A DNA stretch of 62,952 bases, the filler included, from Klebsormidium nitens (lineage: Eukaryota; Plantae; Klebsormidiophyceae), in the NCBI GenBank assembly GCA_000708835.1. It is 4 parts of 4 records of this genome, joined end to end, with 100 filler letters (N's around TTAATTAATTAA, not from the genome) between each part and the next. Parts side by side here need not be neighbours in the genome. Positions count along the whole stretch, not along the records: positions 30,591 to 41,684 come from DF238135.1; positions 41,785 to 59,864 come from DF237955.1; 2 more parts are not named here. One strand, given 5' to 3'. How positions within the stretch are numbered: the first letter of the stretch is position 1; every line of letters begins with the position of its first letter. The translations under genes and the position numbers were made by a program. The notes beneath the pieces are model-generated. The model saw only the letters and a list, made by a program, of their open reading frames with translations, ran no database searches and was not told where the DNA came from. Below, in pieces: positions 1 to 62,952 of the stretch.

Positions 1-1493
1 GCCCTGGTTTTGTGCCCAAGCCTCAGGAAAGAGCCCCCATTAAATCTGCCATGCCAATGCTGCCGCCCACAAGCGCCCTGCTGCCTAGCTGCCAGATTCA
101 AGTGGTTCGAATCCAACGCATTTGGCATTTTTTTGCGACGTTTTGCGGCTGACGTAGGGTGATGTCAAAGCGCGGGAACCGCGGTACCTACTGGTACGAT
201 ACCTGCGGACAGCCTACGATCCCTGCCGGGAGCCATGCTTCGTTCGGTACCGCATTCGGCTGGTCCTCGAAAGGTTCCGTACCGTGTCGATCCTCAGTCA
301 GACTTTGAATGTCCGATAAGTTTCACTTATATGAATTCACCGTTCGATCACAATGCAAGCGCGCTTGCTACGCCCACTTTAAGCATGACAAGGCCAATGC
401 ATACTTGAGGCATATTCTCATCCCGAATTTCAGGTCGAGATCACCTGTCACACTTTTGAGCATCAACTTTTACGGCGGCATGGCATAGATTGAAAAACGC
501 TGATTGCATAGTCACGGCATCATTAACATGACACTAGCTTAGTCCTATGGATGAAAGGATTGCTACTGATCTTTGCATCTTTGGTTCTTCATACAGAACA
601 GTACTTCAGATGAGTGGCAAGACAAGCACTTAATTAGCTCGAACTCGTTTGTCTGCCTACTTCAATGTAAATGTGTATCTAGAAACAAGCTTTAGCGTAG
701 CTAGCTCAAAAAGTCTTAGAAGTAACCCCTTTTCTGATCAACATGGAAACGTGTTCCAAATCATTACAGCTGAAATGGGGTTGCTGGGTACTTCCAGTGA
801 CAACGGTTGAGAGCCGGCTGCAACTTCAGTGTTGAGTGATTCAAAGGAAAAAAAATGAAATGTCCACAAACTTTGATGCATTGACAAAACGAGAAATCAA
901 GCAATCATCACATTGATCATCTAAGCAGCCATCTTGTCAAGCAAGTCTATGGTGCTCTCTCAGAGCCTTGGCATTGAAGAGTACCATACCTGTAAGAAGG
1001 GGTGAAGGTTATTGTCAGAAACGGTTAGAACCCGCAGCGTTCGATGATGCTGAACTCATGCCATGGATCAAAGTTGGAGGCGGGCCCGCTGCGCGCACGC
1101 GCTTACGCTCACCATCGAGCGGCCCGCGCCCTCGCTATCTCGCTAACCGTGATTCCGTGACAAACAACTATTATTTAGTAGCACACATTGCCGCCGCCAG
1201 TTGCACATGTATTCGTGTAGCCATCTCAGGCTACATGCGTTTGCAATGCAACTTGAATTCGATGATTTGGAGAAGAGCTGAGAAGGACCAAAGGCTTGCT
1301 GCAGAGAAAGTTTGGTCGAACTGTCGAAGTCTGATCAATTGGTTGCCAGCACTTCTCCCGTGCGGCTGAGAAAGTATTAATGGGATTGTAAGAATTACAA
1401 GATTCCCCCCTCATCGGTTTTTCCTCCTCATTGAGTATAATGAATCCCCATAGAGATATACGTTCATCCTCATCTTCCTCATGTTCCCCTTGC

Positions 1494-1698
1494 CTCTAAA
1501 CCCACCTTCACTGCCCTCCTCCGCCTCATTCCCTTCATCCCCTGTCCCCCTCTAAACCCACCTTCACTCCCCTCCTCCGCCTCATTCCCCTCATCCCCTG
1601 TCCCCCTCTAAACCCACCTTCACTCCCCTCCTCCGCGTCATTCCCCTCATCCCCAATCCCCCTCTAGAATCCCCTTCGTTCGTCTCCTCCGCCTCATT
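1494..1698. repeat. 56-bp tandem repeat (~3.6 copies, pyrimidine-rich)
   Basis: Unit ctctaaacccaccttcactcccctcctccgcctcattcccctcatcccctgtcccc starts at 1494, 1550, 1606, with a degenerate copy at 1662. Confidence 0.9.
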
Positions 1699-1789
1699 TT
1701 CTTCAGTGAAACCAGTGAGTTGGATGAATGCGCTGCATTGCAACTCTCTCCCTCTTCCTTTTACAAAGCCACCCGCCTCCCCCCCACCC

Positions 1790-2300
1790 GTTTCATCCTC
1801 ATCCTCCTCATCATTTTCACTGAAGATAATGAGGATGAAGAGCCCAATGAATAGAAGTTAAGGGACCCACGGTGGATGAGATGGACATCGATGCTTTAAT
1901 CCAACCATCTTCGCTCTCATCCTCATCCTCATCCTCATCCTCATCATTATTTTCAATGATGAGAAGGCGATGAAGGCATGGGTATAGACCCCCAAGGTGA
2001 GGCCGAGGATGAACTCTCAAGCGCTGAGACTTCACTCTCGCCCTCCTCATTGGGGGTCTACACCCCCCCTTTCATCGCCCTGATCATCCTCATTCTTCTC
2101 ACTGAGAAGAATGAGGAGGGTGGAGATGAGGATGAGGATGAGAGAAAAGATGAAACTTCAAGCTATTTTATACTTCCGCTGAAAATAATGAACAGAATGA
2201 TGAGAATCGTGATGAAAATGAGGCTTTTCATCCAAATCTAGAGTGAATTTGAACAGCCAAGACAAGAATGAAGTGAGGAGGATGAGGATGAGGGCTAATC
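1790..2300. repeat. (TCATCC)n/(GATGAG)n low-complexity repeat with local fold-backs
   Basis: tcatcc runs at ~1795 and ~1915; gatgag runs at ~2125 and ~2275; perfect inverted repeat ctcattcttctca-c-tgagaagaatgag near 2089-2115. Confidence 0.7.
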
Positions 2301-5300
2301 TTGTAATTCTTACAACTCCATTACGACTTCGTGGTGCGGCTCCTTCCGGCCGTGGATTTGTGGCAACTCGTGACGCAGACGCACATCAGTCACAGCCGCG
2401 TACGTTCCCGCGATCGTGTCATCATGTCGGGATTACGGGTTTGTCATGAGTTTTGGGCCCGTTCTGGGCCCATGCATGACACAGCGGCTGGGCCGTACTA
2501 ACCGTTCGAAACACGATCGAAAAGTATCAGAATACCGTTACAAGATGTTGCTCAATGTAAGCACTGATCAGAGTACGTACCGAGCAGCGGTGCGTCCTCA
2601 GGCCAACTCACATCGTTATTGCAGCTTAGCAATTTCAGCAAGTGACGAGGATTGGGAGACCGGGAGGCAGTGATACAACATCCAAAACATCAACTTGAAA
2701 GAGCACCTGTAGAGGACAATTGGATGACCCATGGTTCATTCTTGGAGCTCTCGGATAACCTATTTGAGCACGAAGTCGNNNNNNNNNNNNNNNNNNNNCT
2801 ATTTGAGGGTTCCTACACAGTTCCTAGTTATCACGAAGAAGCCTTATAAAATTGCTCCGTATCTTTCCCAGGGCTTCCCGTCTCTTATCGCTCCCTGCAG
2901 CCCTCTGCAGCCCTCTGGAGCAACGTACTCTCTCTCTATTCCTGGCAGTCTTGCAGCGCCAGCATCGATGGCCAGCACCAACCAGGCTCAATGCCCTTAT
3001 CATGCTGATCAAGAGCTACAACTGTGATGGTGGTCCGGGATGAGGAGACTAGGTGCTCGATCGGATGAGGGATCAGAGGGATTTCTATATATACCATGAA
3101 ATTACCGTAACACCGTAACGGTGGAGGTCGCTCAGCCTGTGCTGCCTCGAGGCACGGCGAGGCAGTGTTTATTCCACTGCATGCTGCTGGGCGCTCACTG
3201 GTCGGGACACGGCCGCAAATGAACGTATCTTTATGGCTTACATATTGGGCCCGAGGTTACAGACTTGCCGCGCAGACATGTACGTACTGTGTTCCGAGAA
3301 CCGGCGTTCTGAATCTCGAAACATCTGAGTCGTCTGTCGATATGTTCTGTACAGAAGGATTGAAGGCGTCGGTCTGGCACGGGTTAGTTCTCACTTCTAT
3401 TACCAAACATGCCAGTGCCAAGAGCTCTATCAAGAGCTTTCTTAGCAGCTGGGTCGGTCTTAGTAAAACTTTCTCAGATTGAGGAGCCTAGCCTGTCGGA
3501 CGGTGAGGGTTGAGTCACTTAATATCTAGCGACACTTCGAAGATGCGCAAAAACGTTAGGGTACTTTATACGTGCGCGGTATAACCGCGCAAGGCGCGGC
3601 CGGGCCAGCCCTCGGGCCTGCTGCGCGAGCGGACTCGAGCCGTCGTGGTCAGTGCGTGTCCCGCTGTTCGATACAGACGGTAACTTACCTGGTATATGAA
3701 GATCCCTAACTTGAAGATTGATCGATGCCATGATGCTGACGTACATACGATGGTACCAAATACATGTGCCTAAGACATTTGAGCTGTTGCTGCCGCCGCC
3801 ATAGCGTTCTAGAAGTGGCTTGCGACCATGCCCCTAACTCAGCCCGGTTGCTTGATGGAGCTAAGTGGTCGGGGAATTGGGTAAGATTCGTTTGCAGGAT
3901 AAGGTTCGGCGGCAGTGTTAGGGGCAGTTGAGCTCCAAAGAATAGCACCGGGAAATCAAATAGCTCCCGACCACTATGTCCGACCGTGACTTGAACTAGC
4001 TGTTATACTCAAAGTCTACCCTCGGTGAAGTTTCCACCGTGCGGGCCGCGACCGGCCGAGTCAAGTCACGGGCAACAATTTGTAATTGACTCGGCCTCTA
4101 CGAGTTTTCCGCGGCGCGGTCCAAAGCTACCGCCCAACGTCAATTTAATTGAATATAGCCCGTAGAGGCTGGACTCCGTGACCGTACGGTACCTCTACAG
4201 GTTTGGACCACGCGGTACAATTGGCGGTCGATACATGCGACGCGTGGCCTCTGGTAACATTTTGCTCGTGCGGCGGTACGGCAAAATGCACACTGTGCAC
4301 GCGCAGCCACACTGTGCACGCCCAAAGCATTTTTGCCCCGTCATTGACACTACTTTCTGTCTGGTGTTTGGATGGGTCACATTTGCACCGTCGATGGACT
4401 TTTGGACGGCTGAAACTACCTTATCCTGCACGGCAATCTTTTTGCGATCTGGCAGTGGTGGCTTCTACGGCCTCCGAGTTAGGGGCATGTCCGCGCGCTA
4501 CTTCTAGAACGCTATGCGCAGATCTGCTGTTCTGAAGTACGCTTCACTAGCTCGAGTTCAGCCAATGAAACAAGTCACGCCGGGTCACTTCAACATCCAA
4601 GTTAGATGAGCAGATCTACGTCGAAGCATGCAGTGCTAGTGATTGCATATATGAATGTTCTAAAAAGCACCATTCAGCCGCAATGGACACGGACTGACAG
4701 TGAGTAACTGTGACCGGACTCAATCAACTAAAACATAAGTTCACGGATAATCGATAGACTTTTAGATATTAGCCAAGACCTGGCCCGGGCAATTTTTTGG
4801 TCATGCGTTGGGTCACTGCAAGAGCTCAATATACATGGTCTTCACATCCGAGCAATTGCTTCGTCTGCTCATGTTTTCCCTTTCTGTATCTTGCAATCAA
4901 CGGTAGGCCTATGCTTCCCCTGTACACCTTACAGCGATAGTCTAGTAGTACATAAGCACGACAACCCTCTCTTTGCATCAATAATCCAACCTTCTCTGTC
5001 TCCATTAACCTCTCCCTGGTTGTAAGCGTCAGTGATCACTAACTGTTCAAAGGACACTTCGCCAATAGATACCTGACAAAGATGGCTGGTGCTTGGTATA
5101 GCTGGTGAACCTAGTAGTGCCCTGCTACTCGGCGTGGCTTTTGCCACCTTCGTTCCCCATGGTGAAGACCGGTCAAGACCCCAGGCTGGAGCTGACTCAT
5201 CCAAGTATGCCGCGCCAAGAAGACTGCAAGATTTCGAGAAGGCCGTTGTGATTCATTCCCAACGCTCGAGCTGCCAAATTGTCGAAGTTCAAAACCAATT

Positions 5301-6041
5301 TTCCTCTGGCCGGGTGAATCTGCTTTTACCCGTTGGCATGTATCCAGATCAGTGCTCAGCAAGTGTACGTGGCAATTTGCGATTAATAAGATTGAACCTG
5401 GAGTTTGAAGGGTCAACAATCTTGAAGGCTTTCATTCCAGCGGAGAACCAATTCGCTCTGCTTCTGAAAAGTGAAAAAGAAGTCGTTCTTAAAGAGCTCG
5501 ACAAAAACGACCCACCTTTTTTGACGACCTCGAGCGTGCAAGCTCCTTGGTCACAATCGTGGCCTCAGCGATACACTCCCCTCCACACGAGACGTTTTGT
5601 GCTTTCCCTGGGCAACGCTTGCCGGCTCTCGCCAAAGCTGCGCAATGCGCTGCTGCATTTGTTTTGACAAGGGCATCCCTAGCGGTCTCCCCGCTTGCCC
5701 CGCTTAACAGGGCAGCTATTACCTCTGCGCAAAGAAAAGATCGTAAATTAGGTGATTATCAAGCCAAAGATGAGTTCCAACTTAAAAAGTGTTCGGTTTT
5801 GTTAACACCTTGCCGTTGACTTTGATAGCCTGGTGTCTTCGAACACGTTACGTTTACTGGGGTTTGACAGTATCTTTGACTCGACTCTCTCTCTAATTGG
5901 CCGAAGCCTTTTGAGGAGTACCCAAGATCTGACTTAGCGTTGGCTTCTATACGAAAAGGGCGCAGCGCTCGTCTTTATATAATGAAAGCTCCTTTTCGGT
6001 CCAATCAACGACATCCAGTCTTTCCGAAGCTCAATAACTTT

Positions 6042-9000
6042 TTAGATTGTGCTTCGTAAAGACGGATACTCTAAAAGCCGAGCTGACAAAACAATCTGCT
6101 GAAGCTCCAAAACGTTGTATCTTCTAAAGTGCTGGCAGCTCTCGAGGGGTGCTACTTGAGGCGAAAACATGCTCTTTTCAAAATCACCCCGCTTACCAAT
6201 CCCCGCAAGAGTGCACTCGTCCTTCTTCTTCGCATCCGCCAGATGCAGCTCGAGTGCCGGAATGATGCCTGCGTGCATGCAAGCGTCGGGGTCCACCCGA
6301 GCTGCGCACCCCAGAAAGAACACCGCGTAACGGACCCTGTCCTCCCGACTCCCCTTGACGCTGGCCTCGAGAAGCTTGACCAGGAAGGCTGTAGCACTGG
6401 CGGCAACAATGTCTCTGCCCAAGTCCGTCGCAGCGACCTTGAGGCTGGTGATCGCAACCAGGCACGCCTGCAAACGGACCAGGCGCATATGTTGGGTGTC
6501 ACCAGCGTGCAAATTTTGGGTTAACTTTCGTACGATCTCGTGCAAATCTGGCTCACAGTGTGACGCTTCACACATCATCAGGGTGTTGGCAAAATTCTGC
6601 GCACAAGGGGGTAACACCTTTTCCTGGTCCGCAAGGTTGTGAAACTCGTCGGAACAATTTTCCTGTTCGGATCTGAAGCGAAAGCCTAGGGTGTTTGCAG
6701 TTATGTGCCGCATCAAGTGGTCACAAAAGGTGAAGGACAAAAAGATTCTGACCAATCTGAGAGCGAGTACAGGAGCATGAGTTACAATCAAACTTGCTCG
6801 ACAGACAGAAAATAATAGAAAGACGCATCCGGACTTAAGAAAGGGAAGGGAAACAGACAGGCTCTATGTGTCCAGCCAAAGTCCTGATTTGTAGGTCGGC
6901 GCGCATTCCAGGCTTTCACTCTCACGAATCATGAGAAACTATTGTCCTTAGGTCGCGTCAAGTCTCAACACCCTGGGCGCGTGCTTGAAAAAGGCATCTG
7001 GCCAACCCCTACGGAGATAGCTGGCTAGGCCTGCCTCAAGTTGTGCAGGCAATATATCGGCCAGGCGGGCACCCAAAAAGATGACAAGAAAACGGACTGT
7101 GCCAACGGACCCCTCCCAGTACAACTCAGCAATGATTAGGAGTCGGTCATCGAATCCGAGGTCGGCTTACCACGGCGTCTCCGGTTCGCCCGCTCGCCTC
7201 CAGGGTTTTCGCTGCCGTCAACAGAATCTTCAGCCCCCCGCCGCTCAAGACTGTCTCGATCACAGCTGCGCCGATCCCTTTGCACAGCCGCCAGAGAACC
7301 CGCACCAACATGATCTTGTCTTCCACTTTCGCAAGCGGAACGGCCTTCAGCAGAACGGCAACGTGCGCGTTTCCGGCCCCCGCCACGTTTCCTAGATGGG
7401 CAGCGCCGGACGCTAGCTTATCCAACGCGGCTGCGGCCGAGCTCTGAGCGTCCGGGTCGTCCAAGAGGCTCACGAGGGCCGCCACAAATCTGCTGTCAGC
7501 AGCCGCGGTCTCCGGGACGCACTCACTGATTTGCGTCATGATCTGGGCGGTTGGGGTCTTCAGCTGCTTGGCGACCTGGACGAGGACGTTGACCCCCTGC
7601 TTGTCGCCCGTCAGGGCGGCGCAGAGCCGGGGGTTGGTGGTGAGGGCTTTGAGCGCTTGCAAGACGCTTTGTACTGCGGGGCCGCCCATGAGCCCGCGCT
7701 TCTGGGCGTCCGTGAGGAAGCCGAGAGCCGCGCCGATCGCGGACGTGCCCTGCAGCAGGGGACCACTCACTTCAGGTGTTGCTGTGACGCTCCATATTCT
7801 GCGCAATGACTCAAGTGACAAGACAGCCAGGCTATAAAGCTCGAAGGGGACCGATTATAGCGGGTGAGGCATGGAAAGAGCAATATTCCATCGCTTGAGA
7901 CCCTCGAGTAGCCTGCCCGCATAACTGTAGTATGGCTGTGAAAATGCAAATATTCCCTCCCTTCCGGCCCTGACCTTCGGGTCCAACAAGCTCGGGATCA
8001 GTATTTGCAGGATCCAACAATCTGGTCTGCCAATTGACAGCTTTTTGGCCTCCGAAGCGAAACAGAGCCTTCTGGCCTCCGAAGCGGCTCATAGGTTTTT
8101 CCAACAGCTATGCGAAACCCTCAATATCTGGCCGCGGCCTTTGAAGAAGTACTGATATGCTGCCAACGAGATTACTTGAAAGGCGAAACCGACAACCGGA
8201 GCTCTGCAAAGACCAACTTCAAGCAAGACAGTCCACTAAGCAGCCCGCACAAGTATGAGAGCACTTTGTTGCCTGCCTATTTGACGCAAGCGAGCCTACC
8301 ATGCCAGTAATGTGCAACTCCCGGTCGATCTCTAGGACGAAGCGCAGTGAGCGAAACGATCGGTACAACGCCAATTGCATATGATGAGGAGAAGATTCTG
8401 CCGCTTACCCGATCGCCCCAGCCATTGGTGCTTGAGAGCTTGGCAAACAGCTCCGCGCCAGCTGTGCGGCAGTTGGCCGACTCCTCTCCTTCCGGGCAAA
8501 GCCACGTCGGCTCCAGATTCTGCGCCACGCTGCCGGTCGATACCACCAGGTCCAAGACGTGCAGGGCCGCAAGTCGCTCCTCGCCGTTCCCACCGTCCAG
8601 CATCTTGCAAAGTCCTAGCAGCGCCGCAGAGTTCTTGAGCGCCGCCTCCGTTTTCACCGGGCACGCCACCATCAGCCCCGCGAGTGCCTCTGCACAGTCT
8701 CGGGTGCGCGAACGGACTGCTTGAAAGACCATGGAGATTAGCTCGACTCCTCCCTCTTCGACGAAACGCCGCGCAAACGGCCGGCTGACCGAGAGGACTC
8801 CGACACAGCGCAGTGCAGAGCTCTGCGAACTCTGGATGGAGTTTTGAAGCGAAGGACTGAGATCGGAGAACCGTGCTCTCGGGACGGACTCCTTCGTCGC
8901 GAGCCTCAGTAGCTCCAAAAGAGTTGTCACCGACAACTCTCGTCTCTTGACATCCGCCGACCCCTCTTGTGTCTCGTCTTCCCCCTCCCCTGAAGACGTC

Positions 9001-12000
9001 GTTGCGAGGAAATCTACCACGAGCGACACACAAGCCCAGCCTTCCGCAGCCCCCGGCTCATCTCCGATCTCCTTCACCAACGCCTGAAGTAGGCGCAACA
9101 GTTTGTCGACTCCCGCTGTCCCAAGCAAGTCGCCCGGCTCGCTCGCGGTAGCCGCCAAACCGGCGAGGAACTTCGCGAGAGGCAGCCTGAGCGGCTTGTT
9201 GCTCTCGGCCTGCCCCAACAGGTACGTGAGAACAGCCTTCCGTTCCCTTGCGCCTGCGCCCTCTACAACCGACTGCTCCGAAAGACCAGACGGCGCCCCC
9301 TGAGCGAGCCATGTGAGCATTTCCAAGGCCTCAATCGTCGTGGCCCGGTCGAGGACGAGCTTCCAGAGGGAGTCGACGACATCCTCGGGTGCCGGGTCCG
9401 CGGCTAGCTTGGCGCTCTGAGCTTGGTTTGTGACGACGACTCTTGCTAGCTGGCAGAGCACGCGGCGGCCGATGCTGCGCACGCTTTCGACCGTGGCTGG
9501 GCCGTGGACCCCGTGCATCATCTCGTGCAGTCCCTGCAGTAGCATCCGGGGAATGTCAGGCAGTGCTGACGCATGCCAAAGATTCACTGGCATCAAACGC
9601 GATTGACTTATCGGATGATATCGACGTTAACGTAAACTCCCTGTCGTTTCGTAGCATCTAGCAGACGGTCAGCTCCGTAATGGTGGTCAGGACGTGTCAG
9701 AAGGCAGCTTGCTCGGTACTCGTTCGCAGAGTTGCAGGTTCCAGATTCATGCACAACGAAAGTACTGATGGTATACTTCAACGTTTGAGAAGGCAGCCAA
9801 CTTAAGAAGGAATCAGCGAGTTCCGAGCTGAGTACGGCTGAGCATTTTCGCTTTCATTGACAAGAAGCCGATTAAGGGTAAAACAGGGAATCCCTTTTCA
9901 TAAGAGGCCAACCGGACCAGTCGCTGACTCTGGCGCACGCTCTACATACTTTCTTCGACAGCCTGCATCCGTTTGTTCTGTCAGGCGTACCATCTGATCA
10001 TGAATAGAGCAGGATTGTAGACATTGGTCTTATCTTTAGGCTAGCGGTCAATTCGTTTCTTTTCAAGGTCAAGACGGGAATAATACCAAGAAAGATTTAA
10101 ACTGGTAGAAAATGCAGTCGCAGCACTTTGGCACTCGGATTCTGAGCCGGAAGTCTCGTCAGGCGCTTTTCATTGGCTCACCTCCGCGAAACTCAGGTGC
10201 ACGAGCCCGGTGATCAGGCCGGTTTTCTCTTGCTTGGCTAGCAGGACCGAAATCGTCCGCACTTCCAGACAGTGTCCGATCGTCTCTGCGGCCTTGCCTC
10301 TGATGGCAAGGCTCTCGTCCGACAGAAGCTCGAGCAAGCTGTCGCGTGCTTTCTCGATGATTTCTCCGCAGGCCTGTGAAGCAGAAAAGATGTTGCAGGT
10401 CTACAGATCGAAACGAGACGATAGAGATGAATGACCGGAGGTCACACGCTCAGGCAAGGACCGGACTGAAACTTATTGCCTGCAGATTGCATGCAAAGAA
10501 TGTGCTTTTCCACGCGACAAAGCAAAACCCGACCTTCAGCAAAAGCGGCCCAAAATGTCTCTCATGGTAAGCAGGATTCTCAAAGTTGCAACCAGAAACC
10601 TCTCGCACCAAGTTCGAAACGTTCGGCGCTCCATGGTCCAAGGATCATGAGGCGAAGAGCATCGCAGATGTTCGCTTGAAACTGGAACCGGCTGTCGAAG
10701 CTCCTTTTGAAAGAACATTCCAAACGCGAATAAAAAGGTGTTCGTGAGCAATCAGGTAGTGCTGACAATCAGTTCTGCGGAAGGAGCATCCCGTGCACTT
10801 ACGTTTTCTGCTACTTTATTGTTGTTTCCATATGCCTCCCGCACCGCAGCCGCCATGATGGCTTCCAGGGCCGTAACTGCGAAAAGCCGGACCTGGCCTT
10901 TGAAACCTAAGACGCGCACCAAAGGCTGCAAGCAGATGAGCGCACGCAAGTCAGTACAGTGCAGGGTATGACCTTGACTCTCTAGAAGAGATTCAATTCG
11001 AGTAACAATAGTGCCTCGGATTTCCTCTCACCCGAAAGATAAGGGTGACGAGACAGCGGTCTGTGTAAGAAAAGCAAATCCCTGGACGCTCAATGATCGC
11101 GTTTGGTGCAAACAAAGTCCTTGAAAAGTACTCCCAAAATGAAGAGGGTCCTTCAAGAAGGCAAAACTCCATTCCGGTGATGTCGTTACTTCGGTCATGC
11201 AGCACCCTAAGCAACGGACTCAAGCTGGAATATTTCTACAAAGTAAATAGCAAGGCTGGCGGTTGATAGCTCAGTTTGCTCCGAGAAAGAAGATGTTCAG
11301 AGGATTTCATGCTCTCGGGCTGGTTCCAAAGTCGATTGAGCGCCAACTTAGGCCTACGTACCTCAACGGCCTCGGCTTCGTAAACTTGCATCCACTTCTG
11401 CGGGTGGGCCTGGAGGAGGTCGGTCAGCTGCTCCGCTCCAATTGCCACTTTCGCGTTCAGTCCGCCGTCCAGCAAGAGGTTTGAGAGCGCTGTCATGACA
11501 TCAGGGTCCTTCGTGACGTGTACGCTGACTGTGCTGGAAGCATCCTCCGCTGCTAGACCAGAGCTGTCAGACTCCGACTCCCGCCGGGCACCGTCTAGGA
11601 AGCTGCGGAAAAGTAGGAGCTTCCTTCGTCCTGTTTTCTTCTGGATCCTCATCCACGGACTCATGAACTGCGAGAGCTTGTGTGCTGACGCTAAATGGAA
11701 CCCAAGTCGAATAAGAACTCCCACAGTCAACATTGCAATGAAAGCCGCCGCTCCTAGGAGCGGTTACCTTAGGAAATGCAAAAAAGCGAAGTCGGACCCG
11801 CCTGAACCCGCTAAAGAACCTCAAGGGAGCGGCCTAAGGCCAAGCCTCGGAGCTAGTTGCAGTACTCCAGCCTTAGCAGCCTTCTTGAGAGGGGGGTCCA
11901 AAAAGTCCAGCTACCTAAACAAAAGTGAAAAGCACTTCTTTTGCAACATCAAGGAGAACAAAAGAAGAGACAAAGGAGCTTAGCCATTTGCAGCCAGAGA

Positions 12001-12530
12001 GTACCAAGAACTTGCCCGAAGAATAGGGACAAGCAGGAAGGCATTGGCGCTCATCCAAAGTTCGAGCCGAGCTTCTTCTACAAACGAAAGTGGTCCGACA
12101 AAGGAAGCATGATTGAACCAAAACCTAGATTTCTCACCCGAGTTGCAGAAGTCGGCTGTCCATTACTTGAAAGCAAAGCCAGAATCATTTACAGATGAAG
12201 CTAACCGCTGTGAGATGCTTCTGGAATCTAACAACCTCGCAGAAGAGAGGGTTGCTCGCTGTACCTTAGCCGGTGCTCAGTTGTGGCTCTCTCGTCGGAC
12301 TGGCCGCTGCTGAAGAGAAACACTGAATCCACCATATCGCCTCCCGTGATCGGACACATGTACTTGGCGGGGACGTCCGGCAAAACCTGCATAATGCAAG
12401 TTTCAAGAAAACTGGTCCTTAGTTCCATGCGGATCTGCACCTTAAAAGAGGAAGATGGCGTCGTGCAATATCTGCGGACGCCGGAAAGAGCCTCGATATT
12501 CGGGCAGTAAAAGTCTCATGCAATTTGTTT
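6042..12530 (-). pseudogene. Multi-exon U-box + ARM-repeat (PUB-like E3 ligase) gene, probably decaying
   Basis: 12228-12440 encodes PAKYMCPITGGDMVDSVFLFSSGQSDER (U-box N-half P-x-x-F-x-CPIT..M.DPV...SGQTYER; C-half degenerate with a stop). Downstream exons (11236-11733, ~10190-10400, 8277-9596, 7147-7821, 6042-6791) are Leu/Ala-rich helical ARM-like repeats bounded by GT/AG sites; frame breaks present. Confidence 0.65.
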
Positions 12531-13788
12531 CAACCAAAATCTGCCCTGACTTCCGGAAGAACCGAGCAGCCATAGTTCATACCACGGACTACACGCGCGC
12601 GGGTGCGTCAGACCCTGCCACACCATGACGGAAAGATGACGTCAGAATATGGTGGAATACTAAGAGCTTTAGCAGACAAATGGAAGATTAATGGCTGATG
12701 TAACTGTAATCCCAATAGGTGAGAATCAAAAGCTTACAGAGACATGAACGAGAGCGATTTCTGGGAAGTTCGACATGAGCGAGATTGTATTCAATATAAC
12801 TCCTAAGAGCCTCCAGACAGCACGTCAAAACAATCTACGAGCATCAGCAAACGAAGTCGGCGTCAGGCGGTCTAAACGTTCTTTCTTTAGGCGCTTCTTC
12901 GAGCTCGACGCGCTGTGTCGTCAGAGCCATCCATCGTTGTTCTAGAGCGCTGTGGAAAGAAGGACTGACAACGGATCCAGGGTGAGAAGTGATTTGAAAA
13001 GCTGAGAAACATTTCTGATCAACGTAGGAGACTTAACAGCAAAAATCCGGTTGCTAGGATTCTCTGCTCCGAGAAATAGCTGCTTGAGTGAGGAACTCGA
13101 AGCTCCCTTTAAGGAACATGCACAAATCATGGAGGCTTTTAAGATTCTCATCCGTCGACATTTAGACAGGAGTACGTGGAGGACACCGCTGGCCGATTAA
13201 CAAATTCTGGCGTGAGTCTGGGCGGCTACTCTCAAAGAAACGTATAAGCTCTCAAAGAACGTTACAAGCTCTCAAAGAACGCTATACGAGCTCAAAGAAC
13301 GGGTTATAAGCAAATAAGCAGATCCGCGAAGGCCCTACTGTGGAGTTCAGGTCCAGGTTTGCAATGCCCATCTGCGCGATGTCGACAGCCTTGGCAGTGT
13401 CAGCCACGGGGCCCTCTTCCGGACGATCGCTTGTTCCTCCACCTAATTCAGCCCCGGAAACCTCCAGGGCTGTGGCCGCGCTGGTTTCGGATCTCGGGTT
13501 TGTGGTGCTTTTCTTGAAGGCTCCTCCGACCCAGCCCTGTAGGCCTAACCCGGGCCTTGGTTCGCTGGACCCTTCGTCATCGTCAGGCATGAGGGGAGCT
13601 GGTGGAGGAGGGGCCTGCACGAAGGGATGGCGTTATTTGCAATTAGGATAAACATAGAGGCTAAGAACTGTTTGGGGACGCCATTGCCAGGCCCAAGAAA
13701 CACAAGCAAAAGGAGGAGATGACTAAAGTCAGCAGGAGTCATGTCAATGACCGTCTAGCAAGCACAGATCGGTCGGAAGCGCGTACTT

Positions 13789-16052
13789 CTAGCAAAGTAA
13801 AACCAAACCTCCGACGAAGCGGTTGGGGCTGCAGTACAGGACGGAACTATGATAACACGTCAACCATCTATGGCTAACGGAAGAGGTCGTTTGCACGTTT
13901 CGAGACACACACTTTTCCGCAATTGCGCCCGGTGCCAAGGACCTCACCTGGACCTCCCAGGCCACGCTGTGAAGCGGACTCCCTGCCGGAACATCGCTGA
14001 CGTCAGCAACCGCAGCCCGGGAGAGCTGCATCTCTTGGCCGCCGGCAGCCACGGGCTGGGGGTTGCGAGCGCCGCTGACGTCAGCAACCCGAAGCGGGAC
14101 GTAAACGCCACGGCGAAGACCACAACCGGCGTCCCACTCGGGCAAGAACCACGATCCCGTGTCGCCGTTCTCGAAAGAACTGGAGCCGCCACCCTTGCCG
14201 CCGTCTCTGTCTCCGTCACCAGATCCGCCGTCCCGGCCGCGACGATCCGCTGCGCCGTTTCCGGCTCCCCCGGGGGGAGGTTTGCGATCGTCATCATCTT
14301 CCCCTCCGTCGCTGTCCATATCATCTCGATCCTCGTCCTCGTCCTCTTCTTCTTCCTCTTCCTTCCTCTCTTCGTCGCTCTGTCCGCCCCCCTCCGCCTC
14401 TCCTTGTCCACGTTCGACAACCACTGTTTCCTGCTCACTCTCATCTCCCCCCCCTCCCCCACCAGCCTCGTCCTCATTCGCCCCTGCTTCGTTCTCCGGG
14501 CAGAGAATCCACTTATCAACCACGTCCATCTCGTCCGAAGCTTCTTGTGTATCCGAACCACCAGTACTCTCTGGCTCAAAATCGTCAAGACCAAGCTCAG
14601 GTCCGTCCCTTGCAGCCTCCAACTCCATGTCCCAGGGAAGCCTTTCTGACCCGCTGCCCGGAGGCCCCTTGAATTCACTGGCCGGAGGTGCCCCCAATCC
14701 GCTGCCCGGAAGCCCCTCGAACCTGCTGCCAGGATGCCCCTCCTCCAATCCGCTGCCCGGAAGCCCCTTCCATACGCTGCCCGGGAGCCCCTTCAACCCG
14801 CTGCCCGGAAGCCCCTCCTCANNNNNNNNNNNNNNNNNNNNNNNNNNNNNNNNNNNNNNNNNNNNNNNNNNNNNNNNNNNNNNNNNNNNNNNNNNNNNNN
14901 NNNNNNNNNNNNNNNNNNNNNNNNNNNNNNNNNNNNNNNNNNNNNNNNNNNNNNNNNNNNNNNNNNNNNNNNNNNNNNNNNNNNNNNNNNNNNNNNNNNN
15001 NNNNNNNNNNNNNNNNNNNNNNNNNNNNNNNNNNNNNNNNNNNNNNNNNNNNNNNNNNNNNNNNNNNNNNNNNNNNNNNNNNNNNNNNNNNNNNNNNNNN
15101 NNNNNNNNNNNNNNNNNNNNNNNNNNNNNNNNNNNNNNNNNNNNNNNNNNNNNNNNNNNNNNNNNNNNNNNNNNNNNNNNNNNNNNNNNNNNNNNNNNNN
15201 NNNNNNNNNNNNNNNNNNNNNNNNNNNNNNNNNNNNNNNNNNNNNNNNNNNNNNNNNNNNNNNNNNNNNNNNNNNNNNNNNNNNNNNNNNNNNNNNNNNN
15301 NNNNNNNNNNNNNNNNNNNNNNNNNNGTCGGAGGTGTCCCCAATCCGCTGCCCGGATGCCCCTTCCATACGCTGCCTGGAGGCCCCTCCTCAACTCCGCT
15401 GCCCGAGAGCCCCTCCAATCCGCTGCTCAGAGGCCCCGCGAACCTGCTGCCCAAAAGCCTCTCAAATCCGCTGGCCGTAGGTGCCCCCAATCCTTCGACC
15501 GGAAGCCCCGCCAATCCGGCACCCCCAGATCCACCGCTCGGAAGGCCCATTGATCTAGTAAGCTCAAACGTTGCGCTGGCGAGCCCCTCCTGCCGCGGGC
15601 GCTTAAGACCACCTTCTGCCCTGGGCCTTTCGAACCCAAGCCCCTCGCTCCCACCGTCGTCTGATGATTTTGCGGAAAATTGCCCCTCTGAGCTCCCAGA
15701 GGGGCTCCCCCCGGGTTCGGGTTGCACCCCTTGTTCGCCTTCCAGAGCGGCAAAGTATGACATCATGGCGCAGGGGAGGCGTAGGCTCAACTCCTCTTGG
15801 AAGTAACGAGTAATGCCCTCTTTGAGGGCCTCCAGCCCGTCGGGGTCGGGGTCATTGCGGTGGCGTTGCAACACCGCGTCGATCACAGCGAGACACTCGC
15901 ACTTGGTGAGCTTTTGCATGCGGCCCCGGTACTTGGCTTCTCGGTAGTCCCATCTCTCTTTCCAGTAGGCGTCTGTCTTGTCCCGGTAGTCCTCCGGGGC
16001 CAGCTTTTGGTGTTCCTCTGGTAGGTCGAACTCAGGGAACCAGTCAAGGACC
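13789..16052 (-). CDS. Low-complexity protein with (L/F/W)-E/K-G-L-P-G-S-G 8-9 aa repeats and an acidic tail; spans a ~500-N gap
   Basis: ORFs 14819-15919 and 13789-15393 carry EEGLPGSG/LKGLPGSV/WKGLPGSG/FEGLPGSG units on both sides of the gap; upstream acceptor-like tttacag at ~16053 and an apparent frameshift in gagagaga near 15960. Confidence 0.45.
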
Positions 16053-16249
16053 TGTAAATTAGATCAGAAGCTGTTGGAAGGTCTGCAAGTCGTCAATTTC
16101 TTGTTTTTGATGTTAGTGGGTGAGCTCATTTGCCTGTTTGCAGTCCTGGCAAGTGCACAAAATGCCAAATAGCTCAATGCCAATGCAGAATCTTCACCAC
16201 GCGTCCGCTTATTGACCCCTCCACCAGGCTTCTGAAAAGCCAAGTGTTA

Positions 16250-18530
16250 TTGAAAGAACACGCTCAGATGTGAGCTACCCTTTCTGAGAAAGATACTGAT
16301 CGCCACAGGTCCTCGTTAAGATTGTGCTCGCTGCTTCTCTTGGGATAATGGACAAAATCGCATTGAAGACTGCGACCTGGTCGCCACACACTTCATATAT
16401 CCAGACAGCATGTTGGACCTTCAGACGAGATTTGTGCATGCAAAGTTGTCTTCCATGGGTAGGTTAGGCAGAGTAGAGGCTCCTGGGCTGAATCAGAGCG
16501 GGAAAATTCTAGTCTCGCATATGCAAGTCTATGACCTGCTAGTAAAAATGGGAACTCAACAGAAGGTCGACAAGATGACCAAGCCCGTGATCAAACTCAA
16601 GAAGGCTTTTCTCCTCTTCTACATCTATGTTGACGAGTTCTCTCATACGAGTAGGCGCACACCGCTGCGGTTGTACACGGCCCAAATATCAGTACATGGA
16701 CACCAATAAGTGATCTAGCTTTTAAAGGTTCACATTTGAGTTTCAAGCTTTGTCAAATTGCAGACAACGAACCTCCGTGTGTCAAAAGCTTGACCACTGC
16801 AGGAATCATTTGCTCCCTCTTCCCTCAAAAGAAGCTTCGGACCCCTGGGATGAAGGTAGGCCTCAAGGTTGCAAAGTTCTCAACAAGTCTGCTCTCCTCA
16901 AGTTAGGTTTTGACGCAATGTCAACAACTTAGCAACCATAGCAAACAATAAATGGAGTCAACCATAACCAGTAAAGGGAGTTTTTGGTGAAATTACAGTC
17001 CCGACCTGGACTCCTGGTTAGCCTGCTAAACATTGAGGAGAGAAGCCAGAGAACTCTGTGGCTTACTTCTTGAGCGCTTTTTCTGGGCCCTTTTCCCTTT
17101 TCGATCTTTACCATCTTTGCAACCATCTTCTGAAGATCATTCTGGTGGACGTCTCCTAGTACTTTGCTGGAGGGGATGAGTTCGTGACTTAGTCTGTCGA
17201 TGACAGGTGCTTCACTGCAAAGTATCCAAACAACTTGCCTTGAGAGGACTGCACTGCTTTGAGATTTCATCATGCTGGTTTCTCCCTTGTGGTCATAGTT
17301 AGCTTGTGAATTAACAAACACAGTGCCAAATAAGTAAGGCTTTTGAGGCCCGCTTCTTGTTGTGCATCCAGTGCCCTGCGTACAGCTGCGATTGAGGGTG
17401 TTCTGGGCAGGAGCTGCTTGAAAGGTGTTCAAAACGTAAAACAGAGTTAGTGCCCGGCAATCAGCCTGTCCTTGAAAAGCCAGCACGTAGCCAGCACATA
17501 CACAGATGTATTTCTGACATCTATCGATAGTGTCCAATGTAGTAAAGCTGGCTGAAACAACAAACCTGTCAAGGACTAGAGACTCATTCTTCCACTGGAC
17601 TCTTGTTTAGGCAAATTTTACTGCCTGAATGCAGAATCTACTTCTGTGACTGTCAAAAGACATGTCAAGATAAATACCTTGGATTTTCACAACTGTCTTT
17701 AGCAATTGACAAAGCATTTCTATGAATAGATGGCCAGTCATCACTTCATTGCCAGAAGCCCCACTGGGAGCTGCCTCAAGACTTTGTTCCAAAAGGTATG
17801 CCATCTTTTCACCTTCTCAATGTACGGCATTCATGGCACTGATGTGATTAGAATAGTTGACCGTCACTGACGTCTTTTTTACGACTATGGCCGTGACTGG
17901 CTTCCTGCAGGATTTCTAAAGACAGGGGGCCATGTAAAATCTCATCCAGTAGCATTCACTTACTTGTCCTGCATGGCCTTCTCAATCACTGGGCCAAGTA
18001 CCGGCATGACGTTCGTCAATCCTGGTGAACTCGTCCATTCCCCGTCCAGAAAAATCATGAACTTAGAACTACTTTTATCAGACCCTGAACTCTTTGATCT
18101 AGTTAGTATCATGTCCTGCAAGCTGCGCTCTTTCTTTTTGGAAACCATAAGCAAGGGCTGTGGCTCCTGCAGCGCGCTCGCCATTGTTTCAGTAAGGGAC
18201 TTGCCAAGCAGACAATCCTCGTCTAAGTTTCCATCTGGCCCGCTACGCTGCAAGCATCCTCGTGACAAGTCGTTGACATTGACGCGTACGCTGAAGAAAT
18301 ACTTCCACAAAAGGAGAGCTGGAGACCAAGCATGTTGAGTAGCTCTTTGTAACTTATCACACGCTCCTCACAAAATCTGCTTTTGAATGCTGCTGGGAAC
18401 GCCAGCTAGAGCGGGACCCCACTTGCATCCATCAGCATGGATGTATGCTTTCAACCCTTGCAAGCTTTTGTTGGAATATGTGAGGGTTCAAGAAAGGTCG
18501 GGCAAGAATGATCTCCTTCTGCCATGATCT
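16250..18530 (-). pseudogene. Eroded gene of unknown identity (possibly transposon-associated)
   Basis: Long coding-like frames (for example RSWQKEIILARPFLNPHIFQQKLARVESIHPC*WMQVG...QIL*GACDKL...WKYFFSVRVNV) interrupted by isolated TGA/TAG stops; ORF pieces 17960-18310, 17607-17804, 16929-17537. Confidence 0.4.
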
Positions 18531-19969
18531 GATTGACATCAAGCGCTAAGTTACCAAATGACAGTAATGTATCATTGTATGCTTTTGCTTGCATTGTTGC
18601 AGCTTGCTGGGGACGTTTTCAGCGTTTTGATTCCAGGGATCCACCTTTTACTTCGGTGGATCCCCCAAAGTTAACCCACCAGGTTTTTGTTTAACTCGGC
18701 GGATTTTATTAGCACCCGGCGGGAGCACCGAGAGATGAAACTCGGATCGAGGTGGCACCAAAACAGATAAAAGAGACCGGTAGAAGGATCCACCGGGTGC
18801 ATGCTACAGCAAACACTGGCGGAAAATTTGGAATAAGTTAATAACGCGGGTCCGCGGGGGGCCGCCCGCGGCGATCGCCGCACCATGATGCGACGGGCGC
18901 AGACTTTGACTTTCACGCCCCAGGGTTTGGTAACAGGGTTTGTGAGCTGCTGGGTTAATGCGAATGCATCTACGATTTCAATACGCTGGTCAGAGCAAAT
19001 CAAGCGTACCTGGCCTGGGCTGACAAACCCATTTAAATTTTAAACCTTCTGGGATCCTGCTCGGGTTACCCTAGTTTTAAAAAAATGGGTTACAAGGTAA
19101 CGCCAAATATTCAAAATTTCAAAGATTGCAGATGATGCACACCGGTATGGCGGGACCCTGCATGAGGCTTCTTGCCACTGCAACTTGCAAGCTGTGCCTT
19201 TGAGGGACTTCAGTTTGAGGGAGAAGGAAGTAGGTACATGTCAGATAGCGTAGGAAATGCAGAGGCTGTGGCAACAATGCCAATGGTTGTGCAACGCCCA
19301 TCCCATGCAACGCCATACGAGCTTGCTTCTGATGGGACTAAATTGCCGAGAAGGGAGGAAGAAGTGATGATACAAGAAGGATGCTCGCTGGAAATGATAA
19401 AGCTGTCTTCGTAACAGGTATCAAGGTGAGCTTAGGGATCGATTGTTATGTTCTAGGTAGTTTGTGCTTCCTGCTTTGACATGACAAGAAGCCACAATCG
19501 CTCAAGGGCATGGGTAGCAACAATCCTGCAAGGAGCCGGCAAATCCTCAGTTCTCTAAAAACTGTCAATCAGGAGAATGTTTTATGTCAGTCAAATGAGA
19601 GATGCCTTGGAAAAGGAGGTCTGAGAATACTGTGATAGCTCCATCAGGCTGATTACCATCTATTGAGTAGTCTGCAAGTTGCTTAGCCCTGGAGCTACAC
19701 TAGAAAAGTCTTATGTACCAGGCAATAAATTGTAGTGCAAGTAGTTACTTCGGTTGCTTCTTACTTGGTCTCGCTCAGCATCAATAAAGGTTCTCTGATG
19801 GCTGTAGATTGCATCCAGTAGGAGGTTCCACTCAAGATCTTACTGTCTCTACCCCACCGTCCTTGAGGTACTTGGCACTCTGCCTAGACCATATTCAGAA
19901 CAACTGCAATGAACGTTTGTCTCATGACGAACATAGGCAGTCACTGAAAAGCTGATGTTTGTTTGCAGC

Positions 19970-22900
19970 TTACAGTACCTCAACCCCTGCAATGGCTCAA
20001 ATGAACGAGCTCGAGGGCAGTGTCAGTCGTGCCAGCCTTCCCCTGCCCTTTCATACATCCCTCAGTAGCTTTGCGTCAGACGTCTCTGCTCAGCTGGTGG
20101 AGCTGGAGATCAGATGTGATGCGCAACCTGTCCCCGCAAACAAAGCTGGGGCGAAGCAGAGACTGCTTAGCGGCATTTTGGTGAGACATGCGGGAGAGAG
20201 TCTTATGGAGGGAGGTTGGAGGTCAGGAGCGGAGGTTGTGAAGGGGTCAGTGGGGCGTTCAAGTGGAAACGCAAGCGTAGACTGGGGTATTGAAGGGGAT
20301 GCGTGTAAAGTCAGCATGAACTGTGGGCTGCAGATTGGCGGTGGACAAGGAACTCTCGGAGAGGTTCAGAGTGAGATCGAGAGAACCAAGGCGGCGCTGA
20401 CGGAGTTCTTGGAGGAGTTGGGCTTGAAAGAGTGGAGCGCTACTGAAAAGAGGGAAAGTTCCGCCGGTGGGGTGGGACCAGGGGGTTTGAGCAGGGGTGC
20501 GAAGGTGGTTAAAGACCTAACTGCCTGTGTCGAGGAACATGGGAAGCTCAGGGCTCAGCTGCAGCAGCTTCATGCAGAGAGGGGCGCAGATGAGACGGAA
20601 GAATCGGCGACAGAAAGTTGTTCCAAGAGCGGCGATGAGGAGCAAGCGGGGTCCGACCTTTCTTTCTCGAACCTGGTGAGACGGCCAGGGTCGGCGAAGG
20701 GTGGGGCGGCAGGTTTGCAGAGGGTGCCGGGAGAGGTTAATTGTGTGAGGTTTGAAGCGGGACCGGTTAGGCAGAGTGGGGGCTCGCTGGAGGGCGACTC
20801 GGTTGGGTTAGGCATTAACCCGGGGTCTGTGGACTGTTCCTTGAGCGAGGACACAGATGTTGTGGTTATGTCTGACAGCGAAGGTGAGGCGGCGTTGGAA
20901 GAGGGGTATGTCGAAGGGGAGGAAAAGAGTGCAGGAACTTCAGGGGCCAACGACGAGAGGACTGCCGCGGGTGACGAATGGAGCGCAAGCGGGGTGTTGC
21001 GAAAAGCTGGGGGAGACGCGGATGAAAGAGGAGTGATTGGAGGCATGGGAAGATCAGGCCGAAGGGCTCAAGCAGAAGGAAGCGGCGGTGAGATGAGGGG
21101 TCCAGAGAAAGTGTCGATTGGTGAGCGGGAGCGGACGATTCTGGCGCGCTTGCAGGAGTCCGAGAAACGCCTTCAGCAGCTGCAGAGAGAGGCCCTTGCT
21201 GACGTGGCAACTTCTCATTGGTCCACTGGGGAAACTACAGGGGCAGGAGGAAAGGATGGGGGGCCTGACGTGGCAGAGATTGATTGGCCGGAGGAGACTC
21301 GGGCAGCGGCAAGTCAGTTCCTGCAAGCGATGACCGCTCATCTGGCTGGTCTATTCGAAGAATACCACAGTCTCCTGGCTGCCACGTGGCATCATGGGAG
21401 GCCGTCAGATGGGGGCCAGGTGGCACCGGCGGAGGGCGCCCAAGTGGATTCAGAAGCTGAGCTGAAGCCAAGCTGGGACCTGCTCTTCTCCATGGAAAAG
21501 CTCCAGATGCAAGCGGGCGGGGGGGCGCTTTTGGCAGGGCCTCAGACTCCCCCGGCAGGGAGGGTCTCTGGCTTCGAGCTGCAGTCGGCATCAACAACTC
21601 CCGGCTCGGAACCCCGAGGTTTCTCTGACCAAGCCCCTAACCCGAATGCGGGAGCGGTCAGCTACCGGTACGCTGACGTCATGCTGGGGACATCGCCTGA
21701 AAGCGTGGCGTGTGACGGCGAGCCGCTGAGGTCAGCGCTGAGGTCACCAACGGGGAAGAACGTGCACTCTGCCGCTGCTGCTTTCGCGTCCTGGGCAGCA
21801 GCCGGGCCCCACTTTTCGGACGCCGGAACCCAGTCCGAACTGCGCGAGCTTGCGGACGCTTCCGTTCAGTGCGACCTGGCTCTTCCGCTAACCCGCCAAC
21901 TAACCAACTCTCAAACCGGCCTTGAACCTAGCCCGCTCCCGGCTAGCCCACGAGCGTCTTCGGAGAAAGCCCCCTCTGCTAGTCTGCGCTACCCTCCCAC
22001 TCAGCAGCCCCTTCAGAACTCAGAGCGCCGGACAGGCTCCAGGCGTCCAGCTCTGGCACCCGTTTCGAGCAACACTATGGGCGTTGATTCCCCGAGAAAC
22101 TCCCCGAAAGTGGGGCGCAAGAGAGCGTCCGGAGTCCGCAACTTGGACGCCTGTGGGGTTTCGGACGCCCGTAGATGGGGCGCTCAGAAGGGAGAAGGGT
22201 CGGTGGATGGGGACGTTCTAAGGCGGCGGTGCCGCACACTGGAGTGCCAGGTGGCGGCGCTGACAGGTAGGTGACGTCAGCCCTCACTGCTGCTTCCCTT
22301 GGAGTCTAGCCCGTGTCCAGAATGTCCGATGATGATCATTTTCTTTCCTTTGGATTGTGGACTCGTCTGGGAGTCTGCAGAGAGCTATAGCGTGCAAACC
22401 GAAAGTGATTGTATCTGGTCGGTTGTTTTTGCCGAGTGCACTGAACAGTAGGATGACACGCATGGTAGCTCTGAAGACTCTAGACAGAGGAGTGTGTTTC
22501 AATCCTCGTGTATGACGGGGTAGTGGATTGAAAGGGACTTGCGAATGATTCTTCTCAAGACGTTTACCCAAGTAAACGGCACCATATTTGTTCTAGAAGT
22601 GTTCAAACGGCTGACCTTTCTGGGCGAAACAGCTTTGGCAGTTTCGCTGACGGAGCCTTGAGAGTTGGCTGTTACCCTCTTAACACTGATTGTTTGGACG
22701 GTTCTGGTCTTACCTTGCATGCTTTGAGTCTGTCCGTTCTGCTTGAACCGGAGCTAGAAAAGGGAAGAATAAGTTAGAAGTCAAAAACCCTTGCAGAATA
22801 CGGACGGTTTCGGTGGGGGCATCATGCAGGAGTGAAGTGTCTGATCCGCTTCTCGACTGGTGCGTGCAGGTCTGCTCGAGGCCGAGAAGGCCGAGAGGGA

Positions 22901-25900
22901 GCGACTCGAGCGCTGGCAGGACGATATGGAGAAGCGGGTCTTGAGCGCCCCCGCCGCCCCAGCCCCCTCCCCAGTTCCAAACCCCGAACCCGGGGTGCCT
23001 TGCTCCGAGAGCGGAATCTCTTTGTCGCCTGCTGGAAGCGATGAGGTGCTTGAAGCGGAACTGCCCCGTAATCGCCAGACGGGCGCAGAAACTAGAGACG
23101 TAAGCGCTGGGATGGACATGCCTTCTCGGGAAGGTGACGCCATGGCTTCGGAGTGTGTTGTCAGAGGAGGGGAAGGGGCGTATCTGGGCGACGCCATCAA
23201 AACCCGGGGAGAGGGGATTGGTGAGGAATATTCCGAGCGGGAAGCTGGGGGGCTGGTCGGCGGAAAGGGCCCGGGAACGAGCGAGCCGCGCTGTTCTGAG
23301 GTGGACGGAGAAGATAGGGCAGGAGTTGAACCGGGCAGTTTGGAAGCAGAGGGACGGCGCCTGGCAGAAGATGAACCGCGGAATCTGGAGGACGGACAGC
23401 GCTCGGTAGAAGGTGAACCGGGCAGTTCAAAACTGGTGGCAGGGCGCCCGGTAGAACCTGGACCGGGCACTGGGAAGGCGCACAGACAGCGGCCGGGAGA
23501 AAGTGCAACGGGCGATGCTGAGGGACGGGGGCTGGGGGAGCTTCTGGGCGTCGTTGAAAAGCAGAATGAGGAACTGAGCAGGTTACGGGAGGAGCTGGAA
23601 AGAATGCAAAGTGAAGTGCAGACGAGAGAGGAGGTAGCAAGGGAAGCGCCGAAAGTGCGAGGAGGAGTGCGGTTGCAAGAGAAGCGGAAGGGAAACGGAA
23701 CAGAACAGGAAACGGAACAGGGAACGGAAGCGGAGCAGCACCCAGTGCGAGAAGTGGGGGCGACAAGGGGAGCGGGAGGGAGGGGGAGAGCGCCGGAAAC
23801 GGAGCGAACCGAAGGAGAGCAAACGCTGATGAGGAAAAGTTGTGGCGCAGACGAAGAGGGCGAACAGGAGGAGGTCGGGGCGAGGGACGGAGCAGCAACG
23901 AAAGGAGAGCGGACGAGCGGAACAGAGGAGAGGCAGAACGGAACTTGGGGTGCAGAATTCACCGGCTCCGACAAGGACGGGGATAAGGGCGGGTCTTCTG
24001 CGAGACAATCCTCCAGAGAGGTGCGGGCGAAGGATTTGGGGCCAGAGCACGACCCGCAAGCTCTAGAGGGCCTTCTTTCGCGGCTGGAAAGCAGCAAAAG
24101 CGGGGAGTGTACGTTGAGCTTCCTCCTAACATTGGTACGCGTCTGTAGAGCTCTGCTCGCTGGCGGAGAAAAGAACGATGCCGACGGGCTGGAGCACGGT
24201 GAGGAAGTCAAGAGGGTTTCGGGGAGGGCTGGGAAACATCAGGCGTTGCTGAAAGTTCTAGAGGGGGCGCGGGAGCAGCGACGGGCGGCAGAGGCGGCTC
24301 TGAGCGGGCTCCACGTGTCAGCAGAAGCGGTCGAGGAGGCCACTGAGAGGCGAGGTCCGGCCAAAGACTCGAGCGGAACGGATCACGTGTTGCGGACCGC
24401 AAGTCGGCGGCTCGGAGAGAGCCACGTGGCGGTCGTCCGTCTTCTGACGGCGGTTATGACGGAGGTCGCTCATGACGTAGCCGCCCGGAGCAACCAATGG
24501 GTTGGCTTAAGTGCGAGTAAAAGCGGTGGCGGGGATTTGAGGGGTGCGGGAGACGTGTCAGGCGCAGTTTTGGGGCGCTCAGGCGAGGGTTTAGGCGGTC
24601 TATTGAGCGGGTTAGGCGAGGGTTACAGCTGGCTTACGGACGGTCTGGGAACGGGTCTGGACGGTGTCCTGAGATGCGTCCGAAAAAGGCAAGAAGATGC
24701 TCGGGCGGTTGGGACGGAACTTGGTCGGGAGCTCCGTTCCGAGGTTTTGAACTTTTGTGCTGTTGTGGGTACGGAGAAGGAGGTGGGAACGACGGCTTTG
24801 AACCGGTTGCGGACGGCTACGGACTGCGTGGTTGAGATTTTCTATCCTTCGGACGGATCTGGCGGGGACACGGGAATGCAGAGGAACGGGGAAGGGGCGT
24901 CAGGAAGTCGCCTGAAAGCGGGTCCGAGTCTGAGAAGGGAAACTGGGGAGGCGGCGGAGAGGCAACTAGAGATGGCGACGGACTTTGCAATGTGGGCGGA
25001 AGTGGACGAGCTGCGGGAGTTGCTGAATGAGCTACGGCAGGAAGGGGATAGCTTACAGCAGAAGAGCGAGGAGATTCGTGCGCAGACGAGCAGGGCGAAG
25101 GAAGAGGCGGAGCGGGAAGCTTTAGAGTTGCAACGGCAGGCAGAGAAGGCTGGAAAATTACGGGAGCGGGAGGCTTTGGAGCGGGGGGGTGAGAAAGAGC
25201 GAGCAGAGAAAGAGATTCAAGGCTTGAAGGGGGAGGTTTGGAAAACAGAAGCGGAGCTAAGGAGAATAAAGGGGAAGGTTTTGAAACACAGGGAGGATTT
25301 GGGTTCCGTCGAAAAAGAGTGCCGGCGGGTGGTTGAGGAGCGGAACGTAACGGCGGAAGAAACGGAACGTCTGCGCGAGCGCGCTCTGAGCCTCAAGGAA
25401 GAGGTAAAGAGCGCGCAAACAGAGGTTGAGAATGAGCGGGAGAGGGCCCGTGAATCGCGGAAGGAGGCCCTTGCAGCCGCGGAAGAGGCGGGGAAGTCTA
25501 GAGAGAAACTGCGGGCGCTAGAAGGGCTGGTCCAAAAGGCGACCCAGGCGGTTCAGCGGCTAGAAAGTGACCGGAAGGGTTTGTTGGAGCGGTTACGAGG
25601 AACGGAGAGCGCGCTTCGACGGGGCGAGGAGGAAGTTCTAAGGGTGCGGCAGAGCGTGGGGGAGGCCGAGGGGAAGCTAAGCGAGTTGGAGGACGAGGAG
25701 CGGGAGTTTTGGGGCCGTGTGGACGGAAGCAGACGGGAAGTGGAGCAACTAGAACGGCGACTTGCAGAGGTAAGCACCGCTGAAAGCAGAACTATATCCG
25801 GTGTATTCCCAAGGGGGCCGGATATTCTACTCGTTTATGTTTCACTTCTGCTTCTGGGCGTCAAAACCCTTAACCGAGCCAGACAACGTTTGTCCAGAGC

Positions 25901-28900
25901 CGTGCTTCCAGATCTTCGAATCAGAATCTGCTTTTGCATTCGGGAAGGACTCGGGTGAGTCCTTGTTAGATTGAATTTTCCTGCAAAGTCCTGGATATGA
26001 AACTGCTTCCAGGAGTAGCGCACCTCTTGATATCATTGGGCTCTGCTTGAGTTGGACCAGCCTTCAAATTTCCGGAGGCTTTGTTTGTCCACAAAGTCTC
26101 CTGCTTGGCTTGTCCAAGCTCCACCCCAGACCCTGACAACACCAAACACATTGCAAAGTGAGCACCTTTGACATGACCAATCAGAAAAAACTCATCTTTC
26201 GGTGGCCACTTCCACAGCGCCACCTTAAATCTTTAGAGGAGTCCGTTTGAAAAGGCAGGCGTGATCCCGTGCGAAATTCGTCGCGCTAACACATAACCTC
26301 ATTTACTACCTCCTCTTTTCCAGCTCGGAAGCGAACGTGAGGTAGCAGAGCGCCAGCTGGCCGAGGCACGTGCCCAGCTGCGGAAGACAGCCGCCGAGAG
26401 GGAGCCGGATTCCGGCCAGAACGGAGCGGGGCGGGGCCGGAACGGTGCAGCGGAAGAGGAGGCTGGGGCGGCGCTGGAAGAGAAGCTGGCGTCGTTGCAA
26501 GGAGAGCTTATGGACGTGCAGGTACGCTATCCCCTGCATCCTTCCACCTTCACCTTTCTCACTCGTTCTCACTTCCATCCTCGATTCCAGGAAAAGGTAC
26601 GCCTTCTCTTCGGAGACGCCCCTCTTTCACCTATCTGCTCGAAGACAGCCTTCTACCCTAGCATTTGCTTCATCATCTTTTCTGCTTTCCTTCTAAGCAT
26701 CACCCAACCTCTTTTCAGTCACGTACTCGATTACTAGAACACGACTTCTGGGAAGACGCAGAGTGCTTGCACTCTTCTCAACAAACGAATGCTAGAGATG
26801 CTGCCCTATGGGAGACTTGCTTTCGTTTTCACTCAATGCGCATTGGGTACCCTGACGTCCTCGAGAAACTCGACCGCTGGTCCCACATGTTCGGACACTG
26901 AATGCAGGAGAGGTTTCAACAATAGGAGCGATAGCATGTATTTCTTCCAGCCTCTCGAAGCTTATGCTTACAAGACGCAGTTCTCTCCAACCAAGACGGA
27001 AAGCTTGTGGAAGAGTACAGCGCTTGCGAAGAAATCTTCACCTTTTTGTCCGGGTTATTCGTGAGAAGTGCTGTATTCAACGTCATCGCCTGGCCCTTCT
27101 TGTGCTTGACAAAATCTAGATTGTCTGCTCTAACGGCGACCATTGTACAGGTCCACCTGCTCGCAAGTCGCCGCGAGTGCCAGAGCCAAGAGGAGCGCGC
27201 CCTCCGGGCCTCCCAAGATGCTGACGTGGCACGGGATGAGCTGGCACTGCTCAAGAAGACGGCACTTAATGCGCGACGGGAAGCGGAAGAGGCGCAGGCG
27301 CAAGCGAGGGCCGCGGGGGTTGCGTTAAAAGCGATTAAGACGAGGTTAGAGCAGATGGTTTCGCTTAACCCCCGTGGGCGGAAGGAGGATGGGGTGACGC
27401 AAGAGGGATCCCTCGCTGACGACTCGGAGCGCGAGTTGGAAGCGATGGGCAGGGAGGGAGTGAGTAAAGAGATGGTGAAAGTAGCGGAGGGAATTCGGGG
27501 GTTAGAGGAGCGGGTTTTGCAGAAGGAGGAACGGGTAAGGGTTCTGGAGGCGAGGGTGAAGGCTGCGATAGAAACTGTGGCAGCGGAAGAGGGAAAGCTA
27601 AAGATTCTGAGAGAGGAGGCGCGGGCAATGGCAGAAGGGGTCGGGAAGAGACGCGGGCAGAAACTGGAGTTGGAGGCGAAGTGCGAAGAGTTGACTGGTC
27701 AGGTTAGGGCGCTAACCGAACGGTTAGCTAACGAGAGTGCTCGGCTGAAGCTGGTTGAGAATGACGTTATAGGCGCCGGGGAAGACTTTGAGCGGGTCAA
27801 GGAGCGAGTTGGCGCGGCCGAGGCGAAGTTACGGCTGGTTAAGGAAGAAACGGAGCAAGCTAAGGGGGTTTACAGGCGGGTTAAGGAGGAGGTCAGGGAG
27901 GCGAAGCTGGAGTTGAGTAAGACGCGGGGCGAGTTTAGGGAACTAGAGCGAAGGTGGCTGGGATTGAAGCTCGAAGTGACGGGTGCGAAGAGCGGTGTGA
28001 ATGGGCTCAAAGTCAAGGGGATTGGAAGTAGGCGGGACGGGCCTGAAACGGTGGGGTTGGATGGCGGTGTGAGCGAGCTTGACGGTTTTGACGGGGGGAG
28101 CAAGGGGGGCGGTGTGAATATGCTCGACGGATTGAGACTCTCTGCGCCGGAGCTGCTAGGTTCTACATCGCAGAATGGCGGAAAGGGGCGGGAAAAGCAA
28201 ACTAGACAGGCGACAACGTCTGTTGGTCAGGCAAGGGTTTCCGCGGACGTCCATCGGACGGAGGAGCGTGTTCGGACGCCCAATGAGAGTACTACTCCGC
28301 TCGACGTTCCAAGTCGGAGCTGGGATCCCCTCCACAGAAGCGACGGTTCAACGTTGCGGACAGGGCCCGACGGACAACAGCCACGAAAAGCAGCTGCTAG
28401 CCGTTCGGGCAGGTTGACGCGGACGGGTGAAACGTACGAGGCCGGAATGGCGACCGCGGAAGGGGCGGAGGCGCAGCTGCGGGTCGCCCAGAACGGCCTC
28501 GGGGAGTTGCTGTCGCAGATGCACTCGCTGCAGGAGCGCGTGGCGCGGGCGTCCGAGTCGGACGAGTCGCGTAAAGTCAGCGGGCGTGACGTGAGCCGGG
28601 GGGATCCCCTCGAAAGCCTCGCGGAGGCGTCGCTGGCGGCGTGTCTCGAGGGGGTGAGGCAAGTGCACGCTCAACTGAAAGAGGCGTGCAAGTCCGTACC
28701 CCCTGGGACAGATTCGGAGCAGTCCAGTGCCACGTGTCAGCAGGAGAAGCTGCCACGTGGCAGGGACGTGGAGCTCCGGGCGCTGGAGGAGGTGTGCGGG
28801 CAGATGCGGGCGGATCTGTGGAAACTGGCGGAACGGAACGAGGCGCTTCGGCGGGTGCTGCGGTGCGGGGCTTCGGAGCGGGGGGTTGGATTGGCTGGTG

Positions 28901-29022
28901 GATCCGGGGAGGGGAAGAACGAGGGGACGGCTTGTAGTGCGATGAGGCCGTGCGTGAAGTGCAGAAGTCTGAATGCAAAGGTGGGTGGCTTCGCAATTGT
29001 GGATTTTGTACAGCGGAGATGA
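19970..29022 (+). CDS. Large host coiled-coil protein, at least 5 exons (~2400 aa; true 5' end uncertain)
   Basis: Exons 19970-22266, 22870-25769, 26324-26521, putative 6-nt exon 26591-26596 and 27151-29022 splice in frame with canonical GT/AG and consistent phases (1,0,0,0); long E/K/R/A heptad stretches. Confidence 0.8.
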
Positions 29023-30490
29023 AAATATGGCTAAGCATCTGAGCCGTTCCGAGAAATGTTGCTGCTGCTCATCCGATGATGCTGCGCTTCTACCGGTCGT
29101 ACAGCAATCGGTCAACAAGATGTCCTGGCCCGATGCCGTGAGATTGCGGCTGCAAGAAAGATTCCTGGAGCAAGAGTTTGAACGTCAAATTCGGCCTTCA
29201 AGTTGCGCAGGTTAAATCGCAAAGCTTGGCACCACCTTATGGCGCCACGCAGTTTAACTCCAGGTCTTCTCTTGTGACCAGATAACTTAGATTGTTTGGT
29301 TTTCGCTTAATAGTGGTTATGCTGAGTCTACACAGCCCTAAAACCTCTTTGGAAATCTTCGTCCGTCAACGTCCGTCACTAAAACGCTGCTTCCGTGTTT
29401 TTTCGGCGTGCAGTTCCTGGAGATTAGCAACGAGGCCGCACGTCTCCGACTGCTTATGAAGACCCTGAAGGCCCGGATCGTCAGGTACTTGTGATTAGCC
29501 GCAGCAACAGTTTGTATATTATCTAAGGTGAACATGTCTTTCCAGCAGCCAGCTTATTGGGGCTTTTCTTCCTGGCTAAATTGTTCGGGATTGACTCGGA
29601 ACCCGTTTGCGGCTGGTCCGCCAGGTCATGCGCGTTGAACCTGGATAAACCGTGATCTTGGATGATCTGAGACCGGACTGCAAGCATTGCGGACGTCTCT
29701 AAGACCCTGGGGTATGATGAAATAGATGTTGCCTCGTTCAGATTGGTACGGATGGTGCACGAGCTGGCAGCAGCTGAGCCACTGCATTCGCAGAGTGCGT
29801 GATTGATTCGAAATGACATGATGCTAGCTCGTGGACACATCTAGGCGGGATGACGTAAGTATCATGTCCGACCCTATGTACATCGAATTATGAGTCCGTC
29901 TGCACGTGATTTTCATTGTTAGACTCAAGCCATGCCGCGCGCACACAACGTAAACGAACGGATTGCCAGAACATATCAACGGCATTGAGCCGCTCACGAC
30001 GGTACGTGACCCAGAGTGCACTGCACGTACTAGCGCTAATATGCCGGTGCACACAAGATGCACATATTGTCATTCACCGCACTGCACCGCCAGGGGGCGC
30101 TTCTGCAACCTGGCACGTTTCGTACGGGAGTACTTCGACGGACGGTCACTCTGGCCCGGGGCGGTACGCGACGGGCGGCGCCGCTGGCGGCGGGCGCTCG
30201 CTCGTAAGCGCAGGCCCCCACAGGCCTGGCGCCCTTCAATGATGCCAGTATGCCGTCCACTGAGTGAAACTTAGGTATGTGGTCATGTGCCAGATAGATC
30301 TGGCTTGATATTCAGTCATATCATAACTGCGTCGGATGTGAATGCACTGCGTGGTTATGCTAGAAGTGTGACGAAACATTTCCGCCCTGCCGGACCGGAG
30401 TGCCGAGTCCGTACAACCGCCGGGATCGCGGCCGCAGGCTGCGTCAGAACACACCGCCGGGTTTAGTTAGACGCCGTCGTGCGTCCAGGG

Positions 30491-30590
30491 NNNNNNNNNN
30501 NNNNNNNNNNNNNNNNNNNNNNNNNNNNNNNNNNTTAATTAATTAANNNNNNNNNNNNNNNNNNNNNNNNNNNNNNNNNNNNNNNNNNNN
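30491..30590. other. Assembly gap with a TTAATTAATTAA linker (also at 41729-41740 and 59909-59920)
   Basis: The same six-frame-stop 12-mer sits inside N runs three times. Confidence 0.9.
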
Positions 30591-31789
30591 GGAACGGGAA
30601 AAGCACATGTCTGGTGAACGATTCCAATAAGACCTGTCAAGGTTCATGAGTTTCACAAAGTCTGCAATCTGCTCACCCTTGCTGTGCTCTGCCTGTCTTT
30701 TTGTAGATCGCTGGGATTGTGGACACCAAGACCGAGAGGGCCTGGAAGGAATCCCATGATGCGTTCCGTGGCCAAGCGCTGGGGCAATTTGTGGGATGTA
30801 CTCTGCTTTCAGGCCGCAGTGGGGTCGGGTTTCCGGTCCTGTTGACCAACCTGGTGGGGGACTCACATGTCTTCCACGGCGTCCAGGAGGAGGGCGGGGG
30901 TTTTGTGCAGGAAGTCGTATTCAGCAATCAGGCCGCGGCGTTCCAGTATTTTGGGAAGGTGTGCACCCAGGCGGAGGTCGTTCGAAGAAAGAAAGGCAAG
31001 TCACTATCATAATCTTATCTCAAACGAATGTCCGAACTTCTCGTTTGCTGCTGTGGTGCTCGGAAGGGTCTTGTCCACCAAGACAGGTGCTGGCTTCTTC
31101 CCATTCGTCTTTTATGAGCACTGAAAAAGAAGTAGATCGTCTCTGCCGAGACTTTTTTGTTCTTCGGGGTCAATCCAACTTACGGTTGACGTCTTGATTT
31201 TGGGTAGGTATGGAATGCTGTTATCGTGTGACTGAAGCGCTTTTACGGGACTTGCGTCAATGCGTTCACAACAGAAGGAAAGCAATCTCAGATCTTCCCC
31301 CCTTTGGTTTTTGAAAAGTGCTGGAAGCTGGTCAGAGCTGGCCGCTTAGCTTTCGTCCCTCGTGTTGTGACTTTCAATCAGAAATTTTCTTCCTCTGGCT
31401 GCAGTGACAGAACTCCTTGCGGCGCTCGACAACCGACCTCCAAGACTCCCTGCCCCCCAACCATCGTCCCCCTTCCGGAACCCGCTTCATTCTCCGCAGA
31501 GCCACGGGCCTGTTGACAGCGACCTCAGAGAATGTGCGTACAGAGAGGTACGCCGGGAGCAGCCCCTGTTCAACCTGCCACCCTTCGAAATCATGATGGA
31601 GTATTTGTCTAACCTCGAGCAGGGTGTGGCGAGGGCAGCGGAAATCCGCTCGCGTCAGAGCTACATCATTTAGGGGGCCTTTGCTCTGCGTCTGGTTGCA
31701 AGGCTTGAGTCAAGTGTGTCTCGAACCAGTACTCAAAAGAATAATTGGGTGCAAGTGAGCCATGCCAAACAGTTTCTTGAGCGTTCTTT

Positions 31790-32270
31790 TAACAGATGGA
31801 ACGAATCTTGACAATGTGCACTGGTTTGAACGCTGCTGTGTATAGCACGGTGGTGCAAATCGACGGCCTCAAGTCGGACACTTTCTCGCGCGACGATGGA
31901 CATTTTGCATTGGCTTCAAAGCTCTTAGTGTATAGCTTGATGGTGCAAATGGATGGCCGGCCATGCCGCCCCTTTCCTGACCGATGTTGCAGTCCATGGT
32001 ACGAAGCCGTCAATTTGCACTATTCTTGGAGCTTTATTGTATAGCACGATGGTGCAAATTGACAGTCAACCACGCCGCCGCTTTCTTAAGCGTTGTTGGG
32101 TATATGGTACGGAGCCATGGATTTGCATTTGGGCTGCCAAGCTCAATGTATAACTTGACGGTGCAACATGACGGCCGGCCGCGCCACCACTTTCTTGAGC
32201 AAATTTGCAGTTCATGGTATGGAGCCTTGATTTGCAACGTCATGCTCTACAAAGAAGCTTTCAAGAACAA
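31790..32270. repeat. Degenerate ~109-bp tandem repeat, each unit internally palindromic
   Basis: gtatagc..gatggtgcaaattgac recurs at ~31840, 31930, 32039, 32148; units contain gtgcaaattgac...gtcaatttgcac. Confidence 0.75.
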
Positions 32271-32603
32271 CGCTTAGAAGATGCAGTAGTCTACGATCAT
32301 GAGATCGAAGTATTGTTAAAGCATGCAGCAATGCATCTATTGCTCAAACCAATCGGTTCCGGCCAATGACAGTCATTTCTCAAGCTTACTCCTCAAGACA
32401 AATCCTAACGTACATCTAGAGGGTACATCTGCAGACGTGCAATAGCATTGCTAGGTTCAAACGTCTATGCCGCGATGAGCCACTGCGAATATAATCTTGT
32501 ACGTGACCGTGGCTACATGCATTGATGTCGACCGTGTATCGATCGTGCATCAATGCATGCTTGTAAGCAATCATTCCCGTCGCATGTGCCGGTGCCCGGA
32601 TGG

Positions 32604-33037
32604 GTGCCAAGTGACCAAGGACTCGCACCAATTCTTCGCGGTCGCTCGTCGCGGACGTCATCAGAGCTAGCCCGGGCCTTGTCTCGCCGCCGGTGTCCAA
32701 GTGTCCAAGGTCCGCACCAACTTTTCGCGGTCGCTCATTGCTGACGTCATCACAATGCGAGCATGTCCAAGTGTCCAAGGTCTGGCACCAACTTTACGCG
32801 GTCGCTCATTGCTGAAGTCATCACGGTGCGAGCATGTTCAAGTGTCCACGGTCTGGCACCAACTTTTCCCGGTCGCTCATTGCTGACGTCATCACAATGC
32901 GAGCATGTCCAAGTGTCCAAGGTCTTGCACCAACCTTTCGTGGTCGCTCATTGCTGACGTCATCACAGTGTGAGCATGTTTAAGTGTCCAAGGTCTTGCA
33001 CCAACTTTTCGTGGTCGCTCATTGCTGACGTCATCCA
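32604..33037. repeat. 70-71-bp tandem array (6 units) carrying TGTCCAAG-TGTCCAAG and TGACGTCA, 3' of helicase copy 1
   Basis: Units start at 32694, 32764, 32835, 32906, 32977, plus a degenerate unit at ~32604. Confidence 0.9.
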
Positions 33038-33308
33038 TCAATCCAAGCAAAGCTTTTGGCCAACATTGTTGACAACATCATCACATGGAAATCATTGAAT
33101 GCAATCGTGGTTGTTGAGCCATGAAAAAACATGTACCATCAATATACATTGGCGAATTTCAACAAGTGCAGATCATAGTTCCAAAAAGCATGCACACAAA
33201 TGTTCCCAATGTGACTAGAAGAACGTGAAGCTCGTCGGGAGTCTGAATTGCATTGATAGTCACCCTGTCATTACCATGTTTGTAAAACTGTGCAAACATC
33301 GAAGCGTA

Positions 33309-36300
33309 TCATATAGCGTAAGAGCACCTAATCCCCGGATAGTAGAATTGCCGAGGCGAATCGTTGTTCTTGGCCCTCTTGAATCCCTTTGTATCCATCC
33401 TTCTCCTCAACTCCTCATAGGAGATCCTCTTGGAGGAATACTGCCCATAGCAGGCTGCGAACTCAGCCTGCAGTGTCGACAAACCTTCCCCGACCTCGCA
33501 GTGTTGGTCGATGAACATCTGGAGTTTGTCCGCCTCCCGCAGGTACTCGTCCGTTGCATCCTTCACGGCTTTGGGGGGAGAACCAAGTCCCTCTGCACTG
33601 TCGTACCACTCCACCGAGCCGCGAGCTAACCAGGATAGAATCTGCCGACGCGACTCCTCTTCCTTCATGCGTTCCTTCAGGTGATTGTCTCTGAGGCGGT
33701 GGGTTACGTTCGTTGGGTCGAAAGCGTTTGCATCGACGTACGTGTTGGGAAACGGGATTGCTCGCAGTCGGCGCTCGACGTTGTCCTTGATCGCCGTTGC
33801 GCATATTGCAGGAGGGTAATTTGTCTGCACGAACGGTGTGTGCGTGACAGTGAACTCGACGTTGTTTGTGTGGAGGCACCGCGCCTTTGTTGTGCCGCTC
33901 CCTGTCATCGCCAGGACGATACCTAGATCCACCTGATCCTCTTCGGCCGTCTCGTCGGTGACGGCAAGCCGCACGCCCATCAGCTCGTAGATGTGGTTTG
34001 TAGGCGCATTCTTAGAGGAGGCCTTTTGGCCAGGAGCCGTGACGACCGCGTCCTTGGACATCGTGCCGTAGTAATCGCCTACCACAGCCTGCAGCATCTC
34101 CTTCAAGGCACCCTTTCCATTTCCTGCAGAAGGATCAATGAATAAGTTCAGGTCGAGGTATTACCAAGTGAGTGTTGGACCGGCTCCACCGGAGAGCAGC
34201 AGACATTCGTCCATGTGGCTTGAAACTCGACTTGTAAATTTTTGTCAATCGAAAGGCCAATATGCAGGACCACTGATTGGTCGAGTCCTTTGCCACACCG
34301 CCAAATCCTACACTCTCGCAATGCAGGAGCACGGTCCTCGATGTTAAGAGCAGATGCATCTGGAACTCCCTAGATTCGTACTTGCACAATTTTTCCAAGT
34401 CTTGGATCCGAGACCAGAAAAGTCGGAGAATTACCTCCCGCTCCAAGCAAGAGCACAAAGATGTCCTCCCGAGTGTGGCCATTGATGGCGTAGCCAAACA
34501 GCTTCCGTACGTAGTCGACAAGCTCGGCGTCATGGTTGAAGATGTTGCCTATAAAGGCATCCATGCGCGGAGTGGGATAATTTGTCCCCTGCAAGAATGA
34601 TAGGCACACCTGAAAGATTGAATGGATCAACTCTTTGCCTTGTTAAGCGCAAGAGGAATGGCATCATAGCACGTCTTCAAGCAATCAGAGGTTTTGCACA
34701 CTTGTGCCAGGACGGGATTATATGACTCAAAAGCCTTTAGAAGACTCAATGGCAAAAGCATGCGTGCAGATGGCGTGCTCGGATTCTTGTGAAGATAAGC
34801 AATGGAAAAAAAAAGCGTGCAATCTCCATGAACGGTCCGCCAGCTTTCGTAACGTGTTACCTAGTCAATGAAGCGAGTTGCTCAATTTTCCATGGAGCAG
34901 CATGAGGCGGCGGGCTTACCATGAAGTCCGTCTCCGCGAACTTGGAGCACATGTACTACTGGGGCCGGTGCACATCGAGCTCGCCGGTCCTCAGGAGGAG
35001 CACTCCGTTTTTCACGTTCAAGATGTCTGGATCTGCATCCAGCTGCTTGGTAAAGTCGAAATCAACCAACTCCCCACGGAGAAGTTCCAGCGTACTCGTG
35101 ATCTCCCGGCTGTTGTTGTAGGTGCGCAGGCGCCTCAGCTGCTGCATCAGCGCCTCTTGCTCTTTTTCGTCACTGGTCGTCTCAACAGATGCCTTCCACC
35201 CGTCTCTCACTCTCTCACTCGCGCATAGACGATCCTGAGCTGGTTGATAGGCACGTTCTTCACATAGAAAGCGCTCTTCTCGTCGCGAATGAAACGCGTT
35301 TCGTTCCAATACCACCAGCTTTCTCTATCGAAACGCAGCCTGCGGAAGGGCAAATACTTGGCATAAGTGCTAATGAAGTAACGTGTTGATTCACACCAAT
35401 CTCGACCGACGTTCTCAAAGCGTCTTTTATCTTGCGTTGAACAGTGTCAAAAACGGCTCTGATCGGCAGTAAAGCATTTCCAGCAGAGCAAAGCACGATG
35501 ATGATGTCAGCAATGGGCGACCACGAAAAGTTGGTCACAGAGCTTAGACATTTGGACGCGCCCAAACAGGCCCACGTTCTGATGACGTCAGCAATGGATG
35601 ACAACGAAAAGTTGGACACAGAGCTTGGACACTTGGACACGCCAAGACAGGCCCACGTTCTGATGACGTCAGCAATGGACGACAACAAAAAGTTGGACAC
35701 TGAGCTTGGACACTTGGACACGCCAAGACAGGCCCGCGTTCTGATGACGTCAGCAGCTTTGAGAGCTGGTCAATCCAAGATCTGACGAGTATTTTCCGCA
35801 ACTCTTGACATTATCGCAGAAGCTGCTGCTCAAAACCTTTGGTTACCTGTAACGCTTCAAGCAACCAAAAACACGATTCACCGCTGACAGATTTTTCAGA
35901 GCCTCCGACCTACTGGGAACACTCCCGGGACATTCCCACCTGCCGCAGCTTGCATACATCTCAGCGACAATCTTGATGCCGCCGACGTCTCCCTCAAAGG
36001 CCCAGGCGTCTACAAATCTCTTGTGCAGACTGTTGATCGCGCTAACGTCATCAGCACTGAAAGCCCGAGTCTCGCCCCCAGACATCGCCTCCGAGCGCGT
36101 AAGCTCTCCAATCTTGAGCAGGGGGCGGACCCCATGGCACTCCGAGCTGTTGCAGCAATAGAGCAGGTTCTTCTTGCGCACGAGCACGGAAAAATTGTTG
36201 GAACTGTCGTGGTGATTACCGTACGGGCAGCGTCAAGGGCCAGCCACTCGAAAGACGTACATTGGCCCGCTGTCGCCCATCTTGAGGCGATCAAAACGGG

Positions 36301-37715
36301 AGGCGGCCCGTGTCGCCCGTGGCAGCCACACAGGCCTTGACGCGCTCCAGAACCGCTGCTGGGGGAGTCAGCCGAGGGTCTTTGATTGGACGAGGAGGTC
36401 CAAACAGTACAGCCTGCGGCTCACTGCATAAAAGCGGGGCGCTCTGTTGTTGAAATCCTGGAAAACTGGATTGTAGTTGCTAGCACTTTGAATGACCGGA
36501 TCCGAAGTAGACTTTGTGAATAGAGAGACAGAGCCCCCCGAGTCTTTAGCAGAAGCCCGATCGGACAGTGAGCTTGAAAGCCATCAAACGGACCAGATTT
36601 ATCAATCTGAGAAGCATGGCATGCGTGCCACCGGTCGCTAGTGCACAGGGTCTAGTGGCCATCATCGATTAATACCCTACAAGTAGAGGCAAGCAAGCCT
36701 TGGACCGCAACAATCATTAAGATACTTTTAGCAGCTTAAAGACGTTTCAACGGTCTTGCTAACACTCCCAAATCTATAGAAGCGTGGAGAGGTCGGAAAA
36801 ATGATGCTTTTCAATCGCCTTCGCTGACGTAACTTCTCAAAGACACCAAAAGGTGCGCTGAAGCTTGGACAACACAGACATGCCCAGTCAAAACCAAATG
36901 CCGAACCAATTGAACTCAAATGGATTGCGTTACACTCTTCTACTCGTATCAAATATCTACCGGATGCAGAAAAGATAAAGTCAAAGACGACTTCAAGGCC
37001 ACGTATGGAGCACTGAGTAGTACATACCGGGCCCCATCACCATCCCAAGGCACCCGCCCACGGCCGCTTGGCGCTTCGCCGCTGTCGTTCAAGATGCGAC
37101 TGAGCCAGTCGGGCGCGGCTCGGAGATTGGAGCGGTTGGGCAGAATCTCGTGGTCCCACTTGTAGCAGCGCAGCGTGCCGTCGAGGCCCGTGTAGCTGCT
37201 AGGTGCGGTGTACAGCATTCCCCGCCTTCCACGGACATCAATGCCCACCGCTTTGCCCTTGTACCGAATCTTTGCCTTGTTGGCAAGTTGCACAGGCCGG
37301 CCTTCTCGGACAGAGACAGAGAAAAGAGGATGTGCAGTCCTCCATTTCCTTGGAGGACTCGCGGCGTGTCCTCCAAAAACCCTCCATGCTCTTCGAGCAT
37401 TTGCTCGAGTGCTTCGAAGCCCCCGTCCTTGACGTCAACATCGAGAGCATAGATGTCCGACTGCTCCGTGATAATGGCGATAGAGTTGCGCCCTGGCTTG
37501 GCAAACTCCTGGAGACAGTTGCCAAGGTTTGCCTCCTTCCAAGGCTTGGACTCGGAGCCCCAATTGCACGGCTGCTTCCGGACTTGACCGTTTGGAAACT
37601 GCTTTTCGAGAAGGTCGTGGGTGACTGTCACAACGCCAAGGCTGTGGAAATGATGAGCGGCGGCCAGGACGGAGTCGATCGCCAGTACAGGAGCTTCGAT
37701 AGATGGGCTCAGTCC
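33309..37715 (-). pseudogene. Primase-helicase copy 1: Prim-Pol + Zn ribbon + D5_N + SF3 helicase + wHTH; at least 3 spliceosomal introns; inactivated
   Basis: Prim-Pol motifs YALDVDVKD, GLHILF, GIDVRG; Zn motif RCPYGNHHDSSNNF..LLYCCNSSEC; introns 35340-35846, 34589-34919, 34124-34434 restore RYR|LRFDRESWWYW, DFM|GTNYP and Walker A GAG|GNGKG; Walker B LAVTDE; motif C QTNYPP; ERRL. Lesions: frameshift ~37280, TGA at 36233-36235, frameshift ~35210, TAG at 34956-34958. Confidence 0.9.
35499..35756. repeat. 81-bp tandem array (3 units + partial), inverted relative of the 32.6-kb array, inside the 35340-35846 intron
   Basis: tgatgacgtcagcaat...gaaaagttgg...cttggacacttggacac at 35499, 35580, 35661, 35742; reverse complement matches the 32694-33037 unit core. 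Confidence 0.9.
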
Positions 37716-37802
37716 CTGGAGGGAGAAAAGATGGATTTTTTAGATCAGCCTGCTCTTGATCTTGAAAGGCACTCAAGCATGCCCCACTATTGGAAGAAAA
37801 GG

Positions 37803-38043
37803 TGATGTCAGCAAAAAGTTTCCACCCAAGAGTTTGGCAAAAGCTTGGACACGTGGACACCTGTTGTATCGAGCCTCGACTCCGAGGGTCCGTGTCGAAA
37901 GCACAGGAACGCCGAAGCGTTTAGCAGATGTATGGACCGTCCAGTTGGTCGGACTGTGCAGAAGAGTCGTTGAGGAACTGGAGTGATGACGTCAGCAAAG
38001 AAAATCCCCTCCAAAAGTTTAGTAAAAGCTTGGACATGTGGAC
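37803..38043. repeat. Two further diverged copies of the same motif between divergent primase and YR-like genes
   Basis: gatgtcagcaaa...aaagcttggacacgtggacac (~37803-37860) and tgatgacgtcagcaaa...aaagcttggacatgtggacag (~37983-38043), each followed by tgtatcgagcct. Confidence 0.7.
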
Positions 38044-38318
38044 AGTGTATCGAGCCTAGGTTGTCTTATGGAGAAAGTGACGGAAGCATGAAAAAACTGA
38101 GGCGGATATCTGAACTGTCCTGACTTTATTGACGTGTCGTCAAGAAACTGGTGCACTTTTCTCCAACAAATGCCGCTGCCGATAGCATTTTTCAAGATAT
38201 AAATGTTGTGCGACTTTTCCTTGTCATTATTTTATGACATCAACGGTTGATATAAATAGGTCTGCACGTCTGGTCATGTGAAAATTATTGTCGAAGCTCT
38301 ACTATATGATCAATAAGT

Positions 38319-39149
38319 ATGGATGCCTTGCGTCAGCTGTTCACCGACAACATTCGAACTCAGGCATCCGTTGATCAATACGTAAGGGGCATTGCCCGTA
38401 TCTATCAATTGTGCCATGATCGACAACTATCCAATACAGATGATTTAAGCTTTTTGGAAACAGACGCACACGTTTTCACTCAGCTCGTGCATGATCGATA
38501 TGCAAATCCTGGATCAAGAAGGACCCGATTGGCCCCTTTTCTTGCCGCTTGTAAAAAGCTCGGAAACTCAGAAGCTTATCAGATTTATTTACAGCCCTTT
38601 CAGAAGGATAATCAGCCGTTGAAAGAACTTCGTGAGGAACAAGCCGCTGAATCGGGGCATGACCCTATGAAACAACTCGAGATGTCACGTGAAGACATTG
38701 ATCTTTTGGGTAGCAAGCTTGCCTGAAAGGTCCGATCTTTGTCACACGTTGTTGCAGACGACCTCGACAGAAAGGATGTGAAAACCATAATGATACATTT
38801 GCTCGTTGAATGGCATCTTCTGATAAAAAAGCACGTCAGACGAGGTGTGAAGATCTATCATTTACCTATCATTCTCAAGAGGAGTGGAGGCCAGCACGAT
38901 GACACCGAAGATGCACTGATCCAGACAAGTCGGTCAAATAACACGATTTGTTTACTGAAACAACAAGAGTTGTACGAGCTTCCAACAATGTTTTGTAAGT
39001 ACCTTGCTAGAACGTTAGAGCTCATCCCTCGAGACTTTTTTATAACCTCAGTGTCTGATCCGCTAACACCAATGTCAGGGAGCAATTACAGCAATTTCTG
39101 CGGTAAGCTTCTTTTCAACGGAAAGTCACTCAATCTTGAACGCATCTAA
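38319..39149 (+). pseudogene. Degenerate or truncated tyrosine-recombinase paralogue
   Basis: ORFs 38319-38726 and 38739-39149 are in the same frame, separated by one TGA. N-terminus (SVDQYVRGIARIY...DDLSFL...LAPFLAACKKL) aligns with both intact YRs (TVEQYCARVMRLF...DSLDWV...LSPLLVIARKL). C-terminal LLRH/MGH/Y motifs absent. Confidence 0.65.
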
Positions 39150-39228
39150 CTAGACTTGTTTTCTAGCCGAAAAATAAATCTAACGATAAGTTTAGCTGAA
39201 GGACTCCGGCTGCGAAGCTACAAGAAAG

Positions 39229-40332
39229 ATGGCCACACGGGTAGTTCACATCGAGGGGCCACACAATCAGAGGAAGGCATCGCCATCGCAGTTACCAAAA
39301 CTAAGGAGCATCCTCAAGGTTAAAGATGGTCGTGATGGTTCAGAGGCAACTTTACGGGCCGACTCTACCGTGAATGTATACCTCCGCCAGATCCTAAACA
39401 TATACACAATTCTTAACCCAAACCAGCAACTAGATGACGATGTGTCTATAGATTGGATAAAAGATTATGGAACCGTGATAAATGCGATCGAAAGTTTGTT
39501 AGACAGAAAAGGAAAACCCATCAAATCGCTTACAAAAAGTTCTTATGCGGCACCATTTTCAATCCTTGCTCAGAAGAAGGGCTTCGAGGACGCACAACGA
39601 GCGTACGGTGATTTCATTGAAGCAAAAAAGCCTACCGAGGTCGAGCTGGATGAAACAATGCAACGCAAGACACCAAAGGAGCTTGAAATGTGGGTGCCTT
39701 GGAAAGAAATGATCAAGGTAAGAGACAACCTTGATCAGATTATCACACGAACAATCATTGAAAAATTTAGAAATGGTCGTGCATTGACGCGTAGCGATAA
39801 AGAACTCGTTAACGACCATTTGATCCTAAGCTTGTACACAATGCCTCTCGGGCCCCTACGGAACGAGTTTGGGAGTTGTCGAATTCTCATAAAGGAGGAA
39901 ACTGAAGAATTTGAAGCAAAACCTGGTGACATCAATACATGTATTCTAACAAAGGATCTTGAGCATTGCCAATTTGTTATCAGCAGCCACAAGACACTCA
40001 ACAAGGTGGGCATACGGAGATTGCACATTCCTGAAAATCTAGTCAATGTCATTCTTCGAAGCTCTAATCTCTTTCCAAGATACTACTTGGTCATGAAACA
40101 TTACTATCTTGGCTTTAAAGATGAACCAATCAATAATTTTACCATTGTACTGAACGATTTGGGTCAACGTCACTTTGATAAGAATCTATCGTGCACGTTG
40201 CTCCGTCATATTTCGCATACAGAGCTCACACCCAATTTGGGTTCCCGAGGGGAGGTACGAAAAAAGTGTGAATGGATGGGGCACTCGCTTTCAACGGCAC
40301 TCAATCATTACGAGCGGCGGTGGTCACGTTGA
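39229..40332 (+). CDS. Tyrosine recombinase (PLV/virophage/NCLDV-type)
   Basis: 367 aa; catalytic-type motifs PLRNEF (R), SHKT (K), LLRHI (R), MGHS (H), NHY (Y) in the correct order. Confidence 0.9.
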   Translation: MATRVVHIEGPHNQRKASPSQLPKLRSILKVKDGRDGSEATLRADSTVNVYLRQILNIYTILNPNQQLDDDVSIDWIKDYGTVINAIESLLDRKGKPIKSLTKSSYAAPFSILAQKKGFEDAQRAYGDFIEAKKPTEVELDETMQRKTPKELEMWVPWKEMIKVRDNLDQIITRTIIEKFRNGRALTRSDKELVNDHLILSLYTMPLGPLRNEFGSCRILIKEETEEFEAKPGDINTCILTKDLEHCQFVISSHKTLNKVGIRRLHIPENLVNVILRSSNLFPRYYLVMKHYYLGFKDEPINNFTIVLNDLGQRHFDKNLSCTLLRHISHTELTPNLGSRGEVRKKCEWMGHSLSTALNHYERRWSR

Positions 40333-40416
40333 TCCGCACTTGATATACAGGTGCGCGTTTTTTATCAAAAACAATTTCTTTCTCTGGAAGTAACGGTAGT
40401 GTCGTTGCCGTGCACC

Positions 40417-40650
40417 ATGACTGGCAATCACGACCACTCAGGCTCCACTTTGTGTGCAGCATGCTTGGAATCTGCAAACTATAAGGAGGAACAACAAGCC
40501 AAAAGCAGGACCTATGCACACGCATATTATGATTCTAACAAAGAGCGAATACTGCTCAAGAAAGCTCTTGAACGAATGGAGAAGGGTGTTCGAGTCAACA
40601 GACGTACTATGGAACGTTTACACGAGGCAAAGATCTACATTGCTGTCTAA
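40417..40650 (+). CDS. Small His/Cys + basic-helix protein, copy 1 (77 aa from ATG 40417)
   Basis: HDH..TLCAAC...AYYDSNKERILLKKALERMEKG..NRRTMERLHEA; homologous to 46616-46939. Confidence 0.75.
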   Translation: MTGNHDHSGSTLCAACLESANYKEEQQAKSRTYAHAYYDSNKERILLKKALERMEKGVRVNRRTMERLHEAKIYIAV

Positions 40651-40806
40651 GCATCGTAAGTCACCCTATTTAGATCGTGTAACAAACATCTCAACATATC
40701 CTTCCAGCACTCATATGGAGATGTACCATGTTGTGCCACTCTCCCTCTGAGATGCCAGCAGCTTGTGGATTGTGGACCTGTCGATCGAGTGTCGTGTTGA
40801 AGTGTT

Positions 40807-41683
40807 ATGATGCTTCGTGCATACAATGAAAACCATTTGGAAATCTTGAGAGGGTTGTTGTTCATAGGCGCGCCGTGGACTTCGGATGGCTTAGGGCGCG
40901 TTTCAATACCAAGAAATTTTTCTAGAATAGAAAATATTGCACAGTGGCCGGAGATGGAACTGTTGAAAATATTCGAGGAGTACGCTAACGAAGGCCTGTA
41001 TGCTATTCCGGCAAAGGCTTTACTAGGGCAAGATGGGTGTAGTAAGAGGGTACTCGGAACTATGCCACATGCGAACGGGGGCACAGCTATACGGTCAGCT
41101 TCCGATTGGAATGCTTCAAAGAAGAGAATGAAGGAATACGTACACGAAAAACAGTTCAATTCTATCGCAATCAAGACTGGCTGTATATCGGATGTATACG
41201 TTCTGGATATTGATGTCAAGGACAAAGAGGACGAAGACGTATCGGCTGGAATGCCGTTTTGGAAGAGCTTGATTGACAAACATGGAGAGCCAAACACGTT
41301 AAAAGCAACTACTCCTCGTGGCGGATTTCATTACTACTTCTCGTTTTCGAGCATCCTCAAAGATGGTCTCAAGTCCGGTAAGAACTTTGTGGGTGTAGAT
41401 GTGAATGGTCAAGTCTATGGAATTGATGGTCGTGGTGAAGGGGGAATTGCGTTTGCTCCACCGAGCTCGCTTGGCAATGGAAAAGAATACAAATGGAATG
41501 TCACACCGAAAAGGACCAATATTGCAACCGCTCCAGCATGGGTGATTGAACTCATAAATACTTCTGCTAGACGAGTTGGTCGTAACGGACAGATAGACAT
41601 ACATGACGCATCCCGAATAGTGCGTTGTTTAGAGCTCAATGAGCAGGACGAGTCGTTTCTACACACCGCTTTTGCAGACGAAG
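40807..41683 (+). CDS. Prim-Pol (bifunctional primase/polymerase) N-terminal domain, truncated by a gap
   Basis: YVLDIDVKD, TPRGGFHYYF, GIDGRGEGGIAFAPPS, YKW...APAWV; closely parallels the N-terminus of 43650-46511. Confidence 0.9.
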
Positions 41684-41784
41684 GNNNNNNNNNNNNNNNN
41701 NNNNNNNNNNNNNNNNNNNNNNNNNNNNTTAATTAATTAANNNNNNNNNNNNNNNNNNNNNNNNNNNNNNNNNNNNNNNNNNNN

Positions 41785-42895
41785 CCAGCCGTACGCGGCC
41801 CTCCTTCACGCGCTCCTCATCCCGCGCTACTCGTGGGTGTTTGGTCATGTGGTGACGCTGAGGTTGCTTCGCCACCTGCTGCTGGAGGGGCCACTCGACG
41901 AGCGAGGGATGGCGTATCTCTCTAACGACGGCCCCATGCTGGCGGCCATTTTGCGTCTTCACCCCGTGGCAGGGGGGGTGTACGCCTTCCCGCCAATGTT
42001 GCGCCCCCTCATTCGCGACATTTACGCCGTGAACCTCCTCTGCTTCGAGCCGAGCGGGAACCGGCCCCGCTCCTCCTCTTGTTCGCCTTTGGCGGCTCTC
42101 CATGATGCCACCGAGCACTTGTGGACGATCGAGGGCGAGAAGCTGAGGCTCGTGGGCCAGCTGGACGCGGCGGCCATGGAGTACGCGGAGCGGCATGGGG
42201 CGGCGCTAAAGCGGGCTGCCAACTCGCTCATGTTCGAGCTCGAGGTTCGCGAGCCCGAGTGCTATGGGGTGGGGGGCTTCCTCTCGGCGCCGTCGGCAAC
42301 TTATGCCAAGCGGGTCGCAGCCGTCTCGTCGTACGATTTCCACCCTTTGCTGTACGGGCGGCCACGGTTCGTTGATTGGGAGGATGAGGCGGGCCGTGGC
42401 AAAAAGGGATCGGAGGAGCGGCTCACTCAACACTGTAGCGCCCCAAATCCACGGTCGTCCAAGGGCCGTGCGGGGGTCTTCATTGCTTGCTGCCAGGACC
42501 GAGCCCCTTTTGGCTACCATTGGCTCAAGGGGGGCGAGTCGGTGTCGGACTTAGGGACCGTTTTGCTCACGAGGTTCCCGTTTCGGACGCTGCGGGGGCT
42601 CACAATTGTGGAGGATGCCGCGTGTAATGGCCAAGAGTGGTTTTTGAATCGGGTGCCGCAGCTGGCCAAGTTCATGCTGTTTGCCGTCGATCGCTTCCAC
42701 TCGGGGCCCGTGAGTTGCGCTCCATCGGGGGCAAAGCGCTACGCGACGCACACGTGCGCCCCAACCCTTTTTATCGATTCCTTTCCACAACATCGCCAGA
42801 CGATCACGACAGCTTCGGAGGGCATCAACTCGGGGTTGAAGAGATGCGCGGTTAGCCTTCAGCAGATCACGAGTATTAAGCGGCTGCTGAGCTGA
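41785..42895 (+). mobile_element. KDZ (Kyakuja-Dileera-Zisupton) transposase fragment
   Basis: GVFIACC...GYHWLKGGES...LLTRFP...IVEDAACN...LNRVP...FAVDRFH...C...ASEGINSGL matches my recollection of the KDZ core; 5' part in the gap; ends at a TGA beyond which the frame continues. Confidence 0.75.
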
Positions 42896-43340
42896 GTCAC
42901 GACCATCCTCGATACTCTCTTTGAGCGATCAAAGTACGCAGTTTTCTGGAGCCAAGATAGCAATCCTTTGAGGGAATTGATCAAGAGGGGGCGTTCAAGT
43001 TGAGGGCGTTGCCAATATAGATTAATTGCCACGATCCAACAAGGAGAGTAGCGCGCTTTGTGAAGAGCAATAGCAATTACAGCAGGCGGGTGCGTGTGGA
43101 CTGTTGAAATTCCAAAAAGGCTGTTGATTGGGCTAAGATGACACTTTGTTGTATCGATTGCATGATTCGCTACTGATACAACATCGATACACAAATCTAG
43201 GGCGTGTATCATATCAAGAGAGTACACAATTGGTCTTTCAATGACTTCAAAATCGTTCAAAATGCTTGAAAGTGGTGCCTCAAGGAAGCATGTGCGGTGT
43301 GAGTGCGCGGAAAAAGTGTCAAGAGTATGAGAATCTGGTC

Positions 43341-43466
43341 TGATACAATTGATACAGCTGATACACATAATCCCCACATGCTCCTCTCTATATAGCAATA
43401 TTGTTTTTTTTTGTTGTTAAAGAAAATCTGTATAATATGCTAGTGTATCTTGTATCATCTGTATCA
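43341..43466. promoter_or_regulatory. Putative replication origin: inverted iteron triplets flanking an AT-rich core
   Basis: TGATACA at 43341, 43350, 43359 (9-bp period); 78-bp spacer with a T-tract and AT-rich run; TGTATC(T/A) at 43444, 43451, 43460; two more TGTATCA at 43637 and 43646. Confidence 0.6.
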
Positions 43467-43649
43467 CCCCCAAACGGCGCATCACACTCCACGGCCGCCT
43501 TGTTGCACGTTTTTGAGCCCTCATTGAGGCAAATCAACACCCAGCTTAAGATTTAAAAGTCGGAAAAACATCACAATCAGATCATAAAGTGGAGATTTTG
43601 ACGCTGATTCACGTCCGTTCGAAATGGCGAAATTCTTGTATCAAGTGTA

Positions 43650-46511
43650 TCAGGTCCCTTTGCGGACCTTCCCCTGCGCATCCGTCTGTTTCAATTCCTC
43701 CTCGGTCTTCAAACGGATCCCAAAGAAGCCTCTTCCTCGTTTCCTACCATCGAGCGTCCTGATCATCGGGTTGTTTCCCCCACCCGGCGGCTTTTGCGAG
43801 AATCCCTTCAAGCACATCGCTCTTGCCAATCCGTCACCCGCCAACTTTACGTCGTGTCCGCCCGCATACAAGAAGTTCGTGAAAGCCTCAACAAAATCGG
43901 ACTTGGCAACACTTAAACCCGCGCCCTCAGTCATGCAAGCCTTGTCGTTCTCCTCCGTATACTCCTTTGCCGCCGCGCTAAACTCTTGAGGGACCGGCGA
44001 AAGAACCTTCAAGGCCGGAGCCAATGCCTTTTTGGCGTAGTACATGGTCGCTCCCTGAACGCAAAAGTCGAGGGTGTCTGCTGCACCTGCGTCTGATTCA
44101 AAGTAGGGCTTGAGAGTCAAATCAATTGGTTTGTGATATTTGTTGGTTGCATCAAGCTCGTCGGGATTTTTGAACGTGTAATTGAACATGATGAGCACGA
44201 TCCGGCAAATCAGTGCGCTATCGTCACTTGGAAAGTGTGGTCGAAAGTTGGTGAACAAACAGAGCTTGTACTGAGGCACGTAGCTTTGCGGCTTGCAAAA
44301 TAGCTCGCGCGCATCTAGCTCACCACCGCCGCTTGCCTCCTTCACAAAGGACGCGTGCAACTCTTCGACCCCTTCTGATTCGTCGTTTGTAACAAACCTC
44401 TTTGTTCGGATCTGCATGAGGTGAGTCGATGCAGCAGAAGCATTGGCCTTGAAGGTAGGTTTGATAAAAATGGCCTTATTACCGGCGCAATTGTAGCTTC
44501 CAAAGGCCTTTCGAAGCGCTTGTTTCAACACCCCTTTTCCATTCGCTCCGCTTAAGCCATTGGCAATGACAAAAAGCTCCTCAGACGTCTCACCGGTAAG
44601 ACAATATCCAAGAAACATTTGAAGCCAATCAATCGCCTCCGGTGGAAGAACTTCCATCAGAAACGACCGAAATCTCGCAGTGGGCCACGTGGAAGCGCCC
44701 GAGATATACTCACTCGTCTGATTATTGCAGAGATTGTGAGGATGGTGGGGCAGGAGCTTGCCCGTTCTTAGGTCGATCAACCCATTCGGTGCATTTGCAA
44801 CCGCGCGATCTTGATCGAATTGGTCGAGCAATCCCTCAACACGCAACTCGGTGACCACAGACTGCATACACTTGCGAACGTCGGAAGGGTCCTGGACGTT
44901 GATCTTTCCAAAGCTGGGCATGATCTTGTCGAGCTCCTTCGTGCATGCCTCCGTGGCCATCTTGATCTTCTTCATCTGCTTGGGATTGACCTCTTCACGG
45001 TCGAGACGCTTAAAGACACCGCCAACAACAAAGCCCTCTAATTCAGAACGGCTTGCATACAAAGTGCCCAAACATCTCTCTCGTTGCCGCTCGTACCACG
45101 CCAAGAGACAGCCCATCTGACTTGTGAACACGCCCGCAACCAAGTTGAAGGTGTCATGCACCCATGATGTGCCGCTCCACACATAGAAGAGCGGGCCTCG
45201 GCTCTTTGAATCTGCCTCATTGGTGGTCACGAGGATTCGACCCTCGATCATATACAGATAGGCAAAGAGACGCCCCAAGTTGGCATATGCCTCTGGAGCC
45301 GCATGCTCAACGACGATTCGAAGGAGCAAATCTTGAACCTCTTGGCTTCCTCTTGTGTATTGGGTGATTGTATGCATGTCGTCGTGAGGGTCGACCGGCT
45401 CTGTGGTGGCATCTTGCAAAGCCGCCTTCAAATTCTCCAGGACCCCCAACTTTTTGGGCGGCTTATGGGAGCAATCGACGCCATGACAACGATAGTACAC
45501 GTTGCGCCCCCTCTTGAGCAGGTTGAAATTGTTGCTCCCTGAGTGTTGATGACCAAGAAAGCACCTTCGAGGCCCATAAGTTCGATAGCAATAGTAAGTG
45601 CCGTAGAGGCCATGTGACAACGAGCTCGCGTACGTACTCGTCGAGTCGCCGGCCTTCTTTAACATCTTTGATAGCTCCTCCAATAGAAGCTCTTTGCCGT
45701 GTGGCGAATACGTGTCTGAGATTGTGCCAGTTATCTCAAAAGTAGGACTTTTGGCACCTCCAGGCTGAGATGCCTCGGCGCTTGCTCCCGAAATTCTGTC
45801 AGTTGTTTCCTTTCCCCCCTCGCTCGTGATTGCAGGTTGGCCAGCATGATTGTTGACCAATTTCGCTAGCCAAAATGGCATTTCCTGGCACGCTTCATAG
45901 CTAGGAGGTCCATTGATCCACTCATATGTTGCAAGCTCGCCGTGGGCCTTTAGATAGCTTGTCGGTGGAGCGAATATGACCCCCCCCAATCCTCTTCCAT
46001 CGATGCCAAAGGTCTGCTTGTCAACCTTTACACCTGAAAAGTTCTGTTTCCACGTGAGATGAGGCGAGTCGAGCTTGAAGTACAAGTGCAATCCATGAGA
46101 ACCGGTCCTCGCTTTGAGTGTCTCTGGCTCTCCATGGATCCTAACAAGTTGCTCCCAGAGCTCGATCCCCGGTCGCTTCTCGTCCTTTGCAACTACGTCG
46201 ATATCAACCACGTACACTCTACTAACTCCCGCAAGTATTGCAAGCCCGGTTGCATCTCGCTTTTCCTTCATCATAGGATTGATGGACCGCTCCCATGCTT
46301 CCGGTGTTTTGATGTGTGCATAGCTGTGAGGGAAGTCACCCTTCTTCTTGCTCTTATCTTCATCCCACGAGACAGAGACGGGAAGCGCATATAGGCCATT
46401 ATTGGCAAGTCGTTGGATCTCGTCTCTGATACATCGAGTCCCACGGGCCTTGGGGTCTTTTGGGGCCGAGGCCATAGAGCTGGGAGCTTGGACAGCTGTT
46501 TGCGTGGCCAT
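43650..46511 (-). CDS. Primase-helicase copy 2, uninterrupted and intronless (953 aa): Prim-Pol-ZnR-D5_N-SF3-wHTH
   Basis: YVVDIDV, GLHLYF, GIDGRG; RRCFLGHQHSGSNNF...YYRCHGVDC; NAPNGLIDLRTGKLLPH; Walker A GLSGANGKG; Walker B FVTNDE; ASGGGELDARELF; LFTNFRP. Confidence 0.95.
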   Translation of the reverse strand: MATQTAVQAPSSMASAPKDPKARGTRCIRDEIQRLANNGLYALPVSVSWDEDKSKKKGDFPHSYAHIKTPEAWERSINPMMKEKRDATGLAILAGVSRVYVVDIDVVAKDEKRPGIELWEQLVRIHGEPETLKARTGSHGLHLYFKLDSPHLTWKQNFSGVKVDKQTFGIDGRGLGGVIFAPPTSYLKAHGELATYEWINGPPSYEACQEMPFWLAKLVNNHAGQPAITSEGGKETTDRISGASAEASQPGGAKSPTFEITGTISDTYSPHGKELLLEELSKMLKKAGDSTSTYASSLSHGLYGTYYCYRTYGPRRCFLGHQHSGSNNFNLLKRGRNVYYRCHGVDCSHKPPKKLGVLENLKAALQDATTEPVDPHDDMHTITQYTRGSQEVQDLLLRIVVEHAAPEAYANLGRLFAYLYMIEGRILVTTNEADSKSRGPLFYVWSGTSWVHDTFNLVAGVFTSQMGCLLAWYERQRERCLGTLYASRSELEGFVVGGVFKRLDREEVNPKQMKKIKMATEACTKELDKIMPSFGKINVQDPSDVRKCMQSVVTELRVEGLLDQFDQDRAVANAPNGLIDLRTGKLLPHHPHNLCNNQTSEYISGASTWPTARFRSFLMEVLPPEAIDWLQMFLGYCLTGETSEELFVIANGLSGANGKGVLKQALRKAFGSYNCAGNKAIFIKPTFKANASAASTHLMQIRTKRFVTNDESEGVEELHASFVKEASGGGELDARELFCKPQSYVPQYKLCLFTNFRPHFPSDDSALICRIVLIMFNYTFKNPDELDATNKYHKPIDLTLKPYFESDAGAADTLDFCVQGATMYYAKKALAPALKVLSPVPQEFSAAAKEYTEENDKACMTEGAGLSVAKSDFVEAFTNFLYAGGHDVKLAGDGLARAMCLKGFSQKPPGGGNNPMIRTLDGRKRGRGFFGIRLKTEEELKQTDAQGKVRKGT

Positions 46512-46615
46512 GATGTCTGTACTCTAGTCAGGAAATAATGGGGCTGATTGAAACGCGCTTCACTGCCAACTGCGTTCTCATACTACTTATTTCCGAATCC
46601 TAGTCATAGGGCATC

Positions 46616-46939
46616 ATGGTCCAAAGCACGTATTCCTCGAGTGATATTAAGATCCATCCATGTCATTGCCGTGTCTGCGAAACAAGCCGCGCGTACCAAA
46701 AAGAGCACCATGAGCAACACGCGCAAAACGTTCGCAGGTACTATGGTCGGAATCGAGAGAACATTCTGCTTCAAAAGGCTTACAAACGATTTCTTTCGGG
46801 CACCACAAAGAAACTCCACAAAACAACGGCTCAGCGACTGATTGATGCTGGCTATAAGGTGCCGCAAAATACATGTTTCTCCAAAGAACCCACGGGCCTT
46901 TCATTGGGCGCCTTCACAAGCTGCATCGAAGTGTCTTAA
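46616..46939 (+). CDS. Small His/Cys + basic-helix protein, copy 2
   Basis: HPCHCRVC...RRYYGRNRENILLQKAYKRFLSG..LHKTTAQRLIDA; homologous to 40417-40650. Confidence 0.75.
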   Translation: MVQSTYSSSDIKIHPCHCRVCETSRAYQKEHHEQHAQNVRRYYGRNRENILLQKAYKRFLSGTTKKLHKTTAQRLIDAGYKVPQNTCFSKEPTGLSLGAFTSCIEVS

Positions 46940-46963
46940 GAGGCCGCCAAGTGGTGAGGTTGC

Positions 46964-48016
46964 TCAAAATTGGATGCGACTTCCATCGGGTTTGTACTTA
47001 AGCTCATAGTGGCGCATCGCGATCGGTGCCGTGTGCAACATCGACTTGGCAAGCTCATCTCTCTCATGGAGGCTTGGCGCATCCTTCATTGCATTACTCA
47101 CAGTAATTTTTCGAAGGAGGCACGATCCCAAATTTGAGTCGGGATAAATGGCTGCTAAGAACTTCGTCAGGTACCCTGACCCCATTGGGGCGTCTGGTGT
47201 CCTCATTCGGCTTAGAAGGTACTTTCGTGGGAAAATAGTGAGACTTTCCGCAATCACATTGCAAAGCCGGGTTGGTATGTCAAGAACTTGTGGGCCGTGT
47301 GTCTTGTCCGTCTTGTAAGAGTTGAGATGAAGCCTATAGGTGCCCTTTGCATACTCTAGAAGGTAGTTGCGAGATCCGGACATCAACTCACGTGCGGCAG
47401 CGCTCCCAACCTCTTCGAAGCGCACGATGGGAAGATCGCTCCAATCATTACGAATTGCTGGCATTTGAGTGTACAAACAAAGGACAAGGTATCGGCAAAG
47501 CGTTACCTTGTCCGCAACAGTGACCTCTTCTGGCCTCTTTGGCACAATGGATCGATTGATCTTCCGTTGAAGCTCGACGCGGCGGTGGTTGATTTCGTCA
47601 AGCGTTTTCCAATTCTTGGCTTCCCGTTCTGACATGTGTTGGGCAGGCCGAGCATCCTCCATGGCCTTTCGAACGGCTGTGTATCTCTTGAAGAGTGCCT
47701 CGTAGGTTCGTTGATCACTAGGCCACAATTTTCGAGCAATAACGAGAAGCGGACTTAGGCTCGTAGCTTGAGTTGGTAGCTTGTCGGAGTACACGGTATC
47801 CAGATACTCGATGATCTTGGTCGTATCCTTCACCCAGTCGAGAGAGTCGAAATCCTCCTTTGGAGCATATATGCTCTTGAATAGACGCATCACGCGAGCG
47901 CAATATTGCTCGACAGTGTAAGGTTTTCGCGTCGAATCATCAAACACGTCATGGAGCAGCTGTTCGCCTGATATTGGGGTCCTTATAACCTTTGTGTTTG
48001 CATCTAAAGCATCCAT
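46964..48016 (-). CDS. Tyrosine recombinase (PLV/virophage/NCLDV-type)
   Basis: 350 aa; AIRNDW (R), SYKTDKTHG (K), LLRKI (R), MLHT (H), RHY (Y). Confidence 0.9.
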   Translation of the reverse strand: MDALDANTKVIRTPISGEQLLHDVFDDSTRKPYTVEQYCARVMRLFKSIYAPKEDFDSLDWVKDTTKIIEYLDTVYSDKLPTQATSLSPLLVIARKLWPSDQRTYEALFKRYTAVRKAMEDARPAQHMSEREAKNWKTLDEINHRRVELQRKINRSIVPKRPEEVTVADKVTLCRYLVLCLYTQMPAIRNDWSDLPIVRFEEVGSAAARELMSGSRNYLLEYAKGTYRLHLNSYKTDKTHGPQVLDIPTRLCNVIAESLTIFPRKYLLSRMRTPDAPMGSGYLTKFLAAIYPDSNLGSCLLRKITVSNAMKDAPSLHERDELAKSMLHTAPIAMRHYELKYKPDGSRIQF

Positions 48017-48280
48017 GCCGTATGTATCTAGATACCGAGAAATTAAAGATGCACGGCCGATGACCGCAAGAGGCTCAGATACCGAATATGCGTGTTCATC
48101 TTGCTTTCCACCGTTTTAATGCGCGTAGAAGCTTTTCATGGTTATCTGACGCGGAGAAGCTCCTAAAACCCGACATGGGGGCCTTATCACTTTTCTAGTA
48201 TCGGCCGATAACCGACTTTTGCCAGATACACGAATATGAGTGTACATAATCTCCAAAACGGTGCTTTTAAAGAGATTCAA

Positions 48281-48871
48281 TTATCTTGGAGAGAGATCTT
48301 TCGGAGACTCGTGGGCGAGACGAGCCTTGTTGGGATTTGCAAGCGACTCTAGCTCCAAGATGGGAGCATCACTCCATACCACGCTGGGCGAATAACGGAA
48401 AGATGATGGAGAGCAGGCGTTGAAACTCGCGGGACCAAACGGAGAAATCTCTTCTTGTTCGCGCAATGTGTTTTTCTGCCGTGGCTCGGTCGATCGCAAC
48501 TTGCGCGCTCGACGCCGAGCTTGGGACGCGTTCTTGAGGGCAATTCTCCAGCTCACTTTGACAGCGTAGGGGCCATTGATGTTCGACTTGTCCCAAAAAG
48601 CATGAAAGCCTTCGGCAACTAACGATCGAACCAGTGATCTGGTGATGTGACGAAGATCAAACGGTTCTGCCAAGGCACGAATGCCTCCAAGCGCAGCTAC
48701 GTCGAGCACGGTTTCGAGTAATCCAAACTCTTGGTAAGATCTGACAATTGCGGATCTAGCGGATTCCAACACTTGTCTGTCCATCTGCTGGATAGCAAAC
48801 TGGGATTGTGGCCGAAACCCGAGGATCGCATCCATTCTAAAGCCTAGATTACGTTCGATAAAAGTTGCCAC
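48281..48871 (-). CDS. Hypothetical protein upstream of the second YR
   Basis: 196-aa ORF with an ATG start, co-oriented with the YR; globular-looking N-terminal ~110 aa ending LVAEGF...YAVKVSW; no family recognised. Confidence 0.45.
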   Translation of the reverse strand: MATFIERNLGFRMDAILGFRPQSQFAIQQMDRQVLESARSAIVRSYQEFGLLETVLDVAALGGIRALAEPFDLRHITRSLVRSLVAEGFHAFWDKSNINGPYAVKVSWRIALKNASQARRRARKLRSTEPRQKNTLREQEEISPFGPASFNACSPSSFRYSPSVVWSDAPILELESLANPNKARLAHESPKDLSPR

Positions 48872-49019
48872 AAAATGACCAAGACTCTCTAATCAATGTC
48901 CCAATTCATGTGCCGCTTGTAGCGGCCTTCGAGTTGAACCTTCGTTCCAAGACATGGACTGATCCCCCCATGCTTGACCCCCCATGCCCTTTGTGTCCTA
49001 GTCCGGCCGCTTTTCAATT

Positions 49020-49635
49020 GACCATACCACGTAACATGTTTGAATATTGTAACTCATGGAGCGATTCGACAGGAGGACAGGACGGACAGGAGATTCTCGT
49101 GTCCGTGTCCCGTCTTATGCAAGTTACACCATACTAAAGGATATTCGAACATTGTGACTTATGAGGCGAATCGACATGTGGACAGGACGGACATGAGATC
49201 TTTCCGTGTCCGAGTCCCGTCTTACGCAAGTTACACCATATCTCCTAACATGTTCGAACATTGTGATTTATTGGGCGAATTGACAGCTGGACAAGACGGA
49301 CAGGAGATTGTCCTGTCCGTTGTCCCTCATTTATGTGACAGGTAGGGGCGTACCTTAGATACATACATATTCGCAAGCTCGGCCGAAATCCGGAAAAGTT
49401 CGTATTATATCTGTTATAATTTCTTTCTTCTCCGGGGAAGGGATAATAACAAATACGCAGTATAGAGTTCTCCTTGTGGGATCCAAATGCCAATATGTAT
49501 GTATGCAAGACCATACCCCGAAAAGTTGCAATATTGATGATCGACTTTTTGGAGACGAAAATATAACGGATTAGTAGTACGGAGTTTTCGTTGTGGGATC
49601 CACATGCCAATATGTATGTATGCAAGGCAATACCA
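49020..49635. repeat. Long direct repeat, copy A (3 x ~110-bp GACAGGA units plus an AT-rich block)
   Basis: Colinear with 58870-59610; shared blocks include accttagatacatacatattcgcaagctcgg and accataccccgaaaagttgcaatattg. Confidence 0.9.
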
Positions 49636-49752
49636 AAACAAATGCAACGTCTGCGGAGAACAATGATGATCCTAGTCAAATCTCACATAGTGCTATCAAT
49701 TCTAGTCGATCCTTCCAGGCTATATGCAAGTCAATGATTCCTCTCCTACTCC

Positions 49753-52700
49753 TTATTCCATCTTAACCTCTACCAACTTGAGCGCAAGGCCCTTATACCC
49801 TCGCTCCGTTATGCCGCAATACTTTACGCCGAGGCCAAGTTTGCTTGGCTTGTCCGAACCCGAGAAGCCGTGGTTGTTCATCGCCGACTTCAGGGACTTG
49901 GTGTCGAGCGAGGGGATATGGCCAACGCACTTGCTGCCCACCATCCTCTGCGGGTCGTTGTACGCCTTGAGGGCATCGCTCGTCGAGATGAAGAGGTCAT
50001 CGCCCTTGACGCAGCTGTTTTGGACGAAGTTGTCGAAGTCGTCGGCGGCCTCTTCGTAGTCCTGCAGGGCGTCCATGCTCCGCATCGGCATGGGGTACAG
50101 CTGCTGCCCGTTCTGGTACCACTTGACCGCTCCTGCGACCAGCCAAGCCCGCAACTCCTGCATGTTCTGCAAGGTGCTCAGCTTGGTGAGAAGTCGCGTG
50201 TCCACCAGCCCGTGCAGCGGGTTGGCCGGGTCGTACCCCTTCTCGTGGGGCGAGAAGTAGCGCCGCACGAAGCAAACCAGCTGAAGACGGCGCCGGAGGG
50301 CGACGGACCAGGTCTTGTCCGTCCGCGGGAGGTAGTTCGTGCAGATGATGAGCTGCAAAAAAGGTTCGAGAAGGGCGCAATCAGAATTTTGTTGGCTCAT
50401 TCCCACGAATTCGAGCATGCCACGTGCTCAAGCCAACAGATTCGAGCATGCCACGTGAGATCAAGCCCTCTTGCTGCTGACAAGAGATCGTATCATGTTG
50501 CTGCCGGATCGAAGTCATTCAATTGCAAGAGTTCGATCGCAATCCATAAGTTGGCCTCACCAGAACGGTCGAAGTGAAGGTGACGTAGTCCCGGAACAAA
50601 GGCCGAGCGGTGATGACGTCGCCGCCGGTGAGCTTCTTCATGCCGGCCTCGTTCAGCGAATCCGACCTCTCGGTCTCTTCGACCGCCGCAAGTAGCGCTC
50701 CGGCAAGCCCTGCACAAAAAGCAGAGATCTTCCGGTCAAAACACTGATGCCAATTCACGCACATTGGGCAGCCCCGAAGACAGGATCGACAGGACGAGAA
50801 TCTGCTGGCGGACAAATTTTGCATTTCCTGCCACATTCGATGAGGAACGAGGTAAAATGCTCAGGACATTGAAGTTTGCAGGACGATCCGACGGGATCGA
50901 CAAGACAGACACGAGAATCTGCCGTCAGACAAACTGTCATGCATCCCTAAGCAAATAAGATGCATCATCATTTTAAGTTTTGGGAGAGAGAGGGAGTTCT
51001 GGTGAAGTCTCACCTGCTTCGAGCGGCGAAGCGGCCCCCTTGTGGGCGGCTCGCTGCCCTTTTGAGCTCACCAAAATCTCCTTGCCAACATCCTTGAAGG
51101 CGGCGCCGAGGAGCTTGCGCAGCAGCGCGAGAAGCAGGCTCTTGCCCGCGCTGCCCTCGCCAACAAAGATCGGCAGTACCTGAGAAAGATCACGAGAGAC
51201 TTTACAAGGCTGCAGATGCTCGGCGGCCACCTTCCACGAAAGTCGTCTGCTGTGACCATCACCACAGAACGGGGAAGCGCCAAGACCTTCGACTGAATGG
51301 CTGGCAATTGATGGGCCGAAGATTCGCGATCCTCCACAGCTAAGTCTTAAAACGGCCTCATGCGGTCGTAGGGTCCTTGACGATTGAAGCAGCACGTAAT
51401 CACTCAAGTCCGTCGAACCTTTGAGCTCACGAGTAAGCATTTTAAAAACTGGTAGTACGAATCCAGTGCTACCTACAAGTTACTTCTGTAACTAAAGCAG
51501 AGTTGGTTGATAGCAGCACCTGCCTGATTGCTTGTGTGACCGGTCAGCCCGTACCCGAGCAGCACCTGGAGGTGCTCCAAAGCGGCCGGCCCATCCTCTC
51601 CGGAAACGTGCATGATGTCCTCCAAGAAGCGCACCATCTCGCTCCTTGGAACCAACGATCCAGCGCGAGGGTACGCCCAGTCGATCACCCGAGTGTTCAT
51701 GAACTGCGAACTGTTTTCGACCTGACTCCGGTGGACTTGGCCAATGCCTCCATAAACACAAACTTTCTGCCGAAGTCCCTTAACTGATCTGCGTTTTTTT
51801 GCACACGGGCACAGATCCATCCCTCACCCGAGGGTGATGCGGAAGCAGCTCGCCGGTCCGCAAGGTCGATGACGCCGTTCGCCACGGCCAAGAAGTCCTT
51901 CTGCACGTCCAACAGGGACTGGAAGCCGGGCTGATAGAAGTAGTCCTTGCACGTTCCGATGATGTTGGACATCTTCGCGTTGAAGTTGACGTTGATCAGC
52001 CTCTCCTCCCTCTCCGTCTTACGCTTCTTCCCGCCACCTGCCGGCTTCGACTTGATCGCACCCCATCCCCCGTCCTCGTCCCCTCTCGATCCGTCTGCCA
52101 CAGCGATCGAGACCCCTCCTCCCCCCCCCTCCTTTGCCTCGCGTATGTACTCGGCCTCGATCTTGGAGAGCTCCTCGCGGAGCACTCGCAGGATGCGGCC
52201 GCCGCTCTCGTCCTTCGCCCAGCTCCGACCAGTCCAGTAGTACGAGCCGGAGGAGGTGAAGGCGAACTTGAGGCCCGTCCGGACGTAGAGGCGCTCCAGG
52301 ATGACGGCGCCACCCACGTCTCCTGCAGATATGGGGAGATCGCATTAGGAGGGAGTGCAGATACGACCGAGATGAAAGTGCTTCCTAGAAGTTAGCGCCT
52401 CATTCAAGGGCCCCAAAACGGGTTTGCAGGGGCGAGAAGGCAGATGGTAAGCAATTCATTCCAAGACTGCGCGGTTGTACGCCCAGTCGTTGCTTCTGAG
52501 CTAGTCTGGCTCTCAAGATCGACGACCGTAGGCATCATGCAGATACGAACGAGAAAAAGTGTCTCTTTTAACTTCTCACATTTACAAAAAGGTGAAAAAC
52601 GGGTCTGCAGACTCCGTCAAAACGCAATGAAAAACAGGAGACTGAAATCCAAATCGCAGTTGTAGGACAGGCCTTAGAGCTGCTTCTCAAAGGAGGTCTC

Positions 52701-53221
52701 GGGAGGCAACATTCGAAGCTCACCTTTCCTAATATTCAGATTCTCTCGCAGAAACGGCAGCGGCAGCAGCTGCCGGTCGGAGTAGAGGTGGTTCCGCTCG
52801 CTGTTGAGCGGCTGACTGTCGCCGAAGGCCGCGGCGATCGGCAGGGGGAGAACGCCTAGGCTGATGTTGCCTGACTGCGCGGTGGCCTCGCAGCTCTCTG
52901 CGTAGCACACGTACGTCACCTCGACCCCCTGCCGAAGGAGCCCAAAGGCGTCGCTGCCGTGCACGCCCTCGCACGTCGCGGCGAAGTAGGGGCACGTCAC
53001 GCGCCCGCCAGGCGCGTTCCGGAACTCGTAGATGACCCCTATGCCCGTCGAGGACGGCTTGGCGCCGCAGAAGACCGAGGTGCTGTCGCCCCAGGTCGAG
53101 AGCAGCTTCTCGAGCTCGCGCACCACCTCGGTCTGGAGCTCAACGTTCGCCAGATCCGGCTCTCTGGTAGCACGGGACACCTCGGGGCTCCCCAGCTTGC
53201 AGGACCGGTGTGCCGCCGCCT
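49753..53221 (-). pseudogene. Helicase copy 3: ZnR-D5_N-SF3-wHTH with at least 5 introns; one frameshift; no Prim-Pol exon found upstream
   Basis: Introns 52323-52723, 51704-51827, 51180-51523 (GC-AG), 50710-51013 and 50353-50560 join KG|DVGGA, HHPR|FMN, TSNQ|VLPIFVGEGSAGKS (Walker A), EAG|LAGALLAAVEE (Walker B) and TVL|LIICTN; ALRRRL; +1 frameshift near 51862 (IDL/RTGELLPHH). Confidence 0.9.
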
Positions 53222-54109
53222 GTAGGGGATAATTCCTTGTTAGTAGAAAGAAGATTGCCCCTCAAAATGACTAGGGTCTGTGGCCGAAAGCCTGGGAACG
53301 AACTCGGACAACAGCTGGGCGGAAATCGGTCTGGTCACCGCTCAAAATCAGCACCTTGACTTTGGCTTAGAAGCAACTTGACCGCACCCCCACATACCAG
53401 CCCAACCGCGGGTCAAGATGGGGCAAATACCAAGGCCACGGCAAGGCCGAAACAATCTGATTCGCAGCCCAAAACACCCGACCACGGCCCCAAAATAACT
53501 TAACCACACGTCTGAAATCAGGCCCACAGCACTTAAAGAAAACCAGCGTAATCCGGCACAAGGCCGAACCACGAGCTCGAAACCAGCCTCGCAATGGATC
53601 CTCAAGCGAATCCAAACACCTAGACAAGATTCTTTTTGAGGTACTAGGGCGCAATTGGGATCCGCTTGGAAGTACCAGGCTTGATCTAGGACAACCGATC
53701 CAGTTAAGGCATCGTGAAGAAGAATCGATGCCAATTCTGGCCCACGAGTTGGCAGCAAGAGCGACTGGAGAAGTTGAACCTCTGAGTGAATGTACATGAC
53801 CAGAACGTCATCGATATTTCTGATGCCTGCTCACACATCGTTTGGAAAAACTAGATGGAGACGCACCGTTTTCACTACCTAATGCTTGAGCACATTTCAG
53901 CTGAAGTGACTTGATCGAATGTGGGATCCTTACCCCAATGGTCACGGGCCCCGAGTCGCACGACGTCTCAGCATTCGACTCTGCATCTCCGGCCCCGTCA
54001 CTCTCCATCCCGTCTGCGCGATCCTCACTGCGCATCTTCGCGCTTGGCGAGCCACCCCCCTCTGCTGCACGTGATAGGGTCGGGGTCACAAGCGGCGGCT
54101 GATAGGAGA

Positions 54110-54850
54110 AACACGTGTCCATGCTGTCCGTCCTGTCTGCCAGAGCACGAACGGCGACACGCAGGAGAATATGGCCGACGACGGGATGCTGTTCGTCCAG
54201 TCCGCCATGGAGGACAGGCCGCAAAGAGATCCGCAAAGAGATCCAGCACATGCCCCCCACTTATCCCAATGCTGAGGGGGCTTGCGCTCGACTCCGCACC
54301 ACCAAGATGCCGCATCTACTGCCTCTATCTTATGCCAATCTGTTTGATCACTAGTCGATGACCTACCTCGTTCACTGGGTCAGCGGTGTGCGCGCTTGCA
54401 CGAGGGGAGCCACCAGAGGCGTCGGCAACCTGCAGGAGAGGAGTCGGAAGTTTTGAACGGTGACAGGAGAGACACGTGTCTATGCTGTCCAACTTGTTTG
54501 CTAGAGCACAGACGGAAATATGTATGAGAGCATGAAGAAGACAAGAGAAACACGTGTCCTTGCTGTCCGTCGTGTCTGCTGCTGGAGTGAAGCGCACATG
54601 ACACAAGAGCACATGACACAAGGACTGGGGCATGCAAGATGGCCTTACTCCATCACTCTTGGGGCCTGCGCACAAAGGGGCACCACCGTCTCCGCCTATC
54701 TCCACCTCGTCCTTCTCATCGGCGGTGTGCGCGCTCGAAGGAGGCAAGCGGCCCCCCACCTCTGGAGAGCACCCTCCAGGTACCTGTGGACAGAGAGAGG
54801 GGATGACAAAATGGAACAGAAAATGACGTGTCTCTGCTGTCCCTCCTGTC
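54110..54850 (-). repeat. Four dispersed inverted copies of the GACAGGACGGACA motif
   Basis: tgtccgtcctgtc exact at 54125-54137; variants at ~54485, ~54563, ~54837, each preceded by (a/g)cacgtgtc or gacgtgtc. Confidence 0.7.
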
Positions 54851-56311
54851 TGCCACCCTCTATTTCCAGCAGGCGAAGATGGCAAAACATCACATACGCT
54901 TTGCAACACTTGAATTTGGACTTCGAGAATAAAAGGCAGCTGCATCCTACCCCACCAGATTTGCCCCACCAAATTTGCGAGAACGATGTGCGCACAAGCT
55001 AATCAACCAATTGCAAACCACGCAGGCAGTGGTTGGCTGCACATAGAGGCTTCTGCAGGCAACTCACGACGGGGGGTGCATCAAGCGGGCCTTCAAAGTC
55101 ACCCAGCTCCGTCCGATGTACGTCTTGCCCGTCGCGTTGCGTTCTGGGGGCCCTCAATGCCTCCGAACTTTGGCGATGAGCTTCAACAGCCGCTCGACCA
55201 GCCGCCCGAGCAGCCTCGTCCGCTGGGACAGGGTTCGTTTTTGCCCGTTTGCTGGAAAGCACAAGAAGAGTTCAGGTTTAAATCGGGCGATATCTGCAGC
55301 ACCGGAAATTCAACGGCTGGCTTGCTGCTTCGAAGATCTGCACAAGCTCTGTCGGGGCGCGTGTGGCCGACCGCGCATCGGTCGCGGCCGCTAGGGTTTC
55401 GTTCGACCGTTTTCGAGCACGCGCTTTTGACTCGCGGCCGCGCGTCTTACTTTAGATTCCAGTCTTTAGAAAGCTCGGTACGCTCTCGTCAGCAACGGCA
55501 ATTCGATGAACCCTAACTCAATCTAAAGAGGTGCTCTTGCCATCCGCAAGCCTCAGGGAGCAGCATCTCATTGCGGTGAGGGCACACGAGTCACCCGTGT
55601 GCCGAACATGAGAAGAACAGCGATAAGCTGAACCGACGAGCTTACCGTTTCTTCTTCTGCGCCGGTCGACGATTTCTTTCCGCCACCTTGCCCTGCTTGG
55701 CCCATCGCAGGCCGCCCGTGGCCCGGTCGGATGACTCTCCAAGGTCGTCATCCAGATTGTCTGCCTCCTGGAGATCGAGCAAAAGGTTGCCTTATGATTT
55801 GAATAGACTCCTGTTCGTGGAAAAGCGCTCGACGTCACTGGAACAATCTCATTATGAAAGGCACGACTACCGTCCGAGCGATCCTCAAAAGACTGACATG
55901 CGAGCTCAGGGCAGTGTGTGTGCTACGTGTACTTACTCTATGCCATCATGGGGAGCCAATTCAGCCATGCTGCCTGCAGTCGGGTCCAGTGCGTCTCCGC
56001 TGGCCAGTTCCGAGAGCTTGACAAGTCTCCTCCAAGTCTTCCTGCCCGAGCCTCCTTCTTCTGATGGCATCTGCACAGCCAAAGCCGACCCTTGCGACTG
56101 GTCCGTGCTGGCGTGTTGTCCATCCTCGGGGCCGTCTCTTGCCTGCGAGAGGAAGCATGCGGAGTCTGTTGGACATCGACTCTACAGTAGCTCGGCCGTT
56201 TGAGAATTGCACACAGCATCGTTCAAGGGCTTCATTAGAACTGGGTGAGGGGGGCGTTCAATCTGCGCACTGCATCCGAGTGTCCTAGAGAGGTGGGGGG
56301 AGCGAGCTTCT

Positions 56312-56950
56312 TGACCTGACAATCTGCACTTCAGGGTCTATACAATCACCTTTAAAATCTGGTGCGGATTGTCACAACCCTGATCCAGAAAGTACCCAAC
56401 GAATGCTGTCAACTTGTACCTCCACTTCCACGCAGTAACTTCTCTATTTTTCAATGCAGATTGTCGAAATTGTGGGCCTGACAATCTGCACCCATGGGTC
56501 TACACATTCAACTTTCTTAACCGATGCATATTATCAGCTTTTCGGTTCATGTCTCTTCAAAAGAATCAAAGGAGCGTCCGGCCTGGGTCCCGGCAATTTG
56601 CACCAGTGATCTGAACATATCAAGTTTCTCAACCGATGCAGATTGTCAAACCTCGCTGCATGAAGGTCAGACGAAAACAAGGGGAGCTTCAGTATGGGCC
56701 TGACAATTTGCACCGTTCGACTATACATCGAAGTCTTTCAACCAATGCAAACTGTCAGCTTCTCACAAACACCCAGGAGAGCGCGGCATGGGGCTGACGA
56801 CTCTGCACCACTGGTCTACACTAGAGCTTCTCAACCAAGGCAAATCGTGAAAACCTTGTTCCATGAATCAAAGAAGGACCAAAAGCAGCGCCCGGCATGA
56901 TGGGTCCTGACAATCTGCACCAATGATCTCCATTGGCCTCCATTTCAAGA
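56312..56950. repeat. Degenerate ~105-110-bp repeat with palindromic units
   Basis: gacaat(c/t)tgcacc....ctata/ctaca at ~56318, 56480, 56590, 56700, 56797, 56908. Confidence 0.7.
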
Positions 56951-58238
56951 TAAGCACCAGATCGTGTACACGCATGAGTCTGCATTGAGAGCGCGTCCAA
57001 ATAATGGGTAAAAACTGAGGTTGTGATCACCTGCATCCCTTCAAGGCGTTGCTTGCTGCTAGAGACCGTGCTTTGGACCGGTAGCTCCTTCGTGATGTCA
57101 CGCTCACGCTTCCTGCTTGCCGGTCGCTTGGTCGACCCTTCTTCTTCCTTAGGTGCTCTCGAGCTAGAGTAGTCTGGGCTTGAAGGCTCGGATGGTGCCA
57201 TGGTCAACCTGCAATGGAAGGCCGCGAATGACAAGTCAATGTCATTGCACTCTAAGCGCAGGCTTCTAAACATGCTTGTTTCTTCTGAAATAGCGGGCAT
57301 TAGATCAGCCCAACAGCAGCTTCAGATCAGCCCGACCTCAAGCACCAAATTCAACCGCCCCCAGCAAGCAAGACTGAGCCCCACAACGAGCGACAAATCA
57401 GCCGACAGCAAGCTCGAAATAAGCTGCAATTGGCTCCAAAATCAGCCCCCACATAAAATGCTGAATCAGCCTCCTGCCGAGCTACTCTCTACCTCAGGAT
57501 TGCCCAGTTTTTAAGTTCTCATGGAGCGCTTGCAAAACCTAGTCCTCAGCTGTTTGAGTGGGCACACTTGCAGCCCAATTTGCAGTAGCTCTATTCTTCG
57601 TGCGCCAATCCTGCAGGGGCAGTATAGAAGAAACACACTTCTCCGCATGCTTCTTACGCTCCTACCGCACCTTCAGCTCAATGACACGTTCAACGCCTGA
57701 AGAGCTTGAGCATTGTGTGCCAGCAACCTGCGCAGATGCTCCAAGCTCCAAACCAGCAAGAAACTGATTGACACAATAATAATCAAAAGTAGCGTCTCCA
57801 CCACTTTGCAATCTTCGAAATTCAGAACCAGGTGCTCCTAGCTTGGAATCTCGGCTGTCCAATCAACATCTAAAGAAAGCCGCTAGCAATTGCCACAGCA
57901 AATCAGATTACTACGGAACTTGAGCGCAACAACCAGCCGCCACCCCTTGGTTGGTTGCGCCTCAATTGCGCCAGCTTAAAGAAAACCTGTCTGGACTCTA
58001 CCAAGCTCAATTGACCTGGAACTGCATATCAGGGCCCAAAGCGGCACAAACCGCCAACGAACGAGCAGGAGTACTAGGGTAGAAGTTGCACACGACGAAG
58101 GGCTGCAAATACTTACCTGTAATTGCATGCAAGAAGGTACCAATGCGCTCCCCCTGATTTGAAGAGAGATCCTTGGAAATGCCTTTATGCTTGACCCCCT
58201 CAACTCAAGATATTCCAAGTATGCTTCTTGAAGGTTCT

Positions 58239-58459
58239 GAGCTGAAGCTGGACACATATCCTCCATGCAGAGCTGCCATGGGCTGCCACCCCTGCGCCAA
58301 TTCCTGCCACTGCCAGCTCAGCACACCCCACAGAAAACTGACCAAGCTGAGCTGGAGCTGGACACATGTCCTCCATGCAGAGCTGCCATGGGATGCCGCG
58401 CCTGCGCCAATTCCTGCCGCTGCCAACTCAGCACACCCCACAGAAAACTGACCAAGAGC
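58239..58459. repeat. 110-bp tandem duplication
   Basis: gagctg(a/g)agctggacacat...cagaaaactgaccaag at 58239 and 58349. Confidence 0.85.
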
Positions 58460-58869
58460 TGCCGCGCAGCGCCAGCTCTTGCCGATGCCTGTTTGCGCAA
58501 CCAGCGGCCAAAGCAGCTGCAGAGTGCCATGCTCTGCCGTCTCTTGCGGATGCCAGCAAGTCTGACAAGCGTGCTGCAGCTTCCCCCCCATCTTGTGCTG
58601 CAGCCAGCACATGGTGGAGACGGGATTCGCTTCGCGCACAACGCCACTGCTTGCCATTGCAGTTCAAAAAAACCTCAACTTGACGCTTGCAAGTCTTGCT
58701 AATCGAGTTCTCTACTTTAAAATGCTGGAAAGAGCACCACAAATGCGCTAAAGTGGTGGCCGTGGTTGGACTTTCTAGCTCTTTCGCTCAGAATACAATT
58801 CCTGAGGTGGAACGAGTCGACCAGACTGAAGCCTGAAGGAAAGGACGGACACTGGACTCACTGGCAGTC

Positions 58870-59610
58870 TTAGACTTAGGACTCGGGAGGATCTTGTGTC
58901 CGGGTCCCGTCTTATACTTGACCATACCTCGTAAAATGCTCGAATATTGTAATTAATGGAGCGGGTCGGAAGGAGGACCACATGATAGGAGGATCTTGTG
59001 TCCGGGTCCCGTCTTATACTTGACCATACCTCCCAAAATGTTCAAATTTTGAGCGAGTCGACAGGTGGACAGGACGGACAGGACATTCTCGTGTCCAAGT
59101 CCCCTCTTATACGTGACCATACCTCCCAAAATGTCCGATTATTGTAATTGATGGTTCGAGTCGACAGGAGGACAGGACGGACAGGAGATTCTCGTGTCCG
59201 AGTCCCGTCTTATACCTGACCATACCTCCCATATTGTTCGAATATATTGTAATTGATGGCGCGAGTCGACAGGTGGACAGGACGGACAGGAGATTGTCCC
59301 ACCGTCCGCATTTTATGTGACAGGTGGGGGCATACCTTAGATACATACATATTCGCAAGCTCGGACGCAATCCGAAAAGTTCATACTGTATCTGTTATAA
59401 ATTCTCCTTCTCCGAGGAAGGAATTATAACAGATACGAGTATAGAGTTCTCCTTTCGGGATGCATTTGCCAATATGTATGTATGTAAGACCATACCCCGA
59501 AAAGTTGCAATATTGTGATTGACTTTTTGGAGAAGAAAATATAACAGATTAGCAGTACGGAGTTTTCTCGCTCGGCTCCAATTGCTAATATGTATGTATG
59601 TATGGCCATA
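58870..59610. repeat. Long direct repeat, copy B (4-5 GACAGGA units plus an AT-rich block)
   Basis: Colinear with 49020-49635 in the same orientation, with scattered substitutions. Confidence 0.9.
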
Positions 59611-59964
59611 TGTGCTGCCCAAGAGTCACCCCCTCGCGGACAGTGCCACTTCGTCATCCCCTGCTGTACGCGAGCCCGCGCGCGCGCGGAAGGAGTTTCG
59701 CGCGGCGGCCGGCGACCGAGAAGATATTTGGGTGGCGTTCAGGCGTCGACGGCGACGATGAAGACCACCAGTAGTTAGAGTCGTAGATTTGGTGCTAGTC
59801 CCGGTTCTGCGGGATAGCGTTTGGTTGGTAGATTAGAGGTGGCGTTCCGAAGTCTTCGAAGTCGNNNNNNNNNNNNNNNNNNNNNNNNNNNNNNNNNNNN
59901 NNNNNNNNTTAATTAATTAANNNNNNNNNNNNNNNNNNNNNNNNNNNNNNNNNNNNNNNNNNNN

Positions 59965-62952
59965 ACAATTCTTCATTATCGAAAAGCTTGCGGCATCTCG
60001 AGTACCATATTATGCGAATGGTTTCGGCATGAAAAACTCGCCAAATTTGTAGCGATTTTCTAGGGCACGATGCTTGTAGGGGGTAACCGAATAAAGTATC
60101 GATCTCTGTGAATGAGGTTAGCCATGGACAACCGTGGGATAAAACATGTTTTACCCAAGCCCAAATAGGCGATAATCTATTGCATTGGACAAAACAATGC
60201 ATCTCATCTTCTAATAAGCTGCAGAAAGCACAGTCCTTGTCAGCTTGATTAGCAAATTTGCAAGCTACCGGGAAAGCGCGCGTGAGTATTTTGTACAATT
60301 TCTATTTGGTCTTGTTGTTTAAAATTGGATCATGAACGTACTTTACCATTTCTGCCCATGTTGTACTGATAGAAATCCCAAGGGCTTTCTCCCATCATTC
60401 GATCGGCGACATTTTATATTGTGATGATGAGATAATCGATTTATATATTGTTTTAACCGTAAAATCACTAAAAGAGAGGGTAGACCCGTCGCAGAGCCAT
60501 TGGCATCTTGAAAGGAGCAGCTTCGACCTTACATAATTGCCCGAATAATACAGAATATTTGATCCATGATCATGTCGCACGCATGCTTTGACAAGAGAAG
60601 CCTTCGGAAGCGACACTGTTGTATTCATTTCTTGTAATGCGAATGGACCATCATTCCTAATAGCAATTCGAAATTGTCGACATTCTACTTTATTAGGTAC
60701 AATAGCAATAACTTTATAAACATTCCATGGTGTGATGTTAGATTCAGACCGCGCGATAGCCCAATCATTTTGTTGAAAGGGCTCGCGGGTTTTCATTTTC
60801 ACAATCGTCGACCACTCATTTGGGATGAGCTCAATAAGAGAGTAAATAGCATTTCCAAGCACCTGCGACCCGGTTTGGAAGCGCGCCTCTTCTAATGACA
60901 TCCAAGGGTAAGTGGCGCTACCTGCATTCCCGGAAGGAGAAAGGAAGTGGTTTAAGTGAGTGAAACCCCTGTTGATTAGTCGTTCCTCCATGTTTTTATT
61001 TAGCAACCTTCCGCGTTTGGTATCGGACGGAAGATATAAAAACCGATTAAACCAAATAGGCTCGTTCAAAATGCATTCATAATCTTTGGCAGGAGGGGCG
61101 ACGATGAGGCCGCTAGCAAACCACGCTTGCAAATAGGCGTGCCATCTAGAGGGAAAGGAGATTTTTTGGGACAAAATGGAAGGATCGACTATAAAAACAG
61201 AGTCTCCAAGGCCTTTTACAAAGTTTCTAAGAAAGTGGAAAGGCAAAGACTTCCAAGAGCCAATATGTCTTGGATCAACAAGTTTGAAAATCCACTTGGC
61301 GTGGATGGCCGTTAAAAAGACCTGAGGATCCTGTGCATTTAAACCACCTACAGAAACGTGCTGCACAAGGAGTTGTCTCGACCACNNNNNNNNNNNNNNN
61401 NNNNNNNNNNNNNNNNNNNNNNNNNNNNNNNNNNNNNNNNNNNNNNNNNNNNNNNNNNNNNNNNNNNNNNNNNNNNNNNNNNNNNNNNNNNNNNNNNNNN
61501 NNNNNNNNNNNNNNNNNNNNNNNNNNNNNNNNNNNNNNNNNNNNNNNNNNNNNNNNNNNNNNNNNNNNNNNNNNNNNNNNNNNNNNNNNNNNNNNNNNNN
61601 NNNNNNNNNNNNNNNNNNNNNNNNNTTTGATCTTCGTGGATGATAGCAGGAAGAACAACCTTCATTCGTTCAGCTAACGTCTTAGCAATGATCTTGTAAT
61701 CGGTACATAGTAGAGAGATAGGTCGATAATTACGAATGTCTGATCTGGACTTCTTTTTGTAAATCAATGTGATGATGCTCATTCTCATACTATAAGGCAA
61801 ACATCCAGACTGAAAACTATCCTGAAGTACTTGGAGAAAGTCGTCTTTCAAATCTTTCCAGAACATTTTGAAAAATTCGCTTGGAAGTCCATCAATTCCA
61901 GGAGCTTTACCTCCAGGGAGCTTTTTCAACGCAGAGCCAAGTTCCTCAACTGACAAAGTCCTATCACAGAATTGTTTTGCAGCCACCCCAAGCTTTCGCT
62001 TTAAGGTCTTATCGAGGTACTTATTGCCAGCCTTGGTCTGAGCCTCAGATAGCTTCTTCGAGTAAAGAGTGGCATAAAAATGGAAGCCTCTTCCAGAATG
62101 TCTTCAATGTCAGTCAATGAAATATCCTGACCGTTCCTTTTGCATGTGAGCGATGTGATGGCAGACTTTTCAGCGCGCTGCTTGACCAAAGCAGAAAAGT
62201 ATTTGGTCGGTCTCTCCCCTGAAACATGATATCTCAAACCTGATTTGATCTTTGCAGCTTCACATATATCTTCGTAATATTCTGACAGCAATACATCCAA
62301 TCTCACCTTCTCAAGTTTCAAGAAGTCCTTGTCAGGATCATTCGCCAGACTTTGATTCACCTGTGAAAGTTGCGATTCCAATGTTAGAATTGTTCTCTTT
62401 CTCCTTCCTGCCTGCTGCTTACCATATTCATTGAGACGCATTTGCAAGCTGAGTTTGAGCATTTCCCACCAAGTAGACTTATCTTGGTATAGATGTTGGG
62501 ACTCTTTGAAACCAGAGATCACATCATCAACTATCTTTTTGAAGCCCGGTCTTTTCATGAGAGCCACATTTAGTTTCCAATAAGACGGACCCCGAGCAGC
62601 TGCTGTGATTGCCCTTGAAGTAAACTGCACAGCGCACTGATGATCAGAAAGTGAGCGCGGCAAAGCCACATGGGTGCAAGAATCAGAAAAAGGCACCGCA
62701 TCTTTGCTGGCATACATACGGTCAATCCTTGTTTGCATTTGGTGTGTGCCTGAATGAAAAGTGAAGCTCTTTCTTGAAGGCTGGAAAGCTCTGAAGAGAT
62801 CTTGCAAACAGAGCAAATCTGCTATGCTGGTCCATTCTTCTGATCCTACTGTTCCACCCTGACTGGCGGAAGAACGGTCCAAGATTGGATTCTCCACAAA
62901 GTTAAAGTCCCCACCAATAAAGCATTTCTCCTGCAGGGGATGGGCTTGCAAA
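59965..62952 (-). mobile_element. L1/Tx1-like non-LTR retrotransposon ORF2 (AP endonuclease - RT - C-terminal Zn knuckle), decayed
   Basis: GGDFN, TRIDRMY and LSDH (endonuclease); KAPGIDGLPSEFFK and NYRPISLLCTDYKIIAK (RT); CAFCSLLEDEMHCFVQC (zf-RVT); frameshift ~61990, in-frame stops at ~60395 and ~60305; RT core in the gap. Confidence 0.92.

Follow-up and report, generated by a model that had tools for sequence, protein, structure and literature searches.

Candidate iteron origins beside three families of mobile-element helicases in the streptophyte alga Klebsormidium nitens

Three mobile-element helicases of the P4-alpha/D5 type were recovered from a 62,952-nt stretch of joined Klebsormidium nitens contigs (assembly GCA_000708835.1, filler included; hereafter the window), and each of their genes adjoins arrays of a short repeated DNA word. 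These arrays are probably iteron-based replication origins of three old mobile-element families, each predicted to be bound by the self-loading primase-helicase of its own family through a P4/RFX-type winged helix. The replicon type itself is already known. New is the setting, in which helicase 2 has a tyrosine recombinase of polinton-like virus (PLV) type on one side and a KDZ-like transposase on the other, no capsid gene being seen on the contigs, and helicase 3, which has no primase, is a spliced gene with direct repeats at either side. Literature searches on Klebsormidium, polintons, KDZ, iterons and recombinases found no description of these elements, which subscription papers or supplements might list as repeats or viral remnants.

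The named parts of the window are DF238135.1 (30,591-41,684) and DF237955.1 (41,785-59,864), with linkers between parts at 30491-30590, 41685-41784 and 59865-59964; because separate contigs are joined here, helicase 1 has no physical linkage to helicases 2 and 3. We assign the elements to the nuclear genome, where each helicase family is present in numerous copies. The copies in the window are probably decayed: helicase 1 carries two in-frame stops and frame changes relative to its relatives, helicase 3 has one frame change near 51863, and in helicase 2 the first C-terminal helix is 7 residues short of that in its relatives, among which P0006 has it complete. Across four 800-nt regions, the top 6-mer was matched by 0, 0, 1 and 0 of 200 dinucleotide shuffles. 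All features are collected in Table 1.

Table 1. Features of the three helicase-bearing elements and of the fourth element, E0, in window coordinates
Feature	Position	Strand	Description
Element 1 downstream array	32604..33035	+	TGTCCAAG doublet plus TGACGTCA box in each of six ~71-bp units
Helicase 1	33309..37724	-	Prim-Pol, zinc motif, D5_N, SF3, winged helix
Element 1 array, inferred intron 2	35499..35755	-	Three 81-bp units, TGTCCAAG doublet and TGACGTCA box; inverted relative to the downstream array
Single degenerate element-1 unit, inferred intron 1	36815..36885	-	
Two element-1 units upstream of helicase 1	37795..38050	-	Inverted relative to the downstream array
Second tyrosine-recombinase-like gene	38319..39149	+	Degenerate, two ORFs; blastp to YR2, E 3e-5 and 6e-3
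Tyrosine recombinase YR0 of E0	39229..40332	+	26% to YR2, E 2e-19
E0 helicase Prim-Pol domain	40807..41684	+	PF09250, E 2.6e-17; cut by contig end
KDZ-like transposase ORF	41837..42895	+	Atlas 0.95 to KDZ clusters; convergent on the element-2 candidate origin
Element 2 candidate origin	43150..43652	.	12 GATACA words from the helicase-2 stop codon on
Helicase 2	43650..46511	-	Intronless, 953 aa; Prim-Pol, D5_N, SF3, winged helix (by alignment)
Tyrosine recombinase YR2	46964..48016	-	PLV type; atlas 0.98, Preplasmiviricota/Nucleocytoviricota clusters; relatives on two ~20-kb viral contigs
Element 3 downstream repeat	48991..49632	-	Two ~116-bp units followed by three of 105-109 bp that carry GGACA triplets and inverted TGTCC sites
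Helicase 3	49753..57201	-	Multi-intron; long N-terminus without Prim-Pol, zinc motif, D5_N, SF3, winged helix
Four dispersed element-3 units	54095..54863	-	GACA triplets; in or beside introns
Element-3 repeat, second copy	58886..59610	-	Oriented as the first copy, with 79% identity across 648 bp; lies upstream of helicase 3

Element 2 comes closest to a canonical origin. The TGATACA triplets of 9-bp period are confirmed directly downstream of the gene as two opposed sets, at 43341-43365 (+) and 43444-43466 (-), facing each other around a 78-bp gap of 71% AT. Conservation is focused on these words. The 711-bp spacer aligns to four run X1 contigs and one run X5 contig only at the 24-28-nt triplet, while 14 of its 683 28-nt windows contain three words, and none of the eight substitutions listed from run X5 in 43040-43660 hits a word. 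These five contigs join the triplet to a helicase-2 relative and in three cases also to the KDZ-like gene, although the joints have short sides (24-28 nt) and are less reliable, three being tied together by equal depth only. Two of the five do not align to the helicase-2 C-terminal DNA at 80%, and in another run X5 contig with a different protein tail TGATACA again starts at the stop codon. The word thus likely marks the whole element family, being common to many copies, rather than a single copy. The KDZ-like gene, for which all ten best atlas matches fall in one family or clan with no Pfam match, is linked to helicase-2 relatives in several diverged copies. Element 2 and E0 share the order recombinase, small ORF, primase-helicase. 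Repeat searches of the window found no terminal inverted repeat for element 2.

In elements 1 and 3 the words are embedded in longer units, found also in introns and upstream of the genes. The TGTCCAAG doublets of 8-bp period behind helicase 1 are confirmed at 32694-33000, as are the GACAGGA/GGACA triplets behind helicase 3 at 49066-49330. Alignments of nine element-1 units and of eleven element-3 units leave mostly the words as invariant columns. Helicase 1 is split by three introns, inferred from gaps to gene models P0029/P0031, and splice joints of helicase 3 were seen in run X18, which does not reach element 2, an element for which no RNA data set was listed. The array at 58886-59610, overlooked in the original prediction, lies upstream of helicase 3 and not behind any helicase, so that this gene is bracketed by ~650-bp direct repeats that are multi-copy in the genome. 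Each element-3 unit holds inverted word sets at 53% AT. The downstream units of element 1 all share one orientation at 45% AT.

Several observations run against the origin reading: elements 1 and 3 lack the canonical layout, with one-directional downstream words in element 1 and units recurring in introns; the 5-mer TGTCC is common to the words of helicases 1 and 3, whose tails are the least similar of all at 15-18% identity; and all three helicases look damaged. It is conceivable, though unlikely, that the units of elements 1 and 3 are subterminal repeats binding a transposase or host factor, or satellite-like tandem repeats, and that only element 2 holds an origin. The inversion of element-1 units between the two gene ends with their conserved TGACGTCA box, the multi-copy direct repeats of element 3 and the absence of an AT-rich gap between facing word sets in element 1 would suit such a role. 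However, elements 1 and 3 yielded no further DNA-binding or transposase gene, their 8-9-bp periods match element 2, and the doublet TGTCCAAGTGTCCAAG, the same as in element 1, follows a phage D5 helicase (L193) in the canonical arrangement of an origin.

We next consider the proteins expected to read these words. All three helicases combine D5_N and an SF3 motor with a C-terminal winged helix, as in P4/SaPI-type replicons, and the three quoted C-terminal peptides are present in the sequence. The modelled fold bears out the winged helix for helicases 1 and 3, while that of helicase 2 rests on alignment: the helicase 1 model (pLDDT 87) matches RFX5 (Z 8.6), RFX1 (Z 8.2) and the P4 origin-binding domain (Z 7.1), and the top structural matches of the helicase 3 model (pLDDT 69) are RFX. 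The contrast drawn between well-conserved cores and strongly divergent last ~60 residues does not hold, as identity between the three clades is 20-31% for the cores, no better than the 15-32% (also put at 18-29%) of the C-termini, with a tail/core identity ratio of 0.87 and r = 0.92, both over 117 pairs. At so low an identity between lineages, age by itself would lead one to expect different words. The three word/period pairs do differ, yet words 1 and 3 share the 5-mer TGTCC. The three clades grouped together in an initial tree (support 86), but in one of 102 sequences they form separate deep lineages among unnamed proteins, and we therefore claim no single origin for them; these were quick trees without an AU test, and the larger one omits five redundant rows and the representatives beyond P0110.

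Among phage relatives, a word array lies at the gene end in 39 of 65 distinct helicases. In 40 related phage loci, many of them near-copies, five wing types match five words throughout (40/40), the wing classes having been drawn after the words were seen. The natural pair L008/L012 combines nearly identical tails with differing wings and words. The motor tree of these loci needs 11 word changes where 4 is the least possible; since the word follows the wing and not the motor, the wing-word code appears to be an old family trait, although adjacency of wing and origin means that joint transfer alone could produce the match. No general code is readable, because the same words also follow unrelated tails in two viruses, L110 and L193, whose ranks against the tail profiles of helicase 2 and helicase 1 are 68 and 62 of 69; among viral loci, a shared word did not imply a similar tail. 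In viral-contig scans, words 1 and 2 each yielded a single origin among 80 flanked loci, with 29 and 40 further loci having short flanks; the remaining matches were mostly chance or coding. The element-3 word occurred at 20 loci in metagenome contigs, none with a helicase and none resembling the window.

The closest known systems are the Pri-Rep-ori modules of SaPI/PICI (SaPI5 PriRep5, SaPI1 Rep1) and phage P4 alpha with its ori, in which a primase is likewise fused to an SF3 helicase with a C-terminal winged helix. SaPI origins, as described in PMC9371898, have iterons facing across an AT-rich gap, the arrangement seen directly behind the gene in element 2, with an integrase close by; the P4 fold match of helicase 1 extends the likeness. 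In contrast, the present elements have a eukaryotic nuclear host, a Prim-Pol primase, spliceosomal introns in two families and, in elements 1 and 3, words set within 71-109-bp units at several places; K. nitens as host and the presence of introns set them apart from SaPI/PICI proper, with their bacterial hosts and helper-phage packaging. Archaeal plasmid pRN1 ORF904 also unites Prim-Pol, SF3 and a winged helix with an origin just downstream, but that origin is a stem-loop rather than iterons (PMC4234260). Repeats flank the mobile D5-like helicases of entomopoxviruses, as here (PMC4642659). The KDZ-like ORF may link element 2 to KDZ (Kyakuja-Dileera-Zisupton) DNA transposons, but here it is joined to a candidate origin, a primase-helicase and a tyrosine recombinase.

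By analogy with SaPI and P4, a helicase hexamer would dock on the facing iterons and melt the AT-rich gap, and in elements 1 and 2 the primase-helicase would then prime synthesis and so multiply the copy, whether excised or integrated. In SaPI5 PriRep5 it is the beta-hairpin wing that contacts the bases (bioRxiv 10.64898/2026.10.17.759575); in the present helicases, too, the wing rather than the recognition helix probably reads the word. Word and wing may change together as an adjacent cassette, and element 2 may excise or integrate with its tyrosine recombinase or KDZ-like transposase.

A further alternative, which we judge less probable than not by some distance, is that the elements are mere fossil fragments of endogenous polinton-like or giant viruses, with capsid genes off the contigs and origins active only in the virus. 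The PLV end module pairs a tyrosine recombinase with a primase-helicase (PMC11296320), and E0 and element 2 have the same recombinase type and gene order; that study, in which the term 'iteron' is absent, proposes terminal repeats as the origin. Klebsormidium has been reported to contain giant-virus core genes (PMC5294986), and a PLV-like contig carries the same TGATACA origin as element 2. Profile scans of window ORFs (Pfam and PHROGs) found no capsid or packaging ATPase gene, on contigs that end beside E0 and element 2. Against viral fossils stand the introns of helicases 1 and 3, the recurrent KDZ-like linkage, which the PLV module lacks, the many copies per family in the alga, and the viral record, in which helicase-2-family loci were found in 0 of 202 viral-contig stretches. 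Metagenome contigs had none either (0 of 106), and the two viral contigs nearest to YR2 have no helicase like helicases 1-3. On what the words are, this alternative is compatible with the origin reading.

Likewise improbable is the private specificity code of the original prediction, in which each paralogue has its own word, keeping related elements out of each other's way as in plasmid incompatibility groups: three differing word/period pairs, many wing variants within the helicase-2 family and the fine wing-word matching of phages favour it, but the triplet is retained in five or more other contigs of the helicase-2 family, TGTCC is common to words 1 and 3, divergence of the tails scarcely outpaces that of the cores, and many same-word copies, integrated and mostly damaged, coexist in one genome. 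What stands is the reading of the words as origin-like iterons recognized by a P4-type winged helix, on the strength of anatomy, fold, conservation footprints and phage relatives.

More tentatively, Klebsormidium may harbour nuclear DNA elements of a class not yet described, which lack capsids and replicate themselves. They would be iteron replicons resembling plasmids, each with a primase-helicase and an origin of its own, moved by a tyrosine recombinase or KDZ transposase, two families having become intron-containing genes that seed origin units through element and genome, and a wing-word code keeping the families separate. Phage satellites and plasmids are typified by sequence-specific iteron origins that work with a self-loading helicase, and Klebsormidium is a streptophyte alga related to land plants. 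Selectively conserved candidate iterons in its multi-copy nuclear elements point to eukaryotic mobile DNA that replicates like a plasmid. They predict the location of the origin in some polinton-like viruses, supply wing-word pairs from nature with which to test DNA reading by RFX-type winged helices, and may find use as orthogonal replicons in algae or plants.

The contigs are joined by N-TTAATTAATTAA-N linkers, and two of them carry the three helicases, all P4-alpha/D5-type SF3 proteins, of which further copies are present in Klebsormidium nitens. Helicase 2 itself is 99% identical to K. nitens KFL_010060020. In a tree of 102 sequences, helicases 1, 2 and 3 represent separate deep lineages. 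The original claim of conserved cores with divergent C-terminal winged-helix tails did not hold: among the three, cores share 20–29% and tails 18–29% identity; their relatives span 20–31% and 15–32%, and over 117 pairs the tails retain 87% of core identity (r = 0.92). The three noted sets of repeated words (candidate iterons 1, 2 and 3) were recovered in place and exceed dinucleotide shuffles. Read on one strand, they are TGTCCAAG, TGTATCA and CTGTCC, the first and third having a 5-mer in common but not the period or the flank that is kept. The 752 bp behind helicase 2 contain 12 copies of TGTATC, against 0–3 in each other element zone, and TGTCCAA is found seven times behind helicase 1 and never behind helicases 2 and 3.

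Features of the joined contigs, in whole-window positions
Feature	Position	Strand	Remarks
Helicase 1 contig	30591-41684		
109-bp spaced repeats	31812-32207		three, GTATAGC..GGTGCAAAT, just past element-1 array
TGACGTCA palindromes	32604-38050		fixed distance to doublet in element-1 units
GATACA (element-2 word)	37866-37876; 38044-38052		precedes each of two upstream element-1 units
Degenerate tyrosine recombinase duplicate	38319-39149		directly upstream of YR0, recombinase of a fourth element
Second recombinase + Prim-Pol	from 39229		order as in element 2
Helicases 2 + 3 contig	41785-59864		run X12 differences strongly enriched in C>T and G>A
KDZ-like transposase ORF	41837-42895	+	several diverged copies also link it to candidate origin and helicase
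YR2, element-2 tyrosine recombinase	46964-48016	-	nearest atlas clusters viral, mostly Preplasmiviricota
Helicase 3	49753 to about 57201		
Junction	59610		usual left flank of next repeat replaced by element-3 repeat; perhaps an insertion junction
Very high-copy repeat	59611-59864		depth about 2,200 vs about 15 single-copy (run X1)
Non-LTR retrotransposon	60395-62951		further contig; endonuclease (PF03372) and reverse-transcriptase-like ORFs, latter read by eye

Element 2 has YR2, a short spacer, an intronless Prim-Pol-helicase, a candidate origin and the convergent KDZ-like ORF in this order; in gene model P0011 a YR2-type recombinase is fused to a helicase-2 relative. The helicase 2 stop codon begins the first iteron, and two facing triplets enclose 78 bp of 71% AT, the layout described for SaPI origins (PMC9371898; bioRxiv 10.64898/2026.10.17.759575). 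With run X1 contigs aligned at 80% identity, depth is 40–407 over the KDZ-like ORF and 45–273 over helicase 2, and the spacer is single-copy (13.5) except at 43410-43483. Within the spacer, four contigs of X1 and one of X5 align at the triplet alone (43443/4-43466/71) before running on into helicase DNA, although the stretches beside their joints are short and the window DNA itself probably comes from X1; in two of the triplet-matching contigs alignment resumes only at 44254 and 44329, beyond the C-terminal domain. Three also match the KDZ-like ORF, a link displayed piece by piece in record 4 and otherwise based on equal depth. Since the triplet is the only aligned spacer island in the five contigs, and only 14 of 683 spacer windows of its size hold three words, the triplet persists while the sequence around it changes. 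The TGATACA triplet is thus common to the helicase-2 family.

Helicase 1 includes a Prim-Pol and three inferred introns, and carries stops and frame changes. Its words lie within 71–81-bp units bearing a TGACGTCA box, located downstream of the gene, with inverted copies in two introns and upstream; across nine aligned units, the positions that never vary concentrate in TG.CCAAG and the TGACGTCA box. This palindrome is a bZIP/CRE-type site and may serve a host factor. For helicase 3, judged on its relatives, no Prim-Pol was found. Nine of its 15 listed joints, from one run guessed to be RNA, have GT-AG ends; none of them occurs in three DNA runs. The presumed RNA run also gave a spliced contig with 0 differences. 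GGACA at 9-bp spacing is kept in 11/11 aligned element-3 units, and a 648-bp block flanks helicase 3 on both sides (copies 79% identical). Words facing each other across AT-rich DNA, the canonical arrangement, occur in neither element 1 nor element 3.

The helicase-1 tail model (pLDDT 87) matches RFX5 (Z 8.6, rmsd 3.2, 76 aligned), RFX1 (Z 8.2, rmsd 2.4, 69 aligned) and the P4 origin-binding domain (Z 7.1, rmsd 2.5, 70 aligned); that of helicase 3 is weaker (pLDDT 69), its top match again RFX. In Foldseek, tail models gave E-values >0.001. This domain type binds origin repeats in P4 alpha (PMC4234260). Because the PriRep5 beta-hairpin wing contacts bases and its helix the backbone (bioRxiv 10.64898/2026.10.17.759575), the wing, rather than the recognition helix, is the part to compare with words.

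From 80 loci taken as a phage control, 65 distinct helicases remained once fusions, duplicates and loci with short flanks had been removed; at 39 of them the gene end has a 6-mer array (count reached by at most 1/100 shuffles). A helix motif is common to 40 loci, in which five wing types, in classes drawn post hoc, match five words without exception. The pairs are NKTF with GGTTAC, NKV[FY] with GGTTAA, NKLF with GGTTAG, GTGNK with AGTTAC and GNYNKNY with TGTTAC; a residue-to-base-like pattern appears in one phage group at viral-contig helicase 3' ends (L003-L080), with cassette swaps against the motor tree. Adjacency alone could cause such matching. The motor tree of the 40 loci requires 11 changes (least possible 4), loci with identical motors carry differing wing-word pairs, and L008 and L012 have near-identical tails with different wings and different words. 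The match, the tree conflict and the L008/L012 pair together indicate that wing and word travel together as a cassette.

Reverse searches found word 1 behind a phage helicase and word 2 on a 22-kb contig (L110), where it forms a canonical origin layout behind the helicase; we read this contig as polinton-like from its ATPase and capsid-like ORFs. There, six TGTATCA face three TGATACA directly after the 1012-aa helicase (L110:3830-4030). Polinton-like viruses generally may have iteron origins behind the helicase. As tails at both loci bear no resemblance to the algal tails, the words come from a small vocabulary that is used repeatedly. It is improbable that each paralogue has a code of its own serving incompatibility; origins shared within a family are the likelier account.

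Layout, conservation and fold make it reasonably likely that the arrays act as origins to which the helicase of each family binds, with strong confidence for element 2 and slightly better than even prospects for elements 1 and 3. The own-family helicase would bind the array, melt the origin DNA and prime synthesis. Capsid genes of these elements possibly lie off the contigs.

Wing-word matching is already known for SaPI and P4. Polinton-like viruses are known to have modules of a recombinase with a primase-helicase, and helicases flanked by repeats (PMC11296320; PMC4642659), and Klebsormidium is reported to contain genes of giant viruses (PMC5294986). In accessible main texts we found neither these Klebsormidium elements nor polinton-like virus iterons described. 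New here are predicted iteron origins in nuclear elements that are present in many copies in a streptophyte alga, the recombinase-helicase-origin-KDZ layout with its predicted origin, and intron-containing families of such elements.

Follow-up and report, generated by a model that had tools for sequence, protein, structure and literature searches.

Among described systems, the 'end module' of Polinton-like viruses, in which a primase-helicase has a tyrosine recombinase on one side and, on the other, repeats that may act as an origin, comes close to the genes reported here (Barth et al., PMC11296320). In the available part of that study, the D5-like helicases are mobile and, as here, repeat-flanked, and the Gezel-14T module has direct repeats around it. 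The present genes differ from the module as presented there in that they reside in an algal nuclear genome, with no capsid module seen, that two of their lineages carry spliceosomal introns, and that a Prim-Pol (PF09250) and a zinc-finger-like domain are combined with a resolved iteron-type site. The pri-rep-ori unit of SaPIs and phage satellites, as far as the accessible text describes it, similarly encodes an SF3 primase-helicase with a C-terminal winged helix, as is predicted here, and its origin, immediately downstream and starting at the gene end, has an AT-rich stretch with opposed iterons of 5-6 nt on either side, as here (10.64898/2026.10.17.759575). Those elements are bacterial and intronless and binding has been shown, whereas here binding is predicted.

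Endogenous viral genes have been stated to lack introns (PMC10120064). Intron gain in endogenous viruses is already known: punuivirus, with introns in 61 of 506 genes (2.5 on average), and intron-rich mirusviruses are, in the portions of the sources available, cases of virus-derived genes that carry spliceosomal introns in the host nucleus, as here (10.64898/2026.10.09.758095; PMC12768974). They are whole giant-virus genomes, in contrast to the small replicon gene considered here, which has up to 12 introns in a graded series within a single genome. Introners in dinoflagellate Polinton-like viruses also lie inside integrated elements; the available text presents them as transposon families (PMC12166617), unlike the introns described below. 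In the same genome as studied here, that of Klebsormidium flaccidum/nitens, NCLDV DNA has been integrated many times, and the accessible part of that report covers contigs with polymerase, capsid, ATPase and VLTF3 genes and does not describe the D5-type primase-helicase family (PMC5294986). Neither an origin-bearing graded series nor an iteron origin for Polinton-like elements without a protein-primed polymerase was found in the literature searched. The reading towards which we lean is that three sublineages in K. nitens go back to a viral end module for replication and integration, of either Polinton-like or giant DNA viruses, and that two of them gained introns independently and multiplied as DNA.

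The window, a stretch of 62,952 nucleotides including filler, consists of small Klebsormidium nitens scaffolds joined by artificial linkers (N44-TTAATTAATTAA-N44, at 30491-30590, 41685-41784 and 59865-59964). Copies 2 and 3 share an 18-kb scaffold (DF237955.1) and copy 1 is on a separate 11-kb scaffold (DF238135.1); since linkers separate the scaffolds, copy 1 is unlinked to the other two, and physical clustering of all three was rejected. They belong to a family of D5-type primase-helicases, of which K. nitens has at least 22 annotated, and in which Prim-Pol and D5_N score above the Pfam cut-off, PHROG matches are to primases, and solved D5/C962R structures are matched, as expected of D5/P4-type SF3 primase-helicases. 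A sequence-only reading had called the copies paralogues; with pairwise identities of about 25%, they are not close paralogues of one locus and, judged by this divergence, are old sublineages that may have separated before they entered K. nitens. In a tree, three strongly supported clades stand among long single-ORF environmental relatives, and the lineages have no intron position in common; the backbone lacks resolution, and a sister relation of lineages 1 and 3 is not rejected (p-AU 0.36). Related-locus scans gave no result for lineage 2, lineage 3 and two environmental relatives.

Copy 2 (43650..46511, minus strand; KFL_010060020) is the uninterrupted, stop-free ORF of 953 aa originally reported; a separate intron was rejected, the annotated 862-aa model omitting sequence that is in open frame. 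Its domains run in the order Prim-Pol, zinc-finger-like, D5_N, SF3 helicase and winged-helix-like, the last being a reading of the C-terminal beta-alpha-alpha-alpha-beta end of a structure model (pLDDT about 55-72), and it lacks 7 aa near residue 853 and has a Cys in place of a near-invariant Arg (769). All Atlas scores for the zinc-finger-like region were below 0.9. Upstream are a small CxxC ORF (46610..46939, plus strand) and a tyrosine-recombinase-like gene of the Polinton-like-virus type (46964..48103, minus strand). The order recombinase, small CxxC gene, primase-helicase is found on two scaffolds, the other instance being a low-GC cassette on the plus strand (38310..41684) with a broken recombinase (38310-39149), a recombinase with an intact ORF (39232-40332), a homologue of the CxxC ORF (40333-40650) and the Prim-Pol start of copy 4 (40801-41684; ORF from 40801), which the scaffold end truncates; in a third gene model, a recombinase adjoins a primase-helicase. 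Copy 2 retains the Polinton-like-virus 'end module', with its pairing of primase-helicase and tyrosine recombinase: recombinase, CxxC gene, primase-helicase, then an origin-like site.

The catalytic residues of tyrosine recombinases are R-K-xxR-H-Y, and a residue pattern of this kind is visible in both intact recombinase ORFs. These ORFs have no Pfam or PHROG match, and a single-sequence model of the recombinase reaches a pLDDT of 37. They score 0.97-0.98 in the Atlas to Preplasmiviricota clusters, in one of which 16% of members carry Phage_integrase, and their relatives include genes of viral contigs 20-22 kb long, among them a contig that also has capsid and A32 matches; a recombinase profile scan found none adjoining 80 viral helicase loci. 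In the runs examined, contigs were absent from the recombinases and near zero on copy 2 (one bin, depth 0.5, one run), which does not imply silence.

That the copies are instead fragments of larger latent viruses, Polinton-like or giant endogenous, with latency genes bearing introns as in punuivirus and capsid genes lying beyond the short scaffolds, appears improbable. Several giant-virus inserts are described for K. nitens in the available text of PMC5294986, giant-virus-like contigs give the best helicase matches among viruses, and lineages 1 and 2 occur together on one scaffold number, as do lineages 2 and 3 on the scaffold of copies 2 and 3. Against this, those best matches carry PriCT-2 in place of the zinc-finger-like domain, and no capsid or packaging-ATPase match was obtained among the scanned ORFs of the 11- and 18-kb scaffolds, which are short, and capsids of this type are often missed by Pfam; L001 likewise had no capsid match in Pfam. 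No NCLDV core-gene region, as expected of a giant endogenous viral element, was seen in these 11 and 18 kb of short scaffolds, nor did window self-comparison show the terminal inverted repeats of a 15-30-kb Polinton-like virus, again on short scaffolds.

The origin-like site of copy 2 (43146..43651, minus strand) begins with a hexamer that overlaps the stop codon and consists of five GATACA, a 78-nt AT-rich spacer (70% AT; top 0.2% for AT content), three TGTATC and then four more copies. Six GATACA pairs were observed against 0.02 expected, all at 43175-43651. The SaPI-type layout, with opposed 5-6-nt iterons and an AT-rich spacer behind the helicase gene, is found at copy 2 only. The opposed-hexamer score is 11 for copy 2, 5-9 for copies 1 and 3, and 13 for an unrelated region near 1600-2400 that is palindromic. 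At least 10 opposed hexamers lie 3' of viral homologues at 8 of 79 loci, belonging to 4 of 28 clusters, compared with 4 of 1712 control windows; 57 of the 79 loci stay below 6.

Copy 1 (33309..37724, minus strand) is a Prim-Pol/D5 gene without the N-terminal extension of its relatives. Two introns proposed earlier, 34919-34589 and 34434-34124, are GT-AG and in phase, and the latter does split Walker A. The third, given as 35340-35846, is an intron with a misplaced boundary: its donor is at 35939, because the alignments of three relatives reach that position and a relative's mRNA measures 596 nt over the region, where 607 would be expected from donor 35939 and 700 from the rejected donor 35846. 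A fourth intron (37027-36424) lies beyond the three reported; in order of transcription, introns 1-4 are thus 37027-36424, 35939-35340, 34919-34589 and 34434-34124. Relatives' mRNAs lack all four segments, two of them with a net skip of exact length, 311 nt for intron 4 and 604 nt for intron 1. In the runs examined, copy 1 itself had no long own-locus contig and no own-locus splice joint, from which silence does not follow.

Copy 3 (49753..57201, minus strand; ATG at 57201) is transcribed and spliced from 13 exons, and lineage 3 has long low-complexity N-terminal exons and no Prim-Pol domain. Its five reported introns stand, in the helicase part, and seven are added, for a total of 12. Introns 1-7 (57030-56143, 55936-55768, 55645-55252, 55067-54784, 54648-54430, 54366-54065 and 53933-53220; CT..AC joints) are joined in one 100%-identical own-locus contig whose listed pieces show 0 differing letters; this was seen in 4 of 4 runs, whose RNA status is presumed and not on record. 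The joints of introns 8 (52723-52323), 10 (51523-51180, GC-AG), 11 (51013-50710) and 12 (50560-50353) occur in 4 of 4 runs, that of intron 9 (51827-51704) in 1 of 4, with net skips of 401, 344, 304, 208 and 125 nt for introns 8, 10, 11, 12 and 9. The introns had been said to restore conserved motifs in correct phase; splicing nevertheless leaves the frames interrupted: copy 1 has two stops (36235, 34958) and three frameshifts (near 37290, 36307 and 35212), and copy 3 has three frame breaks, one at intron 2, one at intron 6 and one near 51862. Both intron-bearing copies in the window are pseudogenes.

Copies 2, 1 and 3 thus carry 0, 4 and 12 introns, all 16 with GT-AG or GC-AG ends (one GC-AG). 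Splicing, for which RNA across the junctions had been suggested as a check, was seen in own-locus contigs for copy 3 and in relatives' mRNAs for copy 1; all 12 copy-3 introns are joined in own or relatives' contigs. Being spliced and canonical, the segments are not post-inactivation insertions. The gene models annotated for relatives have breaks at these junctions too, and we infer that introns and flanks are common to the members of a lineage. Where copies 1 and 3 can be aligned, they have no intron position in common, as had been claimed; the nearest are offset by 11, 12 and 17 residues. An introner or MITE origin was rejected: within the window, copy-3 introns 4-6 have only short motifs in common, and the 16 introns share only 28-55-nt motifs with boundary repeats of 1-5 nt. 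By parsimony rather than by tree topology, independent gain in lineages 1 and 3 is likely. Reciprocal loss from an intron-rich ancestor, with the copy 2 lineage a reverse-transcribed derivative, is very improbable: the backbone is indeed unresolved and the genome holds reverse-transcriptase sequence, but all 8 alignable introns would need reciprocal loss, relatives to either side in the tree are long single ORFs, and a processed mRNA would carry neither the conserved recombinase cassette nor the origin-like site over the stop of copy 2.

GC3 rises with intron number (0.59, 0.70 and 0.84 for copies 2, 1 and 3). In a test for selection, synonymous differences to expressed relatives number 21 of 40 and 13 of 21, against expected fractions of 0.24 and 0.23, among the listed differences only (40 of 261, and the 21 coding sites among 40 listed of 402). 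CpG is not depleted (0.92-1.07). GC3 and the synonymous excess uphold the earlier claim of long nuclear residence, but not for the copy 2 lineage, which still looks virus-like.

Copies 1 and 3 are accompanied by tandem arrays of a similar motif in other layouts, with no clean single origin. On the 3' side of copy 3, 105-109-bp units (48991..49632) contain opposed GGACA/TGTCC and a palindromic block, and a second copy on its 5' side (58886..59610) is 79% identical over 648 nt; 17 GGACA pairs were found against 0.8 expected, and all but one belong to copies 1 and 3 (16). A 71-bp array (TGTCCAAG pairs, TGACGTCA) lies 3' of copy 1 (32607..33049), two weak repeat copies in the opposite orientation lie 5' of it (37801..38044), and a homologous 81-bp array, also in opposite orientation, is within intron 2 (35494..35755). 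Lineage-matched repeats are found inside 5 of the 16 introns. Each lineage's repeated motif likely serves as its replication origin. Copy-3 intron 7 also weakly matches the copy-1 repeat, across lineages (1 of 300 shuffles).

The introns are unshared and each lineage has its own repeat beside it; the copies are therefore likely to be virus-derived elements that turned into host-like genes while multiplying in the genome. Host genes that are domesticated or passive are a doubtful account, in which lineages 1 and 3 lost mobility long ago, gained introns in the ordinary way and spread by segmental duplication in repeat-rich regions, the repeats being relic origins turned satellites; they would perhaps bind or block incoming viral origins. 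Host-like GC3, spliced transcripts, the N-terminal exons and Prim-Pol loss of lineage 3, divergent single members on 108-365-kb scaffolds and a copy-3 unit without recombinase agree with such genes, whereas the two 640-bp direct repeats bounding copy 3, several 82-88% identical relatives on 11-17-kb scaffolds, the frequency of pseudogenes and the lineage-matching of the repeats do not.

If the copies are end-module derivatives that multiplied as DNA, the winged-helix end of the helicase would bind the iterons of its own lineage, and the helicase would melt the AT-rich spacer, at which replication of the unit would start. Primers would come from the element's own Prim-Pol (lineages 1 and 2) or from another primase (lineage 3, its Prim-Pol lost), and new copies would be inserted by the recombinase, acting in cis on lineage 2 and in trans on the others, or through recombination between flanking direct repeats. 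Lineage 2 would have retained a virus-like state, and lineages 1 and 3 would have turned into genes transcribed by Pol II; all three window copies are probably decaying, with relatives elsewhere holding the function. Points against this reading are that the units of copies 1 and 3 contain no recombinase of their own and that neither an empty site nor a target duplication came to light. A stronger proposal, unlikely as it stands, is that lineages 1 and 3 consist of DNA elements that replicate themselves in the nucleus and have no capsid, each a 5-11-kb repeat-bounded unit with a spliced, host-transcribed own-iteron D5 helicase gene, and with a recombinase (for lineage 3 also a primase) borrowed from lineage 2. 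If true, some introns arose from, or were colonised by, the element's own origin repeats, and this would be a kind of eukaryotic element so far undescribed, whose helicase recognises iteron arrays, including intronic ones.

One culturable model alga would thus offer three stages of a single virus replication gene, from a virus-like cassette to a host-like gene with 12 introns, each with its own candidate origin. Surveys that use intron-blind predictors for endogenous viral genes miss such lineages. The series permits direct tests of the origin of new introns, of how replication starts in Polinton-like elements without a protein-primed polymerase, and of whether an intron-rich gene can remain a mobile replicon.

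Copy 2, the virus-type D5 primase-helicase gene at 43650-46511 (-), is open throughout as the uninterrupted 953-aa frame described by the sequence-only reading, and is a 99% match to K. nitens KFL_010060020. It carries Prim-Pol and D5_N domains (Pfam) and an SF3 ATPase, its fold is closest to D5/C962R primase-helicases, and a cysteine/histidine motif, with C317, H323, C342 and C347 invariant across 14 aligned proteins, is labelled by us a putative zinc finger. Searches returned at least 22 annotated K. nitens family members. Copies 1 (33309-37724, -), 2 and 3 (49753-57201, -) have pairwise identities of 25-26%, and of 82-88% with their own relatives. In a tree of 56 rows chosen from 167 (25 of the 35 rows of a first-pass clade plus 31 others), each lies within its own strongly supported clade; these clades sit in a radiation without resolved branching, together with environmental proteins of about 800 aa, and grouping of lineages 1 and 3 was not rejected (p-AU 0.36). 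The environmental genes appear intronless, since each is a single long prediction, and some of their sources may be RNA. Residues 1-50 of P0032 (KFL_008160040) carry a C-x2-C...FG...C-x2-H motif, without match in a Pfam search, similar to cysteine repeats of large DNA viruses.

No description of this family or its introns turned up in the literature searched, subscription papers being outside its scope; it included passages of PMC5294986, PMC12166617, PMC10120064, PMC11244446, PMC12220804, PMC12768974, PMC5890265, PMC12344493, PMC11296320, 10.64898/2026.10.09.758095, 10.64898/2026.06.19.733378 and 10.64898/2026.10.17.759575. Family genes may be listed in Figures S3/S5 of PMC5294986, Table S13 of PMC11296320 (green-algal hits) and the datasets of PMC10120064. 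K. nitens genes of viral origin are enriched for methylation, according to PMC12344493.

The introns, four in copy 1 and 12 in copy 3, are all GT-AG except one GC-AG. The five first counted in copy 3 are real but fall short of the total; at least three had been claimed for copy 1, which holds, except that the intron end at 35846 is disfavoured, relatives' contigs favouring a donor at 35939. Splicing was read from contigs of four runs from four studies, taken as RNA by guess. In copy 3, the seven upstream introns are joined at CT..AC ends in contigs of all four runs, with zero differing letters among the pieces listed. Introns 8, 10, 11 and 12 are joined in four of four runs and intron 9 in one; the joints for 8, 9 and 11 derive from relatives' contigs, those at 10 and 12 may come from either this locus or relatives, and own-locus contigs also keep 9, 10 and 11 unspliced. 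Copy-1 junctions are crossed by relatives' contigs only (net skips of 604 and 311 nt). Both local copies 1 and 3 are broken genes, the copy-3 break near 51862 also being present in RNA contigs; most of the listed sequence differences that separate them from expressed relatives are synonymous. GC3 climbs with intron number, from 0.44-0.59 in intronless genes to 0.70 in copy 1 and 0.84 in copy 3, four presumed host frames having 0.62-0.73.

No intron position is common to lineages 1 and 3, as first noted, so that by parsimony their introns would have been gained independently; reciprocal intron loss as the source of this pattern is highly improbable. Breaks in the annotated models of relatives coincide with these junctions (introns 3 and 4 in KFL_002130220, intron 2 in KFL_008050040 and intron 10 in KFL_011920010); the introns would therefore predate the spread of each lineage, which suggests that the lineages were copied as DNA. 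Domesticated genes multiplied through segmental duplication are a possible, if rather unlikely, source of such copies. The proposed search for introners, made within the window, showed no such family among these introns. Copy-3 introns 4-6 and their adjoining exons are mutually similar, which suggests tandem duplication of an exon-intron unit. Intron 1 contains several copies of a dispersed GGTGCAGATTGTCAGG-like repeat (56143-57030) unrelated to the flanking arrays. Because relatives of copy 1 carry 200-360 extra N-terminal residues, this gene has likely lost upstream exons and had a fifth intron; an acceptor-like site (CTCCCTCCAG) lies at its start (37716).

Each lineage has its own repeats. 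Downstream of copy 2 stand five forward GATACA hexamers, of which the first overlaps the stop codon, and beyond a 70%-AT spacer there are three more in reverse; this layout matches that described for SaPI origins in 10.64898/2026.10.17.759575. Among viral homologues the same opposed-motif test gave a positive result downstream of 8 of 79 (in 4 of 28 clusters) versus 4 of 1712 controls, and motifs at the positive homologues often end in ACA. No iteron origin in Polinton-like elements was found in the literature searched (subscription papers outside its scope). Copy 3 has on either side a direct repeat of 640 bp that contains GGACA arrays, and a 110-bp tandem repeat with 65-bp derivatives (58237-58700) lies between its start and the upstream direct repeat. 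Two of its relatives are the first gene on 10.8- and 11.5-kb scaffolds, whose likeness in size to the 10.6-kb copy-3 unit (gene plus repeats, 48991-59610) is only a hint. A 71-bp array follows copy 1, and copies of it in reverse orientation stand both before the gene and inside its intron 2. In both lineages 1 and 3 the lineage's own repeat recurs within introns: copy-3 introns 4, 5, 6 and 11 and copy-1 intron 2 (0-3 of 300 shuffles). Each copy-1 repeat unit (32607-33049 and 35494-35755) contains the palindrome TGACGTCA, a bZIP-type site that may attract host transcription factors.

Two genes lie upstream of copy 2, one tyrosine-recombinase-like and one small with a CxxC motif. A corresponding set spans 39232-41684 together with copy 4, a further primase-helicase gene, but there the small gene is turned round relative to its neighbours; a broken second recombinase-like gene (38310-39149, +) stands in tandem with the intact one. 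In gene model KFL_001520110 a 57%-identical recombinase is fused to a lineage-2 primase-helicase. The motifs of the recombinase recur in genes on two viral contigs of 20-22 kb, one of which also gave capsid and A32 matches. That the copies are pieces of bigger latent viruses is improbable. An ORF of about 180 aa (48281-48892, -) between the copy-3 repeat and the recombinase gave no match in Pfam and PHROG searches.

Copy 1 lies on a separate scaffold (30591-41684) from copies 2 and 3, the sole neighbours among the three (41785-59864); gene order across the N44-TTAATTAATTAA-N44 linkers joining the small scaffolds (30491-30590, 41685-41784 and 59865-59964) is meaningless, since these are artificial. 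Elsewhere in the window are an expressed multi-copy sequence (31403-31863; covered in four of four runs by contigs of depth 40-370 that carry 0-18 differences), a non-LTR retrotransposon-like fragment (59965-62103, weak RVT_1 match), an imperfect palindrome of about 250 nt (1906-2152) adjoining a 56-bp tandem repeat, and two presumed host genes, one alpha-helical repeat-like (6042-11763, -) and one long coiled-coil with very large exons (19956-29022, +).

The original observation is real, corrected in part, and richer than first described. The family directly displays its anatomy, splicing, repeats and conserved cassette; on the reading preferred here, the helicase would bind its iterons, the element itself would start replication of the unit, and new copies would be inserted by the recombinase or via the repeats.

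Follow-up and report, generated by a model that had tools for sequence, protein, structure and literature searches.

The genome of the alga Klebsormidium nitens contains two diverged paralogous modules, each consisting of a tyrosine recombinase (YR), a small gene and a Prim-Pol/D5/SF3 helicase, and we consider the chances about even that these modules represent a capsid-less, self-replicating nuclear YR element derived from the replication and integration module of a Polinton-like virus (PLV). Given that the YR and primase-helicase are multi-copy, that no capsid was detected and that a likely replication origin adjoins the genes, a self-copying virus-derived element appears likely, rather than a whole virus. 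The modules are located in the window, the whole 62,952-nucleotide stretch of DNA (filler included) that was analyzed here. All gene calls of the original prediction were confirmed, including the two additional helicases that flank the modules (HEL3 and HEL4); the claim that the same three-gene module occurs twice holds for the content but not for the layout, the small gene having the same orientation as the YR in module 1 and being antisense in module 2.

The assumption of a continuous 27 kb region turned out to be wrong. Artificial 100-base linkers (N44-TTAATTAATTAA-N44) at 30491-30590, 41685-41784 and 59865-59964 delimit separate pieces, and 41785-59864 is a public record of its own (18,080 bases). 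The second linker separates the two pieces that carry the modules, truncates module 1 and hides at least the remainder of helicase 1; because of this gap, the reported absence of capsid, A32 ATPase and pPolB genes from 27 kb stands for the two sequenced pieces only, and capsid genes may lie in the gap or next to further copies. These pieces measure only 11 and 18 kb, compared with the 15-30 kb unit of a PLV, which is often bounded by terminal inverted repeats. The features of the region are listed in Table 1; a broken third YR, a KDZ-like transposase, the introns of the flanking helicases and an iteron-like site had previously been overlooked.

Table 1. Features of the YR/helicase region, in positions along the window
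Feature	Position	Strand	Description
HEL3	33309-37739	-	Prim-Pol-SF3 helicase, broken; contains GT-AG introns; arranged head-to-head with YR0
71-base tandem array	32603-33035	.	TTGGACA motifs; just past HEL3 3' end
YR0	38319-39149	+	third recombinase subfamily, broken
YR1	39229-40332	+	intact, 367 aa; family profile E 7e-73; R, K, R, H, Y present
small1	40417-40650	+	77 aa; CxxC and basic helix; matches no known family
Prim-Pol of helicase 1	40807-41684	+	N-terminal part; PF09250 E 2.6e-17; cut by gap
Linker/gap	41685-41784	.	100 artificial bases; the pieces on either side need not be neighbours
KDZ-like (Kyakuja-Dileera-Zisupton) transposase	41786-42895	+	5' part missing; multi-copy; between modules
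Origin-like site	43341-43466	.	just past HEL2 3' end; 3+3 inverted TGATACA-type heptamers
HEL2	43650-46511	-	intact, intron-less, 953 aa; Prim-Pol / Cys-His domain / D5_N / SF3
small2	46616-46939	+	107 aa; small1 paralogue; antisense to YR2 and HEL2
YR2	46964-48016	-	intact tyrosine recombinase, 350 aa
184-aa ORF	48281-48835	-	upstream of YR2; best match score 0.79, a lead only; candidate element member
~640-base repeat	48991-49632	.	inverted GGACA arrays; just past HEL4 3' end
HEL4	49753-53219	-	SF3 helicase; five GT-AG introns; frameshift in D5_N

Since a Pfam scan of YR1 and YR2 themselves gave no match, recognition of these proteins required a family profile; the conserved residues and a fold that matches Cre and lambda Int identify them as YRs. 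The residues R189, K235, R302, H328 and Y337 are conserved across 94 relatives and are retained in 19-22 of 23 YRs per site. YR1 and YR2 align with 26% identity over 340 aa (E 1e-21), a paralogy far beyond chance; YR0 is interrupted by an internal stop (38724-38726) and lacks the C-terminal catalytic part. In structure, YR2 is most similar to proteins of giant viruses, PLVs and virophages, those of giant viruses being the closest; an initial AlphaFold model built from 18 sequences (pLDDT 64) was discarded. In the phylogenetic comparison with viruses that the original prediction had called for, YR0, YR1 and YR2 share a 67-member clade that includes none of the 61 viral YRs from IMG/VR, and the helicases form a clade of their own (support 0.99). 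There are 25 matches to YR2 at 50-90% identity. Neither HEL2 nor the YR2-clade and sister-clade queries detected a relative in IMG/VR, and a metagenome scan produced a single distant locus in 117 stretches.

The Prim-Pol domains of helicase 1 and HEL2 are 38% identical (E 6e-32). Pfam recognizes both Prim-Pol and D5_N, the P4-family primase C-terminus (TIGR01613) scores above the cut-off, and HEL2 carries the Walker A/B, motif C and Prim-Pol motifs; of the predicted Prim-Pol-ZnR-D5-SF3-wHTH architecture of HEL2, the zinc ribbon is visible solely as Cys/His motifs and the C-terminal wHTH is a candidate domain. No Prim-Pol or other domain was detected upstream of HEL4. HEL3 and HEL4 contain spliceosomal GT-AG introns and, at the joint 50364-50556, another copy has an intron at the same place but of a different length. 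Helicase scans retrieved only distant phage and prokaryote genes (25-34% identity), and none of 88 phage or prokaryote helicase loci contains a YR of the YR0/1/2 family. A comparison of CpG depletion revealed no difference.

The two small proteins are 33% identical over 61 aa (E 4e-8). They have only a basic motif of 14-17 residues in common with YR-adjacent virophage genes, a hint at most, and DUF5824, which adjoins the helicase in the virophage loci L148 and L164, proved distinct from them.

Relatives of the YRs and helicases are multi-copy in Klebsormidium-type genomes; under the name K. nitens, 10 non-self helicase models are spread over 10 records that differ in length. Reproducible YR-helicase linkage elsewhere, on which the original prediction had staked its case, was found for 5 of 20 non-self helicases: in four, the longest contig of the helicase has exactly the length of that of a YR match, and in the fifth, gene model P0036 fuses the YR and the helicase in unchanged order. 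In addition, a 1407-base contig from run X5 of another study bridges HEL2, small2 and YR2 at ~93%. Summed contig depth in X1, a rough measure that gives no copy number, is 90-340 for HEL2/YR2 and 65-167 for HEL3/YR0/YR1, whereas exact single pieces have 13.5-18.6. The exact unitig 41785-46075 is at single-copy depth and no near-identical second module 2 was observed, so nothing points to recent activity of this copy. P0026, although 99% identical to HEL2, does not count as a further copy: its record is also 18,080 bases long and its depth is single. On the proposed reading, three old subfamilies have accumulated here, partly nested.

The site past the 3' end of HEL2 comprises three TGATACA heptamers with a 9-base period, a 76-base spacer (72% AT) and three inverted copies, one of them mismatched. 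GATACA was observed 12 times against 0.27 expected, the tandem heptamer pattern has 4 matches against 0 in 100 shuffles, and two diverged contigs keep the iteron piece as an island of 24-28 bases (joints 43466 and 43471). Judging from its sequence, this site is a likely replication origin. The arrays past the flanking helicases recur elsewhere: an inverted array at 35499-35755 is related to the 71-base array, and a direct, 79% identical copy of the ~640-base repeat is found at 58996-59610. No element ends or terminal inverted repeats were found, module 2 has no att-like dyads, no long inverted repeat bounds either module in the 11- and 18-kb pieces, and Rfam and tRNA searches gave no match. 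The proposed family of nuclear self-replicating YR elements is supported by the reproducible multi-copy linkage, the lack of a capsid module in the sequenced pieces, the introns and the origin-like site.

Searches for virus genes were negative throughout the material covered. The 267 frames scanned with Pfam contained no match to capsid, penton, A32, protease or pPolB, and none of the scanned frames had an NCLDV core gene (MCP, A32, PolB, VLTF3). Across all six frames of the window, 79 family profiles from YR-bearing viruses detected no capsid, penton, A32, protease or pPolB, and a 120-sequence profile of putative PLV capsids had no match. As a positive control, Pfam and the YR-virus profiles do find an A32-like ATPase and a minor capsid protein in viral loci; likewise, the Sputnik-type MCP, penton, ATPase and cysteine protease, not detected in the window, were detected in virophage control loci. 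Pfam misses PLV-type capsids (it had no match for two putative ones), and the PLV capsid families used here are themselves putative, not confirmed as capsids. A PHROG search with 13 main proteins returned only primase/helicase matches, with no capsid-size, terminase or derepression genes. All large 'self-synthesising' eukaryotic transposons formerly regarded as capsid-less (Polintons, Tlr1, Trichomonas Mavericks) were later shown to encode capsids (PMC4642659, PMC10120064).

It is quite conceivable, if less probable than a capsid-less element, that the modules are leftover replication and integration end modules of endogenous PLVs of the PgVV group, with the capsid module lost or hidden in the gaps. 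YR and AEP-SF3 genes are common in PLVs and virophages (PMC4642659, PMC12220804), the order of repeats, helicase and YR is that of a published PLV end module (PMC11296320), and in L148 and L164, virophages with Sputnik-type capsids, a YR of this family adjoins a Prim-Pol-D5-SF3 gene. The structural affinities of YR2 point the same way, and decay is visible in 2 of 4 helicases and 1 of 3 YRs. Seven PgVV-group capsid genes have been published for the K. nitens assembly (Table S5 of PMC10120064; contigs KFL_556, 572, 1558, 1713, 2520, 2626 and 2767). None of these matches is on a record of 11,094 or 18,080 bases, although short-read assemblies collapse such copies. The YR and helicase copies appear more numerous than these seven capsid loci. 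A search with the putative PLV capsid alignment found no Klebsormidium protein in the best 120 of 303. Furthermore, module 2 is flanked by the 1.8 kb KDZ region on one side and by 11.8 kb of capsid-free sequence on the other, and none of the three diverged subfamilies has a capsid neighbour in the sequenced pieces. The helicases are multi-copy and intron-bearing, no sampled virus falls within the YR or helicase clades, and IMG/VR holds no close relative.

The KDZ-like ORF brings up the unlikely scenario of a large KDZ (Zisupton-type) transposon that carries the YR and helicase as cargo and whose DDE transposase, instead of the YR, moves the whole unit, similar to the Plavaka-flanked giant repeats of Amoebidium. 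This ORF has an atlas score of 0.94 (180 features) and no Pfam match, and contains what we take to be D/D/E-type motifs. The distance from its end to the origin-like site is 450 bases, and its depth of 129-294 is similar to that of HEL2/YR2; an X1 contig at depth 31.8 carries a KDZ piece at ~80% identity, and joints and variants at equal depth (31.8) mark the iteron piece and a helicase, presumably on the same contig given this equality. The published description of the Amoebidium repeats reports YR gene clusters adjoining, or flanked by, a Plavaka/KDZ-group transposase in a methylated protist genome; that description mentions no helicase, and the transposase group differs (PMC11244446). HEL3/YR0 and HEL4, however, have no KDZ neighbour in the sequenced pieces, where terminal repeats and a target duplication were not found either (the left end falls into the gap), and the YRs keep their catalytic residues. 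Segmentally duplicated fragments of an endogenous giant virus are less probable still: although YR2 is closest in fold to giant-virus proteins and giant-virus insertions are reported for Klebsormidium (PMC11244446), the scanned frames have no giant-virus core gene, the helicase is P4-family-like and the only recurring genes are those for the YR, helicase and small protein.

The PLV combination of a YR or RVE integrase with pPolB or a primase-helicase is represented here by the YR and primase-helicase, and the YR family is, by profile, that of PLVs and virophages with an OLV11-like YR and AEP/Prim-Pol-SF3 (L148, L164; PMC4642659, PMC11296320). As in these viruses, the Prim-Pol-D5-SF3 gene is on the YR strand, and repeats lie beyond the helicase. 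Unlike these viruses, the algal element has no detected capsid, penton, A32 or protease in the sequenced pieces, its YRs and helicases belong to separate clades, two of its helicases have introns, and terminal inverted repeats were not found; its helicase has a Cys/His domain where those of L148 and L164 have PriCT_2.

P4-like satellites and PICI/SaPI encode a YR and a primase-SF3 helicase without a capsid, and close to their replicase gene they have an iteron array that surrounds an AT-rich core. An integrase with a primase-helicase and no capsid is also what the sequenced pieces contain, the algal helicase passes the TIGR01613 P4-family cut-off, and the iterons surround an AT-rich core near the replicase. 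The algal YR, in contrast, belongs to a protist-virus family rather than to the phage-type integrases, the helicase is only 25-34% identical to those of phages and prophages, and no capsid-size, terminase or interference gene and no tRNA target were found. Given that no packaging-redirection gene was found, the P4/PICI-like satellite behaviour put forward in the original prediction is unsupported and amounts to analogy only; packaging of the element by the host's few capsid-bearing PLVs, taken as a single step, seems improbable.

Cryptons are nuclear eukaryotic elements with a YR, no capsid, short direct repeats at the ends and, in some cases, introns; to our knowledge, they have no replicase. 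The algal unit, for which no ends were found, has an origin-like site and also encodes a primase-helicase of 950 aa, so that the YR is not the sole enzyme, the primase-helicase being linked to it here and elsewhere. Transpovirons are linear elements that giant viruses carry; they encode an SF1 helicase and end in terminal inverted repeats, and we know of none with a YR or nuclear introns. Like the algal element, they are small replicons that lack a capsid and have links to protist viruses, but the algal element has a YR, intron-bearing helicases and an SF3 instead of an SF1 helicase. A literature search found no description of such a family with a YR, a small gene and a primase-helicase. We tentatively suggest, at somewhat less than even likelihood, an unnamed class of eukaryotic self-replicating transposons that combines a YR, a small regulator and a Prim-Pol-SF3 helicase with an iteron origin, is freed of the capsid, is nuclear as indicated by introns, comprises several old subfamilies and is possibly a PLV-packaged satellite.

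Such an element would have its genes transcribed by the host Pol II, as the GT-AG introns in two copies suggest. The YR, with its observed catalytic residues, would excise a circle and re-insert it by the chemistry of its family. A HEL2-type helicase might bind the inverted heptamers that follow the 3' end of its gene and open the AT-rich spacer, the Prim-Pol domain would prime at the origin-like site, and host polymerases would complete replication. The small protein could be a DNA-binding regulator or directionality factor.

If the element is truly capsid-less, a multi-copy YR and primase-helicase would be the missing plasmid-like stage of the mobile end-module model, as outlined in PMC11296320. 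A unit of this kind would escape capsid-based surveys, and it would provide, in an alga that is related to land plants and can be cultured, a testable origin sequence and a recombinase.

All six genes of the two predicted modules, each combining a tyrosine recombinase (YR), a small protein and a primase-polymerase (Prim-Pol) helicase, were found where the original prediction placed them. The modules point toward each other, and the small gene lies on the same strand as the YR in module 1 and antisense to it in module 2. Identity is 26% between YR1 and YR2 (340 aa), 38% between the Prim-Pol domains and 33% between the small proteins (61 aa). In the window the two modules, whose adjacency is only presumed, are separated by a 100-base linker (41685-41784), where the gap must conceal at least the remainder of helicase 1. 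Linkers of the same length occupy 30491-30590 and 59865-59964. The piece 41785-59864 equals in size (18,080 bases) the public record that carries the helicase model P0026, near-identical to HEL2, and the exact ORF at 41786; P0026 was therefore rejected as a separate copy, being the same locus. The first 30 kb look like ordinary host genes. Run X15 shows a strong C>T and G>A excess against 30591-41684, as from chemically converted DNA, and was not used as evidence.

Features of the window, with strand in brackets
Feature	Position	Remarks
Host-like genes	6042-11763; 19992-29460	armadillo-like helical repeat gene, long coiled-coil gene (by eye; Pfam weak only)
Short tandem repeats	30591-32300	unassigned sequence; 109-, 110-base units and TGACAAT motifs (jointly with 53300-58800); moderately multi-copy
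HEL3	33309-37739 (-)	two introns modelled
YR0	38319-39149	third YR; internal stop, catalytic end absent
YR1	39229-40332 (+)	module 1
small1	40417-40650 (+)	module 1
Prim-Pol 1	40807-41684 (+)	module 1; cut by gap
KDZ-like ORF	41786-42895	score 0.94, 180 features; no Pfam match
Three TGATACA heptamers	43341-43365	9-base period; just beyond HEL2 stop
Three inverted heptamers	43444-43466	past 76-base spacer, 72% AT
HEL2	43650-46511 (-)	module 2
small2	46616-46939 (+)	module 2
YR2	46964-48016 (-)	module 2
Perfect palindrome GTATCTAGATAC	48024-48035	8 bases upstream of YR2 start; candidate promoter or recombinase site
CAGATAC repeats	~48078; ~48224	near the palindrome
184-aa ORF	48281-48835	no family; weak lead, giant-virus DUF5759 cluster (score 0.79)
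Direct repeats	48991-49632; 58886-59610	79% identical, internal 105-120-base units; enclose 10-kb HEL4 unit
HEL4	49753-53219 (-)	five introns modelled
Short tandem repeats	53300-58800	unassigned sequence; units and motifs jointly with 30591-32300; near single-copy
Repeat	59272-59864	very high depth
LINE-type retroelement pieces	59965-62952	endonuclease match

The modules belong to a multi-copy family. YR2 has 25 relatives at 50-90% identity, and HEL2 has 20 non-self relatives (E < 1e-45), 10 of them named Klebsormidium nitens. The predicted YR-helicase linkage proved reproducible: for four of these 20 the longest contig is exactly as long as that of a YR match, a fifth is a gene model with YR and helicase fused in the order of the window, and a 1407-base contig of run X5, from another study, joins HEL2, small2 and YR2 with 94 differences; the remaining relatives are uninformative on linkage because gene callers and length windows differ between the lists. 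Summed contig depth in run X1, taken only as a sign of many diverged copies and not as copy number, is 92-190 for HEL2, 177-339 for YR2, 129-294 for the KDZ ORF, 51-110 for HEL4 and 65-167 across most of HEL3, YR0, YR1 and Prim-Pol 1; exact pieces lie at 13.5-18.6. The exact unitig 41785-46075 is at single depth, so that module 2 has no near-identical twin.

The YR1 and YR2 sequences themselves have no Pfam or PHROG matches; a profile search retrieved 3663 relatives. In an alignment of 94 relatives, 13 of which match Phage_integrase, R189, K235, R302, H328 and Y337 are invariant or almost so; in place of the HxxR histidine the family has C, T or S throughout. The predicted structure (pLDDT 94.5) resembles Cre and lambda integrase, and the viral proteins it matches best come from giant viruses, Polinton-like viruses and virophages. 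YR0, YR1 and YR2 each head a separate subfamily; YR0 is head-to-head with HEL3 and terminates 80 bases ahead of YR1. Another copy diverges after 39139 (interval 39139-39229), suggesting insertion of module 1 into YR0, whereas a higher-depth contig, 97% identical, spans this junction. HEL2 contains Prim-Pol and D5_N domains (Pfam), scores above the cut-off of the P4-family primase model TIGR01613 and retains Walker A (GANGKG), Walker B (TNDES) and motif C. HEL3 and HEL4 are interrupted by GT-AG introns and both are broken in the copies here; no Prim-Pol was seen in HEL4. The HEL4 unit may be an independent helicase element that lacks a YR and is rich in introns, or else a head-to-tail array.

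We consider an autonomous capsid-less element to have about an even chance of being the correct reading. The main alternative, appreciably less probable, is that these are remnants of Polinton-like viruses (PLVs). In the portions available of PMC4642659, PMC12220804, 10.64898/2026.06.19.733378 and 10.1101/2022.07.28.501842, OLV11-like YRs and AEP-SF3 replicases are described in PLVs, which are defined by capsid, penton and ATPase; the available part of PMC11296320 puts forward an end module that is mobile and consists of repeats, primase-helicase and YR. For the K. nitens assembly, that of PMC10120064 reports seven capsid hits of the PgVV group; the contigs that carry them measure 12.9-60.6 kb, and no contig among them is 11,094 or 18,080 bases long. 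Motif scans of IMG/VR place the YR family in at least 57 of 121 and at least 40 of 120 stretches listed. Most long YR-bearing stretches listed carry virophage or PLV-type morphogenesis genes, as expected given that IMG/VR is selected for viruses. In two Sputnik-type virophages (L148, L164) the YR and the Prim-Pol-D5-SF3 gene share a strand, so this module is known viral equipment. In virophage loci L138:10541-10894, L146:9170-9541, L117:9085-9561 and L161:1626-2018, a small basic gene lies directly downstream of and antisense to the YR, a position equivalent to that of small2, with sequence likeness limited to a short motif.

Against PLV remnants, Pfam detected no capsid, penton, A32, protease or pPolB in 25, 124 and 118 frames of the window, scans that left out certain alternative frames within HEL2. 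Pfam overlooked two PLV capsid families, both putative as capsids; a putative PLV capsid profile (120 sequences) matched nothing in the window, and 79 family profiles from 39 YR-bearing loci gave clear matches from the YR and helicase families only. On the sequenced pieces, and on these alone, the element fails the test for PLV morphogenesis genes; the lack of a capsid in 27 kb likewise stands for those pieces only, the window being joined by linkers. None of 61 viral YRs falls inside the 67-member clade of YR0, YR1 and YR2 (FastTree support 0.91-0.997). HEL2, HEL3 and 12 homologues likewise form one clade (FastTree support 0.99), separate from six virophage/PLV and sampled prokaryotic helicases; this tree omits HEL4, samples one prokaryotic locus in three and is midpoint-rooted, so no donor is claimed.

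That YR and helicase are carried as cargo of a Kyakuja-Dileera-Zisupton (KDZ) transposon is improbable. The KDZ-like transposase is multi-copy, and a diverged contig appears to show the same order of KDZ, iterons and helicase; the available part of PMC11244446 describes YR-rich clusters with Plavaka transposase at the flanks. Giant-virus debris is the least probable reading: the structural matches to giant-virus proteins speak for it, the lack of capsid and A32 genes in the sequenced pieces against it.

For the autonomous capsid-less element, the heptamers past HEL2 form a putative replication origin. GATACA occurs 12 times in 42990-43660 (0.27 expected), and the tandem heptamer pattern has four matches, all at this site; 100 shuffles gave no match. 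Two diverged X1 contigs retain an island of 24-28 bases that ends at 43466-43471, and then pick up again within the helicase; one such joint is also seen in X5. Tandem arrays with inverted GGACA-type motifs also lie directly beyond the 3' ends of HEL3 and HEL4, that of HEL4 having a 79% direct copy 10 kb off. The repeats beyond the helicases may just as well represent inverted repeats belonging to a PLV end module. An AT-rich core with iterons on either side marks the replication origin in P4, in SaPI and in small DNA tumour viruses.

No description of a capsid-less eukaryotic YR and primase-helicase family was found in the literature searched, whose coverage excluded most subscription papers and Repbase. 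The proposed eukaryotic counterpart of P4/PICI satellites holds as an analogy: in its working the element resembles a P4/PICI core, but it lies outside their family and gives no sign of helper dependence. Each of the parts is already known, and the unusual point is that they occur repeatedly, free of a capsid and gaining introns, together with an origin-like site.

Follow-up and report, generated by a model that had tools for sequence, protein, structure and literature searches.

The window analysed here, a stretch of 62,952 nucleotides from Klebsormidium nitens to which all coordinates refer, holds a primase-helicase gene of 953 aa at 43650..46511 on the minus strand. Its product comprises a Prim-Pol domain, a zinc-binding-like region, D5_N, an SF3 ATPase and a C-terminal winged helix, and is 99% identical to a K. 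nitens gene model. Convergent with it lies the 3' part of a KDZ-like transposase gene (41786..42895, plus strand), whose 5' end is lost in an assembly gap; its Atlas assignment is 0.94, with KDZ on 47-95% of cluster members. On the opposite side of the helicase gene, a small ORF of 107 aa (46616..46939, plus strand) is 33% identical over 61 aa to a small ORF at 40351-40650 in a second module. It is followed by a multicopy tyrosine-recombinase-like ORF of 350 aa (46964..48016, minus strand) of the PLV/virophage type, copies of which sit on contigs equal in length to those of helicase relatives. The nearest Atlas clusters of this ORF are viral, mostly Preplasmiviricota (0.98), one of them with Phage_integrase on 16% of its members, and, by eye against the consensus, it presumably shows the catalytic R-K-xxR-H-Y pattern. 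Pfam gives no match for the KDZ-like ORF or for the recombinase ORF. A Pfam scan without PLV-specific profiles also identifies no capsid protein or packaging ATPase among the 29 ORFs of the window that it covered; genes may be concealed there by introns or by the gap at 41785. Neither a tRNA target site nor a long inverted repeat bounding the module is found in the window, the left side of the module stopping at the assembly gap. No RNA dataset among the matches listed carries the window sequence, and no circle or empty-site joint is among the joints listed, which come from assembled contigs alone and say nothing either way.

A repeat array lies between the two convergent genes. Three TGATACA copies at 43341, 43350 and 43359 (43341..43365, plus strand, periods of 9 and 9 bp) point towards a spacer of 78 bp (43366..43443), which is 71% AT, contains a T-tract and is the likely unwinding element. 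The 50-mer of lowest GC in the entire window is found inside this spacer (43389-43438, GC 0.16). On its far side stand three inverted copies, TGTATCT at 43444 and TGTATCA at 43451 and 43460 (43444..43466, minus strand), with periods of 7 and 9 bp, so that the core consists of 3 + 3 opposed iterons around an AT-rich centre. Two more TGTATCA copies, at 43637 and 43646 (43637..43652, minus strand), are 9 bp apart and overlap the helicase stop codon, whose TGA (43652-43650, minus strand) doubles as the opening triplet of the 43646 iteron. An outer, less conserved cluster (43150..43211) has copies at 43150 (-), 43174 (+), 43185 (+) and 43205 (-), those at 43150 and 43185 with one mismatch each. On re-checking, the iteron coordinates, the 9-bp periods, the spacer length and the stop-codon overlap of the initial annotation are all borne out, and the further copies it placed at about 43150-43210 are the four of the outer cluster. 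A degenerate copy, TGATTCA at 43605..43611 (plus strand), is additional to those it had recorded. In total, 12 GATACA cores lie at most 510 bp from the helicase stop, one of them overlapping it.

The array is genuine and greatly exceeds what chance would give. The window contains 14 copies of TGATACA against a shuffle mean of 4.3, a number reached in 0 of 100 shuffles, and nine of the 14 fall in 43174-43652. For GATACA, 12 copies are observed in 43140-43655 and 0.20 are expected. The layout of a repeated word pair followed by its inverted pair occurs only here in the window for any 6- or 7-mer, and none of 60 shuffled windows gives such a layout for any word.

Alignments with related algal contigs indicate that in diverged paralogues the repeat blocks persist as the flanking DNA drifts. 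The right core trio is retained as an island of 26-28 bp (43443-43471) in diverged paralogous contigs (runs X1, X3 and X5), a size below 30 bp at which the comparison counts as weak. In one of them, a contig of 2978 bp, the KDZ end is joined to a 28-bp island, which stops at 43471, and to the helicase end, the remaining spacer being unalignable; in a second one the island is 26 bp long and starts at 43443. Alignment of a contig of about 80% identity covers 43261-43457 and 43591-43661; between these blocks it has 131 unalignable letters where the window has 133. In an orthologous contig, none of the 27 substitutions listed, of 34, falls in the left core trio, nor in any of the 42 core positions (P about 0.10, not significant alone). 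At 43635 and 43645, the flank and the 2-nt spacer of the stop-codon pair, differences are present in related contigs, and a related contig reads a perfect TGATACA at 43605 (X5 record 11, a loose end). The outer cluster is variable: a C>T at 43185 completes a copy, a T>C at 43207 breaks one, and there is a 4-nt insertion at 43151. Differences in run X11, including the one at 43351, were excluded from natural variation because they are solely C>T and G>A, the pattern of a bisulfite-converted library. Run X12 spans 43096-43222 only, and in the short stretch X1 yields its own contig only.

The helicase had been described as intact. The open frame of 953 aa stands, but its intactness is doubtful: the encoded protein lacks seven residues in the first helix, at the start of the C-terminal winged-helix domain, which are present in all relatives covering the site, and because these are missing from a DNA-binding domain it is probably not intact. 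Apart from this deletion, four departures from near-invariant columns are observed. A C stands at a position where 12 of 12 relatives have R. The window copy of the element is probably decaying. The family itself is, as judged from profiles and predicted models, folded like SaPI5 PriRep and D5, winged helix included. SaPI5 PriRep (7OLA) is matched at E 7e-47 by a profile that includes phage members, and ASFV C962R at E 1e-19 by a profile of the algal family only. The predicted model of an intact paralogue, P0012 (pLDDT 83.6), contains the C-terminal winged helix and can be superposed on 7OM0 across residues 54-538 (Z 24.0, rmsd 4.9, 357 aligned); the full-length model of the window protein is poor (pLDDT 50.9). 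In a comparison with 21 proteins, the algal C-terminal profile picks out in L027 an RFX/Pox_D5 winged helix (E 1.5e-8). A representative protein search shows the close family to be small and brings up over 30,000 distant D5-like relatives, and protein-seeded locus scans of viral, metagenome and genome collections found no relative.

The same layout is found in public sequences when the motif itself is the query. The pattern TGATACA-N2-TGATACA-N70-100-TGTATCA-N2-TGTATCA matches 39 loci (13 viral, 18 metagenome and 8 genome), which form 19 groups by array similarity, the 13 viral loci making up only four of them; no group resembles the window array beyond the motif. A primase or helicase gene lies at most 1 kb away in 13 of the 19 groups, at or inside its 3' end in 11 and at its 5' end in two, as scored on ORFs of at least 150 aa near the array in at least one representative of each group (for L008 and L035-L037, identity to scanned members gave the assignment). 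Group L020/L028 carries the Prim-Pol + D5_N architecture of the algal protein. In L011/L013 the primase-helicase is 5.2 kb from the array, and in five groups (L018, L019, L021, L031 and L038, two contigs being shorter than 1.5 kb) no primase-helicase is present in the available DNA. The spacer is richer in AT than its locus in all 19 groups (mean +0.13). Extra heptamers beyond the pattern occur at 5.6 per kb within 300 bp versus 0.11 per kb in more distant DNA; among 36 close same-strand neighbours, a distance of 9 bp is seen in 16. A shuffled heptamer, an 8-bp period and a 10-bp period, searched in viral_contigs only, each give 0 matches. The predicted sibling heptamer TGTTACA retrieves 31 loci in 16 groups, nine of which have a primase or helicase gene within 300 bp, with 31 of 44 candidate ORFs scanned. 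An outward-facing layout is also found, at three loci on two contigs with two beside a replication gene, and the orientation of the array is therefore not strictly fixed. The 1064-aa ORF by outward array L015 was considered as a helicase and ruled out, since it has a lipase domain only.

Based on these data, the array is likely to be a SaPI/P4-type iteron origin of replication for the element's own primase-helicase, a reading to which we give a probability of about 0.8, because the same layout and heptamer adjoin related genes in unrelated viruses and plasmids of bacteria and archaea. The cognate origin proposed in the initial annotation is supported by independent comparison: heptamer, 9-bp period and AT-rich core recur near such genes, and algal paralogues retain the repeat blocks. 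We infer the following course of binding, melting and copying. Docking through its C-terminal winged-helix domains onto TGATACA repeats on both flanks of the core, the helicase would load SF3 rings and melt the AT-rich core, and priming of synthesis would next fall to the fused primase-polymerase, as has been shown for SaPI PriRep. The replicated unit would be an excised composite of KDZ transposase, origin, primase-helicase, small ORF and tyrosine recombinase, and an intact paralogue could act in trans. Some observations count against the origin reading. The helicases beside the arrays belong to different families (VapE, D5/DUF5906, DUF3854 + AAA_25 and RepA-like) and no recognition residues common to them are evident by eye, so that one heptamer across such different families is left without explanation. 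Furthermore, the gene of L042 has a counterpart in pKEF9 with 67% identity, and the 5-kb stretch of pKEF9 examined contains no TGATACA. Among the matches listed, the open-access literature yielded nothing on TGATACA as an origin motif.

Several characterised systems resemble the algal locus in part. ASFV C962R and poxvirus D5/E5 are the nearest solved structures to the algal family but have another primase domain and another genomic setting. In phage P4, ori1 and crr consist of opposed iterons around an AT-rich core and are bound by the winged-helix domain of alpha; however, the iteron differs from TGATACA and ori1 is not known to lie beside the alpha gene. A close parallel is the SaPI pri-rep-ori, for which PMC9371898 describes short iterons directly downstream of the gene and opposed around an AT-rich centre, so the analogy drawn in the initial annotation is accurate. 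SaPI/PICI elements (SaPI5 PriRep, 7OLA/7OM0) share with the alga the iterons 3' of the gene, the fused primase and SF3 helicase and the winged helix. In contrast, the algal array lies in a streptophyte nuclear genome, is multicopy, and is accompanied by a Prim-Pol primase, a PLV-type recombinase and a KDZ transposase; its heptamer is TGATACA with a 9-bp period, and no helper phage is known. With its helicase matching a K. nitens gene model, the locus is not a phage satellite in a bacterial chromosome.

The inverted repeats could also form a hairpin origin of the pRN1 type, with a long stem and an AT-rich loop at which the primase-helicase assembles, which we regard as unlikely. As described in the origin sections of PMC4234260, the essential origin of pRN1 is a 100-nt stem-loop just 3' of the gene for ORF904, a Prim-Pol/SF3/winged-helix protein like the algal one. 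The segment 43335-43472 folds at -15.2 kcal/mol (z -3.4), and the 2-nt spacers are complementary in 10 of the 19 outside groups. However, such folding is expected of any inverted repeat, over 43335-43660 as a whole the folding does not surpass that of shuffles (z -0.6), the window arms are asymmetric (periods 9,9 versus 7,9) with non-complementary 2-nt spacers, and many additional direct copies lie outside the stem. According to the same sections, pRN1 needs structure with little conservation of sequence (PMC4234260), whereas here word and spacing recur. The role of such a hairpin would be that of the iteron origin with a different mode of recognition, and the two are compatible.

Less probable again, and quite improbable, is an attachment site or terminal repeat for the tyrosine recombinase, perhaps doubling as an origin as in PLV end modules. 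In the core sites of recombinases, 6-8 bp separate the members of an inverted pair, whereas 78 bp lie between the array halves. The order of repeats, primase-helicase and tyrosine recombinase does match the PLV end module in the main text of PMC11296320, the helicase is D5-like, and the recombinase is nearest to Preplasmiviricota clusters. That main text presents no iterons, and there the double role of the long inverted repeats as recombination site and origin is a hypothesis (PMC11296320). At the algal locus, no capsid or packaging gene is seen among the scanned ORFs, and a KDZ transposase lies beyond the repeats. The helicase is the feature that most outside loci follow, and only a few (L024/L033/L040 and L039) were seen with an integrase nearby; since homology among the algal copies runs past the array into the KDZ gene, the array is no obvious element end.

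It is very unlikely that the neighbouring KDZ transposon uses the repeats as subterminal binding sites. The KDZ 3' end is found 250-450 bp from the repeats; paralogous contigs contain this end together with the 43443-43471 island, and one of them is not seen to reach a helicase. On the other side, prokaryotic elements show the layout and the scans reported no KDZ gene there, two repeats overlap the helicase stop and remain linked to it in relatives, and high-copy KDZ similarity fades near 42993, short of the array. No KDZ/Zisupton terminal repeat with target-site duplication is found as a boundary at the array in the assembled contigs. Least credible of all are host transcription-factor sites, a bidirectional 3'-end signal or chance: the array does lie between two convergent stop codons and contain a T-tract, but shuffles exclude chance, and these readings give no account of a layout that recurs with identical phasing in phages and archaeal elements.

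Returning to the iteron origin, the K. nitens element is multicopy and unites the primase-helicase with a tyrosine recombinase of PLV type and, in repeated cases, with a KDZ transposase gene convergent to the helicase. The KDZ gene recurs beside the helicase in other copies and therefore is probably a part, or the usual target, of one element and no chance neighbour, which points to a composite mobile element. Among the matches listed from the open-access literature, no description of such a composite element is found. Only tentatively do we suggest, as a joint claim, that this is an undescribed capsid-less self-replicating composite transposon of a eukaryotic nucleus and that TG(A/T)TACA pairs at 9 bp are a searchable origin code that winged-helix primase-helicases share across bacteria, archaea and eukaryotes. 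The parts of such a transposon would be the KDZ transposase, the iteron origin, the Prim-Pol/D5 helicase and the PLV-type recombinase. To our knowledge, origins of eukaryotic PLV-type and D5-type replicons have so far only been hypothesised. The array offers a base-resolved candidate from a nuclear genome, that of an alga near land plants, and natural variants spare its repeats. An iteron origin behind a primase-helicase is already known from SaPI; the eukaryotic composite setting is unusual, and the heptamer is common to domains of life. Since motif and 9-bp spacing retrieve primase-helicase loci without a protein query, TGATACA may predict origins; the loci retrieved in this way comprise phage, plasmid and archaeal sequence.

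Re-reading of the window coordinates confirms all repeat positions of the initial annotation. Three exact copies of TGATACA are found on the plus strand at 43341, 43350 and 43359, and three inverted copies on the minus strand at 43444 (TGTATCT), 43451 and 43460. The spacer between the two trios is 78 bp long, and the lowest-GC 50 bases of the whole 63 kb sit inside it. A further inverted pair lies at 43637 and 43646 (minus), the copy at 43646 overlapping the helicase stop codon, and an outer repeat group occupies 43150-43211. One degenerate copy, at 43605, had been missed. The contig bearing the array is 41785-59864; the parts on either side of the fixed 100-base gap spacers (30491-30590, 41685-41784 and 59865-59964) need not be neighbours.

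We propose, with a probability of roughly 0.8, that this array is a SaPI/P4-type iteron origin of the adjacent primase-helicase. Helicase hexamers would load onto both trios via their winged helices and melt 43389-43438, after which Prim-Pol would prime synthesis; the outer copies would act as accessory sites. The template would presumably be an excised form, with either recombinase or KDZ transposase as the excising enzyme. PMC9371898 describes SaPIs as having 6-12 short iterons directly downstream of rep, at least two of them on either side of an AT-rich centre and in opposite directions, and a winged-helix domain that is required for binding. Measured against that description, the window array has the positional features of a SaPI origin; it would work in the SaPI/P4 manner and is not a SaPI. 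The core array also folds with a z of -3.4, which favours a hairpin origin of the pRN1 type (PMC4234260), a reading that we consider improbable beside an iteron origin.

The primase-helicase ORF (43650-46511, minus, 953 aa) carries Prim-Pol and D5_N domains and shares 99% identity with a Klebsormidium nitens gene model; its family is multicopy and has metagenomic relatives. Upstream of it are a small antisense ORF and a recombinase-like ORF of 350 aa (46964-48016, minus); the Atlas clusters closest to the latter are viral and for the most part Preplasmiviricota. Past the array, and convergent with the helicase, a KDZ-like transposase is represented by its 3' part (41786-42895, plus), to which Pfam gives no match. 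The arrangement recurs in other copies. A 2978-bp paralogous contig contains a KDZ end and a helicase end in the same order as in the window, and KDZ and helicase gene models have consecutive locus numbers on another contig of 25,390 bp. Helicase and recombinase relatives are found on contigs of equal size (77,129, 102,329 and 6,906 bp). KDZ and recombinase relatives are likewise seen on contigs of equal size (38,027 bp); the gene models behind these KDZ links are P0055/P0012 and P0054/P0052. One gene model, P0011, is a recombinase-helicase fusion. Several GATAC/GTATC near-matches are present upstream of the recombinase at 48017-48300, a stretch found in many copies among the reads.

The gene order equals that of the PLV end module described in PMC11296320, and the end-module hypothesis put forward there would make the repeats recombinase or end sites, a reading that we regard as slightly less probable still than a hairpin. 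A Pfam scan of 29 window ORFs shows no PLV capsid genes; no terminal repeats are found around the module, whose left side lies at an assembly gap, and no element ends there or in the aligned contigs. Subterminal repeats of the neighbouring KDZ transposon are a highly improbable reading. Host signals or chance are the least probable explanation. TGATACA occurs 14 times in the window against 4.3 expected, nine of these within the 480-bp stretch of the array; GATACA occurs 12 times in 43140-43655 against 0.20 expected; and the array word is the sole 6- or 7-mer in the window whose direct pair is opposed by an inverted one, a layout found in 0 of 60 shuffled windows.

The DNA pattern TGATACA-N2-TGATACA-N70-100-TGTATCA-N2-TGTATCA, used with no protein query, matches 13 viral loci, 18 from metagenomes and 8 from genomes; similarity of the arrays sorts them into 19 groups. 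Desulfosporosinus, Paenibacillus, a Bathyarchaeon and Stygiolobus are among the hosts named. A primase/helicase gene is present within 1 kb of the array in 13 of the 19 groups. The array lies at or inside the 3' end of the gene in 11 groups (the L001 group, L017, L020, L022, L023, L024, L025, L032, L034, L039 and L041), with weaker assignments for L017 (E 7e-8), L034 (helicase not SF3) and L025 (30% identity to pIT3 RepA), and at its 5' end in two (L002 and L005). The gene is 5.2 kb off in one group, and no primase/helicase is seen in five, two of which are contigs below 1.5 kb. Spacer AT exceeds locus AT in all 19 groups, heptamers in excess of those built into the pattern are 50-fold denser close to the arrays, and the commonest heptamer spacing is 9 bp (16/36). 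In the viral contig collection, a shuffled heptamer, an 8-bp period and a 10-bp period each give 0 matches. Orientation is a weak discriminator, because the outward layout also occurs there (on 2 contigs, at 3 loci of which two adjoin replication genes, versus 13 inward loci in 4 groups). The sibling word TGTTACA gives 31 loci in 16 groups, in nine of which a primase/helicase gene lies no more than 300 bp away. Two results count against the origin reading: no TGATACA array is found, in a 5-kb stretch, behind the gene of pKEF9, which is 67% identical to that of locus L042, and comparison of the winged helices by eye reveals no common recognition residues.

Three of the loci (L025, L042 and L075) are Sulfolobales conjugative-plasmid-like, and in them the array follows a RepA-like gene at a distance of 240 bp; pKEF9 has a CRISPR-like repeat array at the corresponding position. 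A 22-kb low-GC viral contig contains two outward TGATACA arrays 8 kb apart (L015 4001-4118 and L016 4001-4126), one of them behind a 1012-aa primase-helicase and near a packaging-ATPase-like ORF. This contig is possibly a PLV-like virus using the TGATACA word.

The algal-family profile of the helicase matches ASFV C962R (E 1e-19) and D5/E5, and a wider profile including phage members has SaPI5 PriRep as its top match (7OLA, E 7e-47). Modelled at pLDDT 83.6, the intact paralogue P0012 superposes on C962R with Z 26.6 and rmsd 3.1 over 370 aligned residues, and its residues 54-538 on PriRep 7OM0 with Z 24.0 and rmsd 4.9 over 357, the C-terminal domain included. The C-terminal profile of the family matches an RFX/Pox_D5 winged helix. 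The window helicase had been described as intact. Its frame is open, but it lacks seven residues forming the first helix of the C-terminal winged-helix domain and deviates at four near-invariant columns. One of these is the leading R of the RR motif, whose second R, also near-invariant, is retained. The deletion is genuine, since a source-like contig equals 41785-46075 without difference and 170 letters of the window correspond to 191 in a paralogue. This copy, though an open frame, is probably impaired.

Among algal relatives, two paralogous contigs retain a 26-28-bp island at 43443-43471, covering the right trio, while the remaining intergenic DNA is unalignable; sides this short are flagged as weak. 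A contig of about 80% identity aligns at 43261-43457 and 43591-43661, with 131 unalignable letters in place of 133 between them. Changes seen in three contigs at 43635 and 43645 fall beside and between heptamers. Across 43092-43599 an orthologue differs from the window by 34 substitutions, and 0 of the 27 shown fall in the six core repeats (P ~0.10, not significant alone). One of its substitutions completes an outer copy and another breaks one, and its end has a perfect heptamer at 43605. Most contigs of the bisulfite-like run X11 aligned at 43080-43700 match the unconverted sequence at 90-99% identity, which hints weakly at heavy methylation; the sample is biased, as unmethylated reads would not align.

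The nuclear, multicopy, KDZ-linked setting of such an origin in a streptophyte alga is apparently new, as is the occurrence of a single heptamer, spaced at a single period, in different domains of life; no report of either turned up in a search of open-access papers.

At least four primase-helicase remnants cluster in the region. Tandem arrays of 71 bp and, inverted, of 81 bp (32607-33035, 35499-35755 and 37846-38044) flank a second, broken D5-like helicase (33309-37631, minus) and contain TGTCCA/TGGACA pairs at an 8-bp period, possibly another iteron word. Plasmid pIT3 has TGTCCAT repeats directly after its repA gene. The second module (38319-41685) comprises a broken recombinase-like ORF, a recombinase 26% identical to that at 46964-48016, a small ORF and a Prim-Pol running into the assembly gap. 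A third helicase (49753-53180) is also broken. Directly 3' of it, at 49019-49640, high-copy repeats of 105-109 bp contain GGACA words and, inverted, TGTCC words, and may mark an origin or the end of an element; they are found again 10 kb away at 58886-59610. Fragments of a LINE-type endonuclease and reverse transcriptase occupy 60395-62951.
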